From positions 10,435 through 74,434 of IMG/VR virus record IMGVR_UViG_3300030616_000250: DNA of 64,000 nucleotides. One strand, given 5' to 3'. The position numbers and the translations under genes are program-made. This DNA is from a virus. How positions within the stretch are numbered: the stretch's first letter is position 1; the number at the start of each line of letters is the position of its first letter. Under the pieces are notes generated by a model. It ran no database searches. It worked only from the letters and a program-made list of their open reading frames with translations, and was not told the DNA's origin. This document shows positions 1 through 64,000 of the stretch, in pieces.

Positions 1-36
1 ATTAAGATGAAAGCGCGGGCAGCAGGGAGGGCATAG

Positions 37-270
37 ATGTATGAATTACAGCAGAATCCCGATGGCAAAGTGCGACTTGATAACGGAGCTTGGGTACAAC
101 CAATTGCTACACTAAAAGATGAATATGGTGGCATATCACACATTATAGAAGACGACCATTGCTATGTACTTATTAACGGCAGCAAGGATCGAATTTTTAA
201 AATGACGCACCATTGGTATGCTGAAGCAATAAAGGCTGTAGAATTTTTACCCGATTTAAAGGAGTCTTGA
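37..270 (+). CDS. hypothetical protein
   Basis: ORF with GGAGG RBS upstream; no recognisable motif. Confidence 0.6.
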   Translation: MYELQQNPDGKVRLDNGAWVQPIATLKDEYGGISHIIEDDHCYVLINGSKDRIFKMTHHWYAEAIKAVEFLPDLKES

Positions 271-304
271 TGAGAGAATTAAAGTATAGACAAAGGAGTT
301 GTCA

Positions 305-451
305 ATGCCGTTAACAAAAAAAGGTGCTAAAATAAAGCGCCAAATGCAAAAAACTTATGGTGGGAAAAAAGGTGAACAGGTGTTCTACGCCACAGAGAAC
401 AAGGGTAAGATACCGGGAATGGTAAAATCAAGACCTGCGGGGAGAGCATGA
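305..451 (+). CDS. small basic phage protein (MPLTKKG...KKGEQVFYA...)
   Basis: 48-aa ORF below the track cut-off; GGAG RBS at ~295; stop overlaps next ATG (ATGA); resembles a small protein common near phage packaging genes. Confidence 0.65.
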   Translation: MPLTKKGAKIKRQMQKTYGGKKGEQVFYATENKGKIPGMVKSRPAGRA

Positions 452-843
452 AAGATATAATGTTATTTTCCGGCAGGTTTGATCGTGTTCATCCGGGACA
501 CATCATAACAATACAACGACTTGGACAGCAATACGATACCGTCATAGTCTGCGTATTGGATTATAAGGGACAGCGATACCCGATAGAACAGCGGATGACC
601 ACCCTGAAAGATGCGTTGATGAATTCAAAGGGTAACTACATTGTCATATCAAATAAGGCTCACTTCGGGGAAATAACCATTGAAGACCTTGACAAATTGC
701 CAATGTTTACCTATTATGGAGCAGGTAACGAAAAGGTATTAAACCACATGAGAGAGCTATCTGAGACAATGGGAGTGCCAAAAGAAAGAATTATATTCGT
801 TGAGAGATATCCTAACTACACAGCGTCAAAGGAAGACCGATGA
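448..843 (+). CDS. cytidylyltransferase-like (HxGH) nucleotidyltransferase
   Basis: FSGRFDRVHPGH motif. Confidence 0.8.
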   Translation: MKDIMLFSGRFDRVHPGHIITIQRLGQQYDTVIVCVLDYKGQRYPIEQRMTTLKDALMNSKGNYIVISNKAHFGEITIEDLDKLPMFTYYGAGNEKVLNHMRELSETMGVPKERIIFVERYPNYTASKEDR

Positions 844-977
844 AATACAGATTAACTGGTAAGGGCTCATACGATACATACAAGCCCAAAAAACCTAAGC
901 AGCCGAAGAAGCCTGAAGCAAGGCGTGTTAAGGTAGTGCTTGCCCCAAAGTACGGAAAGGTGAATGGTGAAAAATAA
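840..977 (+). CDS. small Lys/Pro-rich hypothetical protein
   Basis: 45-aa ORF overlapping both neighbours and filling the gap. Confidence 0.45.
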   Translation: MKYRLTGKGSYDTYKPKKPKQPKKPEARRVKVVLAPKYGKVNGEK

Positions 978-1776
978 GCTCTGCATAACCACAGTGGTTG
1001 ACCAGAACTACCAACACTATATCCCGTTATTCATATACACGTTAAAGAAATCCTATCCCGATTATCACATAAAGCTATTCACCCACGGTAATTTTAATCA
1101 GCAGGTGCAGAACGCATTAAAACTGATAGACTATGATTATACCATAGTACCCGATCTCTTCAATAAATATGCCAAATACAAATACTCTCCTATATCATGG
1201 AGATTTGTAATTCCCCCCGAACATTACAAAGAATACGACTACGTTTATATCACTGACATAGATATGATGATACTGGAAGAAAAGATATCCCTGCTCAATT
1301 TCCACCTGAATGAAATGGGAGAAACCGGCCTGTGTTATTCCAACAGCAAGAGAAACGCTAAGCATTGGGAGGGACACCGCAGCCTGACCGGACTACACTT
1401 TGTATCCCAGAAATGGTTTGAGAAGACAGAGAAGGCGAGAAAGAAATATGACGAGCTATTGAGAACAGGCTCAGTAGGAGAGAAGCGTGAGTTTGACGGT
1501 CACATGCTATATTTAATGGCAAAGGAAAGCGGATTGAAAACACCTGATAAGTCACCTCTAACTGGGAGACATCACGGGATACATCTTGGCAATTTCAGGC
1601 TATTTCATTCCTATAAGAAGCTCAACAAGAGAATGGGGCCACAACGCTGCGGACAATGGAAAAAGATAAGAGAGACAGAAACCTTTGAAAAGATATACCG
1701 TTTTGTATCAAGCGACCCGATTGTACGACAGCAGATTGAACAGCTTGACGCACATTGTAAAAGGAGGTTAGGGTGA
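964..1776 (+). CDS. putative GT-A fold glycosyltransferase
   Basis: YDYVYITDIDMM DxD motif; N-terminal CITTVVDQNY..YIPLF. Confidence 0.65.
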   Translation: MVKNKLCITTVVDQNYQHYIPLFIYTLKKSYPDYHIKLFTHGNFNQQVQNALKLIDYDYTIVPDLFNKYAKYKYSPISWRFVIPPEHYKEYDYVYITDIDMMILEEKISLLNFHLNEMGETGLCYSNSKRNAKHWEGHRSLTGLHFVSQKWFEKTEKARKKYDELLRTGSVGEKREFDGHMLYLMAKESGLKTPDKSPLTGRHHGIHLGNFRLFHSYKKLNKRMGPQRCGQWKKIRETETFEKIYRFVSSDPIVRQQIEQLDAHCKRRLG

Positions 1777-2042
1777 TAGACGAAAAAATGTGTCCAGCAT
1801 ATAATAAAAAGAAATGTAGAATAACCAAAAAATTGTGTAATCAATTTGATTGTGATACATTTGGTAAATGGTGTGAATATCTTAGGAAACACATGGATGA
1901 GGGTTTAAAAAAAGAGGCAAGAATGTGGAAATGTAAATATGATGAGTTGGCAAAAGACCTTGGTGATTTAAAAGATTATGATATTGCCGATTTAAACAGA
2001 TTGGTTAAAATTATAAAGAGAATGGTAGGTACAAGGTTTTGA
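1773..2042 (+). CDS. Cys-rich hypothetical protein
   Basis: AGGAGG RBS; overlaps both neighbours. Confidence 0.6.
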   Translation: MIDEKMCPAYNKKKCRITKKLCNQFDCDTFGKWCEYLRKHMDEGLKKEARMWKCKYDELAKDLGDLKDYDIADLNRLVKIIKRMVGTRF

Positions 2043-2989
2043 AAATACTTTTTATTGCGGATGTCCGAAACTGGGTCTTCGACAACATAGGCAAGATGCT
2101 ACAGAAGTATGGCTCTAACACCTATACCGTGAGATACGGCAGGAAGTCAAAGTATAAGAAGTGTTGGAAGAATCTTGACCAGTTTGACCTTGTATTGTTT
2201 CCAGTCGACACGCGTCCCGACCGTGTAATCAAAGACCACAAGATAATAGTGCCTCCTGAAAAGCTTGTAATGATGATACGCTGTGATGTATTTCAACTAT
2301 GCAAACCTAAGAGACTTGCCTATTATGAAAGCACCAAGCTAATGAACCGTAGAGTAAAAGCGTTCCTATGTTCCAATAAAGCCCTCTATGATGTGTTCAG
2401 GAAGAAGTACAACCGACCCTGCTACTATGCTCCCGGAGGTGTCGATACAGAACTATTTAAGCCTCCCACTGCTAAGGTTTGGAATAATCCTCCCCGTGTC
2501 GGCTGGGCTGGTAGCAGGGACTTTTTCGGCAAGGAACGTAGAGGTATTGACCTCATAGAAGAAGCTGTTAAGCAGTTAGGGTGGATATGGAATCCTGCAT
2601 ACAGAGAGGACAAGTGGCGCACCCCCGAAGAAATGGTTAAGTATTATCAGGAAGAAATAGATATCTACATTGACTGTGACAGGGCACCGGGGAGACAGAA
2701 TGGGCTATTGGAAGCAGGGGCTTGTGGGTTGCCGTTGGTTTGCACTAAGCATGGAATAGGAAATAAGTTAGTATATGCAAGACAGGTAGAAAGAAATGTA
2801 AGTGCTATTAAGCAAGGGTTAAGGTCAACATATCATACTTTTTATATAGAGTATAAAGAAAATCCTGTTTTCAAAAAGTGGAATTATAATATAGCCTTAG
2901 CAGAAGAAATAAAGTCTCGTTGGTCATGGCAGCACCATATTAAACTGTGGGAGGAGATGTTTTTAAAAATTGTTAGGAACGGAGAGTAA
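2039..2989 (+). CDS. GT4-like (GT-B) glycosyltransferase
   Basis: MKILFIAD start, PGGVDTELFKP, RVGWAG, LLEAGACGLPLV. Confidence 0.85.
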   Translation: MKILFIADVRNWVFDNIGKMLQKYGSNTYTVRYGRKSKYKKCWKNLDQFDLVLFPVDTRPDRVIKDHKIIVPPEKLVMMIRCDVFQLCKPKRLAYYESTKLMNRRVKAFLCSNKALYDVFRKKYNRPCYYAPGGVDTELFKPPTAKVWNNPPRVGWAGSRDFFGKERRGIDLIEEAVKQLGWIWNPAYREDKWRTPEEMVKYYQEEIDIYIDCDRAPGRQNGLLEAGACGLPLVCTKHGIGNKLVYARQVERNVSAIKQGLRSTYHTFYIEYKENPVFKKWNYNIALAEEIKSRWSWQHHIKLWEEMFLKIVRNGE

Positions 2990-2990
2990 T

Positions 2991-3392
2991 ATGGATTTAA
3001 AATCAGTGTCAGAAGAGGTGATTTCAACATTTGCAGAAAAATTAAAGGATTGTAGTGATTATGAAATATTAGAATTAATGGGAAGAAACCCAAAACGTGA
3101 TAATTATATGTTACATGGGGGTAATTGGATTCCAACAAACGTATCATTACCACCAATGTTTGAGACTGTATTTGTGCGAGGGGATACAAAAGAATATCCA
3201 TTTCATTTATATTGTGCAAGGCGTTGGACTGGGTGGTCATCCGGTTGGCCTGGCATAAGCGAAGGCAAGGAGCCACCTTGGGATTGGATAGCGTCTCCTT
3301 CTGATTTTCCTATAACAAATGTTACACACTGGTTTCCTATGCCAAGAGGAGAGAGAAAATATGAAAATAAAGTTAGTACATCCTTTGGGTAG
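2991..3392 (+). CDS. DUF551-like phage protein
   Basis: WIPTNVSLPP...VTHWFPMP motif; ATG at 2991 after GGAG. Confidence 0.6.
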   Translation: MDLKSVSEEVISTFAEKLKDCSDYEILELMGRNPKRDNYMLHGGNWIPTNVSLPPMFETVFVRGDTKEYPFHLYCARRWTGWSSGWPGISEGKEPPWDWIASPSDFPITNVTHWFPMPRGERKYENKVSTSFG

Positions 3393-3439
3393 TTAGTTGC
3401 AAAATTTGAAATATTGGATTATAACAGGAGAAATTTTTG

Positions 3440-3892
3440 ATGTGTAACGGAGGTTATTTCGGTATTGGAATCGAACATGGAAAAAATGAGTTAAATTATG
3501 GCACATTGTATAGAACGGCGGGTATCTTGGGAGCTAAATTTTTATTTATAATTGGGAAACGTTTTCAGCAACAATCATCTGACACAATAAAATCTTGGCG
3601 ACACGTCCCAATGTTTTCGTATCCAACCTTTAATGATTTTTATAAAAATTTACCTCACGATTGTATGTTAATTGGCGTTGAGATGATGCCAGAAGCAAGC
3701 TACCTTGAAAGGTTCACACATCCAGAGCGAGCATGTTATTTGTTAGGAGCCGAAGATCATGGGTTAACTAAACTTGCTATATCCAAATGTCATAAGTTTG
3801 TAAGGTTGCAGGGCGAGCACTCTTTGAACGTAAGTGTTGCAGGTTCAATTGTAATCTATGACAGGTTATCAAAAATTTCTCCTGCAAGATAA
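3440..3892 (+). CDS. SpoU/TrmH-family (SPOUT) RNA methyltransferase
   Basis: N.GTLYRTAGILG, LLGAEDHGL, SLNVSVAGSIVIYDR motifs. Confidence 0.9.
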   Translation: MCNGGYFGIGIEHGKNELNYGTLYRTAGILGAKFLFIIGKRFQQQSSDTIKSWRHVPMFSYPTFNDFYKNLPHDCMLIGVEMMPEASYLERFTHPERACYLLGAEDHGLTKLAISKCHKFVRLQGEHSLNVSVAGSIVIYDRLSKISPAR

Positions 3893-3913
3893 TATGGAAA
3901 TTTCAAATTCAAC

Positions 3914-3972
3914 ACACAACAGCCAAATGGTTAAACTAAAAAGCGAGCTTCACCATTAGGCATACGTTGTTA
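3914..3972 (+). repeat. attC-like site
   Basis: ACACAAC-agccaaatggt...accattaggc-atac-GTTGTTA imperfect hairpin. Confidence 0.7.
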
Positions 3973-3988
3973 ATATAGGAGAAAACAA

Positions 3989-4702
3989 ATGGAATTAAAA
4001 CCAATACCAAACCCTGAGTGGCAAAAGAAGTACAACCTGTTAATGCTCGACCCGTATCTCAATCGCAAGTACAACCGTGAGAAACGTATCAAAGACCACA
4101 GAAAATACATGGGTAATTGCACTCCTGAGCTAAAGAACTGCACGGGAAAGAACGTACTTGAAATCGGCCCCGCTATGGGAGAGTGGTTGGAGATATGCAG
4201 GGAGTTCGGTCATAATGTCTTTGGCATTGACGCAGTAGTCACGGACAACGAAATGGGAGATGAATACGCTCAGATGTCCAAGCTTATGACAGAACGGCAG
4301 GAGATTGATGTATTATACACCGGCTTTGACCGATACCTTTTAATGGACTTGGAGTACCGACAGGGTATAATACCAAACGGTTCTATCTTTTATATTAATC
4401 TTCGCGGTTGTATAGAGCAGGTGTTCAAGGATTACATGACAGGCCCCCCACACAAACAGACAAAAGACTGTTCACAGTTAGCATGGAAAGACACACCGGA
4501 AACGTGGGAGATGTTTGAGAGAATGTTCACCGAGTTTGACAGAATGCTTGAGGACGGCGGGTATATCTATATCTGGGCAAACGGGTCAAAGAACAATCCA
4601 ACCTATGACAATTACATACTTGAGACGTTGAAGAAGTTCCCGCAGCTTCAGTTATTCAAAAAGGTTGGCAAGGTACAACATAAGATAAGGAAGATGGCGT
4701 GA
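3989..4702 (+). CDS. class I SAM-dependent methyltransferase
   Basis: VLEIGPAMG, GHNVFGID, RMLEDGGYIYI. Confidence 0.8.
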   Translation: MELKPIPNPEWQKKYNLLMLDPYLNRKYNREKRIKDHRKYMGNCTPELKNCTGKNVLEIGPAMGEWLEICREFGHNVFGIDAVVTDNEMGDEYAQMSKLMTERQEIDVLYTGFDRYLLMDLEYRQGIIPNGSIFYINLRGCIEQVFKDYMTGPPHKQTKDCSQLAWKDTPETWEMFERMFTEFDRMLEDGGYIYIWANGSKNNPTYDNYILETLKKFPQLQLFKKVGKVQHKIRKMA

Positions 4703-5091
4703 GACGAAAATTAAGCTTATGGCAGGAATTAGAAGATGATTGGCAGGAAAAGTTTCAAGAACCAAGAGATGATTTATGGGTAAGTGGAATTGGGTATATC
4801 AAAATATTACAGCGAGAAACAGAAATTTTTCCAAGAATGAAATATGAAGGTGACAAGTCAAACAAAAAAAGAATCACTCGTAAAAAGAATATTATATGGG
4901 AAGTAGGTGATGTTGTAAGTGTTTCAGTGGGGGAAATATTTAAAAAGAAAGAAGAAACAAAAGATAACATTACTGAATTGACCATTGAAAATAACCCACA
5001 AGGTGATGGGTGTATAGGCAAGCTAAAGTTAATAAAAATAGAGCCTCACAAAGATTTTGACAATCTATACTTTGAAGTTGTGGAGTTTTGA
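4699..5091 (+). CDS. hypothetical protein
   Basis: ORF coupled to both neighbours. Confidence 0.55.
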   Translation: MRRKLSLWQELEDDWQEKFQEPRDDLWVSGIGYIKILQRETEIFPRMKYEGDKSNKKRITRKKNIIWEVGDVVSVSVGEIFKKKEETKDNITELTIENNPQGDGCIGKLKLIKIEPHKDFDNLYFEVVEF

Positions 5092-6119
5092 TGAAAGTAC
5101 CAAAGGATAAGTTCAGAATAGTATTTCTCTGTGACAGGAAGATATACACTACAAAAATGAGTCGTGTTAGATTTCATGGCATAGATGCTATCAAGCGTCA
5201 TCCGGGAGTGTGGCTTAAAAAGACCGGGCCGGGATGGAAAGATTTCTGCGGTTGCAAGAACGTAGACAGAGAGTATCAGCCTCACTTGGTAATCTGGTAC
5301 AAGCCTTTGGGAATGCCTCATTACAATAAAATCAAAGCCCCGCGTTGTCTCAGGTACAATGAAATGTGGGATTCCAAGTGGACTAAGCACGAGATAAAAA
5401 CCTCTGACAGTCGATTGGTGATTTGTCATCACTTTAATGACATAGAGCGTTTCAATGGTAAGCTTGACCCCAAGTACAAATTGGTACATAATCCACATTG
5501 CGCCGAGAAGGATATATTCAAAGACTACGGTCATTCTAAAACCATTGACGTTCTTCTGGTGGGAAAGGTGAGTGGTAGCGTATATCCTCTCCGTGCAAAG
5601 TTTAAGAGGACAATACTTAAAAAGCTTCGCTCTAAGGGGTGGAACGCTACCTTTCACCAACACCCAAGCTATAAGAAGCCGGGAGAGGAAGCTATTAAAC
5701 GACAGGTGAAAAGCTATGCAGAATCCATTAACAGGGCGTGGATAGGTGTAACCGATGCCTCAGACTTCCACTACGCTCTTGCAAAACACAGTGAAATACC
5801 TATGTGTAAGACTCTCCTGTGCAGCGATCTACCCCGTGAGAACCAGGAATGGTATCGCAAATGGATGCTCTATATAAGCAAAGACTACAATGCAGATAAA
5901 ATAGTTTCCATAATAGAACCGTACCTGAAAGACAAAAAGAAACTGAAAGCCTTGATAGACAAAGGATACACTGAGAACATGAAGTATCGCACACAGGAAG
6001 ACTACGCAAGAAGGTTCATGCACATAGCACAGGACTTTGTAGGTGGTAAGATGAACGGGTATGACTTTGCGAGGGATAGCAGGTTATATTACAATGGAGG
6101 GGAGAGTGAATATGTATAA
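5091..6119 (+). CDS. GT-B glycosyltransferase (CgeB/YkvP-like)
   Basis: IDVLLVG...YPLR, YAESINRAWI, KHSEIPMCKTLL, GY..N...T...YARRF. Confidence 0.7.
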   Translation: MKVPKDKFRIVFLCDRKIYTTKMSRVRFHGIDAIKRHPGVWLKKTGPGWKDFCGCKNVDREYQPHLVIWYKPLGMPHYNKIKAPRCLRYNEMWDSKWTKHEIKTSDSRLVICHHFNDIERFNGKLDPKYKLVHNPHCAEKDIFKDYGHSKTIDVLLVGKVSGSVYPLRAKFKRTILKKLRSKGWNATFHQHPSYKKPGEEAIKRQVKSYAESINRAWIGVTDASDFHYALAKHSEIPMCKTLLCSDLPRENQEWYRKWMLYISKDYNADKIVSIIEPYLKDKKKLKALIDKGYTENMKYRTQEDYARRFMHIAQDFVGGKMNGYDFARDSRLYYNGGESEYV

Positions 6120-6139
6120 ATACCTAAATAGGAGGTTAT

Positions 6140-6352
6140 ATGATAAAAACTACTTGTGACTTTTGTGGAGAAGAAATAAAAATTAACAATGGTGTTTTGG
6201 TGAAAGTTAAAGAAAATGTAAGCTTTACATTTAGAGGTGGCACTGAACATGTGAAGAGTGATAAACCAGAATTTGGTAATATTATGGTACATAGAGATGT
6301 TTGTGAAAAATGTGTTGAGAAATTTTTAAAAGAGAAATATGCAAATACCTAA
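6140..6352 (+). CDS. small zinc-binding hypothetical protein
   Basis: CDFC...DVCEKC; AGGAGG RBS. Confidence 0.65.
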   Translation: MIKTTCDFCGEEIKINNGVLVKVKENVSFTFRGGTEHVKSDKPEFGNIMVHRDVCEKCVEKFLKEKYANT

Positions 6353-6983
6353 ATACTTCGCACACCGGGGAATAATCTCTCAGGAGAATACTATCTCAGG
6401 CTTTGAAAGGGCTCTGGAATTAGGAGCGCCTGGAATAGAGCTTGACGTACATTTCTACCATGACAGATTAAAGGTAACACATTATAAAAGCCTTCTCGGT
6501 AGAAAGAGTGTGCCATACTTTGAAGAGGTATTAGACGCTATCCTTGAAAAGTGCAAGGAGCTTAAACGAAAGAAACCTATACTCAACATAGACCTGAAGG
6601 GCAGGGGAACCGGGAAGATTGCCGTTAAGCAGATAAAGGGCAAGTGGGATATAGACGAAGTTATCCTCACATCATTCATGGTATTAACCGGAGATTCCAG
6701 AGTACGGTATCAGGAGCTTGTTAATACACGGGACTATTCCAAAGACGTTCCCATCGGTATAATCGGCTATGCAAATGATATTAAAAGATATCTTCACTTT
6801 ATAAGAGAATTAAAAGCCTGTGCTTTGATAACCAAGTACAGCAATACATATACAAAGGAATTCGTAGACACAGTACACAAACATAACCTGTACGCTATTC
6901 CCTGGAATGTAAATGACAAGAATTATGAGGAAGTGGTTAAGACAGGGGTGGACGGAGTGATAAAAGATGTACACGACCAATAA
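6339..6983 (+). CDS. glycerophosphodiester phosphodiesterase (GDPD)
   Basis: AHRG, ENTISGF, IELDVH, WNVND, GVDGVIKD. Confidence 0.9.
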   Translation: MQIPKYFAHRGIISQENTISGFERALELGAPGIELDVHFYHDRLKVTHYKSLLGRKSVPYFEEVLDAILEKCKELKRKKPILNIDLKGRGTGKIAVKQIKGKWDIDEVILTSFMVLTGDSRVRYQELVNTRDYSKDVPIGIIGYANDIKRYLHFIRELKACALITKYSNTYTKEFVDTVHKHNLYAIPWNVNDKNYEEVVKTGVDGVIKDVHDQ

Positions 6984-7623
6984 ACACGTTTTCATCCATT
7001 GCAACAAAACAGGTGGAGTCTTTGTAAAGGACTGGATGATAAAACATCTTGGCGCAAAGGTACACCGCTACAAACACTCCCCTATCCGTATGCTCGATTC
7101 AAAACACCATAACAAAACAAAAATAGGATGTACAAGAAATCCATTTTCTTGGTATGTTTCGTACTACGAGTATTTGGTGCAGAACAATGTATTGACCACT
7201 ATGGACTTCCCGCAATTCCTGTTCACCTATACCGAACACCCCAGAGCGTTATTTGATTTTATGGGCAGGAAGATACGCAGGAAGTACGAGAACCTGTATC
7301 CGCCAAAGACAAAACTAAAGATAGGCAGTTGGACTTTTCATTACATAAATTATTTTAGTTATAACGCAAATAACATTCTCAAACAAAAGGTGATTGCAAC
7401 GGTAGACCCATCAAACCTTGACGTGCTCATGCGCACAGAAACACTCAAAAAAGATATGATAAAACTATTCGGTGAAGAACACCGGGAATCAATAGAGAAC
7501 TTCCCCCGGAAGAACGCTACTAAGCGCAAGCCCTATCGTGAGTATTATAACGATGAGCTTCGTTCAATAGTTGAACAGAGGGATGGAGTTTTAATGGAGT
7601 ATTTAGGTTATGAATACGAATAG
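6967..7623 (+). CDS. sulfotransferase (Sulfotransfer_2-like)
   Basis: FIHCNKTGG (5'-PSB) and RNPFSWYVSYY (3'-PB). Confidence 0.85.
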   Translation: MYTTNKHVFIHCNKTGGVFVKDWMIKHLGAKVHRYKHSPIRMLDSKHHNKTKIGCTRNPFSWYVSYYEYLVQNNVLTTMDFPQFLFTYTEHPRALFDFMGRKIRRKYENLYPPKTKLKIGSWTFHYINYFSYNANNILKQKVIATVDPSNLDVLMRTETLKKDMIKLFGEEHRESIENFPRKNATKRKPYREYYNDELRSIVEQRDGVLMEYLGYEYE

Positions 7624-7870
7624 CCTGCTTCCGAGAGAGTTGAAAACAAACGATGAAACATATCCATTAGATTGGAATGAATTAAATCGTAGGGCAAGCC
7701 CAGAGGATATGTACATAATAAATTTTATGGAGTATAATAGTATGAGTTTTAAAGTATGCGAGTGTGGCAACAACATATTTCTTGTAAGCATTAGTAACAA
7801 TACTCTTGTTTATAAGTGTACTCACTGTGGGAGAATGGAAGTAGTTACGCTTGATGGGAACGTCGATTAA
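7610..7870 (+). CDS. zinc-ribbon hypothetical protein
   Basis: CECG...CTHCG. Confidence 0.55.
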   Translation: MNTNSLLPRELKTNDETYPLDWNELNRRASPEDMYIINFMEYNSMSFKVCECGNNIFLVSISNNTLVYKCTHCGRMEVVTLDGNVD

Positions 7871-8402
7871 AAAATATCTGGTCTGGTGTAACATTGAAAG
7901 AAGTGTTATGAAAGCATTTCTCCAGATGTTTCAAACCGATTATAAGAACGTCCGGGTACAGACCAACAATCCAAGCCGTGTCAAGGTAGACGAGCTATTT
8001 GACCACGAGGAGTGGGCTGATATGCTCAGAATACACTATGAGCTTATCGACAGGTATGAGAGAGACGGCAGGGAAGCCAACTATATGGATTTGGAATTCT
8101 GGAAGATAGAACACGCCAACGCACCAAAGGGAATAAAGAACAGCTTCACCCAGAGACGTGTAGATGAATTCCTGTCCCTGTATAAGAGCATAAAGAAAAA
8201 GGGATACTACAAAGAGGATAAAAAGCTTATCAAGGCAATCTGGATAGAGGGTTTTGAAATCAAGGAAGAACCGAAGTGGAGAAGCCGGATAACAGAGAAA
8301 TACTACAGATTGAACGGTAAGCGCAGGATAATATGCTGTAAATATCTGGGAATCGAGGAGATTCCTATTAGCTTGATAAAGGTAAAGGTGGTGAAATTAT
8401 GA
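7854..8402 (+). CDS. hypothetical protein with ParB/Srx-like C-terminal domain
   Basis: LYKSIKKKGY...LNGKRRIICCKYLGIEEIPI. Confidence 0.55.
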   Translation: MGTSIKKYLVWCNIERSVMKAFLQMFQTDYKNVRVQTNNPSRVKVDELFDHEEWADMLRIHYELIDRYERDGREANYMDLEFWKIEHANAPKGIKNSFTQRRVDEFLSLYKSIKKKGYYKEDKKLIKAIWIEGFEIKEEPKWRSRITEKYYRLNGKRRIICCKYLGIEEIPISLIKVKVVKL

Positions 8403-8998
8403 CTTGCCCGCTCGAACAAAAACCAAGATACCAAAAAGACACAAACGTAAAACAGCACAAAATAACCAAAGAGTACAAGTCTATTGACAAGATACTGAGC
8501 CTTATACCGAATGGTCACGTTTTAGATATAGCTGGGGCTGAAGGATTTATAGCCTATTTAGCAGCTTTGTGTGGTCATTCTGCGGTTAATGTTGAAATAG
8601 ACAAAGGTAGGGTTTTGAGAGGGTTAAAATATTTTGGTACTCATGCAAACCTTACAATATTAGAAAAAGATATTTTTGACGAACTTGACATGCTCGATTA
8701 TTTTAATATCTTCATAGTAGCCCGCTTCTTCCACAATATAGGCATGAAAAAGTCTATTGAATTAATGGATGCCATAGACAAGAAAGAAGATTACATCCTT
8801 ATCGTAAAATACAAGCCCGGATTAAAGAAAGAAACAGGAGCACCGAGGGAACCGCTTGCCACTAAAAGAGGCATAAAAAGCCTTTTGGAACAGTACAATC
8901 TAAAGAAAAAATCATTTCCGCAGGAGGTCATAGTAGCTGCCAAAGGGAAATATGAGGGAATACCTGATATGTTACGTAAACATTTGCCGGAGGGATAG
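8399..8998 (+). CDS. class I SAM-dependent methyltransferase
   Basis: VLDIAGAEG, VEID, ARFFHNI. Confidence 0.75.
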   Translation: MTCPLEQKPRYQKDTNVKQHKITKEYKSIDKILSLIPNGHVLDIAGAEGFIAYLAALCGHSAVNVEIDKGRVLRGLKYFGTHANLTILEKDIFDELDMLDYFNIFIVARFFHNIGMKKSIELMDAIDKKEDYILIVKYKPGLKKETGAPREPLATKRGIKSLLEQYNLKKKSFPQEVIVAAKGKYEGIPDMLRKHLPEG

Positions 8999-9175
8999 AT
9001 GGAAAAATTAGATTATGAATCTATTGATGGGTATGATTTTAATACATTTAAGGAATTAGCTGCAAAAATCAACGAAATTATAGATGAGCTTACAAGGGTT
9101 AAGGCATTAAATGGAATAGATGTTGATGAATATGTAAAGGATGATGATGATATCAGTCATAATGACAGCCTATAA
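8999..9175 (+). CDS. small acidic hypothetical protein
   Basis: 58-aa ORF with GGAGG RBS, fills the gap. Confidence 0.5.
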   Translation: MEKLDYESIDGYDFNTFKELAAKINEIIDELTRVKALNGIDVDEYVKDDDDISHNDSL

Positions 9176-9863
9176 CTCTCAGCGTTACATCCGTAATGCC
9201 ATAGAAAGCATTGTAAACCAGACGTACACGGATTGGGAGCTTATCATAGTGGATGACGCAAGTACGGATAAGACGGTAGAAATAGCAAGTAGTCTTTTTA
9301 AATATGAAGATGATATTGAGATAATTAAAAATAAAGTTAATATTGGACACACCAAAAGTCTTAACAAAGCCTTGTTTGCATGTGACGGCGACTACATAGC
9401 CTGGATGGATTCGGATGACATATCACACCCAAAAAGATTTGAAAAGCAGGTAAACTTCCTTAAAAAGCGTCCTTCATACGGATTTGTTACCACTCATGGC
9501 ATTGCAATAAATGAAGACGGAAATCGCATAAAGAATTTCTACACCGATCAGGCACAACGGAACAAGAAAACCACCATAACCGATAAGTTCAAAGACGATT
9601 GCTGGCTATTACTCCCTTCTATGATGTTCCGTAGAAGTGTAATTGATAAGATAGGCGGGTTTGACGAAAAATGCTATTACGCTCAGGACTTCAACTTCGT
9701 TTATAGAATGCTCATGGCAAAGTACAATTTTGACATAATACCCGAAGAACTGTTTAAGTTCAGGAGACACAAGGATAGCGTCAGATCGCTTGGCGCTTTC
9801 AATGATAGAAATTGGCACAGATACGCAATCAAACGGGCAAAGGAGAATCCAATAATAAAATGA
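9141..9863 (+). CDS. GT2 family glycosyltransferase
   Basis: ISVIMTAYN, IIVDDASTD, YIAWMDSDD, QDFNF. Confidence 0.95.
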   Translation: MMMISVIMTAYNSQRYIRNAIESIVNQTYTDWELIIVDDASTDKTVEIASSLFKYEDDIEIIKNKVNIGHTKSLNKALFACDGDYIAWMDSDDISHPKRFEKQVNFLKKRPSYGFVTTHGIAINEDGNRIKNFYTDQAQRNKKTTITDKFKDDCWLLLPSMMFRRSVIDKIGGFDEKCYYAQDFNFVYRMLMAKYNFDIIPEELFKFRRHKDSVRSLGAFNDRNWHRYAIKRAKENPIIK

Positions 9864-10387
9864 TACTCATATCCAACCACTTACTCAAAACATTACCATT
9901 GGTCAGATTCCCCAAAGATACTATCATCCGAATCAATATCGCGTGGGTCAAAGACACAGAAGAACTAAGGCGTTTCCTTGCCATAGACTATGATATTATG
10001 GTAGATTTTCCCGAAGGACGCACGAAGCCGCCAAAGCCGAATATAACCTATTTCCAGACTCTTGATATAGTCAATACGTTTGAGAATGTAAAATACTTTG
10101 CAGTATCTAACATTGAATCAGGGAACACCGCAGGACTGTATAGAAAGTCTATGGGTAGAATAAGCTTTGTGCCCAAAATAGAAACCGTTAAGGGCGCGGA
10201 TAACATAACAGACATAATTGAACAGTCAAGACCCGAATACGTTATGATAGACACGGAAGACCTGTTTCTTGATGTCAAAGGAAATGTTACCGAATACCAA
10301 CTCAAATACAATTACATAATTAGCCAGTGTAATTTTAAAAAGGTGAAAGTATTAAAAATACAGGGAGTTATCTTTGGAGAGGCATGA
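9860..10387 (+). CDS. pyruvate kinase/HpcH-like TIM-barrel protein
   Basis: IIRINIAW, IMVDFP, FVPKIETVKGADNITDII, VMID; ATG at 9860 overlaps the upstream stop. Confidence 0.6.
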   Translation: MILISNHLLKTLPLVRFPKDTIIRINIAWVKDTEELRRFLAIDYDIMVDFPEGRTKPPKPNITYFQTLDIVNTFENVKYFAVSNIESGNTAGLYRKSMGRISFVPKIETVKGADNITDIIEQSRPEYVMIDTEDLFLDVKGNVTEYQLKYNYIISQCNFKKVKVLKIQGVIFGEA

Positions 10388-10724
10388 TTGTTTCATAGGC
10401 AGATGGGTCACGTTTCACTTGGGGCACGAGGCCATAATTAAAAAAGTATATGAGAAAAATAAGCGTCCCATACTCGTTCTTGTGATGGACACAATAGAAA
10501 TACCATTGCCGTATAAAAGGATGATGATTATACATAACAGGTTAAACACTCTCAAAATACCCCATGCTGTGAGAGTGATACCACCGATAGCAAGCTTTAA
10601 CTATGGACGTAGGGTAGGATACGATATAAACTATGTTGAGGTGGACAAGGAAACGCAAAAGATATCAGGAACGGAGATAAGGAAAAATGGCACGGTTGAT
10701 AATTTTCTTCCCGACATGGAATGA
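10374..10724 (+). CDS. cytidylyltransferase-like (HxGH) nucleotidyltransferase
   Basis: FIGRWVTFHLGH; C-terminal ISGTEIR. Confidence 0.75.
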   Translation: MERHDCFIGRWVTFHLGHEAIIKKVYEKNKRPILVLVMDTIEIPLPYKRMMIIHNRLNTLKIPHAVRVIPPIASFNYGRRVGYDINYVEVDKETQKISGTEIRKNGTVDNFLPDME

Positions 10725-11454
10725 TAGGGACTGGCTCGAAGCCCAGATAAAACAGATAGAATACTGGAACCCTGACAAATTGTATTTTTGCGAGGGAGCG
10801 TGGGATTCCCGGTTTCCTGCACGGTCTACTGATGGGACGTGGGAATACATTATGGACTACAAAAATAAAAGAGAGAAAACCTATGTAGTAGAGAACATCC
10901 GTGACCAGGACTATCGCATGAATCAGGCTATGACATGCAATCTCATACTCGAACTATCCAGAGCCGAACCGGGAGACTGGATTATGTATCAAGCCTGTGA
11001 TTTCTTTCTCCTCAAAAGCCACATAGACCGATACAAAAAACTTATGGCTGAGAGCAATATGGACTATCCAATACATGAAATATGGAACTTCTGGGATACC
11101 CCACACAAATATTATCCACGATGGAACGACCAGTCACCTAACCTACCGTATAGAATCGTAAAGGGTATGAAGTTTATACCCACCTGTCATCCGGCAATAG
11201 GTGGAAAGATATACAAAGACCATCCAACACCCACCGGATTAAAAATAGACAATATGGTTGGATTCCATTATGAGGGTTTCCGCAATGATGAGCGGATAAA
11301 AGATAAGTATGCGGTAGGAGACAGGCAATCTCCTGTAGTATGGAAAGACGGTATTAAGCTGAAAAAGCGTGTTGATAGAATCGGGGTACATCCCGAATTC
11401 GCAATTGACGTACTTAAAGAGAAGGGATGGGATTTATCGAACGCTGGGAATTAG
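10687..11454 (+). CDS. GT2-like glycosyltransferase
   Basis: EGAW...STDGT, DWIMYQACD, GFHY. Confidence 0.65.
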   Translation: MARLIIFFPTWNDRDWLEAQIKQIEYWNPDKLYFCEGAWDSRFPARSTDGTWEYIMDYKNKREKTYVVENIRDQDYRMNQAMTCNLILELSRAEPGDWIMYQACDFFLLKSHIDRYKKLMAESNMDYPIHEIWNFWDTPHKYYPRWNDQSPNLPYRIVKGMKFIPTCHPAIGGKIYKDHPTPTGLKIDNMVGFHYEGFRNDERIKDKYAVGDRQSPVVWKDGIKLKKRVDRIGVHPEFAIDVLKEKGWDLSNAGN

Positions 11455-11972
11455 TAGAGATACTCATACGGGATAGCCTCAAAAAAGAGATGGGTGCTGA
11501 AATAGGTGTGTGGCGCGGTAAAACCACTCACCACATCCTAAAGCAATTGCCGCAGCTACATCTTATCTGTGTAGACCCGTATAAAGTATATGACCATTTT
11601 AAAAATCATCACGATATGGGAAAGTATGAATCACAGGTAGAATTCTCAGCACTGGCAGAAAGCTTAAAATACGACCTGATTAAAAAGTATGGAAAAAGGG
11701 TTATTTGGTATCAGAAGGAGAGTCTTGAGGTTGCGCCATTGATAAAAGACGGCTCACTCGACTTTGTATTTGTTGACGCAAATTACGGCTATAAATATGT
11801 GAAAGAAGACATACTGGCATGGTTGCCGAAAATACGCAGTGGTGGTATAATGATAGGACACAACATAACAAGCAAAAAGGATAACACCGGAAGCGTTAAA
11901 CAGGCAGTAGAGGAAACAATTGGCAAGGACTATAGAGTAAGAGAGGGAAGATGGTATTACGTCTTGGCATAG
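11427..11972 (+). CDS. Methyltransf_24-type SAM methyltransferase
   Basis: GAEIGVWRG, SLDFVFVDA, WLPKIRSGGIMIGH. Confidence 0.9.
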   Translation: MGFIERWELVEILIRDSLKKEMGAEIGVWRGKTTHHILKQLPQLHLICVDPYKVYDHFKNHHDMGKYESQVEFSALAESLKYDLIKKYGKRVIWYQKESLEVAPLIKDGSLDFVFVDANYGYKYVKEDILAWLPKIRSGGIMIGHNITSKKDNTGSVKQAVEETIGKDYRVREGRWYYVLA

Positions 11973-12664
11973 GATTCGTAACATGTGGTAGAATAGCATT
12001 TACCCGGCAAGTGGTTGAGTCGATATTCAAGTATAATCCTGTGGTTAGGAGATACCCTTGGATAATAGCCGATGATAACTCAGAACCGTGTATGAGAAAC
12101 TATTTTGATTCTCTTGACTTGGGTATGACCTATTTGTGGCACGAAAAACGTAAGGGGATTAATGCCAATTTAAAGCAGATGTTTGATGAGGCGCGGGGCA
12201 AATTTGACCTTCTTCTTATATTTGTGAATGACTTTGTATGTCTCAGGGAAGTGGATATTGGTGCAATGATAGAGTTTTTTGCAGATACTCCCGAAGCCGG
12301 GCAGGTGCAGATGTTTCATTGGAAAGGTAAAATAGGAGACAAGAAGCGCGAGCGCAGCATGACAAATTGGATAACCGGAGACCCTATAAAGGTCTCACAG
12401 ATACTTCAGGTGGGAAACGAAACATTATTAGAGGCAAATTGGGTATGGACAGACGGTGTTAATTTTACAAGAATACTACCGGAAGTGGATTACTTTGAAG
12501 GTTCCCTGGGACTTCCGAAAGAGGAAAAATACATTAAAATAGCCGAAATAACCAAAGGCAAAAATTTTATGGATACCGGCATGAAAATATATGAAATGGC
12601 AGATCAGCCGTTTCTTCATCTCGATCATGATGGTAAAAATAAAACAAAGGGGACTATTGCATGA
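11951..12664 (+). CDS. GT2-like glycosyltransferase
   Basis: VTCGR, IIADDNS, LIFVNDF. Confidence 0.7.
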   Translation: MVLRLGIGFVTCGRIAFTRQVVESIFKYNPVVRRYPWIIADDNSEPCMRNYFDSLDLGMTYLWHEKRKGINANLKQMFDEARGKFDLLLIFVNDFVCLREVDIGAMIEFFADTPEAGQVQMFHWKGKIGDKKRERSMTNWITGDPIKVSQILQVGNETLLEANWVWTDGVNFTRILPEVDYFEGSLGLPKEEKYIKIAEITKGKNFMDTGMKIYEMADQPFLHLDHDGKNKTKGTIA

Positions 12665-12668
12665 AAAA

Positions 12669-12725
12669 TTTTAACGTACGCCAAAAGGCTGAACGTCTAA
12701 AGATTTTAGCCTTTGGCAGTTGGGC
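12669..12725 (-). repeat. attC-like site of inverted cassette 1
   Basis: Minus strand GCCCAAC-tgccaaaggctaaaat...agccttttggcgtac-GTTAAAA. Confidence 0.8.
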
Positions 12726-13435
12726 GAAGGTTTTTCTTTTAATTAAGAAAGGTGCGACATGCTCTTTAAGTGATTTACCTCTTTTATTTAAGCATAACGA
12801 GAAACAAGATAATCAAAGCTCCAATAGTAAAATAAAAAGAAATGCGCTCACGGAATATGCTCGAAACATAATAGTCATCAATATCTTCATAATATTGGGT
12901 GTTTTGTTTCTTGTGTTCGGGATCATTAGCCATATCTTTGGTAGTAGAATCTTCGAAATATTTAGCTCGTTTTGAGTCAAGATTTCTATGTGAATAAATG
13001 TTCTTTGAAATAAGGGGAGAAGGGAAATAAAAGGTTTTATAATAGTTTAAGTGCTATTAAAAGCATGATAAGGGCAATTATAAATTTACTATCTATCCAT
13101 AGTAACATAATAAAACCCCCCATGCAACACCTTGATTTCCAGCTATTCCGTTTACCCTTTGTTTAATTAAACGCTCGGTTGCCGTAATTGGTGATTAAAC
13201 CAATTAATCGGCTGGTGGGTTTTGGTATATAGTCACCCCTGCGTTTACCAAATCAAACAAAGGCGCGCCCCCTTCTCATAAGCCAAGAAATAATCTTGGT
13301 CATAACTAACCTCCTTTTGGGAAGTTGAGGAGGGGGATTCCTCCCCGTTATTTCAAAGAGCTATGTATTAATCTTTAACAAAGGCTTTTCTCTTATGTCG
13401 CACAAGAAAAGAATCAGAGAACGAATTGAAACCAA
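12675..13435 (-). mobile_element. inverted integron-like cassette inserted in landing pad 1
   Basis: Bounded by AAC core triplets; removing it restores a perfect TTTTAAC...GTTAAAA site; internal inverted repeat 12752-12760/13395-13403. Confidence 0.75.
12786..13100 (-). pseudogene. degraded membrane-protein ORF in cassette 1 (approximate limits)
   Basis: Long open frame ending ...FYFTIGALIILFLVMLK*; hydrophobic N-terminal segment lies in a different frame. Confidence 0.3.
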
Positions 13436-13481
13436 CGAAACAAACGGTGGAAGTTTTAATTTCCACCTTTGGGAGTTAAAA
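13434..13481 (-). repeat. resident attC-like landing pad 1 (occupied)
   Basis: aac gaaacaaac GGTGGAA gttttaat TTCCACC tttggga gttaaaa; near-identical to 20375-20422; contains the RBS of the next gene. Confidence 0.8.
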
Positions 13482-14431
13482 TGAAAATACTTGTAACAGG
13501 CTGTGCAGGCTTTATCGGAACCAATCTATGTAAAAGACTCGTTGAACACGGGCACGAGGTAATAGGAATAGACAATTTCAGCTATGGTTATACTTCAAAC
13601 ATGAAAGACATAGGCTTTGGCAATTATTATGCCTCAGACGTGCGGTACTTTAACGGAGACAACTTTGGTGACATTGACGTTATTTATCATCAGGCAAACC
13701 TTAGAAAGAATATATCCTCAAACAAGCCCGACGAAGACATAGACATCACAATCCGGGGAACGTGCAATCTATTACAATATGCCATCAAAAACAATGTGAA
13801 AAAGTTTATATATGCCTCATCTTCCCTTGCATACGGCAAATCCGATCCCGTTGTTACAGAAGAGAGCCCGCTATGTCCTATTTGTATCTATGGAATATCA
13901 AAAGTAGCTGCTGAAAAGCTCGTTAAATACTATCACGGAACCAACGGACTCGAAACGACAATCCTTCGGTATTTTCAGGGTTACGGGCAGTATCAGGACA
14001 GCCAAAGGGGAGCCGCAATAATACCGAAGACTATTCGGAATATGTTTGAAAACAACCCTATTATCATAAATGGTGATGGCTCACAGACCCGTTCATTCAC
14101 TTGGATAGAAGATATTATAGACGTGCTTATGATGCCATTGTTCGATAGCAAAATGTCCGGTGAGACTTATAACGTAACAGCGGGGAAAGAGTATTCTATA
14201 ATTGAAATAATTGATTTAATAATGAACTGCTATTGTGAATTATACCCTGAGAAGAAAGTAAACAGGACTGACAGACTATGTTACAGAGCCGCCCTCCCGG
14301 ATGACATAAAGCACCTTGCGGGAAACAATGACAAGATAAGAGACCTTGGTGTTAAATTCAATATGGATATTCACGAAAACATAAAGGAAACGATAAGATT
14401 TTATGAACGTTACCATACTCAGTCATTATAG
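13481..14431 (+). CDS. NAD-dependent nucleotide-sugar epimerase/dehydratase
   Basis: ILVTGCAGFIG, YASSS, YGISK (YxxxK). Confidence 0.95.
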   Translation: MKILVTGCAGFIGTNLCKRLVEHGHEVIGIDNFSYGYTSNMKDIGFGNYYASDVRYFNGDNFGDIDVIYHQANLRKNISSNKPDEDIDITIRGTCNLLQYAIKNNVKKFIYASSSLAYGKSDPVVTEESPLCPICIYGISKVAAEKLVKYYHGTNGLETTILRYFQGYGQYQDSQRGAAIIPKTIRNMFENNPIIINGDGSQTRSFTWIEDIIDVLMMPLFDSKMSGETYNVTAGKEYSIIEIIDLIMNCYCELYPEKKVNRTDRLCYRAALPDDIKHLAGNNDKIRDLGVKFNMDIHENIKETIRFYERYHTQSL

Positions 14432-15056
14432 AAGCGGTATCTACTGGCTGATAGAGATACTGAAGCGGAACATACCGAAGTTTCACTTGTACCCTGAGAA
14501 CAACTTTGCGCACCTTGAGGTAACGAGAAACCCCAATGTGCCAAAGGCTATTCTATTGGTAAGAGACCCCAGGGATTGCTTTGTGTCGTCTTATTCCTGC
14601 AATGTACAGAGGGCTGCGAATGACAAGGCATGGGCAGAGGGTAGAAAATGGGAGGGCAGGAGTTTTAAGGACACGCTCACATGGGAATACAGGGAAGTGC
14701 TTAACCGAAATAAAGAGGTCATATTAAAGCTTAATCCCGTTGAATACTGGGTAAAATATTACACTGACTGGCTCGCTGAAAAGACCCCAAAGATAATGGT
14801 AAGATATGAAGATTTACACAATAATCAGGAATTTGAAATAAAGAGAATTCGCAGCTTTTACGGATTTGACCCTGACAAAAGAGTAGAGGCGTTGGATAGA
14901 ACAAAGTCGTATAGCTTTGAATACAAACCTACAGATACCTATACACCAAGAACACCGGGTAACTGGAAAAAGGTATTCGATCACGAAGACAATGAGTATG
15001 TATGGAAAATGGCAGGTAAACTTATGAGGGAGTTTGGTTATGAGAGAAATGGATAA
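14403..15056 (+). CDS. sulfotransferase domain protein
   Basis: SHYRSGIYWL, VRDPRDCFVS, VRYEDL, PGNWKK. Confidence 0.85.
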   Translation: MNVTILSHYRSGIYWLIEILKRNIPKFHLYPENNFAHLEVTRNPNVPKAILLVRDPRDCFVSSYSCNVQRAANDKAWAEGRKWEGRSFKDTLTWEYREVLNRNKEVILKLNPVEYWVKYYTDWLAEKTPKIMVRYEDLHNNQEFEIKRIRSFYGFDPDKRVEALDRTKSYSFEYKPTDTYTPRTPGNWKKVFDHEDNEYVWKMAGKLMREFGYERNG

Positions 15057-15633
15057 CAGGGATATACCGTGGAAAGTAACAGTACCCACAGACGAAAACA
15101 CCAAACTGTTAAGAAGCACCATTGATTATATTGCCAAGTTGTATCCACCGCCTTTGAAAGTTTTTGACGTTGGAGCAAAAGAGGGCTATTCCGTAAACTA
15201 TATGAAGAGTCTGGGATATGACGTGTTGGGAACCGATATAAGGGAAAACTTTATAGAATACGCCCAAAGTCGCGGATGGAATGTTATTTTTGACGATATT
15301 ATAGATACTAAAATAAAAGACAGGTTTGATATTGTGTTTATGAGGCATTGCCTGGAGCATGTAAGGCACGAGCGCAAGATGTTTAAAAATGGCGTGTCCC
15401 TGTTAAAAAAGGGTGGTGTTATAATAATTCAGGTTCCCATAGAGACCAAGAGCCAGTATGAAGCACACAAAAGAAAAAAGCACCTCACCTATTTCCCCTC
15501 ATTCAACTTTTTCAAAGACAACTTCCTGAAATCACAGAAAGGCGTTGAGACTGTGGTATTGGATATGGCAAGCACTTTGGGAATAGAAACAGCGGGATTA
15601 AAGGATATTTTCTATATAGGCAAAAAATTATGA
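15040..15633 (+). CDS. class I SAM-dependent methyltransferase
   Basis: VFDVGAKEG, FDIVFMRHCLEHV, LLKKGG. Confidence 0.9.
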   Translation: MREMDNRDIPWKVTVPTDENTKLLRSTIDYIAKLYPPPLKVFDVGAKEGYSVNYMKSLGYDVLGTDIRENFIEYAQSRGWNVIFDDIIDTKIKDRFDIVFMRHCLEHVRHERKMFKNGVSLLKKGGVIIIQVPIETKSQYEAHKRKKHLTYFPSFNFFKDNFLKSQKGVETVVLDMASTLGIETAGLKDIFYIGKKL

Positions 15634-16205
15634 AAAATGAGTATCGAAACAAACTCTATGAAAAACACCGGGAACCGTCATGGGACAAAGCTCACGGATG
15701 TTTCACCGTAGCCAGACTGGTCAAAGCGTTTAATGCAAAAGTAATAGCTGAAATAGGGGTTTGTGTGGGAAACACCGCAGTAGAAATATTACACGAAAAC
15801 AAGCTATTGTATTATTTAATGGTAGATCACTGGAAAGATATTTCAAAATACGAGCTTATACTTAATAACTTTTCCTCTACCGGAGTGGAAATAAAACGTT
15901 CTGATTCAATGGAAGCCCTGAAATATGTAGATGACGAATCCCTTGATTTTGTGTACATAGACACCAATCATTCATATAAGCAGGCAAAGCGTGAGATATT
16001 TGGATGGATAAAAAAGGTAAGGCGCGGCGGAGTGCTTGCGGGCGATGGCTATGGATATATCAGGAACGGAGACAATGGAGTAAAACGCGCTGTGCATGAA
16101 ATATTCAGCGCAGATCAAATAAACGTTAATCTTGGCCCGGACTGTGTGTTCTGGGTAATGAGGCCGTATGATACACGAAACAGCAAGTTTTCACGGAATG
16201 CCTAA
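15630..16205 (+). CDS. Methyltransf_24-type SAM methyltransferase
   Basis: AEIGVCVG, SLDFVYIDTNHSY, KKVRRGGVLAGD. Confidence 0.9.
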   Translation: MKNEYRNKLYEKHREPSWDKAHGCFTVARLVKAFNAKVIAEIGVCVGNTAVEILHENKLLYYLMVDHWKDISKYELILNNFSSTGVEIKRSDSMEALKYVDDESLDFVYIDTNHSYKQAKREIFGWIKKVRRGGVLAGDGYGYIRNGDNGVKRAVHEIFSADQINVNLGPDCVFWVMRPYDTRNSKFSRNA

Positions 16206-16569
16206 TGTCGGTGAATGTGTAGATATAGGCAAAAATACCAAAATAGGTCACAATGTATTTATAGGAAACTTTGTTAAGATAGGTGACAATTGTAATATTC
16301 AGGGAAATGTTTTTATACCTGAAGGTGTTATAATAAAAAACAATGTGTTTGTCGGGCCTTGTGCGGTGTTTACCAATACAAGAGACTTTGATAATATCGG
16401 CAAGCATAAATTTGATTCGACTATTGTAAAGGATAATGTTATTATAGGAGCAAACGCAACTATTGTCTGTGGAATAACAATATGGGAAAATGCCAGAATA
16501 GCTGCGGGTTCAGTAGTAACAAAAGATGTGGACGAAAACCAAACAGTGAAAGGAAATCCGGCAAGATGA
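16168..16569 (+). CDS. hexapeptide-repeat N-acetyltransferase (WbpD/WlbB-like)
   Basis: Left-handed beta-helix repeats, FVGPCAVFTN, IGANATI, GNPAR. Confidence 0.9.
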   Translation: MIHETASFHGMPNVGECVDIGKNTKIGHNVFIGNFVKIGDNCNIQGNVFIPEGVIIKNNVFVGPCAVFTNTRDFDNIGKHKFDSTIVKDNVIIGANATIVCGITIWENARIAAGSVVTKDVDENQTVKGNPAR

Positions 16570-17612
16570 TAAACGTAGCTTTTGTAGGATGTGGGCGTAT
16601 AAGCAAAAAACACTATGAAGCGGTGTCGACTAATAAGAATCTTAAACTTGTTGCCGTATGTGATATTGTTGAAAAACGTGCAAAAGACATGGCGGAGCAG
16701 GCAAAGGTTCCCTATTATCTTGATTATAACGAAATGATGCATAAGGAAAACATTCACGTAGTCTCGGTAATGACCGAAGCCGGATATCATGCAAAGATAG
16801 TAATTGACCTTGCGAAGTTTGGGAAGGTGGTTATAGTAGAGAAGCCGATGGCGCTTAAATTAAGTGATGCTGACGAGATGATAAAAGCATGTAAAAATGG
16901 CAAAACAGACCTTGTTGTTGTTAAACAGAATCGCTATAATCAAACCGTTATGAAGTTAAAGGATGCCGTAGAAAGAGGTCGTTTTGGTAAAATGATTCTT
17001 GGTACGGTTCGATTGAGATGGAACAGAAGCCAGACATATTTTGATATGGACGATTGGCGGGGTACATGGAGTCTTGATGGTGGGGTTTTCGCTTCTCAGG
17101 CAAGCCATCATGTAGACCTTTTGCAGTGGATAATGGGGCCTGTTAAAAGTGTTTATGCAAAGACCACAAGAAGACTTCTCGACATAGAAGTAGAAGATAC
17201 CGGAATAGTCATGCTTGAGTTTTATGATGGCTCTCTCGGATTGATAGAAGCAACAAACGCCGCTCAACCAAAAAACATAGAAGGCTCGTTAAGCGTTCTC
17301 GGACAAGGTGGGACTGTAGTAATCGGTGGAGTAGCGGTAAATAAACTGGAAACTTGGGAGTTCTGGGAAAAAGAAGAAGATGACGAGAAAATGTTTGATT
17401 TCAGTGAAAACCCGTCAAATGTATATGGGTTCGGACACGTTAGACTTTATAATGAAATTGTTGAAAGGGTTAAACATGACAGGGGGAATCTATTAAGCGG
17501 GGAAGAGGGCAGAAAGTCTCTTGAACTTATCAATGCAATCTATGAGAGTGCTGAGACAGGGAAAGAAGTGAGAATTAAATTTCAACCGGAACATGTGAGG
17601 TTGGGAAAATGA
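16566..17612 (+). CDS. Gfo/Idh/MocA oxidoreductase, WbpB/WlbA-like UDP-GlcNAcA 3-dehydrogenase
   Basis: VGCGRIS, VEKPMAL, VVKQNRYN, WRGTWSLDGGVFASQASHHVDLL, NVYGFGH. Confidence 0.9.
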   Translation: MINVAFVGCGRISKKHYEAVSTNKNLKLVAVCDIVEKRAKDMAEQAKVPYYLDYNEMMHKENIHVVSVMTEAGYHAKIVIDLAKFGKVVIVEKPMALKLSDADEMIKACKNGKTDLVVVKQNRYNQTVMKLKDAVERGRFGKMILGTVRLRWNRSQTYFDMDDWRGTWSLDGGVFASQASHHVDLLQWIMGPVKSVYAKTTRRLLDIEVEDTGIVMLEFYDGSLGLIEATNAAQPKNIEGSLSVLGQGGTVVIGGVAVNKLETWEFWEKEEDDEKMFDFSENPSNVYGFGHVRLYNEIVERVKHDRGNLLSGEEGRKSLELINAIYESAETGKEVRIKFQPEHVRLGK

Positions 17613-18052
17613 TAAGTGGAGATGCGTGGATTGATAACGATGTTAAATTGATAGGAGAACAGGATATTTGGCATTATGCACTTATCCGGGGTAATGCTGA
17701 AATAGGAAACAATTGCAGCATAGGCAGCTATACTGAAATAGCACATGATGTTATTATAGAGGATAATGTTCGCGTTCATTCAAAGGGTTTTATACCTGAG
17801 TATACGATTATAAAAAGAGGTGCCTGGATAGGCCCCTGTTGTACTATTGTAAATGATTTACACCCGCAAACCAACGGAAAATACAGAAAAGGAATAACCA
17901 TAGGAGAGGGTGCTATTATCGGTGCAAATACTACTCTTATGGCTGACATAGGAAAAAACGCTATTGTCGGTGCTGGTTCAGTAGTTACTAAACCCGTGCC
18001 AGAAGGAGTAATTGTTTATGGAAATCCCGCTATGCGACATAAGGGCAAGTGA
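17609..18052 (+). CDS. hexapeptide-repeat N-acetyltransferase (second WbpD-like copy)
   Basis: IWHYALI, IGPCCTIVND.HP, GAGSVVTK, GNPA. Confidence 0.9.
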   Translation: MISGDAWIDNDVKLIGEQDIWHYALIRGNAEIGNNCSIGSYTEIAHDVIIEDNVRVHSKGFIPEYTIIKRGAWIGPCCTIVNDLHPQTNGKYRKGITIGEGAIIGANTTLMADIGKNAIVGAGSVVTKPVPEGVIVYGNPAMRHKGK

Positions 18053-19127
18053 CGCTCATTACAGAGACGAAATAGACGAAGCCGTTAAAAGAATAATTGA
18101 CGACTCAAGCTTCATACTCGGTAAACCGGTAGAGGAGTTTGAAAAAAACTTTGCAAAGTATATTGGGACGAAACACGCAATAGGTGTTAGCTCGTGTACT
18201 ATGGCATTATATCTTTCTCTCAAAGCTCTGGGTATTAAAGAGGGTGACGAGGTTATAGTTCCTAATTTTACCATTGCCGCCGATATAGAGCCGGTGCTGA
18301 TGTGCGGTGCCACCCCGGTTCTCTGTGGGGTCAAAGAGGACGGTTGTATAGATGAATATGAAATGAGGAATCGGATAACAAAGAGAACAGGTGCTATTAT
18401 AGTTGTTCATTTATACGGTAACGCCTGTCCTGTTCCTGACATGGAGAAAATGACAGAAATCCCTATTATTGAAGATTGCGCCCAGTCTACAGGGACTACA
18501 TTTGAAGGACAGATGACGGGTTCATTTACAGACTTAGGTTGCTTTAGTTTCTTTCCTTCAAAAAATCTCGGTGCCTATGGAGATGGCGGAATGGTTACAA
18601 CCGATGATGATGAACTTGCAGGCACAATAAGAATGCTTCGTAATCACGGGCGGGCACCCGGAGAGCGATATCATCACAGCATGATAGGGGTAAACTCCAG
18701 ACTTAACGCTATGCAGGCAGCCATACTTAACGTAAAGCTGAAACATCTTAATAATGCCATAAAGAAAAAAAGGAAGATAGCAAAACTATACAACAAGTAT
18801 TTGAATGACATACCACAGGTTATAACACCTACTGAAATTCCAGTGGTTAATCACAGCTATTATATGTACTCTGTCAGAGCCACAGAGCGGCGTGACGAGC
18901 TGCTTAAATTCCTTGTAGATAACGGTATTAAGGCAAGTGTACACTATCCATTGCGACTGTCAGATCATCCCATATATGCAAAATATTACAGCCCATTAGA
19001 AGATGAACCGACTATTGGGTATATACTCAGCAAAACAGTTTTAAGTTTGCCAATGTTCCCCGCACTTGAAGAAGAAGCGGTTAAATATATTTGTCAGAAA
19101 GTGAGAGAGTTTTATGAAAAAAATTAA
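18018..19127 (+). CDS. DegT/DnrJ/EryC1/StrS aminotransferase (WbpE/WlbC-like)
   Basis: VHLYG, IEDCAQS, FSFFPSKNLGAYGDGG, GVNSRL. Confidence 0.95.
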   Translation: MEIPLCDIRASDAHYRDEIDEAVKRIIDDSSFILGKPVEEFEKNFAKYIGTKHAIGVSSCTMALYLSLKALGIKEGDEVIVPNFTIAADIEPVLMCGATPVLCGVKEDGCIDEYEMRNRITKRTGAIIVVHLYGNACPVPDMEKMTEIPIIEDCAQSTGTTFEGQMTGSFTDLGCFSFFPSKNLGAYGDGGMVTTDDDELAGTIRMLRNHGRAPGERYHHSMIGVNSRLNAMQAAILNVKLKHLNNAIKKKRKIAKLYNKYLNDIPQVITPTEIPVVNHSYYMYSVRATERRDELLKFLVDNGIKASVHYPLRLSDHPIYAKYYSPLEDEPTIGYILSKTVLSLPMFPALEEEAVKYICQKVREFYEKN

Positions 19128-19542
19128 CGTACGGCCAAGGTTTGTTGCAATTGCCTATAATCTCACACAAAAGTTACTGCAATTGTTTCAAACTTGGTCA
19201 GTTGTGTCTTGCCAAAATTTGCGTCATACATTCAAAAATAAGTCCAAATACACAATAAAACATCCACCCTCTCCAACAACCTTAAAATTGCTTATTAAAG
19301 AATTAGGGCACTGGAAAAGAGCTAATGATAAAAAATATAAATATAAAACTGGTGTATTTAATCCCCATGTAAAAATATGCTGTAGATGTAAAAACTGTAA
19401 TGAAACTATAAATTATGAAATACATACTGTAATGCCGGAACCTGGTTATTTTAAAATAATACCCAAAGAAGAATATGCTTATATTAAAGAAAAATATAGA
19501 AAAAGTGAAATAACTATTTTTTGTAAAAACGAATGTCTTTAA
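19114..19542 (+). CDS. chimeric ORF: landing-pad start fused through attC into a Cys-motif domain
   Basis: Starts outside the cassette; C-terminal half has CRCKNC...FCKNEC. Confidence 0.4.
   Translation: MKKINVRPRFVAIAYNLTQKLLQLFQTWSVVSCQNLRHTFKNKSKYTIKHPPSPTTLKLLIKELGHWKRANDKKYKYKTGVFNPHVKICCRCKNCNETINYEIHTVMPEPGYFKIIPKEEYAYIKEKYRKSEITIFCKNECL
19122..19207 (-). repeat. attC-like site of inverted cassette 2
   Basis: Minus strand ACACAAC-tgaccaagtttgaaacaattgc...gcaattgcaacaaaccttggccgtac-GTTAATT. Confidence 0.8.
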
Positions 19543-19753
19543 CAGGATCACCGTCAGCGTTGCTAACGCCATCAATGGCCTCAACATAAAAAGGGTTGCC
19601 ATCATGAGAAAGGCGCTGTTTAAGTTCATTAAAATAAGGGTGTTTTAAACTATGTCTATCATAAAAATCATTAGCATCCCATTTAAACGACTTTACATCA
19701 TTAAAAAGATTAAGGATTTTTTCTTTGATAATTTCATACTTTTCATCAGTCAT
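19514..19753 (-). CDS. hypothetical protein (cassette 2)
   Basis: AAGGAG RBS on the minus strand upstream of ATG. Confidence 0.65.
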   Translation of the reverse strand: MTDEKYEIIKEKILNLFNDVKSFKWDANDFYDRHSLKHPYFNELKQRLSHDGNPFYVEAIDGVSNADGDPVKDIRFYKK

Positions 19754-19785
19754 ACATACTCCTTTATATGGGGTAAGAGATAATG

Positions 19786-20292
19786 TTAATAATTTTTTGT
19801 ATGATGTTCAATAAGCTTTTTTTTAAAATCATTATAACACAAAGGTTCACCAAGTTCATTTTCCATAAATACTTCAAGCCCACATTCAGGACACTTAACA
19901 AAGGCAGCGTTATGGTCAGGCCCCCATTTGGTTTTTCTGCTTGGCTGAAAAGGAACAAGATGCTTTGGACAATAAATTTGCCAACTTTCATCATACCAAT
20001 ATTGGTTATATTTAAACAATTTAGGTTTTTCTTTGATTTTATTAATTTCGATTTTAAGTCGTTTAGTATAGGAGTAAAACATATATGTTAGGATTAATCC
20101 CAGAGATAGCATTGTGGCTATGGTGTACAGGGACCACGGGTGGCACAATTTGCTCCCTAATATGGTCGGACGAATTTTGTCTATGGCGAAAGCTATTGTA
20201 TTCAATCCTAGAGGGGATAGAAGATTCAACCATCCTTTCACTTTTTCTTTGGCTGTTTCTTCTACCGACGATATTATTAAATCCTTCAGCAT
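19786..20292 (-). CDS. membrane-anchored zinc-ribbon hypothetical protein (cassette 2)
   Basis: Hydrophobic segments, then YCPKH...KCPECG. Confidence 0.6.
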   Translation of the reverse strand: MLKDLIISSVEETAKEKVKGWLNLLSPLGLNTIAFAIDKIRPTILGSKLCHPWSLYTIATMLSLGLILTYMFYSYTKRLKIEINKIKEKPKLFKYNQYWYDESWQIYCPKHLVPFQPSRKTKWGPDHNAAFVKCPECGLEVFMENELGEPLCYNDFKKKLIEHHTKNY

Positions 20293-20374
20293 GGGGTATG
20301 CCCTTTCATAAAAATCTTTTTAGTGTATGGATAGATAAAATTGATATTTCTCTTAGCAAATTTTGGTTTGATAC

Positions 20375-20422
20375 AACGAAACAAACGGTGGAAGTTTTAA
20401 TTTCCATCTTTGGAGGTTAATT
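20375..20422 (-). repeat. resident attC-like landing pad 2 (occupied)
   Basis: aac gaaacaaac ggtggaa gttttaat ttccatc tttggag gttaatt; GGAGG RBS for 20424. Confidence 0.8.
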
Positions 20423-20423
20423 T

Positions 20424-21380
20424 ATGCCCGATAAAGTTCTCCTGGTAGCCGATGTCCCAAACTGGGCATGGATGTACAAGGCTAAAGCTATACAGAAATA
20501 CCTGAATGACCACTTCAAGAAAATAAGCGTTATCCATCTAAAGAAATTCCATAAGGGCTTAATGGGAAAATACCATACTGTGTTATTTTTCGGATGGATG
20601 GACAGGCGCAAAATAGCAGGGAAATACAAGGGGCTTATAGCGGGGGTATCTTCACATAACTTTGAGTATCTGCACCCTGAGAAAGCGAGAAAGTATCTTC
20701 CGAAATACAGTGCCATTACAGCTAATTCAATACTCATTTATGAAAAGCTAAAGGAATGGAATCTCAACAAAAACATCTACTACACACCAAACGGAGTAGA
20801 CGAGACAATATTCTATCCTAATCCGATTAAGCATGATAAGTTCCGTATAGGATGGATGGGACAGCCTTCAGGAAAGGGATTTAACCGGACAGACGGTATT
20901 GATATGCACGGCTACCACAATGTTTTGCTTCCCCTTGTAGAATCTCTTAAAGATGAAAAAGACATAGAATTTGACATACTTGCAAGGACACACAAGAATG
21001 CGAGAGCTTTTGATAAAATGCCTGAATACTATAATAATCTTGATTTATTTATTAGTACAGGCTTCGGAATTGGGACACCTAATCCGTTATTTGAAGCGCA
21101 AGCTTGCGGAGTAGCCGCAATAAGTACAGCCATAGGCGCAGCCCCAGAATTGATAGAAAATTCATTGAGCGGATTTTTAGTACCAAGATATTATAACAAG
21201 AAAGAAGCACAAGATAGAGCGGAAGAAATAAGAGAATGGATATTGTTTTTTAAGAAAGATAGAATATATGCCAATGATTTTGGTAAACGTGCAAGGCATA
21301 ATATAGAAAAACACTGGACATGGCGTGAATGCTCTAAAGCATACCTGCCTGTACTGACTAACCATAGGAAGAAAATATGA
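20424..21380 (+). CDS. GT4 glycosyltransferase
   Basis: TPNGVDETIF, IGWMG, PNPLFEAQACGVAAIST. Confidence 0.9.
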   Translation: MPDKVLLVADVPNWAWMYKAKAIQKYLNDHFKKISVIHLKKFHKGLMGKYHTVLFFGWMDRRKIAGKYKGLIAGVSSHNFEYLHPEKARKYLPKYSAITANSILIYEKLKEWNLNKNIYYTPNGVDETIFYPNPIKHDKFRIGWMGQPSGKGFNRTDGIDMHGYHNVLLPLVESLKDEKDIEFDILARTHKNARAFDKMPEYYNNLDLFISTGFGIGTPNPLFEAQACGVAAISTAIGAAPELIENSLSGFLVPRYYNKKEAQDRAEEIREWILFFKKDRIYANDFGKRARHNIEKHWTWRECSKAYLPVLTNHRKKI

Positions 21381-22312
21381 AAATAGCATTCGTATCTGAC
21401 GTAAAAGGCTGGGCGTATGACGTTACATACAAGGGAATAAGGAAATATCTCGATGCAGACCTGTATTATACCTCAGACGAACCCAGGATAAACTCTGACA
21501 TAATCAACAGCTATGACAGGGTACATTTCTTTAACTGGCTCGGTGGACAGGAACATGCGGGAAAACCCAACGTATCCGCTGGAGTTACACAACACAATTA
21601 TGAAATTAAATGGGCTGATATATCCAAAAAGTACCTTACCCGCTATAAGAAAATAGTAGCGATATCGCAAATTCTCTATGACAAGCTGAAAGAGTGGAAC
21701 CCAAATACATATCTTATTCCCAATGCAGTAGACGAGGAATTGTTCGCACCGACAGTAAATGACGGAGAGTTTACAGTCGGATTTGTAGGACAGGCAACCA
21801 CCGGGGGGTTTGGTGAGGTCAAGGGTGGCGAGGGTCGTATGAAGTGGGATATCAAGGGCTTTGAGCTTATACTTAAACCATTACTTGAACGTATGAAAAG
21901 CGTAAATTTCAAGATTCACTCCTGTGATTATACAACTGCTACGCCTTATGAGAAAATGCCTGATGTATACAAGGACATGGATGTTTTGATATGCACTTCT
22001 ATTTTTGAAGGCGCTCCGTTTCCCGTATTAGAAGCTGCGTCCTGCGGTAAAGCGGTTATTGCCACAAGAGTGGGCATAACGCCGGAATTGATTAAACACA
22101 GCTATAACGGGTTTCTGGTAGACACTCCAAGAAATAGGGGTGAAATTCCAAAAGCCATAGATGACTTTGAGCGATACATAGATACTCTAAGCAGAAGCCG
22201 TGAAATGTGCAGGAAAATGGGAGAGCGTAACCGGGAAGAAATATTGAAGAAATGGACGTGGAAGCAAATTACACCTAAATGGGAGGAGTTTTTTGATGGG
22301 AATCGGAAGTGA
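21377..22312 (+). CDS. GT4 glycosyltransferase
   Basis: IPNAVDEELF, TSIFEGAPFPVLEAASCGKAVIATRVG. Confidence 0.95.
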   Translation: MKIAFVSDVKGWAYDVTYKGIRKYLDADLYYTSDEPRINSDIINSYDRVHFFNWLGGQEHAGKPNVSAGVTQHNYEIKWADISKKYLTRYKKIVAISQILYDKLKEWNPNTYLIPNAVDEELFAPTVNDGEFTVGFVGQATTGGFGEVKGGEGRMKWDIKGFELILKPLLERMKSVNFKIHSCDYTTATPYEKMPDVYKDMDVLICTSIFEGAPFPVLEAASCGKAVIATRVGITPELIKHSYNGFLVDTPRNRGEIPKAIDDFERYIDTLSRSREMCRKMGERNREEILKKWTWKQITPKWEEFFDGNRK

Positions 22313-22592
22313 ATTAAGAGATATTAAGTGTGGGGTGTGTGGGGCTACCTATCATAATACTACTTATGACCCCAAAAAGGATATTGTTAAAGTAAAATGC
22401 ACCGATTGTGGTAATGAATGGGATGAAAAACCATTAAACAAGAGAAAGAAAACGGCAATTGAAAGGGAGGTTGTTGATTTAAGCTACAGAATAGATTACA
22501 AAGAAGTGCAACTTCACCAGACTGAAAAGCTGTTATATGGCGTGGTTAAGCAATTACTTACCAGAATTGAAGATTTGCTGGATGACGAATAA
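22296..22592 (+). CDS. zinc-ribbon hypothetical protein
   Basis: CGVCG...CTDCG. Confidence 0.6.
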   Translation: MGIGSELRDIKCGVCGATYHNTTYDPKKDIVKVKCTDCGNEWDEKPLNKRKKTAIEREVVDLSYRIDYKEVQLHQTEKLLYGVVKQLLTRIEDLLDDE

Positions 22593-22888
22593 TGCACGAA
22601 TATAATGATAATGGCTGTATTTATTTAGGCAATTGGCTTTATATTGGGCTTATAAAGCTATGGTGTTATTGGCGGGACGCTCTTAAAAAAGCCTATTGGC
22701 GTAAACGTGGCATTCCTCAATATGGTTGTGGTTATTATTCTGGCGAAGGAATACAAATACCACAATATGACACATTAGAAGAGGAAAGATTTGTTGAATT
22801 CGATAATATCGTTATTCTGCCAAGTAAAGTGTATTTCAATGCTAGAGGGATACAAATACCTATAAAGGAAAGTGATGGCAACGATTAA
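22592..22888 (+). CDS. hypothetical protein
   Basis: TAATG coupling to the upstream gene. Confidence 0.5.
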   Translation: MHEYNDNGCIYLGNWLYIGLIKLWCYWRDALKKAYWRKRGIPQYGCGYYSGEGIQIPQYDTLEEERFVEFDNIVILPSKVYFNARGIQIPIKESDGND

Positions 22889-23144
22889 AAGACGCTGTAA
22901 AAACTGCCGTTTCTGGATAAACCGGGCGTGTCACAATCCTCACATAAGGATAGGTCATGCTTTGGCGAAAAGGTGTAAGGGCTGCAAAAAGGATATCTGG
23001 TTAAACAATGAAGGCTGTGATGTCGGTTCAAACGTGGTGGAAATGGAAGAAATAATAAAAAAGGTGCTTGCTTCAACTTTTCTCCAAACAGGTAAAAACT
23101 TTTGCTGCAAGCATTGGAAAAGCAAATATGAGGGTGTCGTATGA
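22875..23144 (+). CDS. Cys-rich hypothetical protein
   Basis: CKNCRFW...FCCKHW. Confidence 0.55.
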   Translation: MATIKRRCKNCRFWINRACHNPHIRIGHALAKRCKGCKKDIWLNNEGCDVGSNVVEMEEIIKKVLASTFLQTGKNFCCKHWKSKYEGVV

Positions 23145-24361
23145 ATGAAAAATTTGAACGATTCGTAAACACGTTGATAGTTAATTTTGACAATTTTTAC
23201 AAGTCAAAAACAGGTGCCTGGTTCCTTGATGGATCGACTTTGATTGAATTTGTCTGCAATAGACGGCTTAAAGAACCCATAAATATCGGTATGGTAAATT
23301 GCAGCAAGGAGACATTTAAGGAAAGAATGTACCATTGGGAGGTTAAGGAAACCGGGGAAGATACGCTTAAAGCCGTACTTTTGGGCTACACGGTTAACGT
23401 AAAGTTCTATAAGAACCTAAATACTATCATAGCCCCTAAAGACAGGATAGAGGAAAACCTGAAGAAACGCGATACTGCCATGAACCAATACGGGGTGTGG
23501 AGGTACAATTTAGACCAATCTCATTGGTATCACTTCCCGGTTCCCTATAAAGTCGGTGGTTTTCTGGACGACACATACCCATTATGGTTTATGAACATAA
23601 AGCATGAGGATATCAGCGGTATCTCCAATGACATCTTTTTTGACGATAAAAGGTCTGAAAACGCCGTTGAGTTAATGAAATTGATACGTGAATGCGCTGA
23701 AGCTGCGGGATTCGGTAATTATGTTTTTCCTGCATTCGGGACTCTTTTGGGAATTATAAGAGAGGGAGGGTTTATAGGTTCCGATAGAGACCTGGATCAC
23801 GGGATAGCAGGATGGAAGATTACCGCACAGCAGGAAGAAAACTTCATACGTGAAGTAATGAAAGAGCGTATTGTTATTGAAAAAGCTCCCGATGGCAGGG
23901 AAGTTCCTGTAAAATACCCTCAAGGACTTGCAACCGGAAGATTCAAACACCCCCAGAAACGTAGCGATAACGGGCGTTTTTTGTGGACATCCATAGGTCA
24001 TAAGAAAATAAAGAGTCAGCAGGGGACGAAATCATGCGTGTGGAAATTCTTTAAGCATAAAGACTTTGCATGGCACTCAAAGGGAAGAAAGTGGTTAGCG
24101 GACAGAAAGTTTCCGGGAGTATTAAGTAGCCATTCCGGTAACGCTCAGGCTATTGCTAAAGGTATGCCTTTGGATATTATAGACGAATTTGTAAAAATGG
24201 AGTTTCGTGGGGTAAAAATAAACGTACCCCAAAAAGCAGGGCACTGTCTCGATATGTGGTATCCGTATGGATGGCCGAGACCGAGAAAAGACAAAAGCTC
24301 TAAAGAATATACGATGATAATAACAAGATGGGAGGACGAGAAAAAATGGAAGATGGTGTAA
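23141..24361 (+). CDS. LicD-family nucleotidyltransferase-fold protein (tandem domains)
   Basis: AFGTLLGIIREGGFIGSDRDLD; degenerate first copy FLDGSTLIEFV; FRGVKINVP...LDMWY. Confidence 0.8.
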   Translation: MNEKFERFVNTLIVNFDNFYKSKTGAWFLDGSTLIEFVCNRRLKEPINIGMVNCSKETFKERMYHWEVKETGEDTLKAVLLGYTVNVKFYKNLNTIIAPKDRIEENLKKRDTAMNQYGVWRYNLDQSHWYHFPVPYKVGGFLDDTYPLWFMNIKHEDISGISNDIFFDDKRSENAVELMKLIRECAEAAGFGNYVFPAFGTLLGIIREGGFIGSDRDLDHGIAGWKITAQQEENFIREVMKERIVIEKAPDGREVPVKYPQGLATGRFKHPQKRSDNGRFLWTSIGHKKIKSQQGTKSCVWKFFKHKDFAWHSKGRKWLADRKFPGVLSSHSGNAQAIAKGMPLDIIDEFVKMEFRGVKINVPQKAGHCLDMWYPYGWPRPRKDKSSKEYTMIITRWEDEKKWKMV

Positions 24362-24432
24362 AATTTAACTATAGAAACGGCTGTAGTTTTAATTACAGCC
24401 TTTGGAGGTTAAAATGGAAAAGGACTCAATAA
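24346..24432 (+). CDS. 28-aa mini-ORF spanning empty landing pad 3
   Basis: GGAGG RBS at 24331; MEDGVKFNYRNGCSFNYSLWRLKWKRTQ; overlaps both flanking genes. Confidence 0.5.
   Translation: MEDGVKFNYRNGCSFNYSLWRLKWKRTQ
24363..24414 (-). repeat. resident attC-like landing pad 3 (empty)
   Basis: tttaac tatagaaac GGCTGTA gttttaat TACAGCC tttggag gttaaa; homologous to pads 1 and 2 with compensatory stem changes. Confidence 0.75.
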
Positions 24433-24644
24433 TGCAGGTAATAGAATCCCTTGCAAAAAAGAAAAAACGTATCCTTACCCGTGAAGAATTTAAAATGCTT
24501 AAACGAGGTAGAAAAGAATTCCTTGAACGGGTAGACCAGACCGAGGGAAAAGCAATAAGGTTCACAAAATGGTATGACGACTGGAAGGAAAAGATATCAA
24601 TGCCACTGGCTGCGAGCCATTCCTTAAGCGAAGTTTTTAAATAA
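24414..24644 (+). CDS. hypothetical protein
   Basis: ATG after GGAGG inside the landing pad. Confidence 0.6.
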   Translation: MEKDSIMQVIESLAKKKKRILTREEFKMLKRGRKEFLERVDQTEGKAIRFTKWYDDWKEKISMPLAASHSLSEVFK

Positions 24645-24656
24645 AATAAATAATTA

Positions 24657-24685
24657 TTGACATTATTCTGCATATTTTGTATTAT
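24657..24685 (+). promoter_or_regulatory. sigma70-type promoter upstream of the structural operon
   Basis: TTGACA-17 nt-TATTAT with an AT-rich upstream element. Confidence 0.75.
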
Positions 24686-24707
24686 ATTATAAGATAGATA
24701 CTATATA

Positions 24708-24878
24708 ATGGATAAACGCTTAAACCCTAGACGCATTTATAAAAAACCCAAAGACAAAACACAAGAGGGTATTGAATTAATAGAACACCGAAAGCGCACC
24801 AAGCGTAAGGGTCAGGTGATTTTTCACATAGACAGGGACGGCAATGTTCCTACAGTGGAAAATCGCGAGTTCTTTTAA
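24708..24878 (+). CDS. small protein (DUF2292/YezD-like)
   Basis: 56 aa with G.V.FHI.RDG.V..VE.RE pattern; possibly leaderless. Confidence 0.45.
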   Translation: MDKRLNPRRIYKKPKDKTQEGIELIEHRKRTKRKGQVIFHIDRDGNVPTVENREFF

Positions 24879-24906
24879 AGCATAGCTAAATAGCCATAAA
24901 GTTAGG

Positions 24907-24951
24907 GCGTTAGCTTGTACGCAATTCAGCGTACTCGTTAACGCTTTTTTT
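24907..24951 (+). terminator. intrinsic terminator/attenuator
   Basis: gcgttagc-ttgtacgc...gcgtactc-gttaacgc hairpin followed by T7. Confidence 0.65.
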
Positions 24952-24957
24952 ATTTAT

Positions 24958-25233
24958 ATGCCGGAAGTCGTAAGGTGCAGAAACAGACACGTTCATTTCC
25001 GCTCCGAGGGAGTGGGGAACATTCTATTTGTCATAGGGGAAAACGCTATCTATGCAAAGTGTACCGACAGAGGATGTAAACGCTGGACTCAGGTTAAAAT
25101 CTCTTTACCGGGCGTAAACGTAGATTTTTCCAATGCAGGTATAACCCAAAAACTCATGCCTAAAAATTTTAAATTCGACACTGACGGAAAAGACATCAAA
25201 CGCGCCCCCGTTATTATAGAGGAGAAAGCATGA
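24958..25233 (+). CDS. Com-like zinc-binding hypothetical protein
   Basis: VRC...IYAKCTDRGCKRW. Confidence 0.45.
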   Translation: MPEVVRCRNRHVHFRSEGVGNILFVIGENAIYAKCTDRGCKRWTQVKISLPGVNVDFSNAGITQKLMPKNFKFDTDGKDIKRAPVIIEEKA

Positions 25234-27296
25234 ATAAAAGCTCCGGTTTATATAGCCCCCCTTCAATAATGAAAGCTAACTATCGCAGCATAAGGTCAAG
25301 CAATACAGAAAAAGTAAAGCAGATATACCACGACAGGGAAAACGCAAAGAGGGCAATGCAGGGCGATTATGACAGGGCGGTAATTGCTAACGAGTTTGTA
25401 TTTGCTCTCAGCGGTATGCAGTGGTATGAAAAAGAACGCAAGAGACTTGACGAAGATGACCGATACGCATACCAGTTTAACGTACTTACTCCAAAACTTT
25501 ACACTATGGCAGGGGCTATTATTACAGACCTCCCAGACATAGACTGGTCGCCGATTGAGGGCGCACGGACTACAGGAACGGAAGCAGTGAAATCAACCTT
25601 CTTTACAGATAAAGAGCTTTGTGATTGGCAGTGGAACCTTGTCATGCACTTTATAGGAATGCTTACCCACGATTCATGGATACAAATGGTTGAGACAAAG
25701 AAACATCATCCTCTGGGAAACATAGCCCTTGAATGGTTAAGGCCGGGTTCTTTTGTACCATCAGCGTACTGGAAATCCAATAACGACAGGGATTGCAAAG
25801 AGGGATACAAGTCAACCTATCTTACCGCAGAAGGGATTAAGTTCAAGTATGAAGTAAACAACGAAATGATTAATCAGGCAATTGAGCGTTACAAACAGGG
25901 AAAAAGCTTGCCACCCAAAGATATAGCAGATCAGCGCGAAACCTTTCAGGGACACATAGGAGACGAGTACGAAGTCATAGAACACTTCTGGCTTGAAATG
26001 AAAAAGGACAAGCGGCTTATAGGTAGAAAAGAAGGAATGTTTCAATGGGTTCCATTTCCCATAAGTGAAGACAGGGCTTATCTTGAACAGTTTGCCACAG
26101 AGAATGAAATAGATTGGGATACCGTAGTCGAACAACCGTATGACGACATGATACAGCACGTAACCACAGTGGCCCCCTCTTTAGACCCGGAACTCATACT
26201 CTATGACGCAAAAACGAGAGTACAGGTTAAGGGTCTTTCCTTTTTCCACTCCACTACCCAGAGATACAAGGGAATGAATAAAGGTCTTGCCGAGACCATG
26301 ATGGATATTCAGGCAACAATTAACAAACGGATAAGCCTTGAAACAGAGTTAATCGAAAAGGCTAACGGGGGGAGTCAGTTAGTAAATAAAATGCTGTTTG
26401 ACGATGATAAGCAGGAGCGGGACTTTAAGCGTAACGCGGGGAAACCGGGAAGAAAATACTTGGTTGACCTTGATAAAGTTCAAAAAACAGTGGAGAATGT
26501 TCACCCCGCAGACTATCCTTCTGCGCTTATGTCTCAGATTCAGTTAATGGTGGAAACACTTTTACCAATGGTATCTCAGGTATCGGATTCATGGAGTGCC
26601 GAAAGTGCGTCAGGGGAATCTGGAATACTCTATGAGCGCAAGGTTCAAATGAACAAAATAGCCACTCTGGTTTATGATGAAGCCGTTAAGCAATTAATGA
26701 ACCACATAGGCGAGGCTTATTTCTATCAATGGCAAATTACCTATGGAGACGTAGAGCGCACAATAAACATAGAGGGCGGGAAGAAACAGGTTGTTTTAAA
26801 CGAACAGATGGATGAAATGGGAACCGTAAGGAACGCACCGTTATACACCCCAAGAGTACAGATAATCGTAAAGGAAAACCCGCGCTCACCCACAAAGAGG
26901 ACTTTAACCAGACAGCTTGCAGAAGAAGCGTTACAGAGAATCAATCCCGAAGTAAATCCATTGCTCTATTTAGACCACATGGAAATGTATATAGGTGCAA
27001 TTGAATACGATGACGAGAAAAAAGAACGCATAGAATCTGATATGAAAATAGAGAGAATGAACGCAGTGGCGCGGTTAATATCATCTACGGCACAGAGCAC
27101 AGCCACAACGAGTCAATCTGCCTTAGCTGATATGCAGGCTAAAATGGCTATGGCAGCACAGGGACAAGCAGAGCCCGGTCAAGCACAAATAGAGGAACAG
27201 GTAACAAGCCCGGAAGAACAGATACAACAGGTTCCTCAAGCAGCACAGCAACAAGCACCCCTGGAAACGGCGGAAGTCGGTGAACAGGGTATTTAA
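25230..27296 (+). CDS. portal protein (P22-like)
   Basis: G.QW.E.ER..L...R....FN, ESGESGIL..RK; Q-rich C-terminus; 688 aa; position before scaffold and capsid. Confidence 0.8.
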   Translation: MNKSSGLYSPPSIMKANYRSIRSSNTEKVKQIYHDRENAKRAMQGDYDRAVIANEFVFALSGMQWYEKERKRLDEDDRYAYQFNVLTPKLYTMAGAIITDLPDIDWSPIEGARTTGTEAVKSTFFTDKELCDWQWNLVMHFIGMLTHDSWIQMVETKKHHPLGNIALEWLRPGSFVPSAYWKSNNDRDCKEGYKSTYLTAEGIKFKYEVNNEMINQAIERYKQGKSLPPKDIADQRETFQGHIGDEYEVIEHFWLEMKKDKRLIGRKEGMFQWVPFPISEDRAYLEQFATENEIDWDTVVEQPYDDMIQHVTTVAPSLDPELILYDAKTRVQVKGLSFFHSTTQRYKGMNKGLAETMMDIQATINKRISLETELIEKANGGSQLVNKMLFDDDKQERDFKRNAGKPGRKYLVDLDKVQKTVENVHPADYPSALMSQIQLMVETLLPMVSQVSDSWSAESASGESGILYERKVQMNKIATLVYDEAVKQLMNHIGEAYFYQWQITYGDVERTINIEGGKKQVVLNEQMDEMGTVRNAPLYTPRVQIIVKENPRSPTKRTLTRQLAEEALQRINPEVNPLLYLDHMEMYIGAIEYDDEKKERIESDMKIERMNAVARLISSTAQSTATTSQSALADMQAKMAMAAQGQAEPGQAQIEEQVTSPEEQIQQVPQAAQQQAPLETAEVGEQGI

Positions 27297-27394
27297 TAAA
27301 TTTCTAACGTGGCGGGATTTTATGAACCACACAAACCTACCTAGAGTAGCGGTTTTTAAAAGACCACATAAACCCACAAGGAAAGGGGAATAGT

Positions 27395-28873
27395 ATGGCT
27401 GAAGAAAGCCAACAGGAAACAATGACTTTTGAGAGTGAAGAGGCAAGGGCGGAAGCTCTCGACGCACTGGATGACAAGCCCGAAAATCTTGACCAGTTGC
27501 AGAAAATCCGGGATGCTGAAATAAAAGCCCCTTCTGAGGAAGAATCTTCTGAAGAAGAATCAACCACAGAAGAGACCAAAACTGAGGAAGCGGCTGAAGA
27601 AAAACCCGCAAGTCAGGAAGAGGTTAAAGAAACTCCAAAAGAACCATTTACTGTTAAACCGGAAGATTTACCTGAAGGGATTAAAACTCCCGGTGAATTA
27701 GCTAAATCCTGGAAAGAAGCGCAAGACCTGATTAAACGTCAGGGAGAGCGTATTCAAAAAGACCAGGAACGTATGGCTGAGTTATCAGCAAGCACTCAAA
27801 GGGCTGACTTTGCCGAAACCGAGCTTAAAACGGTTCAGAAAGAGGTGGGAGCCGAACAGAAAAAAGCCGAAGAGGACAAAGAGGTTCCCGAAAGCCAGTT
27901 GAGTAAGATTATGGCGCTTCAGGAGGAGTTAACTAAAATAGAAGACCCCTTTGATGAACGAGCCATTGCAATCAATAAAGAATTGATTCCCTTGCAGAAC
28001 AAGGAAATCATGCGAACTAATATGATTGTAAACAAAGCCAACGATGAGATGCAGAGTCTCAGGCAAACTGTCACCGATTATCAATCCCGGCAGGACGAGT
28101 CTTCGTTAGCTGAAAAGAATAAGGTTGAATTAAGGAAGCAGTTGGAAGAAATGGATGAATTCGCAAAGATGGATGAATACAAGGATGAATACGGAATGTC
28201 CATTCCCGCTGCGGAAGCTGACCAGAAATACATTGACTGGAGAAATCAGGTAGCAATCCAGTATTATGGTACTTTGCCCAATGACAGTACGGAAGAGGGT
28301 AGAGAGCAGTTAAACTATGCAATGTATATGCTTAAACAGCGAAGCCCTGATTTGATTAAAAAACTTCAGGAAGCCCAGGTTCCGATAGAGCCCACAAAAG
28401 ATTTGGAAAGTTATCTGAAACTTTGTGAGCTTCTGGATGAACGGGACTGTATTCGCTACGATCCGGTTACAAGGAAAAGGGTTCAATTAACCCGTTTCAA
28501 TCCCAAAACCGGAAAGCATGAGGCTGTCAGTTTTCCGACCTTAAAGGCAACTATTGAACATAAGCGCGTGGAAAGTGGTTATTACAAGCAAAAGGAGCTT
28601 GATGCGAACAAGAAAGGTGCCAAGAGTATGGCTGATGCCATTACCAAACGAGACACCAAAGAGCTTGAAAATGACACAGGAAGCGTTGCAGGTGTTGAAA
28701 TGACTGCAGAAGCCGCTATGAAAACTCTGGCAGACTTCGACATGGATACGGCTTACAAAAAGTATTATCAGACCGGAGATACTAAGGTCTTTGATGAATA
28801 TAACAATGCCCGTCTAAAGATGGGTATGCCAAAAATGGATTTATCAAATGTTGCTACAGTAAATAAAGTGTAA
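27395..28873 (+). CDS. capsid scaffolding protein
   Basis: Acidic N-terminus, ELAKSWKEAQ motif, coiled coil; lies between portal and capsid. Confidence 0.65.
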   Translation: MAEESQQETMTFESEEARAEALDALDDKPENLDQLQKIRDAEIKAPSEEESSEEESTTEETKTEEAAEEKPASQEEVKETPKEPFTVKPEDLPEGIKTPGELAKSWKEAQDLIKRQGERIQKDQERMAELSASTQRADFAETELKTVQKEVGAEQKKAEEDKEVPESQLSKIMALQEELTKIEDPFDERAIAINKELIPLQNKEIMRTNMIVNKANDEMQSLRQTVTDYQSRQDESSLAEKNKVELRKQLEEMDEFAKMDEYKDEYGMSIPAAEADQKYIDWRNQVAIQYYGTLPNDSTEEGREQLNYAMYMLKQRSPDLIKKLQEAQVPIEPTKDLESYLKLCELLDERDCIRYDPVTRKRVQLTRFNPKTGKHEAVSFPTLKATIEHKRVESGYYKQKELDANKKGAKSMADAITKRDTKELENDTGSVAGVEMTAEAAMKTLADFDMDTAYKKYYQTGDTKVFDEYNNARLKMGMPKMDLSNVATVNKV

Positions 28874-28916
28874 CGTCGAAGAAGACGTGGGTAATGTTTA
28901 TCGAAAGGTTTGACAC

Positions 28917-30167
28917 ATGGGTGTAGGCGTATTACCCCCGAATCAATTAGCCGCTAATAGTATTATTAAGGGCTATGATAAAGAACTGCGTATGAAATCC
29001 GCACTGGATGATATCTATGAAGATTCCAGTGGGATGTACGTGTTGGAAAAAGAGCAGGTTCCTAACGCTATACGTATGGTTGTGGACAAAACTGAAAAAG
29101 TCAAGTCAAATAATGTCACTATTACTATGGTTCTCAGGCTTGGCGGCGGTGGAGTTTATGACCCCAATATATTGATAGGAACAGAGGCGCGACCCGTCAC
29201 CAAGAGTTTTACTATTTACTACAATATTTGTCGTAAAGCGGTAACGACTCCGGGCTATGGCCCTGATGACGAAGACGCAAAACCTTACGGACTTTATGAG
29301 AAGTGGGTTGACCAGTTAGCTTTGTGGAACAAGGAACATCATGGATGGAGTATCCGCCAGACTATTCTCGAACAGTATGGCGAAACCGTTGTACATGGAC
29401 GTACCGCACCGTTCTGTCAGAGAAACTGGACTCCCAATATTCTCGTAGCAGGTATGGGATGGAGAAGTATGCAGGTTCCGTATAATACGAACCGGGCAAA
29501 CTATACCACTGCCATTGTTAACAGGATTGTTACCTCTGGTGGAGGCTCCTTAGCTCCTCTCGTAACTCAGACAATGAACGTACCGAACCTTACCAATGCA
29601 CAGAATCTCGCGTTGGAAAATCGTATTGAAATGCTTAAAATACCGGGGCTTCCGGGTGGTAAGGGTTGGATATTAACTATGGGTGAAATCCAGTATGCGT
29701 TTCTCGGTGATGCAACATGGTCACAGAGAAATCTCGGTTCACTGTATGTCGCAAAGGCGGCTTTGCCCGACACGGTTCAAAAGTGGCGCGGTGTTGAAGG
29801 TGCTTACAAAAACTTCCTGTTAGTTCAGGATATGATGCAGCCGACCCTGATAATTTCAGGTACTTCCGAACCCTGGGGTATGACCGCAGGATATGTTGAG
29901 CCGGGTGACAGCGACCAGAGACAGAGAAATAATTCAATGACCAGAGACACTGCTAATATTCTCGGAAAAGCAGCGGTTGTAGATTGGGGCAAAATGCCTC
30001 TCAGACACGTAAAACAGGATGATGACTATGAGTACGTTATGGGTCATGGTACTGCGGTGTGTGAGGGTGTGCAGATGCCTATTTACGACCAGCAGGTTCC
30101 GGGTGTGCAGACGCACGAGCAGTATAGCTCAATGGTTATGATTCTCGGATTGCCCGATTATGTATAA
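28917..30167 (+). CDS. major capsid protein (N4-gp56/DUF4043-like)
   Basis: 416 aa after scaffold; ITMVLRLGGGGV...GTE, QDDDYEY..G; followed by a strong terminator. Confidence 0.75.
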   Translation: MGVGVLPPNQLAANSIIKGYDKELRMKSALDDIYEDSSGMYVLEKEQVPNAIRMVVDKTEKVKSNNVTITMVLRLGGGGVYDPNILIGTEARPVTKSFTIYYNICRKAVTTPGYGPDDEDAKPYGLYEKWVDQLALWNKEHHGWSIRQTILEQYGETVVHGRTAPFCQRNWTPNILVAGMGWRSMQVPYNTNRANYTTAIVNRIVTSGGGSLAPLVTQTMNVPNLTNAQNLALENRIEMLKIPGLPGGKGWILTMGEIQYAFLGDATWSQRNLGSLYVAKAALPDTVQKWRGVEGAYKNFLLVQDMMQPTLIISGTSEPWGMTAGYVEPGDSDQRQRNNSMTRDTANILGKAAVVDWGKMPLRHVKQDDDYEYVMGHGTAVCEGVQMPIYDQQVPGVQTHEQYSSMVMILGLPDYV

Positions 30168-30175
30168 TTTTAACG

Positions 30176-30202
30176 GGGGAGGCTTCGGCCTCCTCCTCTT
30201 TT
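30176..30202 (+). terminator. intrinsic terminator
   Basis: ggggaggc-TTCG-gcctcctc followed by a T-tract. Confidence 0.85.
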
Positions 30203-30224
30203 GTAACCCGAAGGAGGGAAAGTA

Positions 30225-30839
30225 ATGAGTTTAGGTAGAATCGACCAGGAACAGGAAGAATTTGCATTAAGGAGACAGGCCGCAATAGAAGAGTCAGGAA
30301 AGGAATTTATCAGCCTGAAGCTTAAAGACGTGAGATTCCGCAATGTTGCGGGTATAATGGAAGTTAATGCAGTTCCTTATAATGAGGGAATGGAAGAAAA
30401 GTGGCATTTTGAAATGAGAGGTGGAAGTGCTCATTTCCAGAGAGACCGGGCAAGAGGTGGCGGATGGTACGATAAATGGGTTAAAGTAGACCACAATATG
30501 AGATTTCTTGCGTCCCATTACGACCCCGATCCTCTAAAAAGATATTGGGAAATTGAGGACAAGAAAATTGAAAAAGAGGTCATTAAGATTCACAGCAAAA
30601 TGGCTAAAGTTGCGAGGACGGTGCCGCTTGAAATCATGGATTTGAAGGACAAGATTAAAGAGGTTGACAACGAACTCTTACTTTGTGATAAGGTCAAAGA
30701 GCCTTTACTGAGAAAAAGGAAACAGGAATTGCTTGAACGCATAGTTAAGATTACAACCGGAAGTGATGATATCATACAGGGAAACGCACCGGTAAGCAAG
30801 GAGCCGGTATCGGACAGTGTAGATATTAAGGAGAAGTAA
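30225..30839 (+). CDS. hypothetical virion-associated protein
   Basis: AAGGAGG RBS; position. Confidence 0.6.
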   Translation: MSLGRIDQEQEEFALRRQAAIEESGKEFISLKLKDVRFRNVAGIMEVNAVPYNEGMEEKWHFEMRGGSAHFQRDRARGGGWYDKWVKVDHNMRFLASHYDPDPLKRYWEIEDKKIEKEVIKIHSKMAKVARTVPLEIMDLKDKIKEVDNELLLCDKVKEPLLRKRKQELLERIVKITTGSDDIIQGNAPVSKEPVSDSVDIKEK

Positions 30840-31528
30840 TGAATGCCGACGAAGTATTAAACATGCTTGAAGTACAATGTGACGGGGTGCTGAGGGACGG
30901 CCCTAACGGGCTTACGTTTTTTCTGAGAATCGTAAATGATATTTTCGGGAAAACCCCGTCTGAGCAGCATGTTGTTTTTGACGAATCCACCGGGAAGTTA
31001 CCGACTTTTGATACTAAGAGTGGTGACTATAAATATGAGGCACCTTCTAATATATGGAGGGTAGCGGGTGTTATGGTGGAATCGGACGCTACGTTGGGAA
31101 GCTGTGTTAGCAGGCAGGATTACGGCTATTCTTCGAGTAGGAACGCAAGCGCAAAGACAGAGCGCATTGTTATAGCCAATATATCTTATATAAGAATACC
31201 GTATATCCGCTCTCACGACGCAGAGGAAAACGCTAATGCGTGGGTGTTATTTACTACTAATCCCGGCGATACAACGGGTTTATACAGGTGGTACGGGTAT
31301 AATTTACCTACTCCTGTTTTATCTGACTCTATTCAGTTATGTGAAAGTTCCGATAGTTATGTATGGGCGTATATATTTCCGGCTGTGACTAAAATGGTTC
31401 AGGCATTTAAAAACGGAGATTTTCTTGCGGCACACGCTGATATTGAAGTATTGGCGGATAAGTACCGCAGGGAAAAGAACAAAGGGGAACAGGGCGAGGA
31501 CTCTGACGCAATAGATTATGGATTTTAA
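30839..31528 (+). CDS. putative head-to-tail adaptor
   Basis: Size and position after capsid; T.SG...Y.AP pattern. Confidence 0.5.
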   Translation: MNADEVLNMLEVQCDGVLRDGPNGLTFFLRIVNDIFGKTPSEQHVVFDESTGKLPTFDTKSGDYKYEAPSNIWRVAGVMVESDATLGSCVSRQDYGYSSSRNASAKTERIVIANISYIRIPYIRSHDAEENANAWVLFTTNPGDTTGLYRWYGYNLPTPVLSDSIQLCESSDSYVWAYIFPAVTKMVQAFKNGDFLAAHADIEVLADKYRREKNKGEQGEDSDAIDYGF

Positions 31529-33697
31529 ATGCGTAAACTGTTACAACCGTCTAATAACAAACAGGACAGGGCGTATACTCCTGCTGAAAAGATAGATTAT
31601 TTTCAGTATGGAATTATTAAAGATGCGCCCGCTTGCCGTATTCCCCGTCCCGGTTCTCTCGCGGATGCCTTAAATGTTATAGTCTATCCCACAGAGGTTC
31701 AAGGGCGTACCGGCTCAAAGCTATATACCGAGCTATTGCCCCCGTCTATTTTCGGTAAAACAGGAATTACCGCTTCTAAATCCAACGACATAATTACCAC
31801 GACCACAAACGTATTTGAATATGGTGATGTGGGGAACTTTTTTGTGTGGCCTGGAGAGATTGAGGAGCACGATGAAATCATAGAGTATTTAAGCCCCACT
31901 CAGGTAAAGACCTCTGTATTAGGGAACAAAAACAAGCTCATTCTCGGTTGTTATTTAAGGGGCAAGAACAACGCTCATTTTTTCCACAGGCAGCGCAAGA
32001 GGTGGATGCGTCAGTTTGGAAAGAATTTCTATAACGCAGATATCCCAATGAGCGCATGGGATGAATCAATAATAGTATCAAGGGACGTTCCGAGCAATAC
32101 AAAATCAGGGTATAGCAGTTTCGATGAATATTCAGGGGTGTATTTTAATTCCAATGGAATATTCCATATTGACATGGAAATTACCCCGTCTATCGCGTAT
32201 AAGATTAATTGCCCGGTTCCAAATGTTGAGATACAGGGGAATCGCTTAGACAGCTTGTCCTTTGCGTTTAGATACAAATATGGCGCGGCGCGGTTTTCGG
32301 GCAACCAGACTCTCAGAACTCGCTTAGACCCTATACGCATAGAAACGGAGACCGGGACTAACGAGGAGGATGTTGAGACCAATATAGCCGGACTGGATAA
32401 GGTTTATCTGAGTCAACCAATTAGCGAGGATGAGCCAAACATAATAGGCCCGTTCTGGGTTCCAATAGTACCTAACACCAATCCGCAGGAATATCAATGG
32501 CACTATACCCACTATCCGGTATGGAGGACGGGGGATACCGAACATCTTTACTCTAAGACCGGGTATTTTGATTCGGCAAACGGAACCTTTAATGACCCGG
32601 AACGGTTTATCTGGTGTCACGATTTAAGAATAATGGGAGCCTTTTTTGGCAGGAAAAGAAATGGAATTGTTGAAGCATGGGTAGGAGAGTTTGAAATAGC
32701 CGATGTAGGGTGTGTACTCGAATGGGACAACGGGGACAGGGATGAGATTATTGCATACATAGACAAGTATCATGTGAGGATTGAATGGACGGGTGATGAA
32801 TATTACGAAGAAGAATATATAGGAGCGTGTTGCATAGGTAACGGTAGAGTAATGAGAGCGACCCAGAACGGTTATGTAATCACACGAACCCACGGGAGTA
32901 CATTTACATCAAATGACCTGAGAAAGACTATTCAATGGGCAAACGGTTACAGATCGTACATAATGGAAGTCATAGGGCCGAACAAGGTAAGGGTGCATAA
33001 TTCACTCAATCAGGAAGTACAGGGGCTTACCTTAGACCCGCGATATCGCTATTTCAACGACACGGTGACGGATAACCAGTTGAGAGCAAGGATATCGAGT
33101 CTTTTACTTAGAAACCGCTTTTGGGAGGCTATGCCTAATTGTAATATGGGAGTAGTTGCACCGGGATTTATGGTAACAGGTATTCGCAATTACGGGGAAG
33201 TAAATTACTGCCAGCTTCCTCTCAATTACGAATATATGGCGGGATACCATAATAAAGGTTATCAGTTCTCCAAAGACATCAAAGATGACATTCAGCAAAT
33301 GTGGGTATTTGAGAATGAGGTAATTATATGGACTTCCTCAGATACGTACCATGTGGCTACAAACATGCCTGATATGGTCACAGTACCGGAAATAGGAGAA
33401 GCAGTGGCAGTTCTACCGGGAATAGAAGTATTGTGTCCCAATATCGGTTGTTTCGATCACGGAAGCATAAAGGATATAGGAAACGGGCAGATACGACTTT
33501 TAACCAGTGAGCCGGGATTTGTGGGAATGAGAGATTTTAACGGGCACTCTTACTCTGAAAACAAAGCTTATGCTATGGATTTGGGTATGGGTAGAATGTC
33601 CAAAGACTTAAACAATTTATATCATGCCACTGCAAGTATTTATAACGGGCATGATGGATATGTATTGTGGGGTAGGGTAAATGCCAACAGTGATTGA
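31529..33697 (+). CDS. putative tail nozzle/tubular protein, N-terminal part
   Basis: Beta-rich; A.NV....EVQGRTG start; NIGC....SI motif typical of podovirus tail proteins. Confidence 0.55.
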   Translation: MRKLLQPSNNKQDRAYTPAEKIDYFQYGIIKDAPACRIPRPGSLADALNVIVYPTEVQGRTGSKLYTELLPPSIFGKTGITASKSNDIITTTTNVFEYGDVGNFFVWPGEIEEHDEIIEYLSPTQVKTSVLGNKNKLILGCYLRGKNNAHFFHRQRKRWMRQFGKNFYNADIPMSAWDESIIVSRDVPSNTKSGYSSFDEYSGVYFNSNGIFHIDMEITPSIAYKINCPVPNVEIQGNRLDSLSFAFRYKYGAARFSGNQTLRTRLDPIRIETETGTNEEDVETNIAGLDKVYLSQPISEDEPNIIGPFWVPIVPNTNPQEYQWHYTHYPVWRTGDTEHLYSKTGYFDSANGTFNDPERFIWCHDLRIMGAFFGRKRNGIVEAWVGEFEIADVGCVLEWDNGDRDEIIAYIDKYHVRIEWTGDEYYEEEYIGACCIGNGRVMRATQNGYVITRTHGSTFTSNDLRKTIQWANGYRSYIMEVIGPNKVRVHNSLNQEVQGLTLDPRYRYFNDTVTDNQLRARISSLLLRNRFWEAMPNCNMGVVAPGFMVTGIRNYGEVNYCQLPLNYEYMAGYHNKGYQFSKDIKDDIQQMWVFENEVIIWTSSDTYHVATNMPDMVTVPEIGEAVAVLPGIEVLCPNIGCFDHGSIKDIGNGQIRLLTSEPGFVGMRDFNGHSYSENKAYAMDLGMGRMSKDLNNLYHATASIYNGHDGYVLWGRVNANSD

Positions 33698-33878
33698 TTT
33701 AGACCTGTTTTATGGAGGGATTGACGCAACACCGAGAAACGGATATGCGCCTTTGGGTGTGCAATTCACAGATGGAAATGTATACAATGCAATTATAGAA
33801 AAATCTGATACCGATTATATTCCTGATATCATTATAGAAGACAGTTCTGTAGTAGACAAAGTTATTATAGAGAGGTAA
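33681..33878 (+). CDS. small protein with N-terminal half of a PKD domain
   Basis: ATPRNGYAPLGVQFTD. Confidence 0.55.
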   Translation: MPTVIDLDLFYGGIDATPRNGYAPLGVQFTDGNVYNAIIEKSDTDYIPDIIIEDSSVVDKVIIER

Positions 33879-33881
33879 ATT

Positions 33882-34769
33882 ATGCCAATTTATACGAATC
33901 CTATTTACATCAATGTAAGGCGAAGACATTTTAAAACCCGTTCTGCAATGAAATCCGACATGGCGGGCAGGCTTCAGGAGTGGGGCTATGTAGAGGATGA
34001 CGACTATCTGGGAGTGTTACGGTCAGGAGCGTCAAGTTCGGACTGGAGATGGTTTTCACGCTCTAAGTTATTTGAACCCGGAACTGAGATTATCGAGAGA
34101 GTCTCTGCCGGAATAAACGATGTGGTTATTAACGAACCCGGCGCTGATGTCAATTTCAGGGTAGAATCAGACACCCACCAGAACGCTCTCTATATGGACG
34201 GACAATACGGAAACTGGGGATTTCATACTGCTACTATTCCAGACTGGGATCACGATAATTACCATGCCATAAAAGTAGGAACTGGTACAAATGCAGGACA
34301 TATATATAATGGAAACAATGATTGGGGTGTGACCCAGAATGCTTATTATGATGAGACTGATACCCGGTGGGAATATATAGTAGCTTCAAGGGCGGCAAGG
34401 TGGTACATACAGGATGGCGTGTGGACTGTTCAAAGCACCGGAGTAGGAGCAGCAGCTAATGATCCGATAACATGGACTGACCTTATAACAGCGCGAATTG
34501 GCGAGGTAGCAATTAATGAGGGGACATCCAACGTAGATTTTAGAGTAGAATCAGATACTAATACTCACATGTTTCATGTAGACGCAGACGCAGAACAGAT
34601 AGGAATAGGTGCCGCACCGGGCTTCTTTTTTGACTTGAATTTTCCCACTAATCCGTTAGGTATGGTGGATTGTATTGTTGACCCAGGTATCACCAATATT
34701 ACTCATGTTATTCAGGTTGATGTAAACGATGGAACTACAAGATATATACCAATTTATGAAACAGCGTAA
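33882..34769 (+). CDS. tail fibre-like protein
   Basis: Repeated INE.G..V.FRVESDT motif; NAYYD..RWEY. Confidence 0.65.
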   Translation: MPIYTNPIYINVRRRHFKTRSAMKSDMAGRLQEWGYVEDDDYLGVLRSGASSSDWRWFSRSKLFEPGTEIIERVSAGINDVVINEPGADVNFRVESDTHQNALYMDGQYGNWGFHTATIPDWDHDNYHAIKVGTGTNAGHIYNGNNDWGVTQNAYYDETDTRWEYIVASRAARWYIQDGVWTVQSTGVGAAANDPITWTDLITARIGEVAINEGTSNVDFRVESDTNTHMFHVDADAEQIGIGAAPGFFFDLNFPTNPLGMVDCIVDPGITNITHVIQVDVNDGTTRYIPIYETA

Positions 34770-34786
34770 CCCGTAAGGAGGGATAG

Positions 34787-34957
34787 ATGGAAAAAGTTGA
34801 CATTACCAAGTTAAGTGTAGACAGGTTAAAGGCCATGGTGTATGACCACCAGAAAGAGTTAAGAGGATTAAGAGAAGAGTATCAGAAAAGCGAAAGTGAA
34901 ATAAAAAAGGAACTGCTTCTTTTAGAGAAAGAGATTGAGAAGAAAGAGAAGAAATGA
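34787..34957 (+). CDS. small coiled-coil protein (possible fibre chaperone)
   Basis: 56 aa; AAGGAGG RBS. Confidence 0.55.
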   Translation: MEKVDITKLSVDRLKAMVYDHQKELRGLREEYQKSESEIKKELLLLEKEIEKKEKK

Positions 34958-35853
34958 CTATATACAGGACAGTAGGAGTAGGTGGGGATTACGCTGATAT
35001 AGGAATTGCATGTGACGCAATTGAAGCATATTACGGATTGCCTACACCTCACATTACTGATGATTGGGTGCTTACTGTTGTTTCTGATTTTACAGAAAAT
35101 ACAGGAGTAGACCCAACGACATTTGATGTTTTTTATGATGGATATTATATAGAAATCAGAAATCCTAATCATTATACAATTACTATTGCATCATCAGGGG
35201 GCGGATTAAAAATATTACGATTTCAGAGCCGGAGTAATTTACTAACTGATAGGATGTATTTCAATGATTTGATTTTTGATGTGCCCTTTATTAATCCGGC
35301 AAATTCCTTTTCACTTTTGTCTTTTTTTTCTGGTGCCCAATTTAATTATGTAACAGCATTTTATAATAATTGTGTTTTTAAGGGAAATGGTTATCAGGCT
35401 TCTGCTGCTGCACGAGGATGTAGTTTTATAGGTTTAGAAGGTTCCGCTGGTTTACAATGGAGCAATGCGTCAATATCAAATTGTAAATTTGGTAATTATG
35501 GTACTGCTATTGGCGCCAGGACTCTTGGCGCTAACCAGATTGTAACTATTGAAAATTGTAGTAGCTATGGTTGTTATTATGGATTGCGTCATTCTAACGC
35601 AATTGCAGCAACCATACAATATAATGTCAGAAATGTTGTTATGTCTGGTTCAGTTAGTGCTGATTATAGCTCTGAGCTTTCAACTTTAGCAAATATCAAC
35701 TTTTACAATTGCGCCGATAGTGACAATACATTAGCAACAGCAGGCGGGAACCTTTTTTCTTGCAGACCAAACATAGTTCCAGCTGATGAATTTCAATCTT
35801 TAGATATTACTAATCCAAACTGGCTAAAGCTTAACAATGGGACATATACGTAA
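34954..35853 (+). CDS. beta-helix (pectin-lyase-like) virion protein
   Basis: RTVGVGGDY start; periodic NC.F/NCS repeats. Confidence 0.6.
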   Translation: MTIYRTVGVGGDYADIGIACDAIEAYYGLPTPHITDDWVLTVVSDFTENTGVDPTTFDVFYDGYYIEIRNPNHYTITIASSGGGLKILRFQSRSNLLTDRMYFNDLIFDVPFINPANSFSLLSFFSGAQFNYVTAFYNNCVFKGNGYQASAAARGCSFIGLEGSAGLQWSNASISNCKFGNYGTAIGARTLGANQIVTIENCSSYGCYYGLRHSNAIAATIQYNVRNVVMSGSVSADYSSELSTLANINFYNCADSDNTLATAGGNLFSCRPNIVPADEFQSLDITNPNWLKLNNGTYT

Positions 35854-37481
35854 TGGGTTTTAATTCAGGAGCACCGGATTTAGGCAAAAACGGATGTACG
35901 CCGACTCTGCAATTTACCGATATAAGCGGAAATGCCAGACCCGGAGTGGACTTTGCTTACTCCATAGGTGCCGAAGAAATGCAGTATACGATTTTAACGA
36001 ATCCTAATCCAGTAAATCCCTGGCCTGATTCCTATATAACGGGAGGTGGTTCTAAAGGAGACACAAACGTACAGAGTAAGTATATATGGTATTTTGGGGA
36101 CGGGGAGACCTCTACTGAAATAAATCCCTATCACATCTATAAAATGCCCGGTGAATACGAGGTAATGAGAGTTAGAACCTGTCCCAACGGAATCACCGAT
36201 ATTAACTATTTGACCGTGTACGTCTACGAATTAGAGCGAATAGTAACGTATACCAATAAATGTATCAGAAGCGCAGTTACCCAGCAACAGGGCGTGGGTA
36301 TGGTGGAGTGGGGAGGCGTTAACTGGTTATGGCCTGAAGCGTATGTGGGAACATGTAACGGATACGACATATATAATGAAACTATTTCCTTAGTAATGGA
36401 TACTTATTCGGGGATGCACTTTAGAATAGGAATTCCCGAACAGTGGTTAGACAGGTTAATGAACCTTGACTATCTCAGGGGGGGATATGAAATACCGACA
36501 TGGTTCAGACTTCCCGAAAACACTTCCAAACAGGGAGAGTTTCAGGACATAGAGCATAATGAGTCTTATGTATACATGAAGCCCTTTTATAAAGAGGACA
36601 AGAACAAAGACGGTTACAGGGATGACGGATTCAGGGATGAATTTCAGGTGGGCGGTGTCATATACGAGGGGCAAAAAATTGTCCACAGTGATGACCTTAA
36701 AAGAGTTCCCCTGGAAGCAGACTGGGTATTTAGAAAGAAACTCAAAGCCAGACAATTACAATTAGAGATAAATACTACCACAAGCTCTTACAGGTGTACG
36801 GGTGTACAGGAAAGAGTAGTCGAACACGATGCAAAGCCGGGACCTTTGTTAAACACCAAAACAGAGACCACTTTAAGAAGGGAATTTAAAACACCGGACT
36901 TCTGGATAGCACGGAATTCTCAAAATCCTTTAGTGAACAGGGCAACCGCTTTTACAGTTACAGGCTCTTATGACTATCTCAGTGAAGGGCCTGATAAGTA
37001 TAGTAAATCAGCAATTGTTTTCGGAGCTTCGGATGGCTTAACAATTGACTTGAACACAGTTACAGAAAGCACTATATTACAATGGGTTAAGAGCCCCGTT
37101 GGTAACGTAAGTTTGTGGAGTTTTGACGGTAATCAGTCGATACGATTACACTATGAAAAGAACGAATGGGTGGTTGATATAAACAACGGACATGAGACCC
37201 TGGAAGTAGGATTGGATTGGGACGGAAACAGTTGGATACTTCTTACTATAAAAACCAGTGGAGACATGGTAAGGGTATATAAAAATAAAACGGATATGGG
37301 ATGGCACAAATTCAGGTTTGGGAGTTACGGGCGAAACGCTGCTTTTATGAATAATTCCCAGGCAGAAGTTTATAGCATAAGACGGCTTCCGAGAACGGTA
37401 TCCAAAGACGCTATTGACGACTATTACGAATCAGTTATTGAACATAGAGGAAATCGGGGATACGAACCTGTTTACAAATAG
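35853..37481 (+). CDS. multidomain tail protein (PKD half + nozzle-like segment + LamG-like)
   Basis: WYFGDGETSTEINPYHIYKMPGEYEV; C-terminal W.LLT....VRVYKN...RR....VS...I..YY. Confidence 0.65.
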   Translation: MGFNSGAPDLGKNGCTPTLQFTDISGNARPGVDFAYSIGAEEMQYTILTNPNPVNPWPDSYITGGGSKGDTNVQSKYIWYFGDGETSTEINPYHIYKMPGEYEVMRVRTCPNGITDINYLTVYVYELERIVTYTNKCIRSAVTQQQGVGMVEWGGVNWLWPEAYVGTCNGYDIYNETISLVMDTYSGMHFRIGIPEQWLDRLMNLDYLRGGYEIPTWFRLPENTSKQGEFQDIEHNESYVYMKPFYKEDKNKDGYRDDGFRDEFQVGGVIYEGQKIVHSDDLKRVPLEADWVFRKKLKARQLQLEINTTTSSYRCTGVQERVVEHDAKPGPLLNTKTETTLRREFKTPDFWIARNSQNPLVNRATAFTVTGSYDYLSEGPDKYSKSAIVFGASDGLTIDLNTVTESTILQWVKSPVGNVSLWSFDGNQSIRLHYEKNEWVVDINNGHETLEVGLDWDGNSWILLTIKTSGDMVRVYKNKTDMGWHKFRFGSYGRNAAFMNNSQAEVYSIRRLPRTVSKDAIDDYYESVIEHRGNRGYEPVYK

Positions 37482-37492
37482 AAATTATTGAG

Positions 37493-37843
37493 GTGATTAT
37501 GTTATTAATACACAAAAGACCAAGTACGATAGCGGAGGAAATGTACCGCAACGAATCAGGACAGCAAATTGTAGCTGAAAGTCTTCATGTCTGTAATGTT
37601 TCCGGTGGAGATGTTGGCTTTTATGTCTATGTCGCAAGAGGAGAGAGTTTCGGCAGGGGAAACGCAATTATTTACCATGAAGTATTAGATGCAGGGGGAT
37701 TTGATATTATTTATTTCTCCCTTTCTGGATTGCAGATGTTTGACAATAGTATTGCAATTGGCGTTGGAGCGTCTACCCCGAAAACAGTTACCTTTACTTT
37801 GATGGGGTCAACGGTAGAACACAGGAATCCGAGATTGCTATAA
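37493..37843 (+). CDS. small beta-sandwich virion protein (paralog of 38057)
   Basis: HVCNVSG..V.F.VYV...NAIIY. Confidence 0.55.
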   Translation: MIMLLIHKRPSTIAEEMYRNESGQQIVAESLHVCNVSGGDVGFYVYVARGESFGRGNAIIYHEVLDAGGFDIIYFSLSGLQMFDNSIAIGVGASTPKTVTFTLMGSTVEHRNPRLL

Positions 37844-38056
37844 ATGAAAAAGTCAGAAATATATACACATAATGCGCCAAGGTTTCTTGACGCAAAATTA
37901 ATGAAGGAGAATCCCGAAAAGGTTGCGAGTGATGCCAATAAAACATTCAAGGATTTATGGCAGAGAAATATCGACCACGAGAACAGGATAAGGTTTTTGG
38001 AAGAAGCTCTTGAGAAGTTAAAAAATATAAGACCATTTCCGAGGTATCCGGTATAA
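37844..38056 (+). CDS. hypothetical protein
   Basis: Coupled ORF with DHENRIRFLE coiled-coil. Confidence 0.55.
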   Translation: MKKSEIYTHNAPRFLDAKLMKENPEKVASDANKTFKDLWQRNIDHENRIRFLEEALEKLKNIRPFPRYPV

Positions 38057-38398
38057 ATGCAGACATATCAGGAAAATTTATTATTTCAACACAGGACAAG
38101 TTCTGTTAATGATGAATTTGTATGGCAATGCCCGGAATATAAGACGATTATTATTAAGTCAATAGTTATCGCCAATGTTACGGATGCTGCAATTACATAT
38201 AGATTATTTATGAACCCAAGCGGTGTATCTGTGGGAATAGCGAACTCATTGGGATACGACATTGCAATTTTAGCAAACTCCACTCAACTATGGAGAGGAT
38301 TTGGTGGAATAACAAACCCCACTTCCGTTGGTGTACGATCAAGTGTAGCAAACGCTATTGTAATAACAGGGTATGGCGTTATTATGGAGACAGGTTAA
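38057..38398 (+). CDS. small beta-sandwich virion protein
   Basis: IIKSIVIANVT....YRLF...N.LGYD.AI.ANS. Confidence 0.6.
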   Translation: MQTYQENLLFQHRTSSVNDEFVWQCPEYKTIIIKSIVIANVTDAAITYRLFMNPSGVSVGIANSLGYDIAILANSTQLWRGFGGITNPTSVGVRSSVANAIVITGYGVIMETG

Positions 38399-40287
38399 TG
38401 AAAGATATTCTATACTATCCTCCCAATTCAAGCCCCACCGCAAGTTGGTGGAACAGGTTTGTAGCTTATCTCACTCCCCGGATAGCGGGTGATGTTCTGG
38501 GTATGGGAGACGGGGCTGTCGGTGCGCCAGCGTATTCATTTGCGCTTGACTTTGATACTGGTATGTATAGAATAGGAGCCAACAATATAGGCTTTGCGGT
38601 TGGCGGGGCACAGATAGTTGGGATAGAGGCGGGAAACCTTGATGTTGACGTGCCTATTTACAACATAGACGGGGCGGCAGGGACACCGAGTTATACTTTT
38701 GACGCTGATGTTAACACGGGAATGTATAGAAATGCTAATGATGTAATAGGCTTTGCCGCAGGTGGAGCCGGAATAGCACTTATAACAAACGATGCTACAG
38801 CACCACAAATACTTCTTGTGGACGGCTCAGACGCTAATCCCGCTTACAGTTTTATAAGTGACAGAGACATGGGAATGTACCGGATAGGTGCGGACAACAT
38901 AGGATTTGCGGTAAACAATACTCTTGTCATGGGAATAGAGACCACGAATATAGACATAGATTTACCAATATATGCAGCAGATGGAGCAGTGGGAGCACCG
39001 AGTTACTCATTCGACTCAGACACCGATACGGGGATGTACCGATTTGGGGCAAACACAATAGGATTGACAACTAACGGTGTTATAAGGCAAACGATTTCTA
39101 CAACTGAAATACAAGACGTGCTTATACATTACTTTGTTGACGGAGCCGTTGGAGCACCGAGCATGGCTTTTTCAGGAGACCCCGATACCGGATTTTATAG
39201 AATAGGCGCAAATAATTTTGGCGTTTCAACCGGCGGTGCCCTTATAATGGGATTTGAGACTACCAATATTGACGTAGACGTTCCCATATACGCAGCAAAC
39301 GGAGCGGTAGGGACACCTTCTTACAGTTTTGATGCCGATACTGATTGTGGTATGTATTACTCAGCTACACAGTTGAATTGGGCGGTAGCGGGTGTGCAGG
39401 AAATGTATTTAGATGGGACAAGGCTTACTGTTAATGGAGAATGCAATATTGCTACTGGTCAACATTATGAAATAAATAGTATAGACGTTTTTTCTATAGA
39501 TGGAACGTCAAATATTCTTTTGGGAGACTGTGCAGCTAATTATACTGGTAGTTATGGTGTTGCTATAGGTGCTGGCTCTATGGGCGATAGTGGCGCTGGT
39601 TGTTCTGGTGATTATAATTTTGCGCTTGGTTATAATTGCTTAACAGCGTGTACCTCTGGCAATCAAAATATAGGAATCGGTGCACAGTGTTTTAATACTC
39701 TTAATACAGGAATATTTAATTGTTCTGTGGGTACTAATTCGTCTTATTCTATGACTTCTGCACGATACAATACTGCGGTTGGATTTCAGGCTCTTTATAC
39801 AGTATTAACAGAGTGGGGCAACGTGGGAATTGGATTTAATGCAGGTCGCTATTATCGTGGGCAATATAGTGTGTTAATAGGATATGAAGCGGGGAGAGGC
39901 GGAGCTGGGGCTACTTACACTGGAGCTGATTATAATGTTTGTATTGGTTATGGTGCTGGATGGAGTATGATTACTAACCAAGACCATTGTGTTTTTCTGG
40001 GAAATAATGCAGGGTATTATGAAACCGCTGACGATAAATTATTTATTGACAACAGGGCAAGAACAAATTTGGCTACTGGTAGATTAGAAGCTATGATATA
40101 TGGAATATTTAATGCTACGGCAACAAGTCAAGAGCTTAGGTTTAATGCTTCTGTTTATATAAAGGAAGGGCCAGCTGGGGGTAATACCGATTATGCCGGA
40201 TATGGACAATTATATTGCAAAGATAACGCCGGAACCACAGAGCTTTGGTTTGTTGATGACGCTGGGGCAGAAACCCAATTAGCATAG
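38398..40287 (+). CDS. tail fibre protein with six ~52-aa repeats
   Basis: DG..G.P.YSF..D.DTGMYR x6, then N.A/IG beta-roll repeats; ATG at 38398. Confidence 0.8.
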   Translation: MKDILYYPPNSSPTASWWNRFVAYLTPRIAGDVLGMGDGAVGAPAYSFALDFDTGMYRIGANNIGFAVGGAQIVGIEAGNLDVDVPIYNIDGAAGTPSYTFDADVNTGMYRNANDVIGFAAGGAGIALITNDATAPQILLVDGSDANPAYSFISDRDMGMYRIGADNIGFAVNNTLVMGIETTNIDIDLPIYAADGAVGAPSYSFDSDTDTGMYRFGANTIGLTTNGVIRQTISTTEIQDVLIHYFVDGAVGAPSMAFSGDPDTGFYRIGANNFGVSTGGALIMGFETTNIDVDVPIYAANGAVGTPSYSFDADTDCGMYYSATQLNWAVAGVQEMYLDGTRLTVNGECNIATGQHYEINSIDVFSIDGTSNILLGDCAANYTGSYGVAIGAGSMGDSGAGCSGDYNFALGYNCLTACTSGNQNIGIGAQCFNTLNTGIFNCSVGTNSSYSMTSARYNTAVGFQALYTVLTEWGNVGIGFNAGRYYRGQYSVLIGYEAGRGGAGATYTGADYNVCIGYGAGWSMITNQDHCVFLGNNAGYYETADDKLFIDNRARTNLATGRLEAMIYGIFNATATSQELRFNASVYIKEGPAGGNTDYAGYGQLYCKDNAGTTELWFVDDAGAETQLA

Positions 40288-40295
40288 GAGGACTT

Positions 40296-40532
40296 ATGAC
40301 AGACGAACAGAAACTAATGGAAACAAAAATGGCTTTTATTAATAAAATAGAATCAGTAAGTGATTGGGATACTTTTAAAACAGTGCTATCACAATTAACA
40401 AAGGCAAAGGTAATAACCTTTATTAAAAACAATTTGCAAAATTCACAGCAGGCTTATACTGATGCGGCGCAAAATTCAACGGATACCGCAAGTGATATTG
40501 GAGATTTAATAACTGAAGTTGACAACATATAA
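40296..40532 (+). CDS. hypothetical protein
   Basis: AGGAGG RBS. Confidence 0.6.
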   Translation: MTDEQKLMETKMAFINKIESVSDWDTFKTVLSQLTKAKVITFIKNNLQNSQQAYTDAAQNSTDTASDIGDLITEVDNI

Positions 40533-40561
40533 CTGCCTACGGCAAGTTAAAAGGAGAAATT

Positions 40562-40762
40562 ATGAAGAAGAAAAAATCAACACCACTATCAGCGGCACCA
40601 CAACCTCAGATGCAACAGCCACAGGTGCCACAGCAGAATCTCAGCGTAGAACAAATGTTATTTCAACTTAATATGCAGTTCGATAATATAAAGACATCAT
40701 ACAATAACATTATCTTGCAGCAAGACCAGAAGATAAGAGAGCTTATGCAGAAAAATAAATAA
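40562..40762 (+). CDS. hypothetical Q-rich protein
   Basis: AAGGAG RBS. Confidence 0.6.
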   Translation: MKKKKSTPLSAAPQPQMQQPQVPQQNLSVEQMLFQLNMQFDNIKTSYNNIILQQDQKIRELMQKNK

Positions 40763-40785
40763 ATTTTTAACAAAAGGAGTTAAAA

Positions 40786-41400
40786 ATGGACTTTGAACGG
40801 CCTGTAAATGAAATCGGTTTGGGTAATTTATTTACCGGTTGTGTCCTGAGTAAATGGGATTCCCTGAACAGCCAATGGCTTCATATTCAATATATACCTG
40901 CATTTAGTTTGCCTTCATTTTTAAGCGGAGCAACAAATGTAGCGTCTTCTCAAAGTAGTCTTGGTGGTGTTAATCTGGATGCTGATACTGAATACATATA
41001 TATGAATATGTCGATAAACAGTGATTGGTGTACACAAAAAACACCCTTTGTGGATATTTATTTTGAGACCGACCAGAGTAATTTAGAAGGCGGGAATGAT
41101 GATATGGTTCAGTTTCAAATGTTATATCACATGAAAGGGATTCATGAAGTTGAGCAGAGAAACCAGACCGTAATAACAAATGTTAAAATTGGCAAGGCGG
41201 CGCAGGGAACGCTGTTTCTTGCTACCTTTCCCGTTAATATTACAGGAAAAAACGCTATTAAAATAAATGATGAAGTTGCTGCACGATTAAGTTTTGTGCA
41301 ATCAGAATCGGCAGTAACAGATGTAATAGTATGTCAGATACACTGGCATTATTCTACAAACAAAATTCATTTAGACAGAATCGGAGACCTTTCACATTAA
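40786..41400 (+). CDS. hypothetical virion protein (paralog of 41416)
   Basis: GG.NLDADTEYIY, FET...N, Y.TN..H shared with next gene. Confidence 0.6.
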   Translation: MDFERPVNEIGLGNLFTGCVLSKWDSLNSQWLHIQYIPAFSLPSFLSGATNVASSQSSLGGVNLDADTEYIYMNMSINSDWCTQKTPFVDIYFETDQSNLEGGNDDMVQFQMLYHMKGIHEVEQRNQTVITNVKIGKAAQGTLFLATFPVNITGKNAIKINDEVAARLSFVQSESAVTDVIVCQIHWHYSTNKIHLDRIGDLSH

Positions 41401-41415
41401 CAAAAGGAGTCAGAT

Positions 41416-42066
41416 GTGAACTATCAATCACCAATCAACATACAGGGAGCACGTGCCCTGTTTTCAGACAATGTAATTGCAAAATGGCCTTCAATGGACG
41501 AAGACCAGTGGTATCGGTGGATGCTTATTGACGCGGCTGCTGCGAGTGTTCATGCTCAGGGAGCTACGTTAACAGTTCCTACCACAAGAACAATCGGGGG
41601 TTATTCTCTCGATGCTTCGACAGAATATATCTATCCGTCAGTATATCTTATGGATGACTATGCGGGCGGGGCGATAAAGTTCTACACCTTTTTTGAGACG
41701 GGTGAAGACAACCTGCCGGGGCACCAGAGTGACGAGGTAAGGCTTGTGGCTAATTTCTTTTTTAAGAGTCTCCATAGAGACCTTGATGGGACGTTGTATC
41801 CTATCTGTAATACTTATGGGCCTGTCAATCACGATGTTAAGATTAAGCAGGCAAAAACATTCGAGACCTATGTTTCTCTCCATGAGTTTTACGGGAACAA
41901 GGATGCGAAACCACGCTCAAATATGATTGTAAAGGCGCGTATCCATCTCGATACAACCCATTCAGAAGTAAGTGAAGTTATTGTCAATTATTTTCTCGTT
42001 GGCTACAAAACAAACACTGTTCACAATCGCAATATCCCACTGGACTGGCAGTCAAATTTGAGATAA
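41416..42066 (+). CDS. hypothetical virion protein (paralog of 40786)
   Basis: GGYSLDASTEYIY. Confidence 0.6.
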   Translation: MNYQSPINIQGARALFSDNVIAKWPSMDEDQWYRWMLIDAAAASVHAQGATLTVPTTRTIGGYSLDASTEYIYPSVYLMDDYAGGAIKFYTFFETGEDNLPGHQSDEVRLVANFFFKSLHRDLDGTLYPICNTYGPVNHDVKIKQAKTFETYVSLHEFYGNKDAKPRSNMIVKARIHLDTTHSEVSEVIVNYFLVGYKTNTVHNRNIPLDWQSNLR

Positions 42067-42075
42067 GGAGGGATT

Positions 42076-42414
42076 ATGTCTATCAATGCGGATTTTCCTG
42101 CTGAACAAAGTATTGAAATACCAGATAACTGGGCTACTACTCATTCAAGCGGTATATTCTGGATAGCTAACCCAGACAGAGGCAGCGATAAGCGTTCTCA
42201 TAATAAAGAGCAATTCAGGCCGAGGGGTATATTTGTAAGCACAAGAGATGGAACAGACGATACTACATGGGCTGAAGTAAATGGTATTCTTTGGGGTGAG
42301 AACGAAAACGACTACAAGACCAGAAGGCTCGCTTGTAATGTAGTACATCCAATTGCATATAAGGCTATTAATATGCTTAAAACGAATGCAAGGGGGATTC
42401 AGATATTCGGTTAA
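42076..42414 (+). CDS. hypothetical protein
   Basis: AAGGAGG RBS. Confidence 0.6.
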   Translation: MSINADFPAEQSIEIPDNWATTHSSGIFWIANPDRGSDKRSHNKEQFRPRGIFVSTRDGTDDTTWAEVNGILWGENENDYKTRRLACNVVHPIAYKAINMLKTNARGIQIFG

Positions 42415-42433
42415 TCAAATAAGGAATATTAAA

Positions 42434-44692
42434 ATGGGTAAATTTGATTGGGTTAAGGAGCATAAACGACAGGCTCAGCAAGACAAGCGCCAGTCGCAGG
42501 TGGACTATACTGTCTCTCCGGTAAGCTCACGATTCGGTATGTGGCGAAATACAGGCTATGGGCCGGACGGGATTAATCAGCCTAACATGCCTGCTATGCA
42601 AATGCAATCAGCGCGTGGGCCTGTTAATCTGCATGAGAGAGAACCATATAGACAGTTGCCGGATGGCTCTGTTCAGGTAGTATCTCAACGTGATTTACTG
42701 AGAGACGAACAAACGGGCAGGGCGGGCGGAATGCAACAGGGGGGTATTATATCTCCACGTAAGACTCCGGCAGCAAGGCAACCTTTTCAACCACAGCAAG
42801 TAGTTCCCGATGTCACGCCTGTGAATATAACGCAACCGCAGAATATTAAACCGATAGACATAACGCAACCGATAACACCACAGACACAGGATATAACACC
42901 CATACAGCCATTGCCAAAGACAAAAGACCCATTTGGTGAACCGGTAGGAGATGTCCAGGACATTAATATAACACAGCCAAAGCCGGGACTTGCGGGAAGA
43001 CCACCTGTTTCAGCAATCGGGACGGCACCGGATACTGTTACCGGAGTAATACCGGGAGCCGAACCTACACCTACCCCACAACCGGAAGCGGACGTTACCA
43101 CCGAACAGCAGGATTTCTACGAGAATATGTATAAAAAGGGTATGGGATGGGTAGAACAGATGATGCAGGGTGGAAGCCCCGCACAAAAAGCATTGTATCA
43201 GAAGTGGATGGATGATACCGCAGCGAGACAGGCTACTGAAAGACTTGTGGGGGCACAGCAGGCGGCACAGGGCAGGCTCGGAGAGTCTACAGCAGCGGCA
43301 AGAGGGCTTATGATGCAGAGGCTACACGGTATCGAATTAGGCGATATCGCTGCTAAAGGAGGTATTGAACAGATGCAGGCAAGCGAAAGAGCGGCTGAAA
43401 AGTTAGCGGCGTTGGGACTTCAGGGAATGAACTTTCAACAGGCACAGGAGCAATTTGAATTTGCCAAAGACCAGTATGAATATGGAAAGCAGTTAGACAC
43501 CATTAACGCTCTCTTAGCAGAAGGAGGAGAGGATAACTTCAAACAGGCAAGCCTTATGTTTCAGGATATGTACGGAAAGGACATTGACTTCTCTAACAGT
43601 CTCACTCAGGAAAACATAGGCAAGTTTAATCAGGGCTGGAACAATCTCGGTGGACTCATAGCAAGTGGTATGTCATGGGAAGACGCAGTAAAAGTAATGC
43701 AACAGGACGGTACGTTAGACCTTCTTGGTTTGACTGAGGGTGATGTAGAAAGCATTTACAAGCAACAGCAATTAATGAACGACCCTCTCTATAAGCAGAT
43801 GCAAATGGTAGACACATGGATAGATCAGGGCTATATTGATGAAGAAGACAAGGATATGTGGCTTGCAATAATGGGTGATATGTTTAAGAATCCGGAAGGG
43901 TGGAACGTAGAAAACGGATGGGTTGTTAAAGACAAGGCTGGAAACGAGGTAGGATTTTTCACCGATGAAACTGAAGCTGATGAGTTTATGAAAGATAATC
44001 CAGAATATTCTAAAGAATTTATGGAGAAACATATAACAAAAACAGGTGCGGGGCCGGGAAGTGGAACCGGAACAGGAGACCAGACACCAAAGGAAAACTA
44101 CGAAGACTTTCAAGCTTCTCATGTACCACAGGAAGAAATGGATTGGTTCACTCAGGACGTGTGGGAAGACTTAGATAAGCCTAAGACATGGGAAGAAGCA
44201 CAGGAAAAGATGAAAGAAAAATACGGTGAGGTCTATGAGCTTTATAACAAGCACGACAGGGAAACCGACCTGCTTAAATCTGATGGCGGGTTCACTTATT
44301 CAAGTGACGAAATGGAAGAAATAGGAAAGGCTTTAGAAAATGACAATCCTTTTGTCCGGGAAAAGTATGGTGTTCCGGAAGACCACGTATTTAATGATTT
44401 CATGGACAGAATCAGAGAGAATCCTGTAAGCGGAGAAGGGACGACCAAAAACCTTACAATGTCCGGTTCACAAGACGAACTAATGCCAATAAGCGAAGAG
44501 GAAATGAACCAGTTAAGGGGAAAAATGGTAACCTATACCGACCTGAAGGGAAACAAGAGACAGGTTATAATAGATAGCTATGAAGAGGTTGCAGGAGAAG
44601 GAATCGCAGCAAATCAGGTAATGCAGAGATTCTGGGTAATAGATGCCAAAACGGGCAAAAAAGACATGATACAATTAAGAACTTCAGTATAA
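42434..44692 (+). CDS. putative internal virion/ejection protein
   Basis: P/Q/T-rich ITQP repeats then A/Q/G helical region; position. Confidence 0.55.
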   Translation: MGKFDWVKEHKRQAQQDKRQSQVDYTVSPVSSRFGMWRNTGYGPDGINQPNMPAMQMQSARGPVNLHEREPYRQLPDGSVQVVSQRDLLRDEQTGRAGGMQQGGIISPRKTPAARQPFQPQQVVPDVTPVNITQPQNIKPIDITQPITPQTQDITPIQPLPKTKDPFGEPVGDVQDINITQPKPGLAGRPPVSAIGTAPDTVTGVIPGAEPTPTPQPEADVTTEQQDFYENMYKKGMGWVEQMMQGGSPAQKALYQKWMDDTAARQATERLVGAQQAAQGRLGESTAAARGLMMQRLHGIELGDIAAKGGIEQMQASERAAEKLAALGLQGMNFQQAQEQFEFAKDQYEYGKQLDTINALLAEGGEDNFKQASLMFQDMYGKDIDFSNSLTQENIGKFNQGWNNLGGLIASGMSWEDAVKVMQQDGTLDLLGLTEGDVESIYKQQQLMNDPLYKQMQMVDTWIDQGYIDEEDKDMWLAIMGDMFKNPEGWNVENGWVVKDKAGNEVGFFTDETEADEFMKDNPEYSKEFMEKHITKTGAGPGSGTGTGDQTPKENYEDFQASHVPQEEMDWFTQDVWEDLDKPKTWEEAQEKMKEKYGEVYELYNKHDRETDLLKSDGGFTYSSDEMEEIGKALENDNPFVREKYGVPEDHVFNDFMDRIRENPVSGEGTTKNLTMSGSQDELMPISEEEMNQLRGKMVTYTDLKGNKRQVIIDSYEEVAGEGIAANQVMQRFWVIDAKTGKKDMIQLRTSV

Positions 44693-44701
44693 GGAGTCAT
44701 T

Positions 44702-45058
44702 ATGGCATTAGCAACATTATTAGGTGCAGTTGTTACCTTTATAGGTGGTATGGTAGGCGACTCACTTGAAAGCCAAGACCTTGAACACGCACAGCGAGAG
44801 GCAAGGGCTATGGAAGCATTAAGGCGCAAAGACGAACAGGCAAGAATTGCAGCCACGGAGAGAATGGAAAAGGCAAGACTTGGACTTTCTAAAGAACAGC
44901 TTATGTTTCAAAAACGGGAAGCAAAAGAATCTCGCAAAGAACGTGCCTATGACCGTGGGGTAACTGCAAGGGAAAATCAGTTTGGCAAGGTTATGGGAAT
45001 GTTGAATTCACAGGAAGTTTTGAAAAGTAACTTTTTAAATAATTTTATGAGGAGATAA
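44702..45058 (+). CDS. putative small ejection (pilot) protein
   Basis: Hydrophobic Gly/Ala N-terminus then coiled coil. Confidence 0.5.
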   Translation: MALATLLGAVVTFIGGMVGDSLESQDLEHAQREARAMEALRRKDEQARIAATERMEKARLGLSKEQLMFQKREAKESRKERAYDRGVTARENQFGKVMGMLNSQEVLKSNFLNNFMRR

Positions 45059-45059
45059 T

Positions 45060-46472
45060 ATGCCTTATAATCCCGCACAATATGTTAGACCAAGAACGGG
45101 AATCAGAGCAGGAGCAGCGGCTTTAGGTGGTGCAATTGCACAAATCCCCGGTGAAATACGTGCCGACAGGGAATACGAATATCTACAGGAACAGCGCAGA
45201 ATAGCCGTAGAGGAAGCTAAGAAAAACTGGAGCGACATGGAGCTTACATGGAAGACACTTAAAAAGCAGTATGGCGCTATGGTACAACCACTACTCGACT
45301 CTAACCAGATGACCTTTGATGAATACAGCACCAATATTAGCATGATTCCACAGCCCACACAGGTCGACAAAAAAAATCCCGGTCAATATATAGATAGGCT
45401 CACACAAGCCTATGGGTCTATTGTAAAAGACGCTAAGAAACGCATACGCACACAGGAAGTGGCACCACAGGTGCAGACAGCCATACAAGGTGGTGAGACT
45501 CCTGAGAGACAAGTAACCGAAACCACAGGATATCAGCCTGCTGCAAGAGAAGGCGCGGCGTATGTTCCATCAAAAGCTGAAGGTGCCCCGGCAGGTGCTT
45601 ATAGTTCAGAAGGTGGACAAGTAGGTGGATTTACTAAATATGAACCTACCTTTGGACAAAAAACTTTACCTCCAGAAAAAGAACCCGCAGCACGAACAAA
45701 AGAAGAAGCTTATGGTAGACTCCCCGCAGGTAGAGGAATTACAACTACAGAGTTTGAGGAATTCGGTGGGAAGTATTTGCCTACAGGAATGGATATTAAA
45801 AAACAAAAAGCTAATGAAGAATATAAAAGAAAAATGTTGGCAAGAGGGTATGGGAAGGATGCGGTTGACAATGCCTTAAAAGAATTGGATTTATTAAGAA
45901 AATTCAGAAACGACGATACCCGCGTTGAATTGTCCCTTGAAGATGATAAGAGAATGCTTACTTCTTTGAAAAGCCGTGTGCAAAAAGGTGATGCTTTAAC
46001 TCCTGATGAAATTCAACAATTAACCGAACAGGGCATAGACCCACTAACAGTACAACAGGGCGGAGAAGACTTGGCGGTAGAAATAGGAGACATAATTAAA
46101 GATACCGATGGAAAACTTGGAATTCAAAGACAAAAGTCAAAGAGAACAGAAGAGGCAATAAGATTAAAAGCAGAAAATCCCAATGCTGATATTCATGAAA
46201 TAATAAGCGAAACACAAACAACACAATATCCTCAAGGCGCACCTACTATAAAAAGCCCGCTTGGTGTACCTCCGGCAGCAGGGGGAAGAAAGCAAATAGG
46301 TAGACAGGGAACGGTAGCCGGGAGACAGGGAATACAAACACAAAAGCCCCCTTCGGCACAACCCATAGGCAAAATGGAGCAGGCTATACGAGACACACTA
46401 TCGAAAAAAGGTGTAAGCCCACAAGTAATTGAAGATTACATAGCTGAAAAGAAAGCGAAAGGACAGCTATAG
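45060..46472 (+). CDS. putative ejection protein
   Basis: AGAAALGGAIA N-terminus; helical; position. Confidence 0.5.
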   Translation: MPYNPAQYVRPRTGIRAGAAALGGAIAQIPGEIRADREYEYLQEQRRIAVEEAKKNWSDMELTWKTLKKQYGAMVQPLLDSNQMTFDEYSTNISMIPQPTQVDKKNPGQYIDRLTQAYGSIVKDAKKRIRTQEVAPQVQTAIQGGETPERQVTETTGYQPAAREGAAYVPSKAEGAPAGAYSSEGGQVGGFTKYEPTFGQKTLPPEKEPAARTKEEAYGRLPAGRGITTTEFEEFGGKYLPTGMDIKKQKANEEYKRKMLARGYGKDAVDNALKELDLLRKFRNDDTRVELSLEDDKRMLTSLKSRVQKGDALTPDEIQQLTEQGIDPLTVQQGGEDLAVEIGDIIKDTDGKLGIQRQKSKRTEEAIRLKAENPNADIHEIISETQTTQYPQGAPTIKSPLGVPPAAGGRKQIGRQGTVAGRQGIQTQKPPSAQPIGKMEQAIRDTLSKKGVSPQVIEDYIAEKKAKGQL

Positions 46473-49400
46473 TGGGAATCTTTGACGAATTTGACAAGGA
46501 ATTTGGCTTTACCACAACCGAACCATCTGAGGATATGTTTTCTCAGTTTGATAAGGAATTTGGTTTTACGGAAGAACCCACCGCTGCACCTGCCATACAG
46601 ACAGAAATGCCTTTGGAGCCCGCCACGGAAACTACCCAAATAGGCACTACTGCTATTCAACCCGCAGAACCCATAGAGCCGGAACCACGTATATTTGCAC
46701 CGGACACCGGACAGCAAATAGCGGAAGAGATATTTACCGGAAAGGGAGCAGAATTAGAGGAGCCGGAACCAACGCCGGGAATACAACCTATCAGGAGTCT
46801 TATAGAAGGGGTAAAGCAAGTTCCCCGCCAATTAGCTCAGTATATGAAGGGTTCGGCATTGGCAAGCAAGGGTGAATCTGAAAAATATCTTGAAGACTCA
46901 AAGCGCAAGGCAAAGGAATATAAAAAGAAAGCCGATGAATTCAGGGCAAAGGGAGACGAAAAATCTGCAAGCGCATGGGATAGGTTCGCACGGATACAGG
47001 AAGACGAGGTTAAAAAACATACAAGCGACATAGGCGTGTTTAAGGAAATAGACAAAGCCTCTAATTATGTAGTTGAAGCCTATCAACCAGACCCGGAATT
47101 TAAGAAAGCAACCGGATTAAAAGGATATGTTCAGGATGTGATTATGATAGCCCCGCAGATAACTACACAAATTGCAGCAACGGCAGCGGGAGGGCCAGCC
47201 GCAGGCGTAGCATTTATGGGAGGTCAAATAGCAGGCGGTAAATATGAGCAACTTGTAGAACAGGGTGTAGAGCCCGAAAGGGCTTTAGCTGCGGGAATAA
47301 CCGATGCTGTTCTACAGGCACCTCTTGAACAAATAGGTATCGGTAAGGTAATGAGCGTGTGGAAGCCGGGAAAAACTGCTTCAAAAGTATTAAAGGAAAT
47401 TGTTGAGGCCGGGGGAACGGAATTTGTTACCGAATGGCTACAAGCCTATCCCGAAGCAATAACGGAAATATGGGCAAAGTCAAAAGGTAAATCTAATCAG
47501 GAAAGAGCCGAACAGTTTGTAGGTGATTTCTGGGAAGTTACAAAGAACGGATTGTATCAGGGGTTAGTGGCATTTCCTTTGGGGGCAGCCGGGGCAGGAG
47601 GAGGAGCAGCGGTTACAGCACAAACACAACGACAGGAAGCGTTAAAGAGGGGTGATATTGTTCCCGAAGGTTTCGTCAAAACCGAAGAGGGCAAAGTAGT
47701 CAGAAAAGAATTCGTTGAAAAAGGACTACCCGCCTTAGAAGAAGAAGTCAAAGCAGTATCACCGGAGGAGCGCAGGGTAAGAGAGGAAAAGTACGAAGCT
47801 GAAAAAGCCGCAGAAAAGGCACCCCCGATAACAGAAGAAGAAAAGCCGATAGTTAAAAAGTTTGAGCCCTATAAGCCCACAGAAGAAGAACTCGCAAAGC
47901 TTCCGAAGCCACCCCCTATTGAAAAAACAGGCATTAAAGAAATGCCAAAGGAGCCACCTAAACCCGCACCAAAAAAAGAAACACTCCCCCCACTGAAAGA
48001 GGAGATAGAATCAAAGCCACTCTATCGTGGTGGAATATCTTTTGAAACAGAAAGACCCGGAATACACCTTACTCCAGAAAAAACAACCGCAGAGGAGTTT
48101 GCCAAAAGAACAAAGGGGAAAGTTGAAACATACAATGTTGATATCAAGAACCCGCTTAGAACTGAGGATAGACAAACAGCTTTAGAGGAAGTGTTTGATA
48201 AGCAAAAAGCAAAAGATATTATTCTCGGTGAATATTCAAAATATCCAGATGCTAAGAAAATATATGATGAGATGGGCGATCAGTTTGACGAATCGTTGCT
48301 TGAGGAAAAGTTATTAATACCCGCGTTAAAGAAAAAAGGGTATGATGGACTTATATTAGAAGTTGGACAGAATGAAAAACCAGAAGTGGTAGTTTTTTCT
48401 AAAGAACAACTGACACCCGTAAAACCACTGAAAGAGGAGATAAAAGAAGCGATTGAACCTGAGAAGCCTGTAGGAGAAAAGGATGTTACACGTTATATTA
48501 GCGACAAACACAAGGATACTGAGTTTTTGTTGCATCCGTCTACTGAGAAAGTTGGCAATTGGCAAGTAACACAAATGAAAGATGGTGATCCACACGGACA
48601 CACCATATACCCATCTAAACAAGAAGCTATAGATGCTATTCATGGCAAGGGAAAAGAGCCTGAAATTTGGGGAGATGATTCGTGGAAAATAGCAGAAGTA
48701 GTCAAACCCAAAGCACCCGAGAAGCCCGTGGAGAAGCCGGAGAAGGCAAAAGAACCTGAAAAGCCGTTGTTGGCGAAAGGGTTACAAAAATATCCTAATG
48801 AGATATACGAAGCAATTGAAACATCAACAGGCGCAAGGTTCACGAAAAAGGAAATAGATTCATGGGACTTTGACGAAGTTAGGAGAGATGCGGAACCGGG
48901 TTTGGAGGGTGGAAGGGATGAATTTAATAAGCTTGTTGGAAAAGCACCGAAAGAAGAAAAGGTAGATATTAAGAGAAAACAATACAAAAACAAATTAGTG
49001 AGCAATGTAATAAAGGAACACGGGACAACGGAAAATGTTGGAGATATTGGCTTTATATTAACTGATGGAAGGGCAGTTAAAAGTGAACAACGGGGTATAG
49101 ACCATAGGCAAATGGCATTAGACGCATTGCCTGAAGATACAAAAATTACAGAACCCGGAGAAGCCCTTGATGAATTTTTAGATAAAACAGAAAGCATAAG
49201 AGTATTAAATGCAGGAAAGGCATTAAATATAGATATTCGCACTGAACCCACCGACCAACAATTAAATAAAATAGAAAAATTAGCTGATATAGCAAAAGAA
49301 ATATATGTTGATATAAGCGAAGGCAAAAGGAAAGACTCTGGTTCGTTTAATAATAAAAGAGAATTTTTAAAGTTCGTGAATTCTTTTTATAGAGGAGAAG

Positions 49401-52400
49401 GGTATAGACCACCTTCACTTGCACAACAATATCATTTAAAGAAACAAATAGCCCCTACTACTTTCAAAGAGTCTCTCACTGAAGTAGAAAAGAAAGTTTC
49501 CCCCGAACTATGGAAACGTAGTAAAATTACCTTTGCCGAACACTACGGCAACAAAGGACAGTACACTCTCAAAAAAGGAGACAAGGGAGCTATATGGTAT
49601 GACAAGGGACGGTTTAACATAGTAATCAATCCCGCCAATACCGCACAGGAAACAGCAACTACACTCTTCCACGAAATAGCAGGACACGCAGGGGCGGCGA
49701 ATGTTCTAAAGCAGAATCCTACTATAGCAAAAAGGATGAATTCCCTATATAAGCTGCAGAAAGACAGTGACCTTGTAAAAAAAATCCGTGAAGCCTATAA
49801 AGAAGAAATGGCAAAAGACCCCACCAAAGCCGAGGACTTGGTATACTCAGAATGGATAGCCTCTAACGTAGAACAGCACCTTGCCAATCCCAAGAAGCAG
49901 GGAGTAGCCTATCAGGTATGGAAGCATATTAAGAAGTTTCTTATCGACTTAGGAGTAGCGAAAGACAGCGTAGATGACGTTATAAACAGTATGGTAGGAG
50001 AGATACGAAAGGTTAAGGGGATTAAGGGAGAGGTAGCGGCGACGGTTGAATTGGCAAAAGATATTGAAAAGGCAAAGCCCAAGACAGAAACACCTGAGTT
50101 TAAAAAGTGGTTTGGGGAATCAAAGGTTAAGGATGAAAAGGGAAAGCCTTTGGTTGTATATCATGGGACAGATGAAGATTTTGATGTTTTTGACAAGAAT
50201 TTAAGAGGAAAAAATTTTGGCGACACAAAATCTAAGAAGGGTTGGTTTTTTACAGAGACAAAAGAAATGGCAAAGTCTTACGGGGAAAAACAAATTCCAT
50301 TATATTTAAGCGTAAAAAACCCACTTAAAATAGACGCAAAAAAAGTTCTAAAAACAGAGCGTGACTATTTGATTAAAAAGGGTGAGTTTGATGGAAGCTT
50401 TGATAAATTTGTGAAAGATTTTTTAGGTGAATTTGGCCCCTACGGATATGTTGAGCAAGCAATAAATAGCTACGTGGATTCCGCTATTGATGACAACAAA
50501 GATGGTGTTATTATTGATTTTGGTGATTTAGAAGACCCTGATTTTGGTAAACTTAAAAAGGTTATAATTGCCTTTGAACCCACTCAAATAAAATCCGCAA
50601 TAGGAAATGTGGGAACTTTCAAAGAAACTGAACCAAGCATTTTAAAAAAGAAAAAAATTAAAAAACCTATCAAGAGAAGAAAACCGAAACCCAAACCCAC
50701 CCCAGAACCTACAACTATGCTTGCAAAGGATATATCTACCAATAAAGTACCGGAAGAAACATTCTCTGAGAGATTTGTTCAAAAGTGGGTAGATAAACGA
50801 TACCGACTAAAGGTTCTGCAAGACATAATTACTCCTGATATTAGTGAGGATATGGATACTTATACAAAGGCGGAGTTAATAGATAGCAAGATAGAATCAA
50901 TGCTTGATGAGTTTGAAGATAATCACTTTAAACCTCTTAGAGAAAAACTTGTCAAAGCAGACATTCCCTTAGAGAAGTTTGAAGAATATCTGTATGCGAG
51001 ACATGCGAAAGAGCGGAACGCTTATATCAATAAAATCAATCCCGAATTCAGGGAAAAAGATATAGCAGGCTCAGGAATGGAAGATGTCGAAGCCGATGCC
51101 ATATTATCAGAAGTAAAAAAATCAGAAAAAGCAAACCAGTATAATGAGCTTGGAAAAATAGTTGATGATATTACTTCTCGCATAAGAAGAGTGCTTTTTG
51201 ATGCAGGGCTTATTGATGCAGAAACTAAAAAAGCTTGGGAGAATTATAAATATTATGTTCCGTTAAGAGGTATAGGTGAAGAAGAAACACGCATGAAAGT
51301 GGGGCGTGGTTTTGATATACGAGGAAAGGAATCAAAAAGGGCATTAGGAAGAAAGTCTAAAGCAAGAAACATTTTGTCTCATCTTGTAATTCAAATGAAT
51401 GAAGCTATTGTAAGAGCCAACAAAAACAAGGTGGGGCAAGTATTTCTAAGATATGTCCGTGAAAATCCCAATCCTGATTTGTGGGAAATAGATGAAGTTC
51501 AGATAAAACCAAAATTTAACGAGAACACGGGCGAAGTTGAGTACAAGGAAGAAAAGGTAAGGGTATATAAAGACCCTAAAACGGGCAAGCTTATTGAACC
51601 TATGTCGGTTAAGGTCGATGGTAAGGAATATCATATCACCATAAAGAATTTAGGGCTTGCCAAAGCTATGGTGAACATGGGCGCAGAAAAAGCTAACATA
51701 GTAGTACAAGTAACGGGATATGTAAATAGATATCTTGCCATGGTGAACACTTCTCTGTCGGCGGGGTTTATACCTACTAACTTTGGTAGAGATATACAAA
51801 CAGCACTAATAAATATAGCGGGTGAAAAAGAATTGTCTCTTAAAGAATCTATTAGTGTAGGGAAGGATATTGCTAAAAACTCAATAGTAAAAGCTATGCC
51901 CGCGGTGTGGAGTGTTGAGCGTGGAGGAAAAGAATCGGAATGGACTCAATGGTATAGAGAATTTAAACAAGAAGGGGGAAAGATAGGCTTTTTTGGTTTA
52001 AGGGGTATTGATAGAGTACAAAAAGAACTTGTGCAGGAAATATCATTGCTTAAACCAGGAAATAAAAATCAGATAAGAAAATATGCAAGAGCGTTAAAAC
52101 ATTTTGTATTAAATGCAAACGAAGCAGTTGAAAATGGTACTCGATTAGCTACATACGTAGCCATGAGAAAGCGTGGGGTATCTAAACAGAGAGCGGCAAG
52201 TATAGCTAAGAACATCACAGTAAATTTTAATAAAAAGGGTGAATATGGGGCTATGATGAATGCTTTTTACATCTTCTCTAATGCAAGCGTACAAGGTGTG
52301 GCGAGACTTTATAGAGCAATAAAACACCCAAGAGTGCGAAAGATAGTAGGTAGCATTACGGTAGGCTCATTTCTTTTAGCTCAAATGAACCGCTGGCTTG

Positions 52401-53455
52401 CAGGCGAAGATGACGATGACGAGAACTATTATGATAAGATACCGGACTGGATAAAAGAAAACAATATCATCATAATGAGACCGGGAATTAAGACGCTTGA
52501 CAAGGATGGTTTTTTAAACAGTATACATTATTTTAAGTTTCCCGTTCCTTATGGTTATAATATTTTTCATGCTTTGGGACAGGCGACAGATAAAGCTGTT
52601 CACAATAGAAATAAAGATAGTTTGCTTGAATCTGCGGCTATGGTAGGAAGTGCAATAGGGAATGCCTTTAATCCACTTGGAAGTTCGGCTTCGTGGCTTC
52701 AAACAATTACCCCAACAATAGGTAGGTGGGCAACAGACCTTTCTCTTAACAAGAATTTCTTTGGTGCGCCTATAATGAAGGAAGAAAAGTTCGGTGTGCC
52801 TAAAGCAAAAGCACATCAATATTTTAAATCTACTTCCGAACAAAGCAAGCAGATAGCTCAGACTTTAAACGATCTTACAGGTGGTTCAAAATATCAACCG
52901 GGAATGATAGATATTTCACCAGATTTAATGGATTATGTAGCTGAATATTTTACGGGCAGTGCAGGGAGACAGATTAATCAGCTAATTAGTGTAGCAAGCA
53001 AAGTCGCAACAAAGAAAGAAGTTTCTGTTCGTTCTATCCCTGTAGTGAGAAGATTTCTTGGTGAAGTGCCTGAGTTTCAAAACGTACAAACCTTCTATGA
53101 ACACTCTGACAAGCTAAAGGCTATACGTGCCGATTACAAGGAATATCTCAAAACCAATCCAAGAAAAGCAGCGGAAATCAGAGAAAAACAGAAGCCCAAA
53201 CTAAGGGTGACAATGAAGCAGCCGTTCTCTCCACAGTTTCTTAGAGTGGCTTATCCTAATTATTATGCCTCACTTAAACAGAAAAGGACTATACGCTCAA
53301 CCGAATTAAACATCATGCAGAAGGAGTTAAAAGAACTTAACAAGAGAAAAAAGCGTTTCGACGAACTCGGTAATCTCAGAAAGAAAAAGGAATACGAAGA
53401 CAAAATACAAGCTACTGTTAAACAATTTAACAAACGACTTGGAGGACTAAAATGA
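46472..53455 (+). CDS. large polyvalent (LPD38-type) internal virion protein with two ART-PolyVal-like domains and a zincin motif
   Basis: KPLYRG..G.HLT..NPL..YDGLI and KPLVVYHGT..GWFFT..NPL..DGVII..FEPTQIKS; HEIAGH; ITVNFNKKG, YIFSNASVQG, YDKIPDWIKENN, P.PYG C-terminus. Confidence 0.8.
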   Translation: MGIFDEFDKEFGFTTTEPSEDMFSQFDKEFGFTEEPTAAPAIQTEMPLEPATETTQIGTTAIQPAEPIEPEPRIFAPDTGQQIAEEIFTGKGAELEEPEPTPGIQPIRSLIEGVKQVPRQLAQYMKGSALASKGESEKYLEDSKRKAKEYKKKADEFRAKGDEKSASAWDRFARIQEDEVKKHTSDIGVFKEIDKASNYVVEAYQPDPEFKKATGLKGYVQDVIMIAPQITTQIAATAAGGPAAGVAFMGGQIAGGKYEQLVEQGVEPERALAAGITDAVLQAPLEQIGIGKVMSVWKPGKTASKVLKEIVEAGGTEFVTEWLQAYPEAITEIWAKSKGKSNQERAEQFVGDFWEVTKNGLYQGLVAFPLGAAGAGGGAAVTAQTQRQEALKRGDIVPEGFVKTEEGKVVRKEFVEKGLPALEEEVKAVSPEERRVREEKYEAEKAAEKAPPITEEEKPIVKKFEPYKPTEEELAKLPKPPPIEKTGIKEMPKEPPKPAPKKETLPPLKEEIESKPLYRGGISFETERPGIHLTPEKTTAEEFAKRTKGKVETYNVDIKNPLRTEDRQTALEEVFDKQKAKDIILGEYSKYPDAKKIYDEMGDQFDESLLEEKLLIPALKKKGYDGLILEVGQNEKPEVVVFSKEQLTPVKPLKEEIKEAIEPEKPVGEKDVTRYISDKHKDTEFLLHPSTEKVGNWQVTQMKDGDPHGHTIYPSKQEAIDAIHGKGKEPEIWGDDSWKIAEVVKPKAPEKPVEKPEKAKEPEKPLLAKGLQKYPNEIYEAIETSTGARFTKKEIDSWDFDEVRRDAEPGLEGGRDEFNKLVGKAPKEEKVDIKRKQYKNKLVSNVIKEHGTTENVGDIGFILTDGRAVKSEQRGIDHRQMALDALPEDTKITEPGEALDEFLDKTESIRVLNAGKALNIDIRTEPTDQQLNKIEKLADIAKEIYVDISEGKRKDSGSFNNKREFLKFVNSFYRGEGYRPPSLAQQYHLKKQIAPTTFKESLTEVEKKVSPELWKRSKITFAEHYGNKGQYTLKKGDKGAIWYDKGRFNIVINPANTAQETATTLFHEIAGHAGAANVLKQNPTIAKRMNSLYKLQKDSDLVKKIREAYKEEMAKDPTKAEDLVYSEWIASNVEQHLANPKKQGVAYQVWKHIKKFLIDLGVAKDSVDDVINSMVGEIRKVKGIKGEVAATVELAKDIEKAKPKTETPEFKKWFGESKVKDEKGKPLVVYHGTDEDFDVFDKNLRGKNFGDTKSKKGWFFTETKEMAKSYGEKQIPLYLSVKNPLKIDAKKVLKTERDYLIKKGEFDGSFDKFVKDFLGEFGPYGYVEQAINSYVDSAIDDNKDGVIIDFGDLEDPDFGKLKKVIIAFEPTQIKSAIGNVGTFKETEPSILKKKKIKKPIKRRKPKPKPTPEPTTMLAKDISTNKVPEETFSERFVQKWVDKRYRLKVLQDIITPDISEDMDTYTKAELIDSKIESMLDEFEDNHFKPLREKLVKADIPLEKFEEYLYARHAKERNAYINKINPEFREKDIAGSGMEDVEADAILSEVKKSEKANQYNELGKIVDDITSRIRRVLFDAGLIDAETKKAWENYKYYVPLRGIGEEETRMKVGRGFDIRGKESKRALGRKSKARNILSHLVIQMNEAIVRANKNKVGQVFLRYVRENPNPDLWEIDEVQIKPKFNENTGEVEYKEEKVRVYKDPKTGKLIEPMSVKVDGKEYHITIKNLGLAKAMVNMGAEKANIVVQVTGYVNRYLAMVNTSLSAGFIPTNFGRDIQTALINIAGEKELSLKESISVGKDIAKNSIVKAMPAVWSVERGGKESEWTQWYREFKQEGGKIGFFGLRGIDRVQKELVQEISLLKPGNKNQIRKYARALKHFVLNANEAVENGTRLATYVAMRKRGVSKQRAASIAKNITVNFNKKGEYGAMMNAFYIFSNASVQGVARLYRAIKHPRVRKIVGSITVGSFLLAQMNRWLAGEDDDDENYYDKIPDWIKENNIIIMRPGIKTLDKDGFLNSIHYFKFPVPYGYNIFHALGQATDKAVHNRNKDSLLESAAMVGSAIGNAFNPLGSSASWLQTITPTIGRWATDLSLNKNFFGAPIMKEEKFGVPKAKAHQYFKSTSEQSKQIAQTLNDLTGGSKYQPGMIDISPDLMDYVAEYFTGSAGRQINQLISVASKVATKKEVSVRSIPVVRRFLGEVPEFQNVQTFYEHSDKLKAIRADYKEYLKTNPRKAAEIREKQKPKLRVTMKQPFSPQFLRVAYPNYYASLKQKRTIRSTELNIMQKELKELNKRKKRFDELGNLRKKKEYEDKIQATVKQFNKRLGGLK

Positions 53456-53712
53456 AACTCATTAAAGACTGGGCTACTGTATTTATTACTATTACAGTAA
53501 TCGGTGGTGGGGTGGTATTCGGGTACGGCTCGCTAAACTCACGGGTAAAAGCTGCGGAAATACAAATAACCGAAATGAGAGAAGAATATCACGAAACTGT
53601 CCTCCGTATGGAAACAAAAATGGACAAGCTTACTATGCAGATAGCCGATGTAGACAGAAAGGTTGAGAGGCTTCTGGGATATAAAGAGGGAAGAAGGAAC
53701 GGAAATCCATAA
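53452..53712 (+). CDS. single-TM coiled-coil protein (holin-like candidate)
   Basis: N-terminal TM plus coiled coil at the end of the late operon. Confidence 0.45.
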   Translation: MKLIKDWATVFITITVIGGGVVFGYGSLNSRVKAAEIQITEMREEYHETVLRMETKMDKLTMQIADVDRKVERLLGYKEGRRNGNP

Positions 53713-53738
53713 TAATATATAGATATTCATTCTATAAT

Positions 53739-53764
53739 AGCCCTGCTCCGGCGGGGCTTTTTTT
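53739..53764 (+). terminator. intrinsic terminator ending the structural operon
   Basis: agccctgc-tccg-gcggggct followed by a T-tract. Confidence 0.9.
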
Positions 53765-53854
53765 GTTTTTTTAAAATATTTTGATACAATTCGGAAATTT
53801 TGTAGTATATTATAGACATGGATAATAATTATTTAAAAATTATTTATTTTTTAC

Positions 53855-53883
53855 TTGACTTTTATTTTTGCATAAGTTATACT
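53855..53883 (+). promoter_or_regulatory. sigma70-type early promoter
   Basis: TTGACT-17 nt-TATACT in an AT-rich intergenic region. Confidence 0.75.
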
Positions 53884-53912
53884 TATATAGAACTTAAAAT
53901 ACGGAGGTATAA

Positions 53913-54074
53913 ATGAAACAGTTTCATATCAACACTTCTAAAAAAGCAAGGGACGTAGTTAACGACGAGGTAAAGCGTAGAAACCGCTACGGCCTTGTCA
54001 AGCACACACAGGAATCGGTATCAAGCGAAATAATTTTGAAGTGGGAAGATAACCGCAAAAATGATGTTCAATAA
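53913..54074 (+). CDS. small putative DNA-binding protein (ribbon-helix-helix-like)
   Basis: 53 aa; GGAGG RBS; first gene after the promoter. Confidence 0.5.
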   Translation: MKQFHINTSKKARDVVNDEVKRRNRYGLVKHTQESVSSEIILKWEDNRKNDVQ

Positions 54075-54411
54075 TATAAACAAAAACAAAAAATTTGCTT
54101 TTATCTACGGGTTAAAACACCCTGATACTGGTAAGATTATTTATGTTGGAAAAACCTTTAATCCTATCCAAAGATATATTCAACATTCTTATTGTAAACA
54201 AACCAGCAAAATATCACGACTTTGGGGAAAACTAAAAGAAGATGGTAAAAATATGGTGTTATACATATTTGAAATGATTGAAAATAAAGGCAAAGAATAC
54301 GTTAAAGACAAAGAAAGATATTGGATAAAACAAATGGTAGAATCAGGTTGCATTTTGTTAAACAAGGTATATCCAAATGCAAGCAATCCAAATAAATCAC
54401 ATTCACTTTAA
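54061..54411 (+). CDS. GIY-YIG endonuclease
   Basis: FIYGL...IIYVGKT.NP..R..QH, E.YWI, LLN. Confidence 0.85.
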   Translation: MMFNNINKNKKFAFIYGLKHPDTGKIIYVGKTFNPIQRYIQHSYCKQTSKISRLWGKLKEDGKNMVLYIFEMIENKGKEYVKDKERYWIKQMVESGCILLNKVYPNASNPNKSHSL

Positions 54412-54426
54412 CAAAAGAACAAATAA

Positions 54427-54621
54427 ATGAGACACTGTAGAGACGGAGTAAACCGGCCTGAGATAGAGCAGCTATCCCCGCAGCCTACACAGCGTCAGCT
54501 TGGCAAGCAGGGGGATAAGAAGATGCGTATGAAGCGGGCAACGAAGTATGAGCCTGAGAGATTTGCAAAATACGACCCTACGCAAGAGTTTGACATACAA
54601 TCGTTTATTCAATCACTTTAA
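54427..54621 (+). CDS. hypothetical protein
   Basis: ORF in the operon. Confidence 0.45.
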   Translation: MRHCRDGVNRPEIEQLSPQPTQRQLGKQGDKKMRMKRATKYEPERFAKYDPTQEFDIQSFIQSL

Positions 54622-54635
54622 CAAGGAGTCATCAC

Positions 54636-54824
54636 ATGATACTACAAATCAACGAAGCAATAGAAAAGCTTGAGGATGCTATCAATATCCTTGAGGTACT
54701 TGTTGACCCTAATGATGAGCACGATATTTTTAAAGGTTTTCACATAAAGGATATTCAAAGTTGTGCCGATTATTTGAGACACGAAATAGCTTATGTTGAA
54801 ATAGATGAAATGATTAATTGCTAA
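54636..54824 (+). CDS. hypothetical protein
   Basis: AAGGAG RBS. Confidence 0.6.
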   Translation: MILQINEAIEKLEDAINILEVLVDPNDEHDIFKGFHIKDIQSCADYLRHEIAYVEIDEMINC

Positions 54825-54842
54825 ACTCACACTGGAGGAACA

Positions 54843-55100
54843 ATGTCATCACAACACTGGACACTGGATACAGCAAAAGAGAAGCTTGACCCAGCCGAAT
54901 TGCAAATGCTTGAAACCCATTATAAAATAGAGGGGCAGAAAGAAGCGGTTGAATACATACTTGAAGCTATTAGTAATATGATTGATATTGAAAATTCAGC
55001 TATGCCACGTCATATTTATTTATACGCACTTGAAAACGTACAGGAAGAAATTAATCGCAAGTATTCTCACCTATTCGATAAGGAGGTTGCCAATGCTTAG
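54843..55100 (+). CDS. hypothetical protein
   Basis: GGAGG RBS. Confidence 0.6.
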   Translation: MSSQHWTLDTAKEKLDPAELQMLETHYKIEGQKEAVEYILEAISNMIDIENSAMPRHIYLYALENVQEEINRKYSHLFDKEVANA

Positions 55101-55374
55101 TACACTCCAAAAACAAATGATAGGGGAAGCAAATCAGAAGTATAACGGAAAAATACTTCCAATAGGTGGAAAGCCTCAGCACGACGAACATAGTTTTACA
55201 GGATACCAACATCCCAACGGTACACGGTATGCATGGTTCTGGTTTGAGGATTTAAGCAAAAGTACACACGTTATCAGAAAACAAACATCTTGCCCTCAGT
55301 GTGGCGGGATGCTTAAATTTAATATGTCAAATGAACACGGGCACTGTACGACCTGTGAGAAAAGGGGTATTTAA
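55093..55374 (+). CDS. hypothetical protein with C-terminal zinc ribbon
   Basis: AGGAGG RBS; CPQCG...CTTC. Confidence 0.6.
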   Translation: MLSTLQKQMIGEANQKYNGKILPIGGKPQHDEHSFTGYQHPNGTRYAWFWFEDLSKSTHVIRKQTSCPQCGGMLKFNMSNEHGHCTTCEKRGI

Positions 55375-56012
55375 TGGAGTACACGGTAATTGATATTGAG
55401 ACCATGCCAAATGAGGAAATGATAGACAAACTGCCTGAGCCTATTGTGAAATATGGTAACACAAAAGATGAAGAAAAACGCAAGGTTATCTATGGGGATG
55501 CCAAACAAAAACAAATTGACAGCATGGCGCTCAATCCAATGTTTGGAAAGATTGCCTGTATTGGAACTTTTGTCAAAGAACCATATTGCATACTACATGA
55601 CGACGAAAAAAGCATGATCGAAATGTTTATAGAAGGCGTTTTAAATTTCGGCGGAAACAATAGCCCCAAAATAGCCACTTGGAACGGAATGGGTTTTGAT
55701 ATTCCTTTTGTTTATAAGCGAGCGCTCATTCTCGGTGTCAAGATTTCTCCACCTATGTCCTTCTGGATGAAACGCTACAATACCACCCCGCACTGTGATT
55801 TAATGCAGGTATGGGGAAACTGGCGGGACTATGAGAAGCTTGACACGGTTGCCAATGTACTTTTAGGTGAGGGGAAAATCGACTTTGATGTGACAACCAT
55901 AAAAGACCTTATCAAAACAGACGAGGGTAAGAATAAAATTTCTGAATATTGCAAGCGTGATCTGGAAGTAACGAAAAAGCTGTTTGACAAAATGAACGGT
56001 ATTTTATTTTAA
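55374..56012 (+). CDS. PolB-type 3'-5' exonuclease (RNase H-like, DEDD)
   Basis: IDIET, TWNGMGFDIPF, HCDLM, EYCKRD. Confidence 0.9.
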   Translation: MEYTVIDIETMPNEEMIDKLPEPIVKYGNTKDEEKRKVIYGDAKQKQIDSMALNPMFGKIACIGTFVKEPYCILHDDEKSMIEMFIEGVLNFGGNNSPKIATWNGMGFDIPFVYKRALILGVKISPPMSFWMKRYNTTPHCDLMQVWGNWRDYEKLDTVANVLLGEGKIDFDVTTIKDLIKTDEGKNKISEYCKRDLEVTKKLFDKMNGILF

Positions 56013-56023
56013 AAGGAGACAAT

Positions 56024-56521
56024 ATGTGGGTAACATTAACATCAGTAAATCGTGAGGAGAAGAAGTCAAAGAAAGGTAAACCATACACTCAGGTACAGAT
56101 TAAAACACACGAGCACCGGGACAGGTTGCTTACAAGTTTTCCCGATGACATTAACAAAAACTGGTGTGAGAACGACATTGTAAGTATAGTCGTTGAGGAT
56201 AAGGGATATAAGAATCTTAATTTCATAGCACAAGACCCAAAAAGCGAGGCAAAACCGATAGAGGAATATTCCCGTCCAACAAACCCAATAGAGAAAGGAA
56301 TAGAAGAAAGACACCACGATAGGCAGGACGGTATGGCACTTGGCAACGCAAAAACAAACGCTACGCAAATTTTAGTAGCATTGATAAATAAATCAAGCAA
56401 GGAGTTCGGGAAAGAAGAAATTAAAACCGTGTGGAATCGTTTAGTTGACCATATATTTTTCTATAAACCGGAAGAACTACCCTTTAAAGTAGACGACCCT
56501 GACGCACCACCGGAGTTCTAA
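56024..56521 (+). CDS. putative ssDNA-binding protein
   Basis: OB-like N-terminus (SKKGKPY), acidic C-terminal tail DDPDAPPEF. Confidence 0.45.
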   Translation: MWVTLTSVNREEKKSKKGKPYTQVQIKTHEHRDRLLTSFPDDINKNWCENDIVSIVVEDKGYKNLNFIAQDPKSEAKPIEEYSRPTNPIEKGIEERHHDRQDGMALGNAKTNATQILVALINKSSKEFGKEEIKTVWNRLVDHIFFYKPEELPFKVDDPDAPPEF

Positions 56522-56874
56522 TGCTAACATACAGAAGAAATAAATATCACTCAGACAGGTGTCGTTGTAATCAGGGGCACATGCACGACAGCAGGGGGGA
56601 AGCTGCTTACTGTAACGATCTGGAACTTAGAGTAAAGGCAGCCGATCTTGCTGAATACAAAACACAGGTAACATTTCCTTTGCACGGTAAAGACGGCAAA
56701 CACGTTTGTAATCACAGGGTAGATTTTCTATTAACCGACTTTGATGGAAAACAAGAAGTGCATGAATTTAAGGGATTCTCGACTGACTTGTGGAAACTAA
56801 AGAAAGCACTCTTTGAGCATGAGTATCCCGAAATACCATACATTGTAATTTATAACAAACGGGGAAGAAGATAG
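56521..56874 (+). CDS. DUF1064-family PD-(D/E)XK nuclease
   Basis: NKY, HDSRGEA, VDF, EFKG..T..WKLKKALF. Confidence 0.85.
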   Translation: MLTYRRNKYHSDRCRCNQGHMHDSRGEAAYCNDLELRVKAADLAEYKTQVTFPLHGKDGKHVCNHRVDFLLTDFDGKQEVHEFKGFSTDLWKLKKALFEHEYPEIPYIVIYNKRGRR

Positions 56875-56880
56875 AGGATT

Positions 56881-57078
56881 ATGAAAGTTAATCAATTTGA
56901 AATATCAGACAAAATGGACATAGACAAAAACAATTTGCCTGAATGGACATGGGATGATATTATCAGATTAGGTTTATTGGTAGCTAAAATACTAAGCCTA
57001 TCCAACGAGCGTATTTACAAAGGCTTATACTGGCTATCTCAAAAAAAAGTAAAGGAACTTATTTCATATAATCTGTAG
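56881..57078 (+). CDS. hypothetical protein
   Basis: ORF immediately before the cassette array. Confidence 0.5.
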   Translation: MKVNQFEISDKMDIDKNNLPEWTWDDIIRLGLLVAKILSLSNERIYKGLYWLSQKKVKELISYNL

Positions 57079-57126
57079 TTGAATGCAATTCCGTTGTCAA
57101 AACGATTATTATAAAGGAGAATTACT

Positions 57127-57438
57127 ATGGCCGTTCCCGAAGAAGTAAAACGGTGGATGATTGATAATAATATTTCTGTTGTTGATTTAAACTGGAAAGC
57201 TATGCGAGAAAGCGGAGTTGATTTTAAGGAAGTTTTAAAGTGGGAACTTGCTAATAAGCACCTCTTTAATTCTCCTAAAAGCTCTAAGGAAGCTGACAAC
57301 TCCACAGACATTCAACAGCCAAAGGCTGAAATTTCTTGTGATGATATAAACAGCTTTGATTCATTTGTCAAACGATGTGCAAATGACGACGAGTTAATTC
57401 TTTGGAACAAACTATACAAGAAACTGTCAGCCGTTTAG
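57127..57438 (+). CDS. cassette A1 hypothetical protein (reads through attC)
   Basis: AAGGAG RBS; stop lies in the right arm of attC. Confidence 0.65.
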   Translation: MAVPEEVKRWMIDNNISVVDLNWKAMRESGVDFKEVLKWELANKHLFNSPKSSKEADNSTDIQQPKAEISCDDINSFDSFVKRCANDDELILWNKLYKKLSAV

Positions 57439-57450
57439 CAAACGTTGTCG
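57310..57450 (+). repeat. attC-like site A1
   Basis: ATTCAAC agccaaaggctgaaatttcttgt...acaagaaactgtcagccgtttagcaaac GTTGTCG. Confidence 0.8.
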
Positions 57451-57477
57451 GAAACTTCACTTATGGGAGATTATTAT

Positions 57478-57726
57478 ATGAAAAATTTAAATCGATATTA
57501 TTTTCATCCAGACGGTATGCGTTTGGATATGGCGCAAGGTGACAATCAAAAGGGTAGGTGGGTTAAATTTTACGATCATGTGGAAGCATTGCGTTCCGCA
57601 TCCGACAACACAGACAGCCAGAAATGCCTTTGTACAACATGCGTTAGACGTAGAATAGGATGCTATCTTGAATATCTGCCAGAATGTAAATCATACGCTG
57701 AAGTATTAAGAGGTGATAAATTTTAG
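57478..57726 (+). CDS. cassette A2 hypothetical protein (paralog of A8 N-terminus)
   Basis: GGGAG RBS; KGRWVKF.DHV.ALRSASDN. Confidence 0.65.
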   Translation: MKNLNRYYFHPDGMRLDMAQGDNQKGRWVKFYDHVEALRSASDNTDSQKCLCTTCVRRRIGCYLEYLPECKSYAEVLRGDKF

Positions 57727-57764
57727 GCGTAGCGGCACATCTGGCGGTGTCTGAAACGTTAGGT
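57603..57764 (+). repeat. attC-like site A2
   Basis: CGACAAC acagacagccagaaatgcc...ggcacatctggcggtgtctgaaac GTTAGGT. Confidence 0.8.
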
Positions 57765-57803
57765 GGAAATTTTTTCTTTTTGAGATTATAGGAGAATTTG
57801 ACT

Positions 57804-58127
57804 ATGTGGATAAATGTAAAAGATAGTTTACCAGAAGAAGGTACATTGGTTATTGCGTCAAATGGATTGGCGTGGGGGTTTGCATTGTTTGAGGATGGCG
57901 ATTTTTGTTTTGAAGATTGGGTTATGGGCGTACCGACAGGTGATATAATCGAATGGATGGTTCCAGTGCCGTCAAATTCTCAGGAAAGTGGAAGCGAAAA
58001 AACTTCACCTAACACGACAAATACCGCCATTGCTTTGTTAGATGAATTTATTGAAGTGTATGAATCATGTGGAATATCATTAGAATTAGCAGAGTTTTAT
58101 GACAAGGTTTGTGAATGGAAAAAATAG
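57804..58127 (+). CDS. cassette A3 DUF551-like protein
   Basis: WINVKDSLPE...IEWM.P. Confidence 0.7.
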   Translation: MWINVKDSLPEEGTLVIASNGLAWGFALFEDGDFCFEDWVMGVPTGDIIEWMVPVPSNSQESGSEKTSPNTTNTAIALLDEFIEVYESCGISLELAEFYDKVCEWKK

Positions 58128-58158
58128 CGCAACAGCGGTAGTTTGCGGAACGTTGGGT
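58007..58158 (+). repeat. attC-like site A3
   Basis: ACCTAAC acgacaaataccgcc...gcggtagtttgcggaac GTTGGGT. Confidence 0.8.
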
Positions 58159-58192
58159 TTAATTCGCCTAAAAATTGTAAGGAGAATTGCTT

Positions 58193-58606
58193 ATGGATAA
58201 TAAACACGCTGGATGGCATCAAGGTTATTTCGTTGACCAACGTCAATATAAACGCATGCCAGAATCTTGGAAGGATGAGTGTAGACGTAAAGAACGGTTG
58301 TTAGTAAGACCATCATCACCTTTAGGTAATGCAATATGTAAATGTAACGAGCCTGAAATTGCTGAATGGATTGCAGAAAGGTTAAATCTTGCTGCTAAGT
58401 TGGAAAGCAATTCTCCTAAGAGTAATATTGAATCGGCGAACTCCGCCGAAGCGGCTAAACCCAACACAGACTATGCAAAATGTGCTGAGGAAATTATGAG
58501 GAATATATCAGATCGTAGAGGATACGATCTTTACTCGTGTGATGAGGATATTATCAATGACATTCGTTCTAGTATATCAAATATTATAGCAGCACACTTC
58601 GCATAA
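58193..58606 (+). CDS. cassette A4 hypothetical protein
   Basis: AAGGAG RBS; reads through attC. Confidence 0.65.
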   Translation: MDNKHAGWHQGYFVDQRQYKRMPESWKDECRRKERLLVRPSSPLGNAICKCNEPEIAEWIAERLNLAAKLESNSPKSNIESANSAEAAKPNTDYAKCAEEIMRNISDRRGYDLYSCDEDIINDIRSSISNIIAAHFA

Positions 58607-58621
58607 TCTGGAACGTTGGTT
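58459..58621 (+). repeat. attC-like site A4
   Basis: ACCCAAC acagactatgcaaaatgtgct...agcacacttcgcataatctggaac GTTGGTT. Confidence 0.85.
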
Positions 58622-58656
58622 GCAATTTCGCTCTTAAATTTGATTGGAGGTCGGCA

Positions 58657-58902
58657 GTGTCACAAGGATTTTATTTAGAGGAAACAAGTTATCGTCTTAT
58701 TGAGAGTCTTACTCTTGCGGCAGAACGAATTGCCGACAGATTAGATGAACTCGCTCAACAGTCAACTAACACGACAAAGGCTAAAATTCAGCCGTGTGTT
58801 AATAAGAGGTGTGACGCGTGGTCTAAAGGAATTGAAGGTAATTGTTGTGAGTGGGAATTAAGTGATATGACAAAGTGTAATGATTATAGGGCTGAACAAT
58901 AG
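58657..58902 (+). CDS. cassette A5 hypothetical protein
   Basis: GGAGG RBS + GTG; Cys-rich C-terminus encoded in the attC loop. Confidence 0.6.
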   Translation: MSQGFYLEETSYRLIESLTLAAERIADRLDELAQQSTNTTKAKIQPCVNKRCDAWSKGIEGNCCEWELSDMTKCNDYRAEQ

Positions 58903-58922
58903 CCTTTTGCGGAACGTTGGGT
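58764..58922 (+). repeat. attC-like site A5
   Basis: AACTAAC acgacaaaggctaaaattcagcc...ggctgaacaatagccttttgcggaac GTTGGGT. Confidence 0.85.
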
Positions 58923-58956
58923 TTAATTCGCCTAAAAATTGTAAAGGAGAATTGCT

Positions 58957-59253
58957 ATGAGTAAATGGGAATGTAACAATTGTGGTGAGGATAAGTGTAC
59001 ACGAGAGGGAAATTTTTTGCAACCAATTAATTGTACAATGTATTCGTGGAGAAAACCCAAGTGGAAGGAAGTCCGCAATTCTCAAGAAAATATTGAGCCG
59101 TCGAACTCCGCCGAAGCGGCTAAACCCAACAACCGCAGTGACGAAATAGCTTCTCATTTAATGGCACATTCTCGTGATGACGGGATGGGTGAGGTAATAA
59201 TAAACGCCGGTGAATTTTACCAGGCAGTGAAGCAACTTCGCACGGTGCGGTGA
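58957..59253 (+). CDS. cassette A6 hypothetical protein
   Basis: AAGGAG RBS; CNNC...C...C N-terminus. Confidence 0.65.
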   Translation: MSKWECNNCGEDKCTREGNFLQPINCTMYSWRKPKWKEVRNSQENIEPSNSAEAAKPNNRSDEIASHLMAHSRDDGMGEVIINAGEFYQAVKQLRTVR

Positions 59254-59262
59254 ACGTTGAAT
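59124..59262 (+). repeat. attC-like site A6
   Basis: ACCCAAC aaccgcagtgacgaaatagcttc...gaagcaacttcgcacggtgcggtgaac GTTGAAT. Confidence 0.85.
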
Positions 59263-59316
59263 GAAAATTTTGAAATTTGAGATATTAGTTTTTCACATCT
59301 AAAAATTGGAGGTTTT

Positions 59317-59529
59317 ATGAATAACAAGGGTTTTACGTTAGTAGAGTTGATTGTTGTTATAATTATTTCTTTCTGTATAGTGGGGGAAGTAATGTGTATT
59401 ACGAAGTGTATTAATTCAGACTGGGAGCCGTCATATAAGCGTGAAATTATTTATGGCGCATCCGCATTAACGGGGATTGGTTCAGTCGTTGGATATTTTA
59501 ATATACCCGATGTGAAAAAAGAAAATTAA
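59317..59529 (+). CDS. cassette A7 small protein with prepilin-type N-terminal cleavage/methylation motif
   Basis: NKG/FTLVELIVVIII. Confidence 0.75.
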   Translation: MNNKGFTLVELIVVIIISFCIVGEVMCITKCINSDWEPSYKREIIYGASALTGIGSVVGYFNIPDVKKEN

Positions 59530-59547
59530 TGATATTTCAAAATCAAC

Positions 59548-59677
59548 ATTCAACAGCGACAGGGCAAAATGTTAATTTGCAGGATTAGTATTGGTCTTAT
59601 AATTGGGTTTGCGATTGGGCTTTTAGCTGGATGCTTTCGGTGGGGTTAACACTTCGCCAGTAGTGCGTACGTTGTCG
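59548..59677 (+). repeat. attC-like site A7
   Basis: ATTCAAC agcgacagggcaaaatgttaa...ttaacacttcgccagtagtgcgtac GTTGTCG. Confidence 0.75.
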
Positions 59678-59704
59678 GAAACTCCACTTAAAGGAGATTG
59701 TTAT

Positions 59705-59977
59705 ATGGAAAATTTACAAAGATATCTACCTGTGTTTTATGGATTGAGACCTGGGATGAAAAAATCATCTAAGGGTAGGTGGGTTAAATTTTCCGATCAT
59801 GTGGTAGCATTGCGTTCCGCATCCGACAACACGACAAAGGCTAAAATTTGCCCATATTGTGGAAATGATTACCCGCTTACCTTGCTCATTGGTACATATA
59901 CCGAACTTGATACAGCGGCAGGCACTAAATTTTTTCGATGTGGAAATTGTAAACGATTATATGAGGGCAAACAATAG
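59705..59977 (+). CDS. cassette A8 hypothetical protein with zinc ribbon in the attC loop
   Basis: AAGGAG RBS; CPYCG...CGNC. Confidence 0.65.
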   Translation: MENLQRYLPVFYGLRPGMKKSSKGRWVKFSDHVVALRSASDNTTKAKICPYCGNDYPLTLLIGTYTELDTAAGTKFFRCGNCKRLYEGKQ

Positions 59978-59997
59978 CCCTTTGCGGGACGTAGTAA
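59824..59997 (+). repeat. attC-like site A8 (terminal, core mutated to GTA)
   Basis: CGACAAC acgacaaaggctaaaatttgccc...gggcaaacaatagccctttgcgggac GTAGTAA. Confidence 0.75.
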
Positions 59998-60004
59998 ATA
60001 ATAT

Positions 60005-60033
60005 TGATTTTTGTGATATTATGTGGTATATTA
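60005..60033 (+). promoter_or_regulatory. putative sigma70 promoter upstream of the replication gene
   Basis: TTGATT-17 nt-TATATT with TG extended -10. Confidence 0.55.
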
Positions 60034-60173
60034 TAAGTATGAAGATCGGCACAACCAGTGAAAATAATTCTACTTAAAAGTCCAGTAAAAAGTAGGCTTC
60101 TCCAAGCCGAACCGTCATGTGTTTATCTTAGCCGATCTTCTCATGGCGGACTGGACGCTATATTGGATGCAAA

Positions 60174-60662
60174 ATGGCACTTAGGAATCAACCTTACATC
60201 CCTTTGTATGTTCAAGACTTTTTAACCGATGAAAAACTTAATGAATGCTCACCAAGTTCAACAGGAGTATATATAAAAATCATGTGTGTCATGCACAAGT
60301 CAAAAGAGTATGGTAAAATTTTGCTAAAGCAAAAAGACAAGCACAGCAAAAGCAAGATAGAATGTTTTGCCAGAAAGTTGAATAAGAATATGTCGTTCAC
60401 CGAGGGTGTGATACAAAATGCCTTAGAAGAACTTGTAAAAGAAGATGTGTTATACATAGATGGCGATTATTTGTGCCAAAAACGCATGATAAGAGACAAT
60501 GAGCTTAGTTTGAAACGAGCAGAAGCGGGTAGTAAAGGTGGTAAAAAGACTCAACTTGCTAAAGCAAATCAGGAAGCAAACGAAGAAGCAAACCCTGAAA
60601 ATGAAGATGAAAATGAAAGTGAATATGTATATGAAGCTGGGGTATCAGGTATTACTAAGTAA
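60174..60662 (+). CDS. phage replication initiator N-terminal domain (DUF1376/YdaU-like)
   Basis: PYIPLYVQDFLTD, GVYIKIMC.MH, QKRMIRD..LS.KRAEAGSKGG. Confidence 0.75.
   Translation: MALRNQPYIPLYVQDFLTDEKLNECSPSSTGVYIKIMCVMHKSKEYGKILLKQKDKHSKSKIECFARKLNKNMSFTEGVIQNALEELVKEDVLYIDGDYLCQKRMIRDNELSLKRAEAGSKGGKKTQLAKANQEANEEANPENEDENESEYVYEAGVSGITK
60556..60592 (+). repeat. short iteron-like repeats (AAGCAAA) in the initiator gene
   Basis: AAGCAAA x3 at ~12-nt spacing; TTGCTAAAGCAAA also at ~60321. Confidence 0.4.
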
Positions 60663-60693
60663 CAGTATCTATATAACGTATAAGGAGTGAAGC

Positions 60694-60903
60694 ATGGCAA
60701 TAGTAGCAATGCAAGAATGTTCAAATGGTAATGCTGAAGTTGGTGATATGTGGATACAAACAAAAGTATTTAATACGAGTGAACCTATATCCAATGTGTT
60801 GAAATGGGCAAAGGGTTTAAGTAGTCATGGGGGGCGGTTAATGCTCTGTGAACCAGACAACGCTGATAAGATAGGAATTATTAAAAAAAATGACGAACAA
60901 TAA
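60694..60903 (+). CDS. hypothetical protein
   Basis: AAGGAG RBS. Confidence 0.6.
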   Translation: MAIVAMQECSNGNAEVGDMWIQTKVFNTSEPISNVLKWAKGLSSHGGRLMLCEPDNADKIGIIKKNDEQ

Positions 60904-61273
60904 AAACTTCATCTATCAGGGCTATCCCATACCCAAAGGCTTCATACTCAAATTGAAGTATAAGAAGCGATTGACAGCCTATGTGATAGACAGGTTGATC
61001 TACAGAGCCGTACATTACGCTGAGTGGATACGCAAGAACAAGGGGGAGCGGGTACAGCTTGTTAAGATAATGAGCAAGGGTATATCTAAGGGATGGCTAT
61101 TCAACGAGACCCCGGATGAAGAGTTTAACAAGCCCTATGTCTTGGGATGGATTGAACAGGAGATATACGGCAAGAAGAAGCCGAAAAAGAAACTTGGTGG
61201 ATTTACCCCGGCAGTAGACCGGATGAAGTTGCCGGGAACAATTGGAGATATTTTAGAGGAGATAGGTATATGA
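60890..61273 (+). CDS. hypothetical protein
   Basis: Coupled ORF. Confidence 0.55.
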   Translation: MTNNKNFIYQGYPIPKGFILKLKYKKRLTAYVIDRLIYRAVHYAEWIRKNKGERVQLVKIMSKGISKGWLFNETPDEEFNKPYVLGWIEQEIYGKKKPKKKLGGFTPAVDRMKLPGTIGDILEEIGI

Positions 61274-61710
61274 AAAACATACCAAACAAAATATATCTAC
61301 AGATCGGTGAGGATGCTGACCTGGCGGAAGATTTCAAAGAACTTTCCGAAGAAGATATTGCGTGGAGCACGGACAGGATATTTGACAACGATATTGAGTA
61401 TATCCGTGCAGGACGCACACGGGACTATGAGATAGCCATTGAGCGTATCCGTGCCGGTGAGGATGTTGATACTGTATTAACTGACTATGGATGGGAAGGA
61501 AGCAGGTGGATACCGTGTAAAGAGAGATTGCCGAAAATGAAAGATGGTAGTTATGGGTTTGTATATTGTATTGTTGCAAGAAAAAACAAAAGGGCAACAG
61601 AGGCTATGTATAATACAAAAACACAAAAATTTTTATACACTAATTTTTTAAATATGGAAAGTGTTACCGACTGGATGCCACTACCCGAACCACCAAAGGA
61701 AACAGAATGA
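61270..61710 (+). CDS. DUF551-domain protein
   Basis: WIPCKERLP...VTDWMPLPEPP. Confidence 0.8.
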   Translation: MKNIPNKIYLQIGEDADLAEDFKELSEEDIAWSTDRIFDNDIEYIRAGRTRDYEIAIERIRAGEDVDTVLTDYGWEGSRWIPCKERLPKMKDGSYGFVYCIVARKNKRATEAMYNTKTQKFLYTNFLNMESVTDWMPLPEPPKETE

Positions 61711-62573
61711 CACAGAAGATCGCCATATATGCACCTGATTCTAAAATGCCAAACTATGCTATTATGAAGGTATCGGCATATCATAAGGAACAAGGTGACA
61801 CGGTGGAGTGGTATACTGATTTGTGGGCACATACCTTTGATAAGGTCTACTGTTCAAAGATATTTAATTATACACCTATGCCAAATATGCTTAACGATAA
61901 CTGTGTTTATGGTGGTACTGGTTATGATATTAAAAAGCAGTTGCCACAAGAAATTGAAGATTGTGATCTTGATTATTCCATCTATCCAAATTGTGATTAT
62001 TCACTTATGATGTTTTCAAGGGGTTGTATTAGAAAGTGTCCATTTTGTATAGTAAGTGAAAAAGAGGGAGTAATAAGACCAATAGATTCTGTTTCTTTGA
62101 ATCCAAAAGGAAAAAGAATAGAAATATTAGACAATAATTTTTTTGCTAATCCTAATTGGGAAAAGGCTGTTAAAGCTTTGTTTGTATGGAATCAACCTGT
62201 AAATTTTCACGGTATTGATGCAAGGATACTTACAGAAAAACAAACGAAAGTATTAGATGAATTAAGACATTTTAAACATATTCATATAGCATGGGATAAC
62301 CCAAAAGAAGATTTGTTACCAAAGCTAAAAAAAATTATACAATGGATTAACCCGAAAAAATTAATGTGTTATGTATTAATAGGATATTGGTCAACCAAAG
62401 AAGAGGATATGTATAGAATAGTTAAGCTAAGAGAATTAGACATAGACCCGTTTGTAATGCCATATAATAAATCCGATCCATACCAAAAAAGAATAGCACG
62501 ATGGGTAAATCACAAAGCAATATTTGAATCAGTAAAATGGGAAGATTACGATCCTATAAAGGCAAAGGAATGA
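61707..62573 (+). CDS. radical SAM protein
   Basis: SRGCIRKCPFC (CxxxCxxC), PN.A.MK.SAYHK, LDNNF. Confidence 0.9.
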   Translation: MTQKIAIYAPDSKMPNYAIMKVSAYHKEQGDTVEWYTDLWAHTFDKVYCSKIFNYTPMPNMLNDNCVYGGTGYDIKKQLPQEIEDCDLDYSIYPNCDYSLMMFSRGCIRKCPFCIVSEKEGVIRPIDSVSLNPKGKRIEILDNNFFANPNWEKAVKALFVWNQPVNFHGIDARILTEKQTKVLDELRHFKHIHIAWDNPKEDLLPKLKKIIQWINPKKLMCYVLIGYWSTKEEDMYRIVKLRELDIDPFVMPYNKSDPYQKRIARWVNHKAIFESVKWEDYDPIKAKE

Positions 62574-62962
62574 AATCACAAAAACAGCAAGTTAGAGAGT
62601 GGCTCGAATCGGGTAAATCTCTTACACCTAAAGAGGCATATCGTTATATTGGAAGCATGAGACTTGCCGCAATAATAGAAATCCTCAGAAACAAAGAGAA
62701 CATGAACATAGCAGACCTGAATAAAAACGGAAACGAAAAATATTCCAATTATAAATTAGTAAGTGGGCAAAAATTGCCTACCCCTGAGAAGCCCATAGAG
62801 GCTCTACAATCGACTCAGCCGGGGGGTAATAGTAAGGCAAGGGTGGGGGATGCGTTTAAGTGGCTACAGGAGAGTTCTGGTATAGTACAAGTAGAAATAC
62901 CATGTAGTTTCTGTGGAAGCTACTATAGAAGAAATGGAGTGTGTAATATATGCGGGAATTAA
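62570..62962 (+). CDS. winged helix-turn-helix protein with C-terminal zinc motif
   Basis: SQKQQVREWLESGKSLTPKEA...MRLAAII..LR. Confidence 0.7.
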   Translation: MKSQKQQVREWLESGKSLTPKEAYRYIGSMRLAAIIEILRNKENMNIADLNKNGNEKYSNYKLVSGQKLPTPEKPIEALQSTQPGGNSKARVGDAFKWLQESSGIVQVEIPCSFCGSYYRRNGVCNICGN

Positions 62963-64000
62963 AATTGTTAATTGAAAAATTGTCTAAATTGGAAGACAAA
63001 AAAAGAATAGAAAGTATAAATAAAGTTAAACAAGCTCTACACAAAATAAGCCCATTTAAAAATGAACCCGTAGATTGTGTGTTATGGGTAAAGGGTGAAG
63101 ACGTAATAGCTAATGAATATAATCCCAATAAGGTAGCACCTCCAGAAATGAAATTGCTTGAAATAAGTATTATAAATGATGGGTTTACACAGCCGATAGT
63201 AGCTTTTCCAACGGAAAACAAAATAGAGGTTGTTGATGGGTTCCATAGAAACAGAGTAGGGAAAGAATCACCAATAGTAAAAGAAAGAATACATGGATAT
63301 TTGCCGATAGTAGAAATAAGAAAAGGACAGCAAGCAAAAAACGACAGAATAGCATCTACTATAAGACACAATAGAGCAAGGGGTAAGCACGTTGTTGATG
63401 CGATGTCTGAAATAGTGCTTGAATTAAAAAATAGAAATTGGAAAAACGAGAGAATAAGCAGAGAACTTGGCATGGATGAAGAAGAAATATTGAGATTGTG
63501 TCAAATAACTGGCTTAGAAGAATTGTTTAAGGATGGTGATTTTTCAAGGTCATGGAACATAGAAGATTCAACAGAAGATTTTGAGGAAATAAATGACCAA
63601 GTTACAGAAGAAGAAAAGCAGATAAATATGTTTCGCTCTATTAATACAGATGATAAGGATAGGGTGTTTCACACCTATGACAAGTGGGAATGTTATAAGG
63701 CTGGTTTTTATGATAACAAAAAAAACGGTAAATCAAAAGAACAATGTGAACTTGAATATGCGAGGTTGTTGACAGATGAAAAGGCATTTAGAGAAGCACT
63801 TGAACATATTATAAATGAATGGAAAAATTCTTGTGAACACTATTTAACGAATAAGTCTATGAATAGAATTGCCTATCTTGGACAAGCTGCCTTATGTTAT
63901 GCTAAAGGAATACCATCTACTTTTCGTGGTGGTTTCCACTTGTTATCAAAAGATCAGCAAGAAAAAGCAAATAGAATAGCACATGAATATTTAAACAAGT
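62950..64000 (+). CDS. IbrB/YbdM-like ParB N-terminal domain protein (runs off window end)
   Basis: Not in the ORF track; translates to SPFKNEPVDCVLWV...ANEYNPNKVAPPEMKLL..SI..DGFTQPIV...VVDGFHR...ASTIRHNRARGKH. Confidence 0.9.
   Translation, partial: MRELKLLIEKLSKLEDKKRIESINKVKQALHKISPFKNEPVDCVLWVKGEDVIANEYNPNKVAPPEMKLLEISIINDGFTQPIVAFPTENKIEVVDGFHRNRVGKESPIVKERIHGYLPIVEIRKGQQAKNDRIASTIRHNRARGKHVVDAMSEIVLELKNRNWKNERISRELGMDEEEILRLCQITGLEELFKDGDFSRSWNIEDSTEDFEEINDQVTEEEKQINMFRSINTDDKDRVFHTYDKWECYKAGFYDNKKNGKSKEQCELEYARLLTDEKAFREALEHIINEWKNSCEHYLTNKSMNRIAYLGQAALCYAKGIPSTFRGGFHLLSKDQQEKANRIAHEYLNK

Follow-up and report, generated by a model that had tools for sequence, protein, structure and literature searches.

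The locus described here raises the question of whether the two ends of a phage gene cassette pair with each other well past the junction core and, if so, whether such pairing acts at the level of DNA or of RNA. The window (the whole stretch of DNA analysed, 64,000 nucleotides) comes from one 74-kb phage genome, on which all of the evidence rests, and it contains 11 cassettes: T and A1-A8 in forward orientation (n=9) and inv1 and inv2 on the minus strand. T carries a TrmH/SpoU gene, and the other cassette genes encode a prepilin-like peptide and orphan proteins. The cassettes lie head to tail, joined as ...AAC|GTT..., with an imperfect hairpin separating each AAC box from the GTT that follows. 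attC sites are known to carry RYYYAAC (R'') and GTTRRRY (R') boxes and to be about 57-141 nt long. attC arrays and CALINs (attC clusters without an integrase) have already been found in phage genomes (Qi et al., 2023, PMC9892861), and the making of integron cassettes has been called largely unknown (Loot et al., 2017, PMC5371416). The folding, capture, and expression control of cassettes outside the attC site are little studied. As controls, 17 known cassettes were taken from a Vibrio phage integron fragment and from phages TJE1 and P12002L (integron/CALIN arrays); all 17 entered the inner-block search and 16 the end-pairing test. A scan of the genome for GTT...AAC core pairs placed A4, A7, and A3 as the top three of 159 pairs and gave no further cassettes beyond the 11.

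The exact end pairs named in the original prediction were all recovered, namely, 3425-3441/3868-3884 (17/17), 58180-58192/58405-58417 (13/13), 57792-57802/57971-57981 (11/11), 19212-19222/20356-20366 (11/11), 12752-12760/13395-13403 (9/9), and the 10-mers of A7 and A8. Exact inverted 11-mers at most 1.5 kb apart number 25 in the window vs. about 15 expected; lone 9- to 11-mers are not rare, and the significance of the named pairs comes from their position and register. Own-end duplex energy was computed with DNA parameters, excluding the first 9 nt (core), and set against 200 dinucleotide shuffles (z in Table 1). Seven of the 11 cassettes are individually significant, and the claim that each cassette pairs its ends was an overstatement because A2, A5, A6, and A8 are weak alone. 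The energies add up to -164.3 kcal/mol for own arms vs. -93.9 +/- 6.5 kcal/mol for swapped arms; in 50,000 permutations the own-arm total was never reached, and in 7/11 cassettes no other arm is a better partner than the own one. Similarly, a blind scan of the 74-kb genome in 60-nt windows gave a score of >=19 in 19 windows vs. 1.8 in shuffles, with T, A3, and A7 among the peaks.

Known integron-type cassettes differ: the cores of the 17 controls are complementary over 8-11 nt with no pairing past the core, their end pairing has a mean z of -0.10 with none below -1.8 (n=16), and in 17/17 the best inner block measures 4-7 nt, with offsets that scatter. A search of viral, metagenome, and genome collections for TrmH supplied about 95 further control loci, none with more than 78% identity and none with flanking repeats; for 40 TrmH homologues on other contigs, the Smith-Waterman (SW) local-alignment score of the flanks was 9.9 +/- 2.7 vs. 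25 for T. End pairing is real, cassette-specific, anchored to the junction, and absent from the known cassettes tested, and cassettes with such long self-pairing ends seem to represent an as yet undescribed variant within phage attC arrays.

The arms share one layout, in which a perfect core of 5-10 nt is followed by about 25 nt of poor pairing and then by a perfect inner block of 7-17 bp, with pairing continuing from the junction core into the arm in 11/11 cassettes, to 20-50 nt past the core. The description of the ends as long imperfect terminal inverted repeats is borne out as to pairing past the core and not as to continuous 40-60-nt duplexes. In 10/11 cassettes the inner block has a left-arm offset of 29-39 to 40-50 (about 34-47 nt from the GTT/AAC junction); the right-arm offset equals it within 3 nt in eight of those 10, and in A4 and A6 the right-arm block is displaced 16-20 nt by a 15-nt insertion. 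The spacing of GTT and start codon varies between 34 and 61 nt and that of inner block and start codon between -27 and +13 nt, so the block tracks the junction and not the ribosome site. Pairing is Watson-Crick and equal on the two strands (mean difference, 0.45 kcal/mol); the strand comparison and the count of arm mismatches (15 + 7 transitions vs. 59 transversions) revealed neither a sense-strand advantage nor G:U enrichment. The AGGAGAATT type comprises T, A1, A3, A4, and A6; their ribosome-site block exceeds every other perfect block in length and is extended cassette-specifically into the spacer by 6 nt in T, 1 in A1, 4 in A3, 4 in A4, and 2 in A6; cross-pairs between cassettes extend it by 0-1 nt only.

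Table 1. Arms and short attC-like hairpins of the cassettes, with z of own-end pairing (core excluded, dinucleotide shuffles).
Feature	Position	Strand	Content	z
T left arm	3392..3441	+	GTT core, AATTTGAAAT block, then 17-nt block over Shine-Dalgarno site, spacer, start	-8.8
T right arm	3868..3920	+	TrmH last 8 codons and stop, up to ...CACAAC box	
T short attC-like hairpin	~3914-3968	+	3' of right arm	
A1 left arm	57078..57127	+	inner block AGGAGAATTA at 57115-57124	-3.9
A1 right arm	57265..57316	+	3' end ATTCAAC	
A2 left arm	57444..57491	+	inner block AAAATTTAA directly 3' of ATG	-0.8 (weak alone)
A2 right arm	57562..57609	+	3' end TCCGACAAC	
A3 left arm	57758..57802	+	GTTAGGTG core, AA.TTTTTTC, GAGAATTTGAC	-5.1
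A3 right arm	57971..58013	+	3' end CACCTAAC	
A4 left arm	58152..58192	+	GTTGGGTTTA, TTCGCC, AGGAGAATTGCTT	-4.1
A4 right arm	58405..58465	+	15-nt GC-rich insertion folding as its own small hairpin	
A5 left arm	58615..58656	+	inner block 7 nt only, GTCGGCA	-0.7 (weak)
A5 right arm	58731..58770	+		
A6 left arm	58916..58955	+	first 29 nt, 58916-58944, belong to a 39-nt identity with A4 (58906-58944 = 58142-58180; family D8)	-1.5 (weak)
A6 right arm	59075..59130	+	GCAATTCTC, then frame common with A4 (family D1)	
A7 left arm	59256..59299	+	GTTGAATG, ATTTTGAAAT, TTTTTCACATC; ends 7 nt 5' of Shine-Dalgarno GGAGG and 18 nt 5' of ATG	-4.1
A7 right arm	59509..59554	+		
A8 left arm	59671..59716	+	inner block GGAAAATTTA = codons 2-4	-2.2
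A8 right arm	59785..59830	+		
inv1 left arm	13395..13436	-	GTTGG ... GTGCGACAT at offset 34-42	-3.0
inv1 right arm	12719..12760	-	block at offset 34-42, equal to left arm	
inv1 attC-like hairpin	~12669-12725	-		
inv2 left arm	20356..20377	-	18/22 nt match right arm	-4.0
inv2 right arm	19201..19222	-		

No variation in AAC or GTT occurs among the 11 junction pairs; AAC closes all eleven bodies and precedes the GTT of the A2-A7 bodies. A strict GTTRRRY fit is found in 5/11 left cores (A1, A3, A4, A6, and A7), A2 and A8 reading GTTGTCG, and own perfect cores measure 8-10 nt in A1-A4 and A6-A8, 7/8 in A5, and 5 nt in inv1 and inv2, the register being shifted in T. The mark of a G|TT crossover is a cassette start that complements its own R'' box rather than that of the neighbouring cassette; the starts here are complementary to their own R'' as in the controls (8-11 nt), a property not independent of the longer palindrome. 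The inner arms (L''/L') of the attC-like hairpins beat shuffles in 10/11 sites (z -2.2 to -6.0; -0.3 in A7), and unpaired bulges are visible by eye in the hairpins of T, inv1, and A1. The sites of T (59 nt), inv1 (57 nt), and inv2 (86 nt) lie inside the usual attC range, and the array sites of 130-163 nt, whose hairpins enclose 116-160 nt coding for C-terminal domains, lie at or over its upper limit.

The likeness to phage integron cassettes and CALINs extends to the ...AAC|GTT... joints, the own-box complementarity, the hairpin from AAC to GTT, and the lack of an integrase gene; as in TJE1, reading frames extend into the hairpin, and the short sites of T and inv1 resemble P12002L_attC1 in their GGCTAAAA / CCGTTTAGC arms. 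Unlike known cassettes, in which pairing ends at 8-11 nt, a perfect block resumes 34-47 nt inward, strict cores are a minority, the hairpins hold coding sequence for C-terminal domains, and identity breaks at AAC too. Eleven cassettes thus have a second, cassette-specific helix of their ends at a fixed distance from the crossover, which the 17 known cassettes lack. Comparison of paralogues and relatives places the breaks at the AAC box as well as at G|TT. The identities between A2 and A8 and between A4 and A6 end 1-2 nt past AAC, at the outer arm ends; a marine-sediment contig retains 57443-57611 (A2) unchanged between unrelated flanks, and other contigs lose identity at the GTT of A5 and A7. 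Modules are swapped between related genomes exactly at the arm junctions.

The explanation that we prefer, with a rough probability of 40%, is that the arms form a DNA-level palindrome, a structural part of an integron-like mobile cassette, with masking of the ribosome site as a frequent side effect. The gene units would be integron-like cassettes whose recombinase gene is not in the phage, and their bodies would be closed by a cassette-specific imperfect palindrome that, on single-stranded DNA, closes the gene into a loop and sets the two junction boxes face to face and, in a free circular copy, lengthens the attC stem into one long rod. Such folding may help the unit to move, for instance via a host integron-type integrase or, alternatively, through polymerase template-switching at the hairpin bases. 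Integron-type integrases require folded sites. The folding propensity of attC sets the recombination frequency (Loot et al., 2017, PMC5371416). Cassette-specific pairing, the junction-anchored block, strand symmetry, absence from the controls, and module borders at arm ends all argue for this DNA-level reading; against it stand the small number of strict GTTRRRY cores, the left arm of A6, copied from A4 without matching right-arm changes, and the missing recombinase gene. The 74-kb genome has no tyrosine or serine recombinase, Y1 transposase, or reverse transcriptase, with no Phage_integrase match at E <= 1, so any enzyme would have to be host-supplied. If the helix acts in recombination, it would be a new structural element of cassette mobility.

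The original prediction that an excised circle would fold into a rod holds as a computation, in that the circular T junction folds in silico, for each of the two DNA strands, into a single long hairpin with interruptions (-29 and -31 kcal/mol vs. -12.5 kcal/mol in the integrated context). For T, unusual stability is confined to the end pairing, the RNA fold of the whole body having a z of -0.4. Known cassettes in simulated circles already pair the junction box with 8-11 nt, so the extra arms are not obviously needed for that, and a requirement of the arms for junction-box pairing in the free circle was set aside as a weak rationale.

A doubtful though substantial alternative is an RNA switch, in which the 3' arm serves as an anti-Shine-Dalgarno sequence that pairs with the leader after transcription and stops or meters translation of its own gene. 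Predicted pairing of the 3' arm with the Shine-Dalgarno bases has a probability of 1.00 in T, 0.99 in A4, 0.79 in A3, 0.76 in A1, and 0.52 in A5. The earlier ideas that the ends hide their own ribosome site and form an anti-Shine-Dalgarno off-switch are thus partly upheld, with burial predicted in four to five of the nine forward cassettes and not in most: the probability is <=0.12 in A2, A6, A7, and A8, no start codon is near the arms of inv1 and inv2, and the arms of A7, inv1, and inv2 touch no ribosome site. The cassette-specific extensions of the ribosome-site block in AGGAGAATT-type cassettes, where it is the longest perfect block, would fit RNA-level selection and DNA-level pairing equally. 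The T helix enters native TrmH coding sequence (SKI, common with the 78% homologue L001), which would require the leader to have been adapted to the gene, and the KISP tail of T, which encodes the anti-Shine-Dalgarno sequence, is retained in P0001 and P0002, the 93% and 79% relatives, which with P0121 (98%) are the closest ones. Against the switch, the arms leave the ribosome site unreached in six cassettes (A2, A6, A7, A8, inv1, and inv2), pairing has neither G:U enrichment nor a sense-strand advantage, and the block holds its distance to GTT and not to the start codon, so masking looks like a consequence of UTR length and not an organising principle: most 5' leaders are 41-49 nt, and the inner helix therefore overlaps the ribosome site in roughly half of the cassettes. 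Under the DNA-level explanation, the same pairing in mRNA would dampen translation, a side effect possibly put to use.

In hok-type type I toxin mRNAs, a long-range 5'-3' fold-back keeps the full-length mRNA untranslated. The present cassettes are similar in that sequence at or after the gene end is predicted to pair with the leader and to bury the ribosome site in T, A4, A3, and A1; unlike in hok, the pairing is not universal and is anchored to a DNA junction, and neither a toxin gene nor an antisense RNA is evident among the TrmH, prepilin-like, and orphan genes and the promoter-like sites of either strand. If the helix acts in mRNA, it would be a translational brake built into a mobile unit.

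It is unlikely that the arms are relics without present function, inherited from palindromic frames lacking a reading frame that captured unrelated genes centrally and kept alike by gene conversion. Such a frame would comprise a junction core, an arm, a ribosome site, and then the mirror arm and junction core. Both arms of A4 and A6 are alike around unrelated genes, and their reuse fits a shared palindromic frame, whereas the T helix enters native coding sequence instead; A2 and A8 are alike in their arms and N-terminal part, T and A7 have their first 21 nt in common, five cassettes carry the AGGAGAATT block, and the excess of transversions among mismatches resembles decaying repeats. A marine-sediment contig joins 58171 to 58430, by match coordinates, which may represent an A4-type frame without a gene. 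The cassette-specific extensions, including that into TrmH, would need a later adaptation or copying step, however, and the constant block offset across unrelated arm families (A7, inv1, A2/A8) suggests a constraint that is still active. In addition, both substitutions between the right arms of A2 and A8 face left-arm substitutions, creating or keeping pairs despite amino-acid changes. If the relic reading were true, cassettes would be assembled on reusable palindromic frames.

A more speculative and less probable proposal treats gene bodies and attC-like loops with their C-terminal domains as hairpin-closed units meeting base to base at AAC/GTT; the body frames might then be intermediates of de novo cassette formation, with genes caught inside a gene-less palindromic cassette with a ribosome site, or the units might be shuffled without a recombinase by template-switching at the hairpin bases. 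Comparable processes are the precise excision of Tn5/Tn10 that needs no transposase and the palindrome-stimulated loss of DNA between short direct repeats (slipped mispairing). There, folding of long inverted repeats on single-stranded DNA juxtaposes the short direct repeats at their base, as the arms might do here; the direct repeat in question, AAC, has a length of only 3 nt, however, and T, A1, A8, inv1, and inv2 lack it.

Terminal inverted repeats of a non-autonomous transposon (MITE or mobile insertion cassette), with transposase supplied in trans, are very improbable: inverted repeats do surround genes with no transposase inside, but the arms differ between cassettes beyond GTT/AAC and a loose motif, so there is no single transposase-binding end, target-site duplications are absent at the borders, and the units are interspersed with attC-like hairpins, the inner arms of which show significant pairing in nearly all sites. 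A chance origin, helped by a common ribosome-site motif that recurs inside genes as its reverse complement, is hardly credible. The abundance of 9- to 11-mers in this AT-rich genome and the recurrence of AGGAG/CTCCT might speak for it, but permutation, shuffling, and control sets reject it, as far as statistics on one genome go, and so do blocks unrelated to the ribosome site that sit at the same offset.

Two other systems share part of this architecture. T4-type phages reportedly carry PeSL regulatory cassettes (promoter + stem-loop), which Arbiol et al. are said to have described in 2010; small accessory genes in a variable phage region, repeated structured borders, and shuffling between relatives are similar, whereas the present repeats are inverted around each gene and gene-specific, and promoter-like sites are not enriched on either strand (13 vs. 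11.1 +/- 3.5 in shuffles). Left arms as promoters were rejected on this count and for inconsistent placement of such sites in the arms. In rRNA operons, the flanks of 16S and 23S pair into processing stalks that RNase III cuts; here too a segment of gene size is flanked by sequences that pair as a long interrupted helix, but the enclosed gene is protein-coding, the helix includes the ribosome site and the last codons, and the pairing is a predicted one. The window matched no Rfam family, and an ARAGORN call of tRNA-Leu with an 833-nt intron was discarded, as Rfam gave no group I intron. Among viral contigs, a related-locus search with the neighbouring radical-SAM protein returned no relative, and exact and degenerate attC-arm patterns had no match. 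Small parts of the stretch are contained in two DNA sequencing runs.

The window spans bases 10435-74434 of the source record, an IMG/VR virus of 74,434 bp rated complete by CheckV. Nearly every gene of the phage sits on the + strand. Gene products include a portal, a large terminase, tail-fibre-like proteins, several HNH endonucleases, and a giant protein of 2,327 aa. At E <= 1, none of Phage_integrase, Resolvase, Y1 transposase, and reverse transcriptase has a match in the 74-kb genome, and Rfam has none in the window. Eleven gene cassettes were defined, each with a GTT at the start, an AAC at the end, and then an imperfect hairpin (attC-like) up to the next GTT; the hairpin inner arms out-pair shuffles at 10 of the 11 sites. 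Since clusters of attC sites lacking an integrase have already been documented in 17 phages, some of them functional with IntI1 (Qi et al., 2023; PMC9892861), a phage attC array as such is of a known kind, and the finding here is about the body ends. The 70-aa product of A7 (59317-59529) opens with a prepilin-type N-terminal methylation motif (Pfam N_methyl, E 5e-6), and the loop after it holds a separate hydrophobic mini-ORF of 24 codons from ~59569. In each minus-strand cassette, the first small gene is enclosed by a second long inverted repeat, internal to the cassette (Smith-Waterman local-alignment score 19-20).

The cassette ends had been described as long imperfect terminal inverted repeats; pairing does extend beyond the short GTT.../...AAC core, while the duplex is not continuous along the arm. 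Each arm is made of three parts: a core and an inner block of 7-17 nt, both perfect, and between them approximately 25 nt that pair poorly and sometimes include a middle block. The right-arm offset of the inner block approximates the left-arm offset, save in A4 and A6, whose right arms carry a GC-rich insertion of 15 nt that shifts it. Because the distance from the GTT to the start codon ranges from 34 to 61 nt, the sequence under the inner block varies by cassette: Shine-Dalgarno site and spacer in T, A1, A3, A4, and A6; the interval from the Shine-Dalgarno site to the GTG start in A5; the leader upstream of the Shine-Dalgarno site in A7; and codons 2-4 in A2 and A8. The position of the inner block thus tracks the junction, not the translation signals.

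Cassettes, left-arm offsets of their inner blocks from the GTT, and internal inverted repeats (window coordinates)
Feature	Position	Strand	Inner block, left-arm offset (nt)	Internal inverted repeat	Content or setting
T	3392-3920	+	34-50		TrmH/SpoU methyltransferase gene
A1 to A8	57078-59830	+			tandem array
A1			38-47
A2			39-47
A3			35-45
A4			29-41
A5			36-42
A6			32-40
A7			34-44
A8			37-46
inv1	12719-13436	minus	34-42	12993-13019 / 13341-13369	inside sugar-biosynthesis operon
inv2	19201-20377	minus	12-22	19656-19716 / 20030-20091	inside sugar-biosynthesis operon

All exact complementary pairs listed in the original prediction are present where it placed them. Inverted 11-mers within 1.5 kb number 25 in the window against ~15 expected, and a lone inverted 9- to 11-mer has little meaning in this genome; position-specific pairing was therefore tested. 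With the first 9 nt (the core) excluded, the first 60 nt of each cassette were paired with its last 70 nt and the duplex energy was set against 200 dinucleotide shuffles; pairing exceeded that of shuffles in T (z = -8.8), A3 (-5.1), A4 (-4.1), A7 (-4.1), and A1 (-3.9), as well as in inv2 (-4.0) and inv1 (-3.0). End pairing is weaker in A8 (-2.2), A6 (-1.5), A2 (-0.8), and A5 (-0.7), four cassettes that rely on 7-10-nt blocks supported mainly by their matching offset. True-partner arms sum to -164.3 kcal/mol versus -93.9 +/- 6.5 when right arms are swapped among cassettes, a sum reached by none of 50,000 permutations, and the own arm is the top-ranked partner in 7 of 11 cassettes. In a blind whole-genome scan, 19 windows score at least 19 versus 1.8 in shuffles, with T, A3, and A7 among the few peaks; when 159 chance GTT...AAC core pairs genome-wide are ranked by extended-arm strength, A4, A7, and A3 take the top three places. 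The cassette-end evidence comes from one genome, and within it chance as the source of arm pairing is rejected by the permutation, shuffle, and control comparisons.

The controls comprised 17 known cassettes, 13 from a chromosomal-integron fragment of Vibrio phage Va_90-11-286_p16, three from phage TJE1, and one from P12002L. Their perfect own cores span 8-11 nt, and their best inner perfect blocks reach 4-7 nt at scattered offsets in 17/17. Past the first 9 nt, end pairing in the 16 cassettes from the Vibrio phage and TJE1 is no stronger than in shuffles (mean z -0.10; values from -1.8 to +0.9). Pairing in the known cassettes therefore stops after the core, whereas the cassettes studied here are paired well beyond it. 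Likewise, no flanking repeat surrounds 40 TrmH homologues from other phages, metagenomes, and bacteria (Smith-Waterman score 9.9 +/- 2.7, versus 25 for T). The long ends thus belong to these cassettes, and not to integron cassettes generally or to the TrmH gene. In TJE1, sugar-modification genes adjoin the cassette array, as in the phage studied here.

The arms group into families. A4 and A6 have both arms in common around unrelated genes, A2 and A8 share arms and an N-terminal part, and T and A7 share their first 21 nt. An AGGAGA(A)TT block is common to T, A1, A3, A4, and A6; in own pairs the match extends into the variable spacer by 6, 1, 4, 4, and 2 nt, respectively, versus 0-1 nt in cross-pairs. 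The 17-bp helix of T takes in TCAAAAATT, coding for Ser-Lys-Ile, residues also found in a 78% TrmH homologue, so that the T leader is complementary to a native part of the gene; relatives of 93% and 79% identity retain the KISP tail that comes next. The right arms of A2 and A8 differ at only two places, each opposite one of eight left-arm differences: one of these facing pairs replaces an A.A mismatch with G-C, and in the other a bulge moves with six pairs retained, all of these changes being amino-acid-altering. A counter-case is A6, whose left arm is identical to that of A4, but whose right arm lacks matching changes.

A palindrome that is junction-anchored, cassette-specific, and strand-symmetric is shared by 11/11 units, and most weight among the readings is therefore placed on a DNA-level structural role tied to mobility (probability roughly 0.4). 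Recombination at attC is known to be governed by folding propensity (Loot et al., 2017; PMC5371416). In the single-stranded state of the DNA, the inner helix would close the gene into a loop and zip toward the core, bringing GTT... against ...AAC, and in the free circle it would prolong the attC stem. The rod foreseen for the excised circle was recovered in silico: the circularly joined T junction, folded as single-stranded DNA, gives a single interrupted rod on either strand (-29 and -31 kcal/mol, versus -12.5 integrated). In folding simulations, known cassettes in circular form also pair the junction box, by short cores, so the need for the extra arms at that step is not obvious. A host integrase would be the enzyme; alternatively, hairpins could steer a polymerase to switch template from one short AAC repeat to another at the hairpin bases.

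The arms had also been proposed to sequester the ribosome site. With each cassette body folded as RNA in silico, the Shine-Dalgarno site is predicted to lie in the long-range helix with probability 1.00 in T, 0.99 in A4, 0.79 in A3, 0.76 in A1, and 0.52 in A5; in A2, A6, A7, and A8 the value is <= 0.12. Masking, well predicted in about half of the cassettes, is held less probable than the DNA-level role and may be a real secondary use, against which stand the junction-bound placement of the inner block and the strand symmetry of the pairing. Among the mismatches of the arm alignments, 15 would be G:T on the sense strand, 7 would be G:T on the opposite strand, and 59 are transversions, and duplex energies are alike on both strands (mean difference 0.45 kcal/mol, DNA parameters); the arm pairing bears no RNA-specific mark.

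Bodies and loops are exchanged separately, with the outer arm ends as borders, as judged from contig breaks, the ends of paralogue identity, and a protein join. In both paralogue pairs, A2/A8 and A4/A6, identity stops 1-2 nt past the AAC box. A 2,967-nt contig from a public marine-sediment run carries 57443-57611 (the A2 body, GTT to AAC) with zero differences and unrelated flanks on both sides; two more contigs of that run part from the window precisely at a GTT, that of A5 and that of A7, and one freshwater contig begins at the GTT of A1. A metagenome protein (P0122) has the A8 C-terminal zinc-ribbon part behind a different, unrelated N-terminal part, joined at Pro-Asn, i.e., the AAC box, and domains therefore appear to be swapped in frame there. 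In A8 itself (59705-59977), this part is encoded within the attC-like loop, and reading frames in TJE1 (1-1520) likewise cross the R'' box into the attC site. Across 57441-59700, contigs of the sediment run and a public freshwater run hold the same modules in other order, and a marine-sediment contig has a joint from 58171 to 58430 that may represent an A4-type frame lacking its gene. The arms as a relic of cassette assembly on reusable palindromic frames would be compatible with this joint and with the arm families, and is considered unlikely. Transposon ends (terminal inverted repeats) were rejected as a reading of the arms.

A 47-nt element (hairpin GGTGGAAGTTTTAATTTCCACC plus ribosome site) has three copies in the sugar operon (13433-13479, 20374-20420, and 24366-24412), two directly after the minus-strand cassettes and one alone, as if the latter were an unfilled insertion site. 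At genome 5271-6195 (window -5163 to -4239), ARAGORN, run with introns allowed, predicts a tRNA-Leu(UAA) interrupted by an insert of 833 nt, which overlaps the 3' two-thirds of a 351-aa ORF without a PHROG match. Rfam finds no group I intron there, its one match being a weak one to a tmRNA 3' end. This insert contains the strongest non-cassette inverted repeat (window -4492..-4427 / -4343..-4287), which adjoins a clear tRNA-like T-arm and acceptor end. Two radical-SAM genes of phrog_9298 at opposite record ends (genome 14-865 and window 61707-62573) have 48% protein identity and are diverged paralogues rather than a terminal repeat. The 2,327-aa protein (46472-53455), whose C-terminal 800 residues match PHROG families of 2,800-3,900-aa unknown-function proteins (E 1e-169), may be a virion-packaged giant protein.

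Follow-up and report, generated by a model that had tools for sequence, protein, structure and literature searches.

The glycan (sugar-synthesis) operon of an uncultured phage from marine sediment contains three related hairpin sites, and we lean towards the interpretation that these sites, here called pads, are copies of an approximately 55-nt folded recombination site of a phage-borne integron-like cassette system, in which pads 1 and 2 would have received circular cassettes by reciprocal exchange at their AAC/GTT boxes. The operon is 24 kb long, and the pads sit singly between its genes, at gene starts. The full phage record (G000) is 74,434 bp; positions are given for the window, that is, the whole 64,000-nt stretch of DNA that was analyzed. 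Almost all genes of the phage genome lie on the plus strand, and the inserts at pads 1 and 2 hold nearly all of the minus-strand genes. The G+C contents of these inserts are 0.36 and 0.32, respectively, versus 0.39 for the operon.

A preliminary description of this DNA had reported three homologous intergenic sites, two of them filled and one empty. Our analysis confirmed that the repeat is real (13433-13479, 20374-20420 and 24366-24412), with the second and third copies showing 94% and 74% identity to the first and no match in 100 shuffles, and the 74,434-bp record as a whole has no further copy. Pad 1 (13426-13485, plus strand) consists of AACCAAC, a 4+7-bp stem with a bulged C, the loop GTTTTAAT, GGGAG and GTTAAAA, and the epimerase gene starts at the ATG at 13481. 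Pad 2 (20367-20426, plus strand) has the same layout, with a single G.T wobble in its stem, followed by GGAGG and GTTAATTT; the ATG of the first GT4 gene is at 20424. Pad 3 (24359-24418, plus strand) is unoccupied and consists of ATTTAAC, the stem GGCTGTA/TACAGCC, the loop GTTTTAAT, GGAGG and GTTAAAAT. The compensatory stem changes and the ribosome-binding sites attributed to these pads were likewise found: three double changes within the 7-bp stem separate sites 1 and 2 from site 3, and GGGAG or GGAGG lies 5-7 nt ahead of the ATG of the next gene at all three sites.

Discrete cassettes interrupt pads 1 and 2 exactly at the AAC box. Cassette 1 (12676-13436, minus strand; 761 nt), for which the crossover could lie anywhere within AACG, carries a G+C-rich hairpin at 13327-13346; its only ORFs, on the minus strand, are tiny (16, 28 and 49 aa), and two of the three are hydrophobic. 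Cassette 2 (19129-20377, minus strand; 1249 nt) carries two minus-strand genes, one of 79 aa (19514-19753) and one of 168 aa (19786-20292). The latter encodes a membrane segment and a Cys-rich C-terminus, and is an ORFan, having no homologue by word-based search. A search of the cargo proteins against Pfam and PHROG assigned them to no family. Each cassette also has a hairpin site of its own at the left end. The site of cassette 1, LE1 (12665-12729, plus strand), was recognized by both our covariance model of the pad family, R1, and folding; it comprises AAC, GTACG, an imperfect stem CCAAAAGGCT/AGCCTTTGG, a 17-nt loop and GTTGGGC. LE1 has diverged from the pads but belongs to the same family, and in its arms it is similar to the sites of a cassette array located at 57-60 kb. 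The site of cassette 2, LE2 (19122-19207, plus strand), was recognized by folding and went undetected by R1; it comprises AAC, GTACGG, an imperfect stem of about 20 bp with a bulge and a 3x3 internal loop, a 24-nt loop and GTTGTGT. The pad and LE sites have almost nothing in common except AACG, where both cassettes join exactly.

Next, we analyzed the complementarity of the boxes that flank the cassettes. Deletion in silico of 12675-13435 (761 nt) or 19128-20376 (1249 nt) yields exactly the terminal boxes and mini-ORFs that had been claimed previously. At the left of junction 1 (12661-12675, plus strand), the outer box ATTTTAAC (12668-12675) is complementary to the box located at 13475-13482, and at the left of junction 2 (19114-19128, plus strand), the outer box AAATTAAC (19121-19128) also provides the DegT stop codon. 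The pairing is nested, with 8 + 8 nt for the outer boxes and 5 + 5 nt for the inner boxes (7/8 for cassette 2, between the LE2 box and the other end of the cassette), and all four pairs of present-day neighbours match over 3 nt. Among the AAC..GTT pairs in the window, runs of at least 5 nt have a frequency of 0.069 and runs of at least 8 nt a frequency of 0.0011 (0.1%). Given that 8-nt runs are this rare, yet both pads have one, the restored complementarity is unlikely to have arisen by chance. Judging from the sequences, this nested pairing is the footprint of a circular cassette that was exchanged at the AAC/GTT box.

The array at 57.4-60.0 kb (57444-59991, plus strand) obeys the same box rule as the pad cassettes. 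It consists of seven tandem one-gene units bounded by ACG|TT, and the first 10 nt of each unit are complementary to the internal ...AAC box of its own unit. The matches to the own box were 9, 9, 10, 7, 10, 8 and 9 of 10 positions along the array, whereas those to the adjacent unit were 4-7. The view of the pads as homologous recombination-type sites is supported. As for the integron analogy, the logic of the sequences bears it out, through this array, the nested box complementarity and a covarying hairpin family common to unrelated phages.

Members of this hairpin family share a layout in which AAC is followed by a 13-bp stem with a single bulged base, by the conserved loop GTTTTAAT and by GTT, within about 55 nt (52-56 nt). 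We conducted two pattern scans of viral contigs, constraining two of the seven stem pairs in the first scan and none of the seven in the second. The scans returned four perfect hairpins, in which the outer stem is present too and the AAC/GTT boxes are correctly spaced, and nine other viral matches that do not fold. The four further carriers are IMGVR_UViG_3300028920_000145, IMGVR_UViG_3300017963_000411, IMGVR_UViG_3300009285_004309 and IMGVR_UViG_3300037504_000539 (together G001-G004). The family is thus present in at least five phage lineages, with 3-5 copies per genome. It was not found among 185,579 prokaryotic genomes, in which all 14 pattern matches failed to fold, and a search of Rfam gave chance-level matches only and no such family. 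When six sites from four phage lineages were aligned, 93.8% of the cells were paired and seven of the 16 pairs changed on both sides, a result matched by none of 500 shuffles. AAC and GTT were invariant at fixed distances in all six aligned sites; the full 7-mers RYYYAAC and GTTRRRY were only partly matched. R1 also detected LE1 (26.3 bits, E 0.003), which was outside its training set.

The hairpins also differ between strands. The GTTTTAAT strand gives the more stable fold in 10 of 12 sites, and each of the five wobbles seen in well-folded members is a G.T on this strand, whichever strand the neighbouring genes use. This is the asymmetry expected of a folded single strand. The pads alone fold weakly (-5 to -8 kcal/mol, z -1 to -3.7). 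In all four of the other phages the hairpin is on the non-coding strand, and in G001, G002 and G004 it is antisense to all neighbouring genes. The cassette genes lie opposite to the folding strand and are followed by the cassette's own site, and the same arrangement occurs in the array and in G001-G004.

We then compared the operon with its relatives. Among 50,697 GenBank phages, no DNA similar to the operon, to either cassette or to the 57-60 kb array was found, and searches with DegT or GT4 gave no close relatives in the viral contig collection or in the genome contig collection. At the protein level, there were 35 GT4 relatives. The comparison of alleles with L014 and L015/L016 covered junctions 2 and 3. 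L014, whose GT4 protein is 65% identical, is collinear with 70-76% DNA identity; its DegT and GT4 genes overlap by ATGA, and it has neither the pad-plus-cassette at junction 2 nor the solo pad (the whole pad 3 unit, about 55-68 nt) at junction 3. The pads had been described as docking sites built into the operon. Given that L014 is without pads and inserts, this view is not borne out, and the pads were acquired. L015/L016 have kept the pad and the same cassette, with a fourth compensating stem, and in L016 the stem is kept although the ribosome site inside it has been lost and replaced further downstream. This was the sole other pad-bearing allele, and since it holds the same cassette, the expected empty or alternatively filled allele of the same pad was not found. 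Among public reads, a single run holds 6% of the words of the stretch; these come from a relative as short contigs, and most of both inserts is uncovered. The joints 12674/13436 and 19127/20377 are absent from the short contigs of that one run, which miss most of either insert. In a relative of about 85% identity in a sediment run, the left 95 nt of cassette 1 are still joined to GT2, which makes the insert an old one.

The mini-ORFs had been proposed to bridge the pads and couple translation of the adjoining genes. They do exist in silico, but a coupling role is conjectural, as is the phase variation suggested for the same sites. At the filled sites, the frames extend for 104 and 142 codons into the inserts, and their ends lie far from the start that follows. 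The mini-ORFs begin at the original start codons of the downstream genes, which were left stranded. At junction 1, the stranded ATG at 12661 overlaps the GT2 stop, and at junction 2, that at 19114 lies no more than 4 nt from the position of the GT4 start in L014. The mini-ORF at the solo site (24346-24432, plus strand) encodes the 28-aa peptide given previously; its first codon is the old ATG of the downstream gene, shared with L014, and its end lies 17 nt beyond the new start at 24414. The start-codon regions, about 9-13 nt, are duplicated around the solo pad, and a pad-less 590-nt insertion at 22297-22886 has the same duplication. The duplication at the solo pad is unexplained by site-specific exchange and counts against the mechanism that we propose below. 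Removal of the 56-nt solo unit gives an in-frame fusion with four extra residues relative to L014, which is probably a coincidence.

We propose that the pads arrived at the 5' ends of three operon genes. In each case, the old start codon would have been stranded as the head of a dead-end mini-ORF, and the pad would have brought a new Shine-Dalgarno sequence ahead of the start codon now used, so that the downstream gene could still be translated. One circular cassette may then have entered each of pads 1 and 2 by reciprocal exchange at AAC/GTT between the pad and the LE1 or LE2 site of the cassette, leaving the cassettes backwards in the operon and pad 3 as an unoccupied site. Here, we take the pad as the resident site and LE as the cassette-borne site, although box complementarity alone fits either assignment. 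Such an exchange would be site-specific and would proceed via a folded single strand, the cassettes could presumably leave again, and the ribosome site of the pad would keep the downstream genes expressed. Besides the start-codon duplication, several results weigh against this mechanism: no empty or differently filled allele of the same pad came to light, the insert of cassette 1 is old, the pads fold weakly by themselves, the bulge and longer spacer are placed opposite to those of attC, and the searches for a recombinase or a shared protein, given next, were negative.

If this proposal is true, then it introduces the question of the recombinase. The phage yielded no recombinase of the tyrosine, serine or Y1 type. 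A six-frame search of the full 74-kb record for an integron integrase (tyrosine recombinase, PF00589) gave nothing at E<=1, with positive controls, and the Y1 (HUH) transposase profile PF01797 gave no match in G000. Among the four other carriers, only G004 encodes a Xer-like recombinase, located 1.6 kb from its sites (L061:717-1865). We also looked for an enzyme common to the five carrier phages, and rejected this idea, as blastp at E<1e-4 showed no protein common to all of them. A dif/Xer site was rejected as well, the resemblance by eye being limited to 7 nt. The host may supply the enzyme, or it may come from a co-infecting phage as a tyrosine recombinase of the Xer-like or integron type. 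As a more tentative extension, it is possible that phages have a cassette exchange of their own, distinct from bacterial integrons, with short AAC...GTT hairpins of mirror polarity and a recombinase that is undescribed or acts in trans; its sites would double as portable translation-start modules, and the pads would be reusable entry points.

We also considered the possibility that the pads are regulatory connectors similar to PeSL, a mobile regulatory cassette of T4-type phages (Arbiol et al. 2010, PMC2839356; Comeau et al. 2014, PMC4122927), with hairpin and ribosome site as a routine expression unit between genes. Gene blocks would then have been gained without any dedicated recombinase, when such connectors and translation-start regions underwent ordinary recombination based on homology or microhomology. 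Both are phage-specific intergenic stem-loops that end in a Shine-Dalgarno sequence and a start codon, flank ORFans and mark the borders of insertions and deletions between close relatives; PeSLs are also known to mediate insertions and deletions and to give mini-circles (PMC2839356). The ribosome site carried by the pads, the start-codon duplication at the pad-less insertion and the failure to find a recombinase in the phage are all in line with this idea. However, a PeSL carries a strong early promoter of the sigma-70 type, and here there was no sigma-70-like promoter in 12500-13600 (0 versus 3.3 expected by chance) and none overlapping pad 2 in 19000-20500, the copies are as few as 3-5 per genome, and the hairpin is often on the non-coding strand, as in the four other phages. 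Moreover, pads and LE sites share little but AACG, and yet both cassettes join at this one fixed position, and the nested pairing of cassette ends with their own far end, not with the neighbour, is not predicted for local regulatory hairpins. We regard recombination between such connectors as rather unlikely.

It is less probable still that the hairpin is mainly an RNA or translation element, for example for mRNA processing or stability or as the site of a translational regulator, that travelled with the inserted DNA, and that the AAC/GTT pairing merely lengthens its stem. The hairpin does lie directly ahead of the ribosome site of three genes, G.U wobbles are tolerated on the plus strand, which is the mRNA strand of the operon, and L016 keeps the stem despite the loss of its internal ribosome site. 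However, the same strand is antisense to all neighbours in G001, G002 and G004, Rfam holds no match, and an RNA element would leave unexplained both the interruption exactly at the AAC box and the box pairing across the cassette. Members of the IS200/IS605 family and their miniature derivatives use strand-specific hairpins and insert beside a short fixed motif. A non-autonomous single-strand hairpin transposon of this kind (IS200/IS605-like, PATE or MITE-like), inserting 3' of TTAAC and with the solo pad as its cargo-less derivative, would account for the left borders, all three of which are (A/T)TTAAC, for cargo ends in CAAC, for hairpins near both ends with one strand folding better and for a miniature solo copy, but it is very improbable, because G000 (the one searched of the five carriers) has no Y1 transposase, the pad hairpin lies outside the cargo borders, TTAAC is missing at the empty junctions of L014, about 9-13 nt around the start codon are repeated on both sides of the solo pad, and nested complementarity fits a reciprocal exchange of two palindromic sites better than cut-and-paste. 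Two other candidates were rejected. An N4-type hairpin promoter for a virion RNA polymerase would agree with hairpins that precede small genes on the template strand; however, the phage's protein of 2327 aa is a polyvalent protein (ART-PolyVal, LPD38) with no solved relative, and not a polymerase. As for intrinsic terminators, a permissive scan accepted only pad 1, on its minus strand, and T-rich tails are not a general trait of the family.

Returning to the exchange of circular cassettes at folded sites, what is new here is the sequence logic of cassette exchange in an integrase-less phage, and a phage-only hairpin family with reversed polarity and single sites at the gene starts of a glycan operon. 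If active, such sites would provide a mechanism by which accessory genes ("morons") enter packed co-transcribed phage modules without polar damage, and they would link phage mosaicism to folded-DNA recombination and not to chance illegitimate events. If the mirror-polarity phage system is true, a cassette could be inserted, even backwards, in the middle of a long late operon, and the downstream genes would not be cut off. The pad sequences, if active, are short enough to be tested directly in recombination and reporter assays.

Finally, we compared the pads with known integron sites. The short ORF-11 of attI1 enhances translation of the first cassette. Like the pad mini-ORFs, it crosses a recombination site and stops close to or at the start codon that follows; however, the pad mini-ORF is what is left of the start of a displaced gene, and where a cassette fills the pad the mini-ORF no longer extends to that start codon. 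To date, reports of integron-type sites in phages have concerned rare attC clusters recognized by means of bacterial models (PMC9892861), and such clusters without an integrase (CALINs) have been reported in virulent phages (Qi et al. 2023, PMC9892861). Like attC sites and CALINs, the sites studied here are imperfect palindromes that have a bulged base, AAC...GTT boxes closing them and one strand that folds better, and their loop length is variable (8, 17, 24 and about 100 nt across the pad, LE and array sites). Also as in these systems, the cassettes are bounded at G|TT, their 5' end pairs with their own far box and their genes are followed by the cassette's site, and, as in CALINs, there is no integrase nearby. 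On the other hand, the bottom strand of the textbook attC has its extrahelical bases toward the 3' end (PMC3053210), whereas in the pads, LE sites and array sites it is the 5' arm of the folding strand, complementary to the genes, that carries both the bulge and the longer spacer; that is, their polarity is a mirror image. Unlike attC, the pad subfamily is short (52-56 nt), its loop and flanks are conserved and phages are the only place where it was found, and the pads studied here stand singly at gene starts inside a long co-directional operon and bear a ribosome site.

The 74,434-bp IMG/VR virus record is rated complete, and the window covers its bases 10435-74434. Almost all genes of this phage lie on the plus strand, as does a long block of sugar-modifying genes upstream of a P22-like portal gene (25230-27296), encoding a GT2, an NAD-epimerase, a sulfotransferase, a methyltransferase, a GFO/IDH oxidoreductase, a DegT aminotransferase, two GT4 and a LicD-like protein. 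Within this block the preliminary description had placed three homologous 'pads', and a search of the whole record showed that the genome holds just these three copies (pad 1, 13426-13485; pad 2, 20367-20426; pad 3, 24359-24418), with 94% identity between sites 1 and 2 and 74% for site 3. The compensatory stem changes were confirmed, in that site 3 alters three stem pairs on both sides each; the stem of site 2 contains a G.T wobble. A ribosome-binding site (GGGAG or GGAGG, 5-7 nt ahead of the next start codon) is present in all three pads, as had been claimed. When we repeated the in silico deletion of the two inserts (cassette 1, 12676-13436; cassette 2, 19129-20377), whose ORFs are among the very few minus-strand ORFs of the genome, boxes and mini-ORFs came out exactly as described. 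The pad observation is real and goes beyond chance.

Scanning metagenomes for relatives of the GT4 protein yielded two near-identical contigs (L015 and L016), whose GT4 is 77-78% identical to that of the window and is preceded by the same site, with a fourth stem (GTTTGTA/TGCAAAC) that is again complementary and an intact outer stem of 6 bp. We also carried out two pattern scans of IMG/VR that constrained the loop together with some flanking bases; the first also prescribed the two pairs that close the seven-pair stem, whose pairs were all left free in the second. These scans identified four sites in unrelated contigs (L026, L027, L059 and L061), all with 7/7 stem pairs, one bulged base, AAC and GTT at fixed distances, and an outer stem of 6 bp in which the changes compensate each other (GCCAAA/TTTGGC, GCGAAA/TTTCGC, GGCAAA/TTTGCC). 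The remaining nine viral matches, which pair at just 0-3 of seven positions, served as a negative control together with a scan of 185,579 prokaryote genomes, where all 14 matches pair at five or fewer of seven positions, two of those pairs being forced by the pattern. This poor pairing suggests that the hairpin subfamily is confined to phages. Across six aligned sites, 93.8% of cells pair, with two-sided changes at seven pairs; neither shuffles nor slid registers approach this pairing. The strand with GTTTTAAT is the better-folding one in 10 of 12 sites, and the five wobbles seen in well-folded members are all G.T on that strand, even where all neighbouring genes occupy the opposite strand. 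Given this independence from gene strand, the bias and the wobbles point to a hairpin that acts as a folded single DNA strand and not as an mRNA element.

Further features lie near some of the hairpin sites. In the unrelated 40-kb phage of L026 (590-870), a 71-aa gene beside the site lies between 17-nt direct repeats (GCGRACGTTGTAYGAAA) and may be another single cassette. In G003, a distant relative of this phage, two hairpin sites stand 195 nt apart (L068:1500-1760, corresponding to G003:13949-14205) where an oppositely oriented gene block meets the main gene direction, directly past the polyvalent-protein gene of G003. The homologue of this protein in the window (2327 aa, 46472-53455) has ART-PolyVal (ADP-ribosyltransferase) and LPD38 domains and matches giant PHROG families of unknown function.

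The pads had been described as built into the operon, which was not borne out by the related contig L014. From DegT to past the portal this contig runs collinear with the window (DNA identity 70-76%, GT4 protein identity 65%), interrupted by three gaps, and it has no pads at the second and third junctions. At junction 2, DegT and GT4 overlap in ATGA with neither pad nor insert, and the ATG of mini-ORF 2 in the window is at most 4 nt from this ancestral GT4 start. Junction 3 of L014 lacks the 55-68 nt of the solo pad, and the downstream L014 gene starts at the exact ATG that heads mini-ORF 3; in the window this gene restarts past the pad, its N-terminus aligning residue for residue with L014, and about 9-13 nt around the start codon are present on either side of the pad. 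The pads were thus acquired, and since the mini-ORF ATGs coincide with or adjoin L014 gene starts, the mini-ORFs are the original initiation regions, left stranded. Their frames read 104 and 142 codons into the inserts at the filled sites, which abolishes the proposed bridging to the downstream gene at these two sites. The third gap corresponds to a 590-nt insertion (22297-22886) with two small plus-strand ORFs, one a zinc ribbon; it lies exactly at a start codon and duplicates the initiation region, without a hairpin site. Such duplication is therefore a general trait of gene insertion in this lineage and no evidence for a transposase.

No empty or differently filled pad alleles were found in the relatives. 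L016 retains pad 2 with an orthologous cassette; the 168-aa protein of this cassette shows only 52% identity in its C-terminal part (78% for GT4). In a marine-sediment-run contig with about 85% identity the GT2 end runs directly into insert 1, of which the initial 95 nt are present. Both cassettes are therefore old residents. In L016 (655-670) the GGAGG of the pad has decayed to CTAGG, a new AAGGAGG lies 17 nt downstream, and the GT4 frame opens at ATC with no ATG, GTG or TTG within reach. The DegT gene (18017-18724) is 98-99% identical to marine-sediment-run contigs and the adjoining genes only about 85%, which has the appearance of a recent mosaic exchange confined to DegT.

A covariance model from the six sites also detects the left end of insert 1 (12665-12729; 26.3 bits), and the sequence at the left end of insert 2 (19122-19207) forms an imperfect hairpin of greater length that AAC and GTT again enclose. 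Each insert would accordingly be a cassette carrying its own site. A filled locus consists, in this order, of box a, a hairpin, box b, the cargo, box c, the pad hairpin and box d. At both loci, box a is complementary to box d across 8 nt, and box b is complementary to box c across 5 nt in cassette 1 and 7/8 nt in cassette 2, whereas the present neighbours a/b and c/d have only the AAC/GTT triplet in common; in the window, runs of 8 occur in 0.11% of AAC..GTT pairs and runs of 5 in 6.9%. We interpret this nested pattern as the probable footprint of a reciprocal exchange of two palindromic sites at the box border, as in integron cassettes. Complementarity by itself does not tell which site is resident; we take it to be the pad, because the unoccupied third site is of the pad type, cargo genes then precede their own site, and the arms at the left end of cassette 1 resemble those of an array at 57.4-60.0 kb. 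Cassette 1 has no sizeable ORF and no Rfam match; on its minus strand (12980-13345) it contains frames of 16, 28 and 49 aa, of which two are strongly hydrophobic, as well as a G+C-rich hairpin directly ahead of a ribosome site and one structured-looking stretch, and it might represent a module of a small toxin and an RNA.

This array (57444-59991) consists of seven tandem one-gene units bounded at ACG|TT and follows the same cassette logic. The first 10 nt of a unit are complementary to an ...AAC box within its own ORF, 117-161 nt ahead of the unit end, with 9, 9, 10, 7, 10, 8 and 9 matches out of 10 (about five independent cases, since unit ends are paralogous within two pairs), compared with 4-7 for the adjacent upstream unit. 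The box-adjoining arms pair as well, e.g. CAGACTATGC with GCATAATCTG. Homology between paralogous units breaks off exactly at the internal AAC, so exchange may also occur inside genes.

Six-frame searches of the complete record, with positive controls, found no tyrosine recombinase, serine recombinase or Y1 transposase, and no protein is common to all five genomes carrying the hairpin. Among these, G002 is a relative of G004, and only G004 encodes an Xer-like recombinase (382 aa). The recombinase gene adjoins replication genes at a distance of 1.6 kb from the two hairpin sites of G004, and its product could simply be a lysogeny integrase. A free-standing GIY-YIG gene (54061-54411) and two weak HNH endonuclease-like genes (L055:1257-1937 and 2965-3483) lie away from pads. 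The best reading, to which we give somewhat better than an even chance, is an integron-like cassette system in which single recombination sites were planted at the 5' starts of glycan operon genes. Two of them would be occupied by inverted cassettes and the third would be empty, the pads substituting for the translation signals they displaced.

The pads resemble the PeSLs of T4-type phages, which are sigma-70 promoters in about 50 copies (PMC2839356), in combining a stem-loop with a ribosome site at indel borders, but they have neither sigma-70 promoter character nor that copy number. Integrase-less attC clusters have been reported from 17 of 10,705 phage genomes, and IntI1 recombined five of the six sites tested (PMC9892861). 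Extrahelical bases lie near the 3' end of attC bottom strands (PMC3053210), whereas here the gene-complementary strand has the bulge and the longer spacer in its 5' arm. Judged by sequence features, the present sites nevertheless share with attC the boxes, a bulge, the one-strand bias and the cassette logic.
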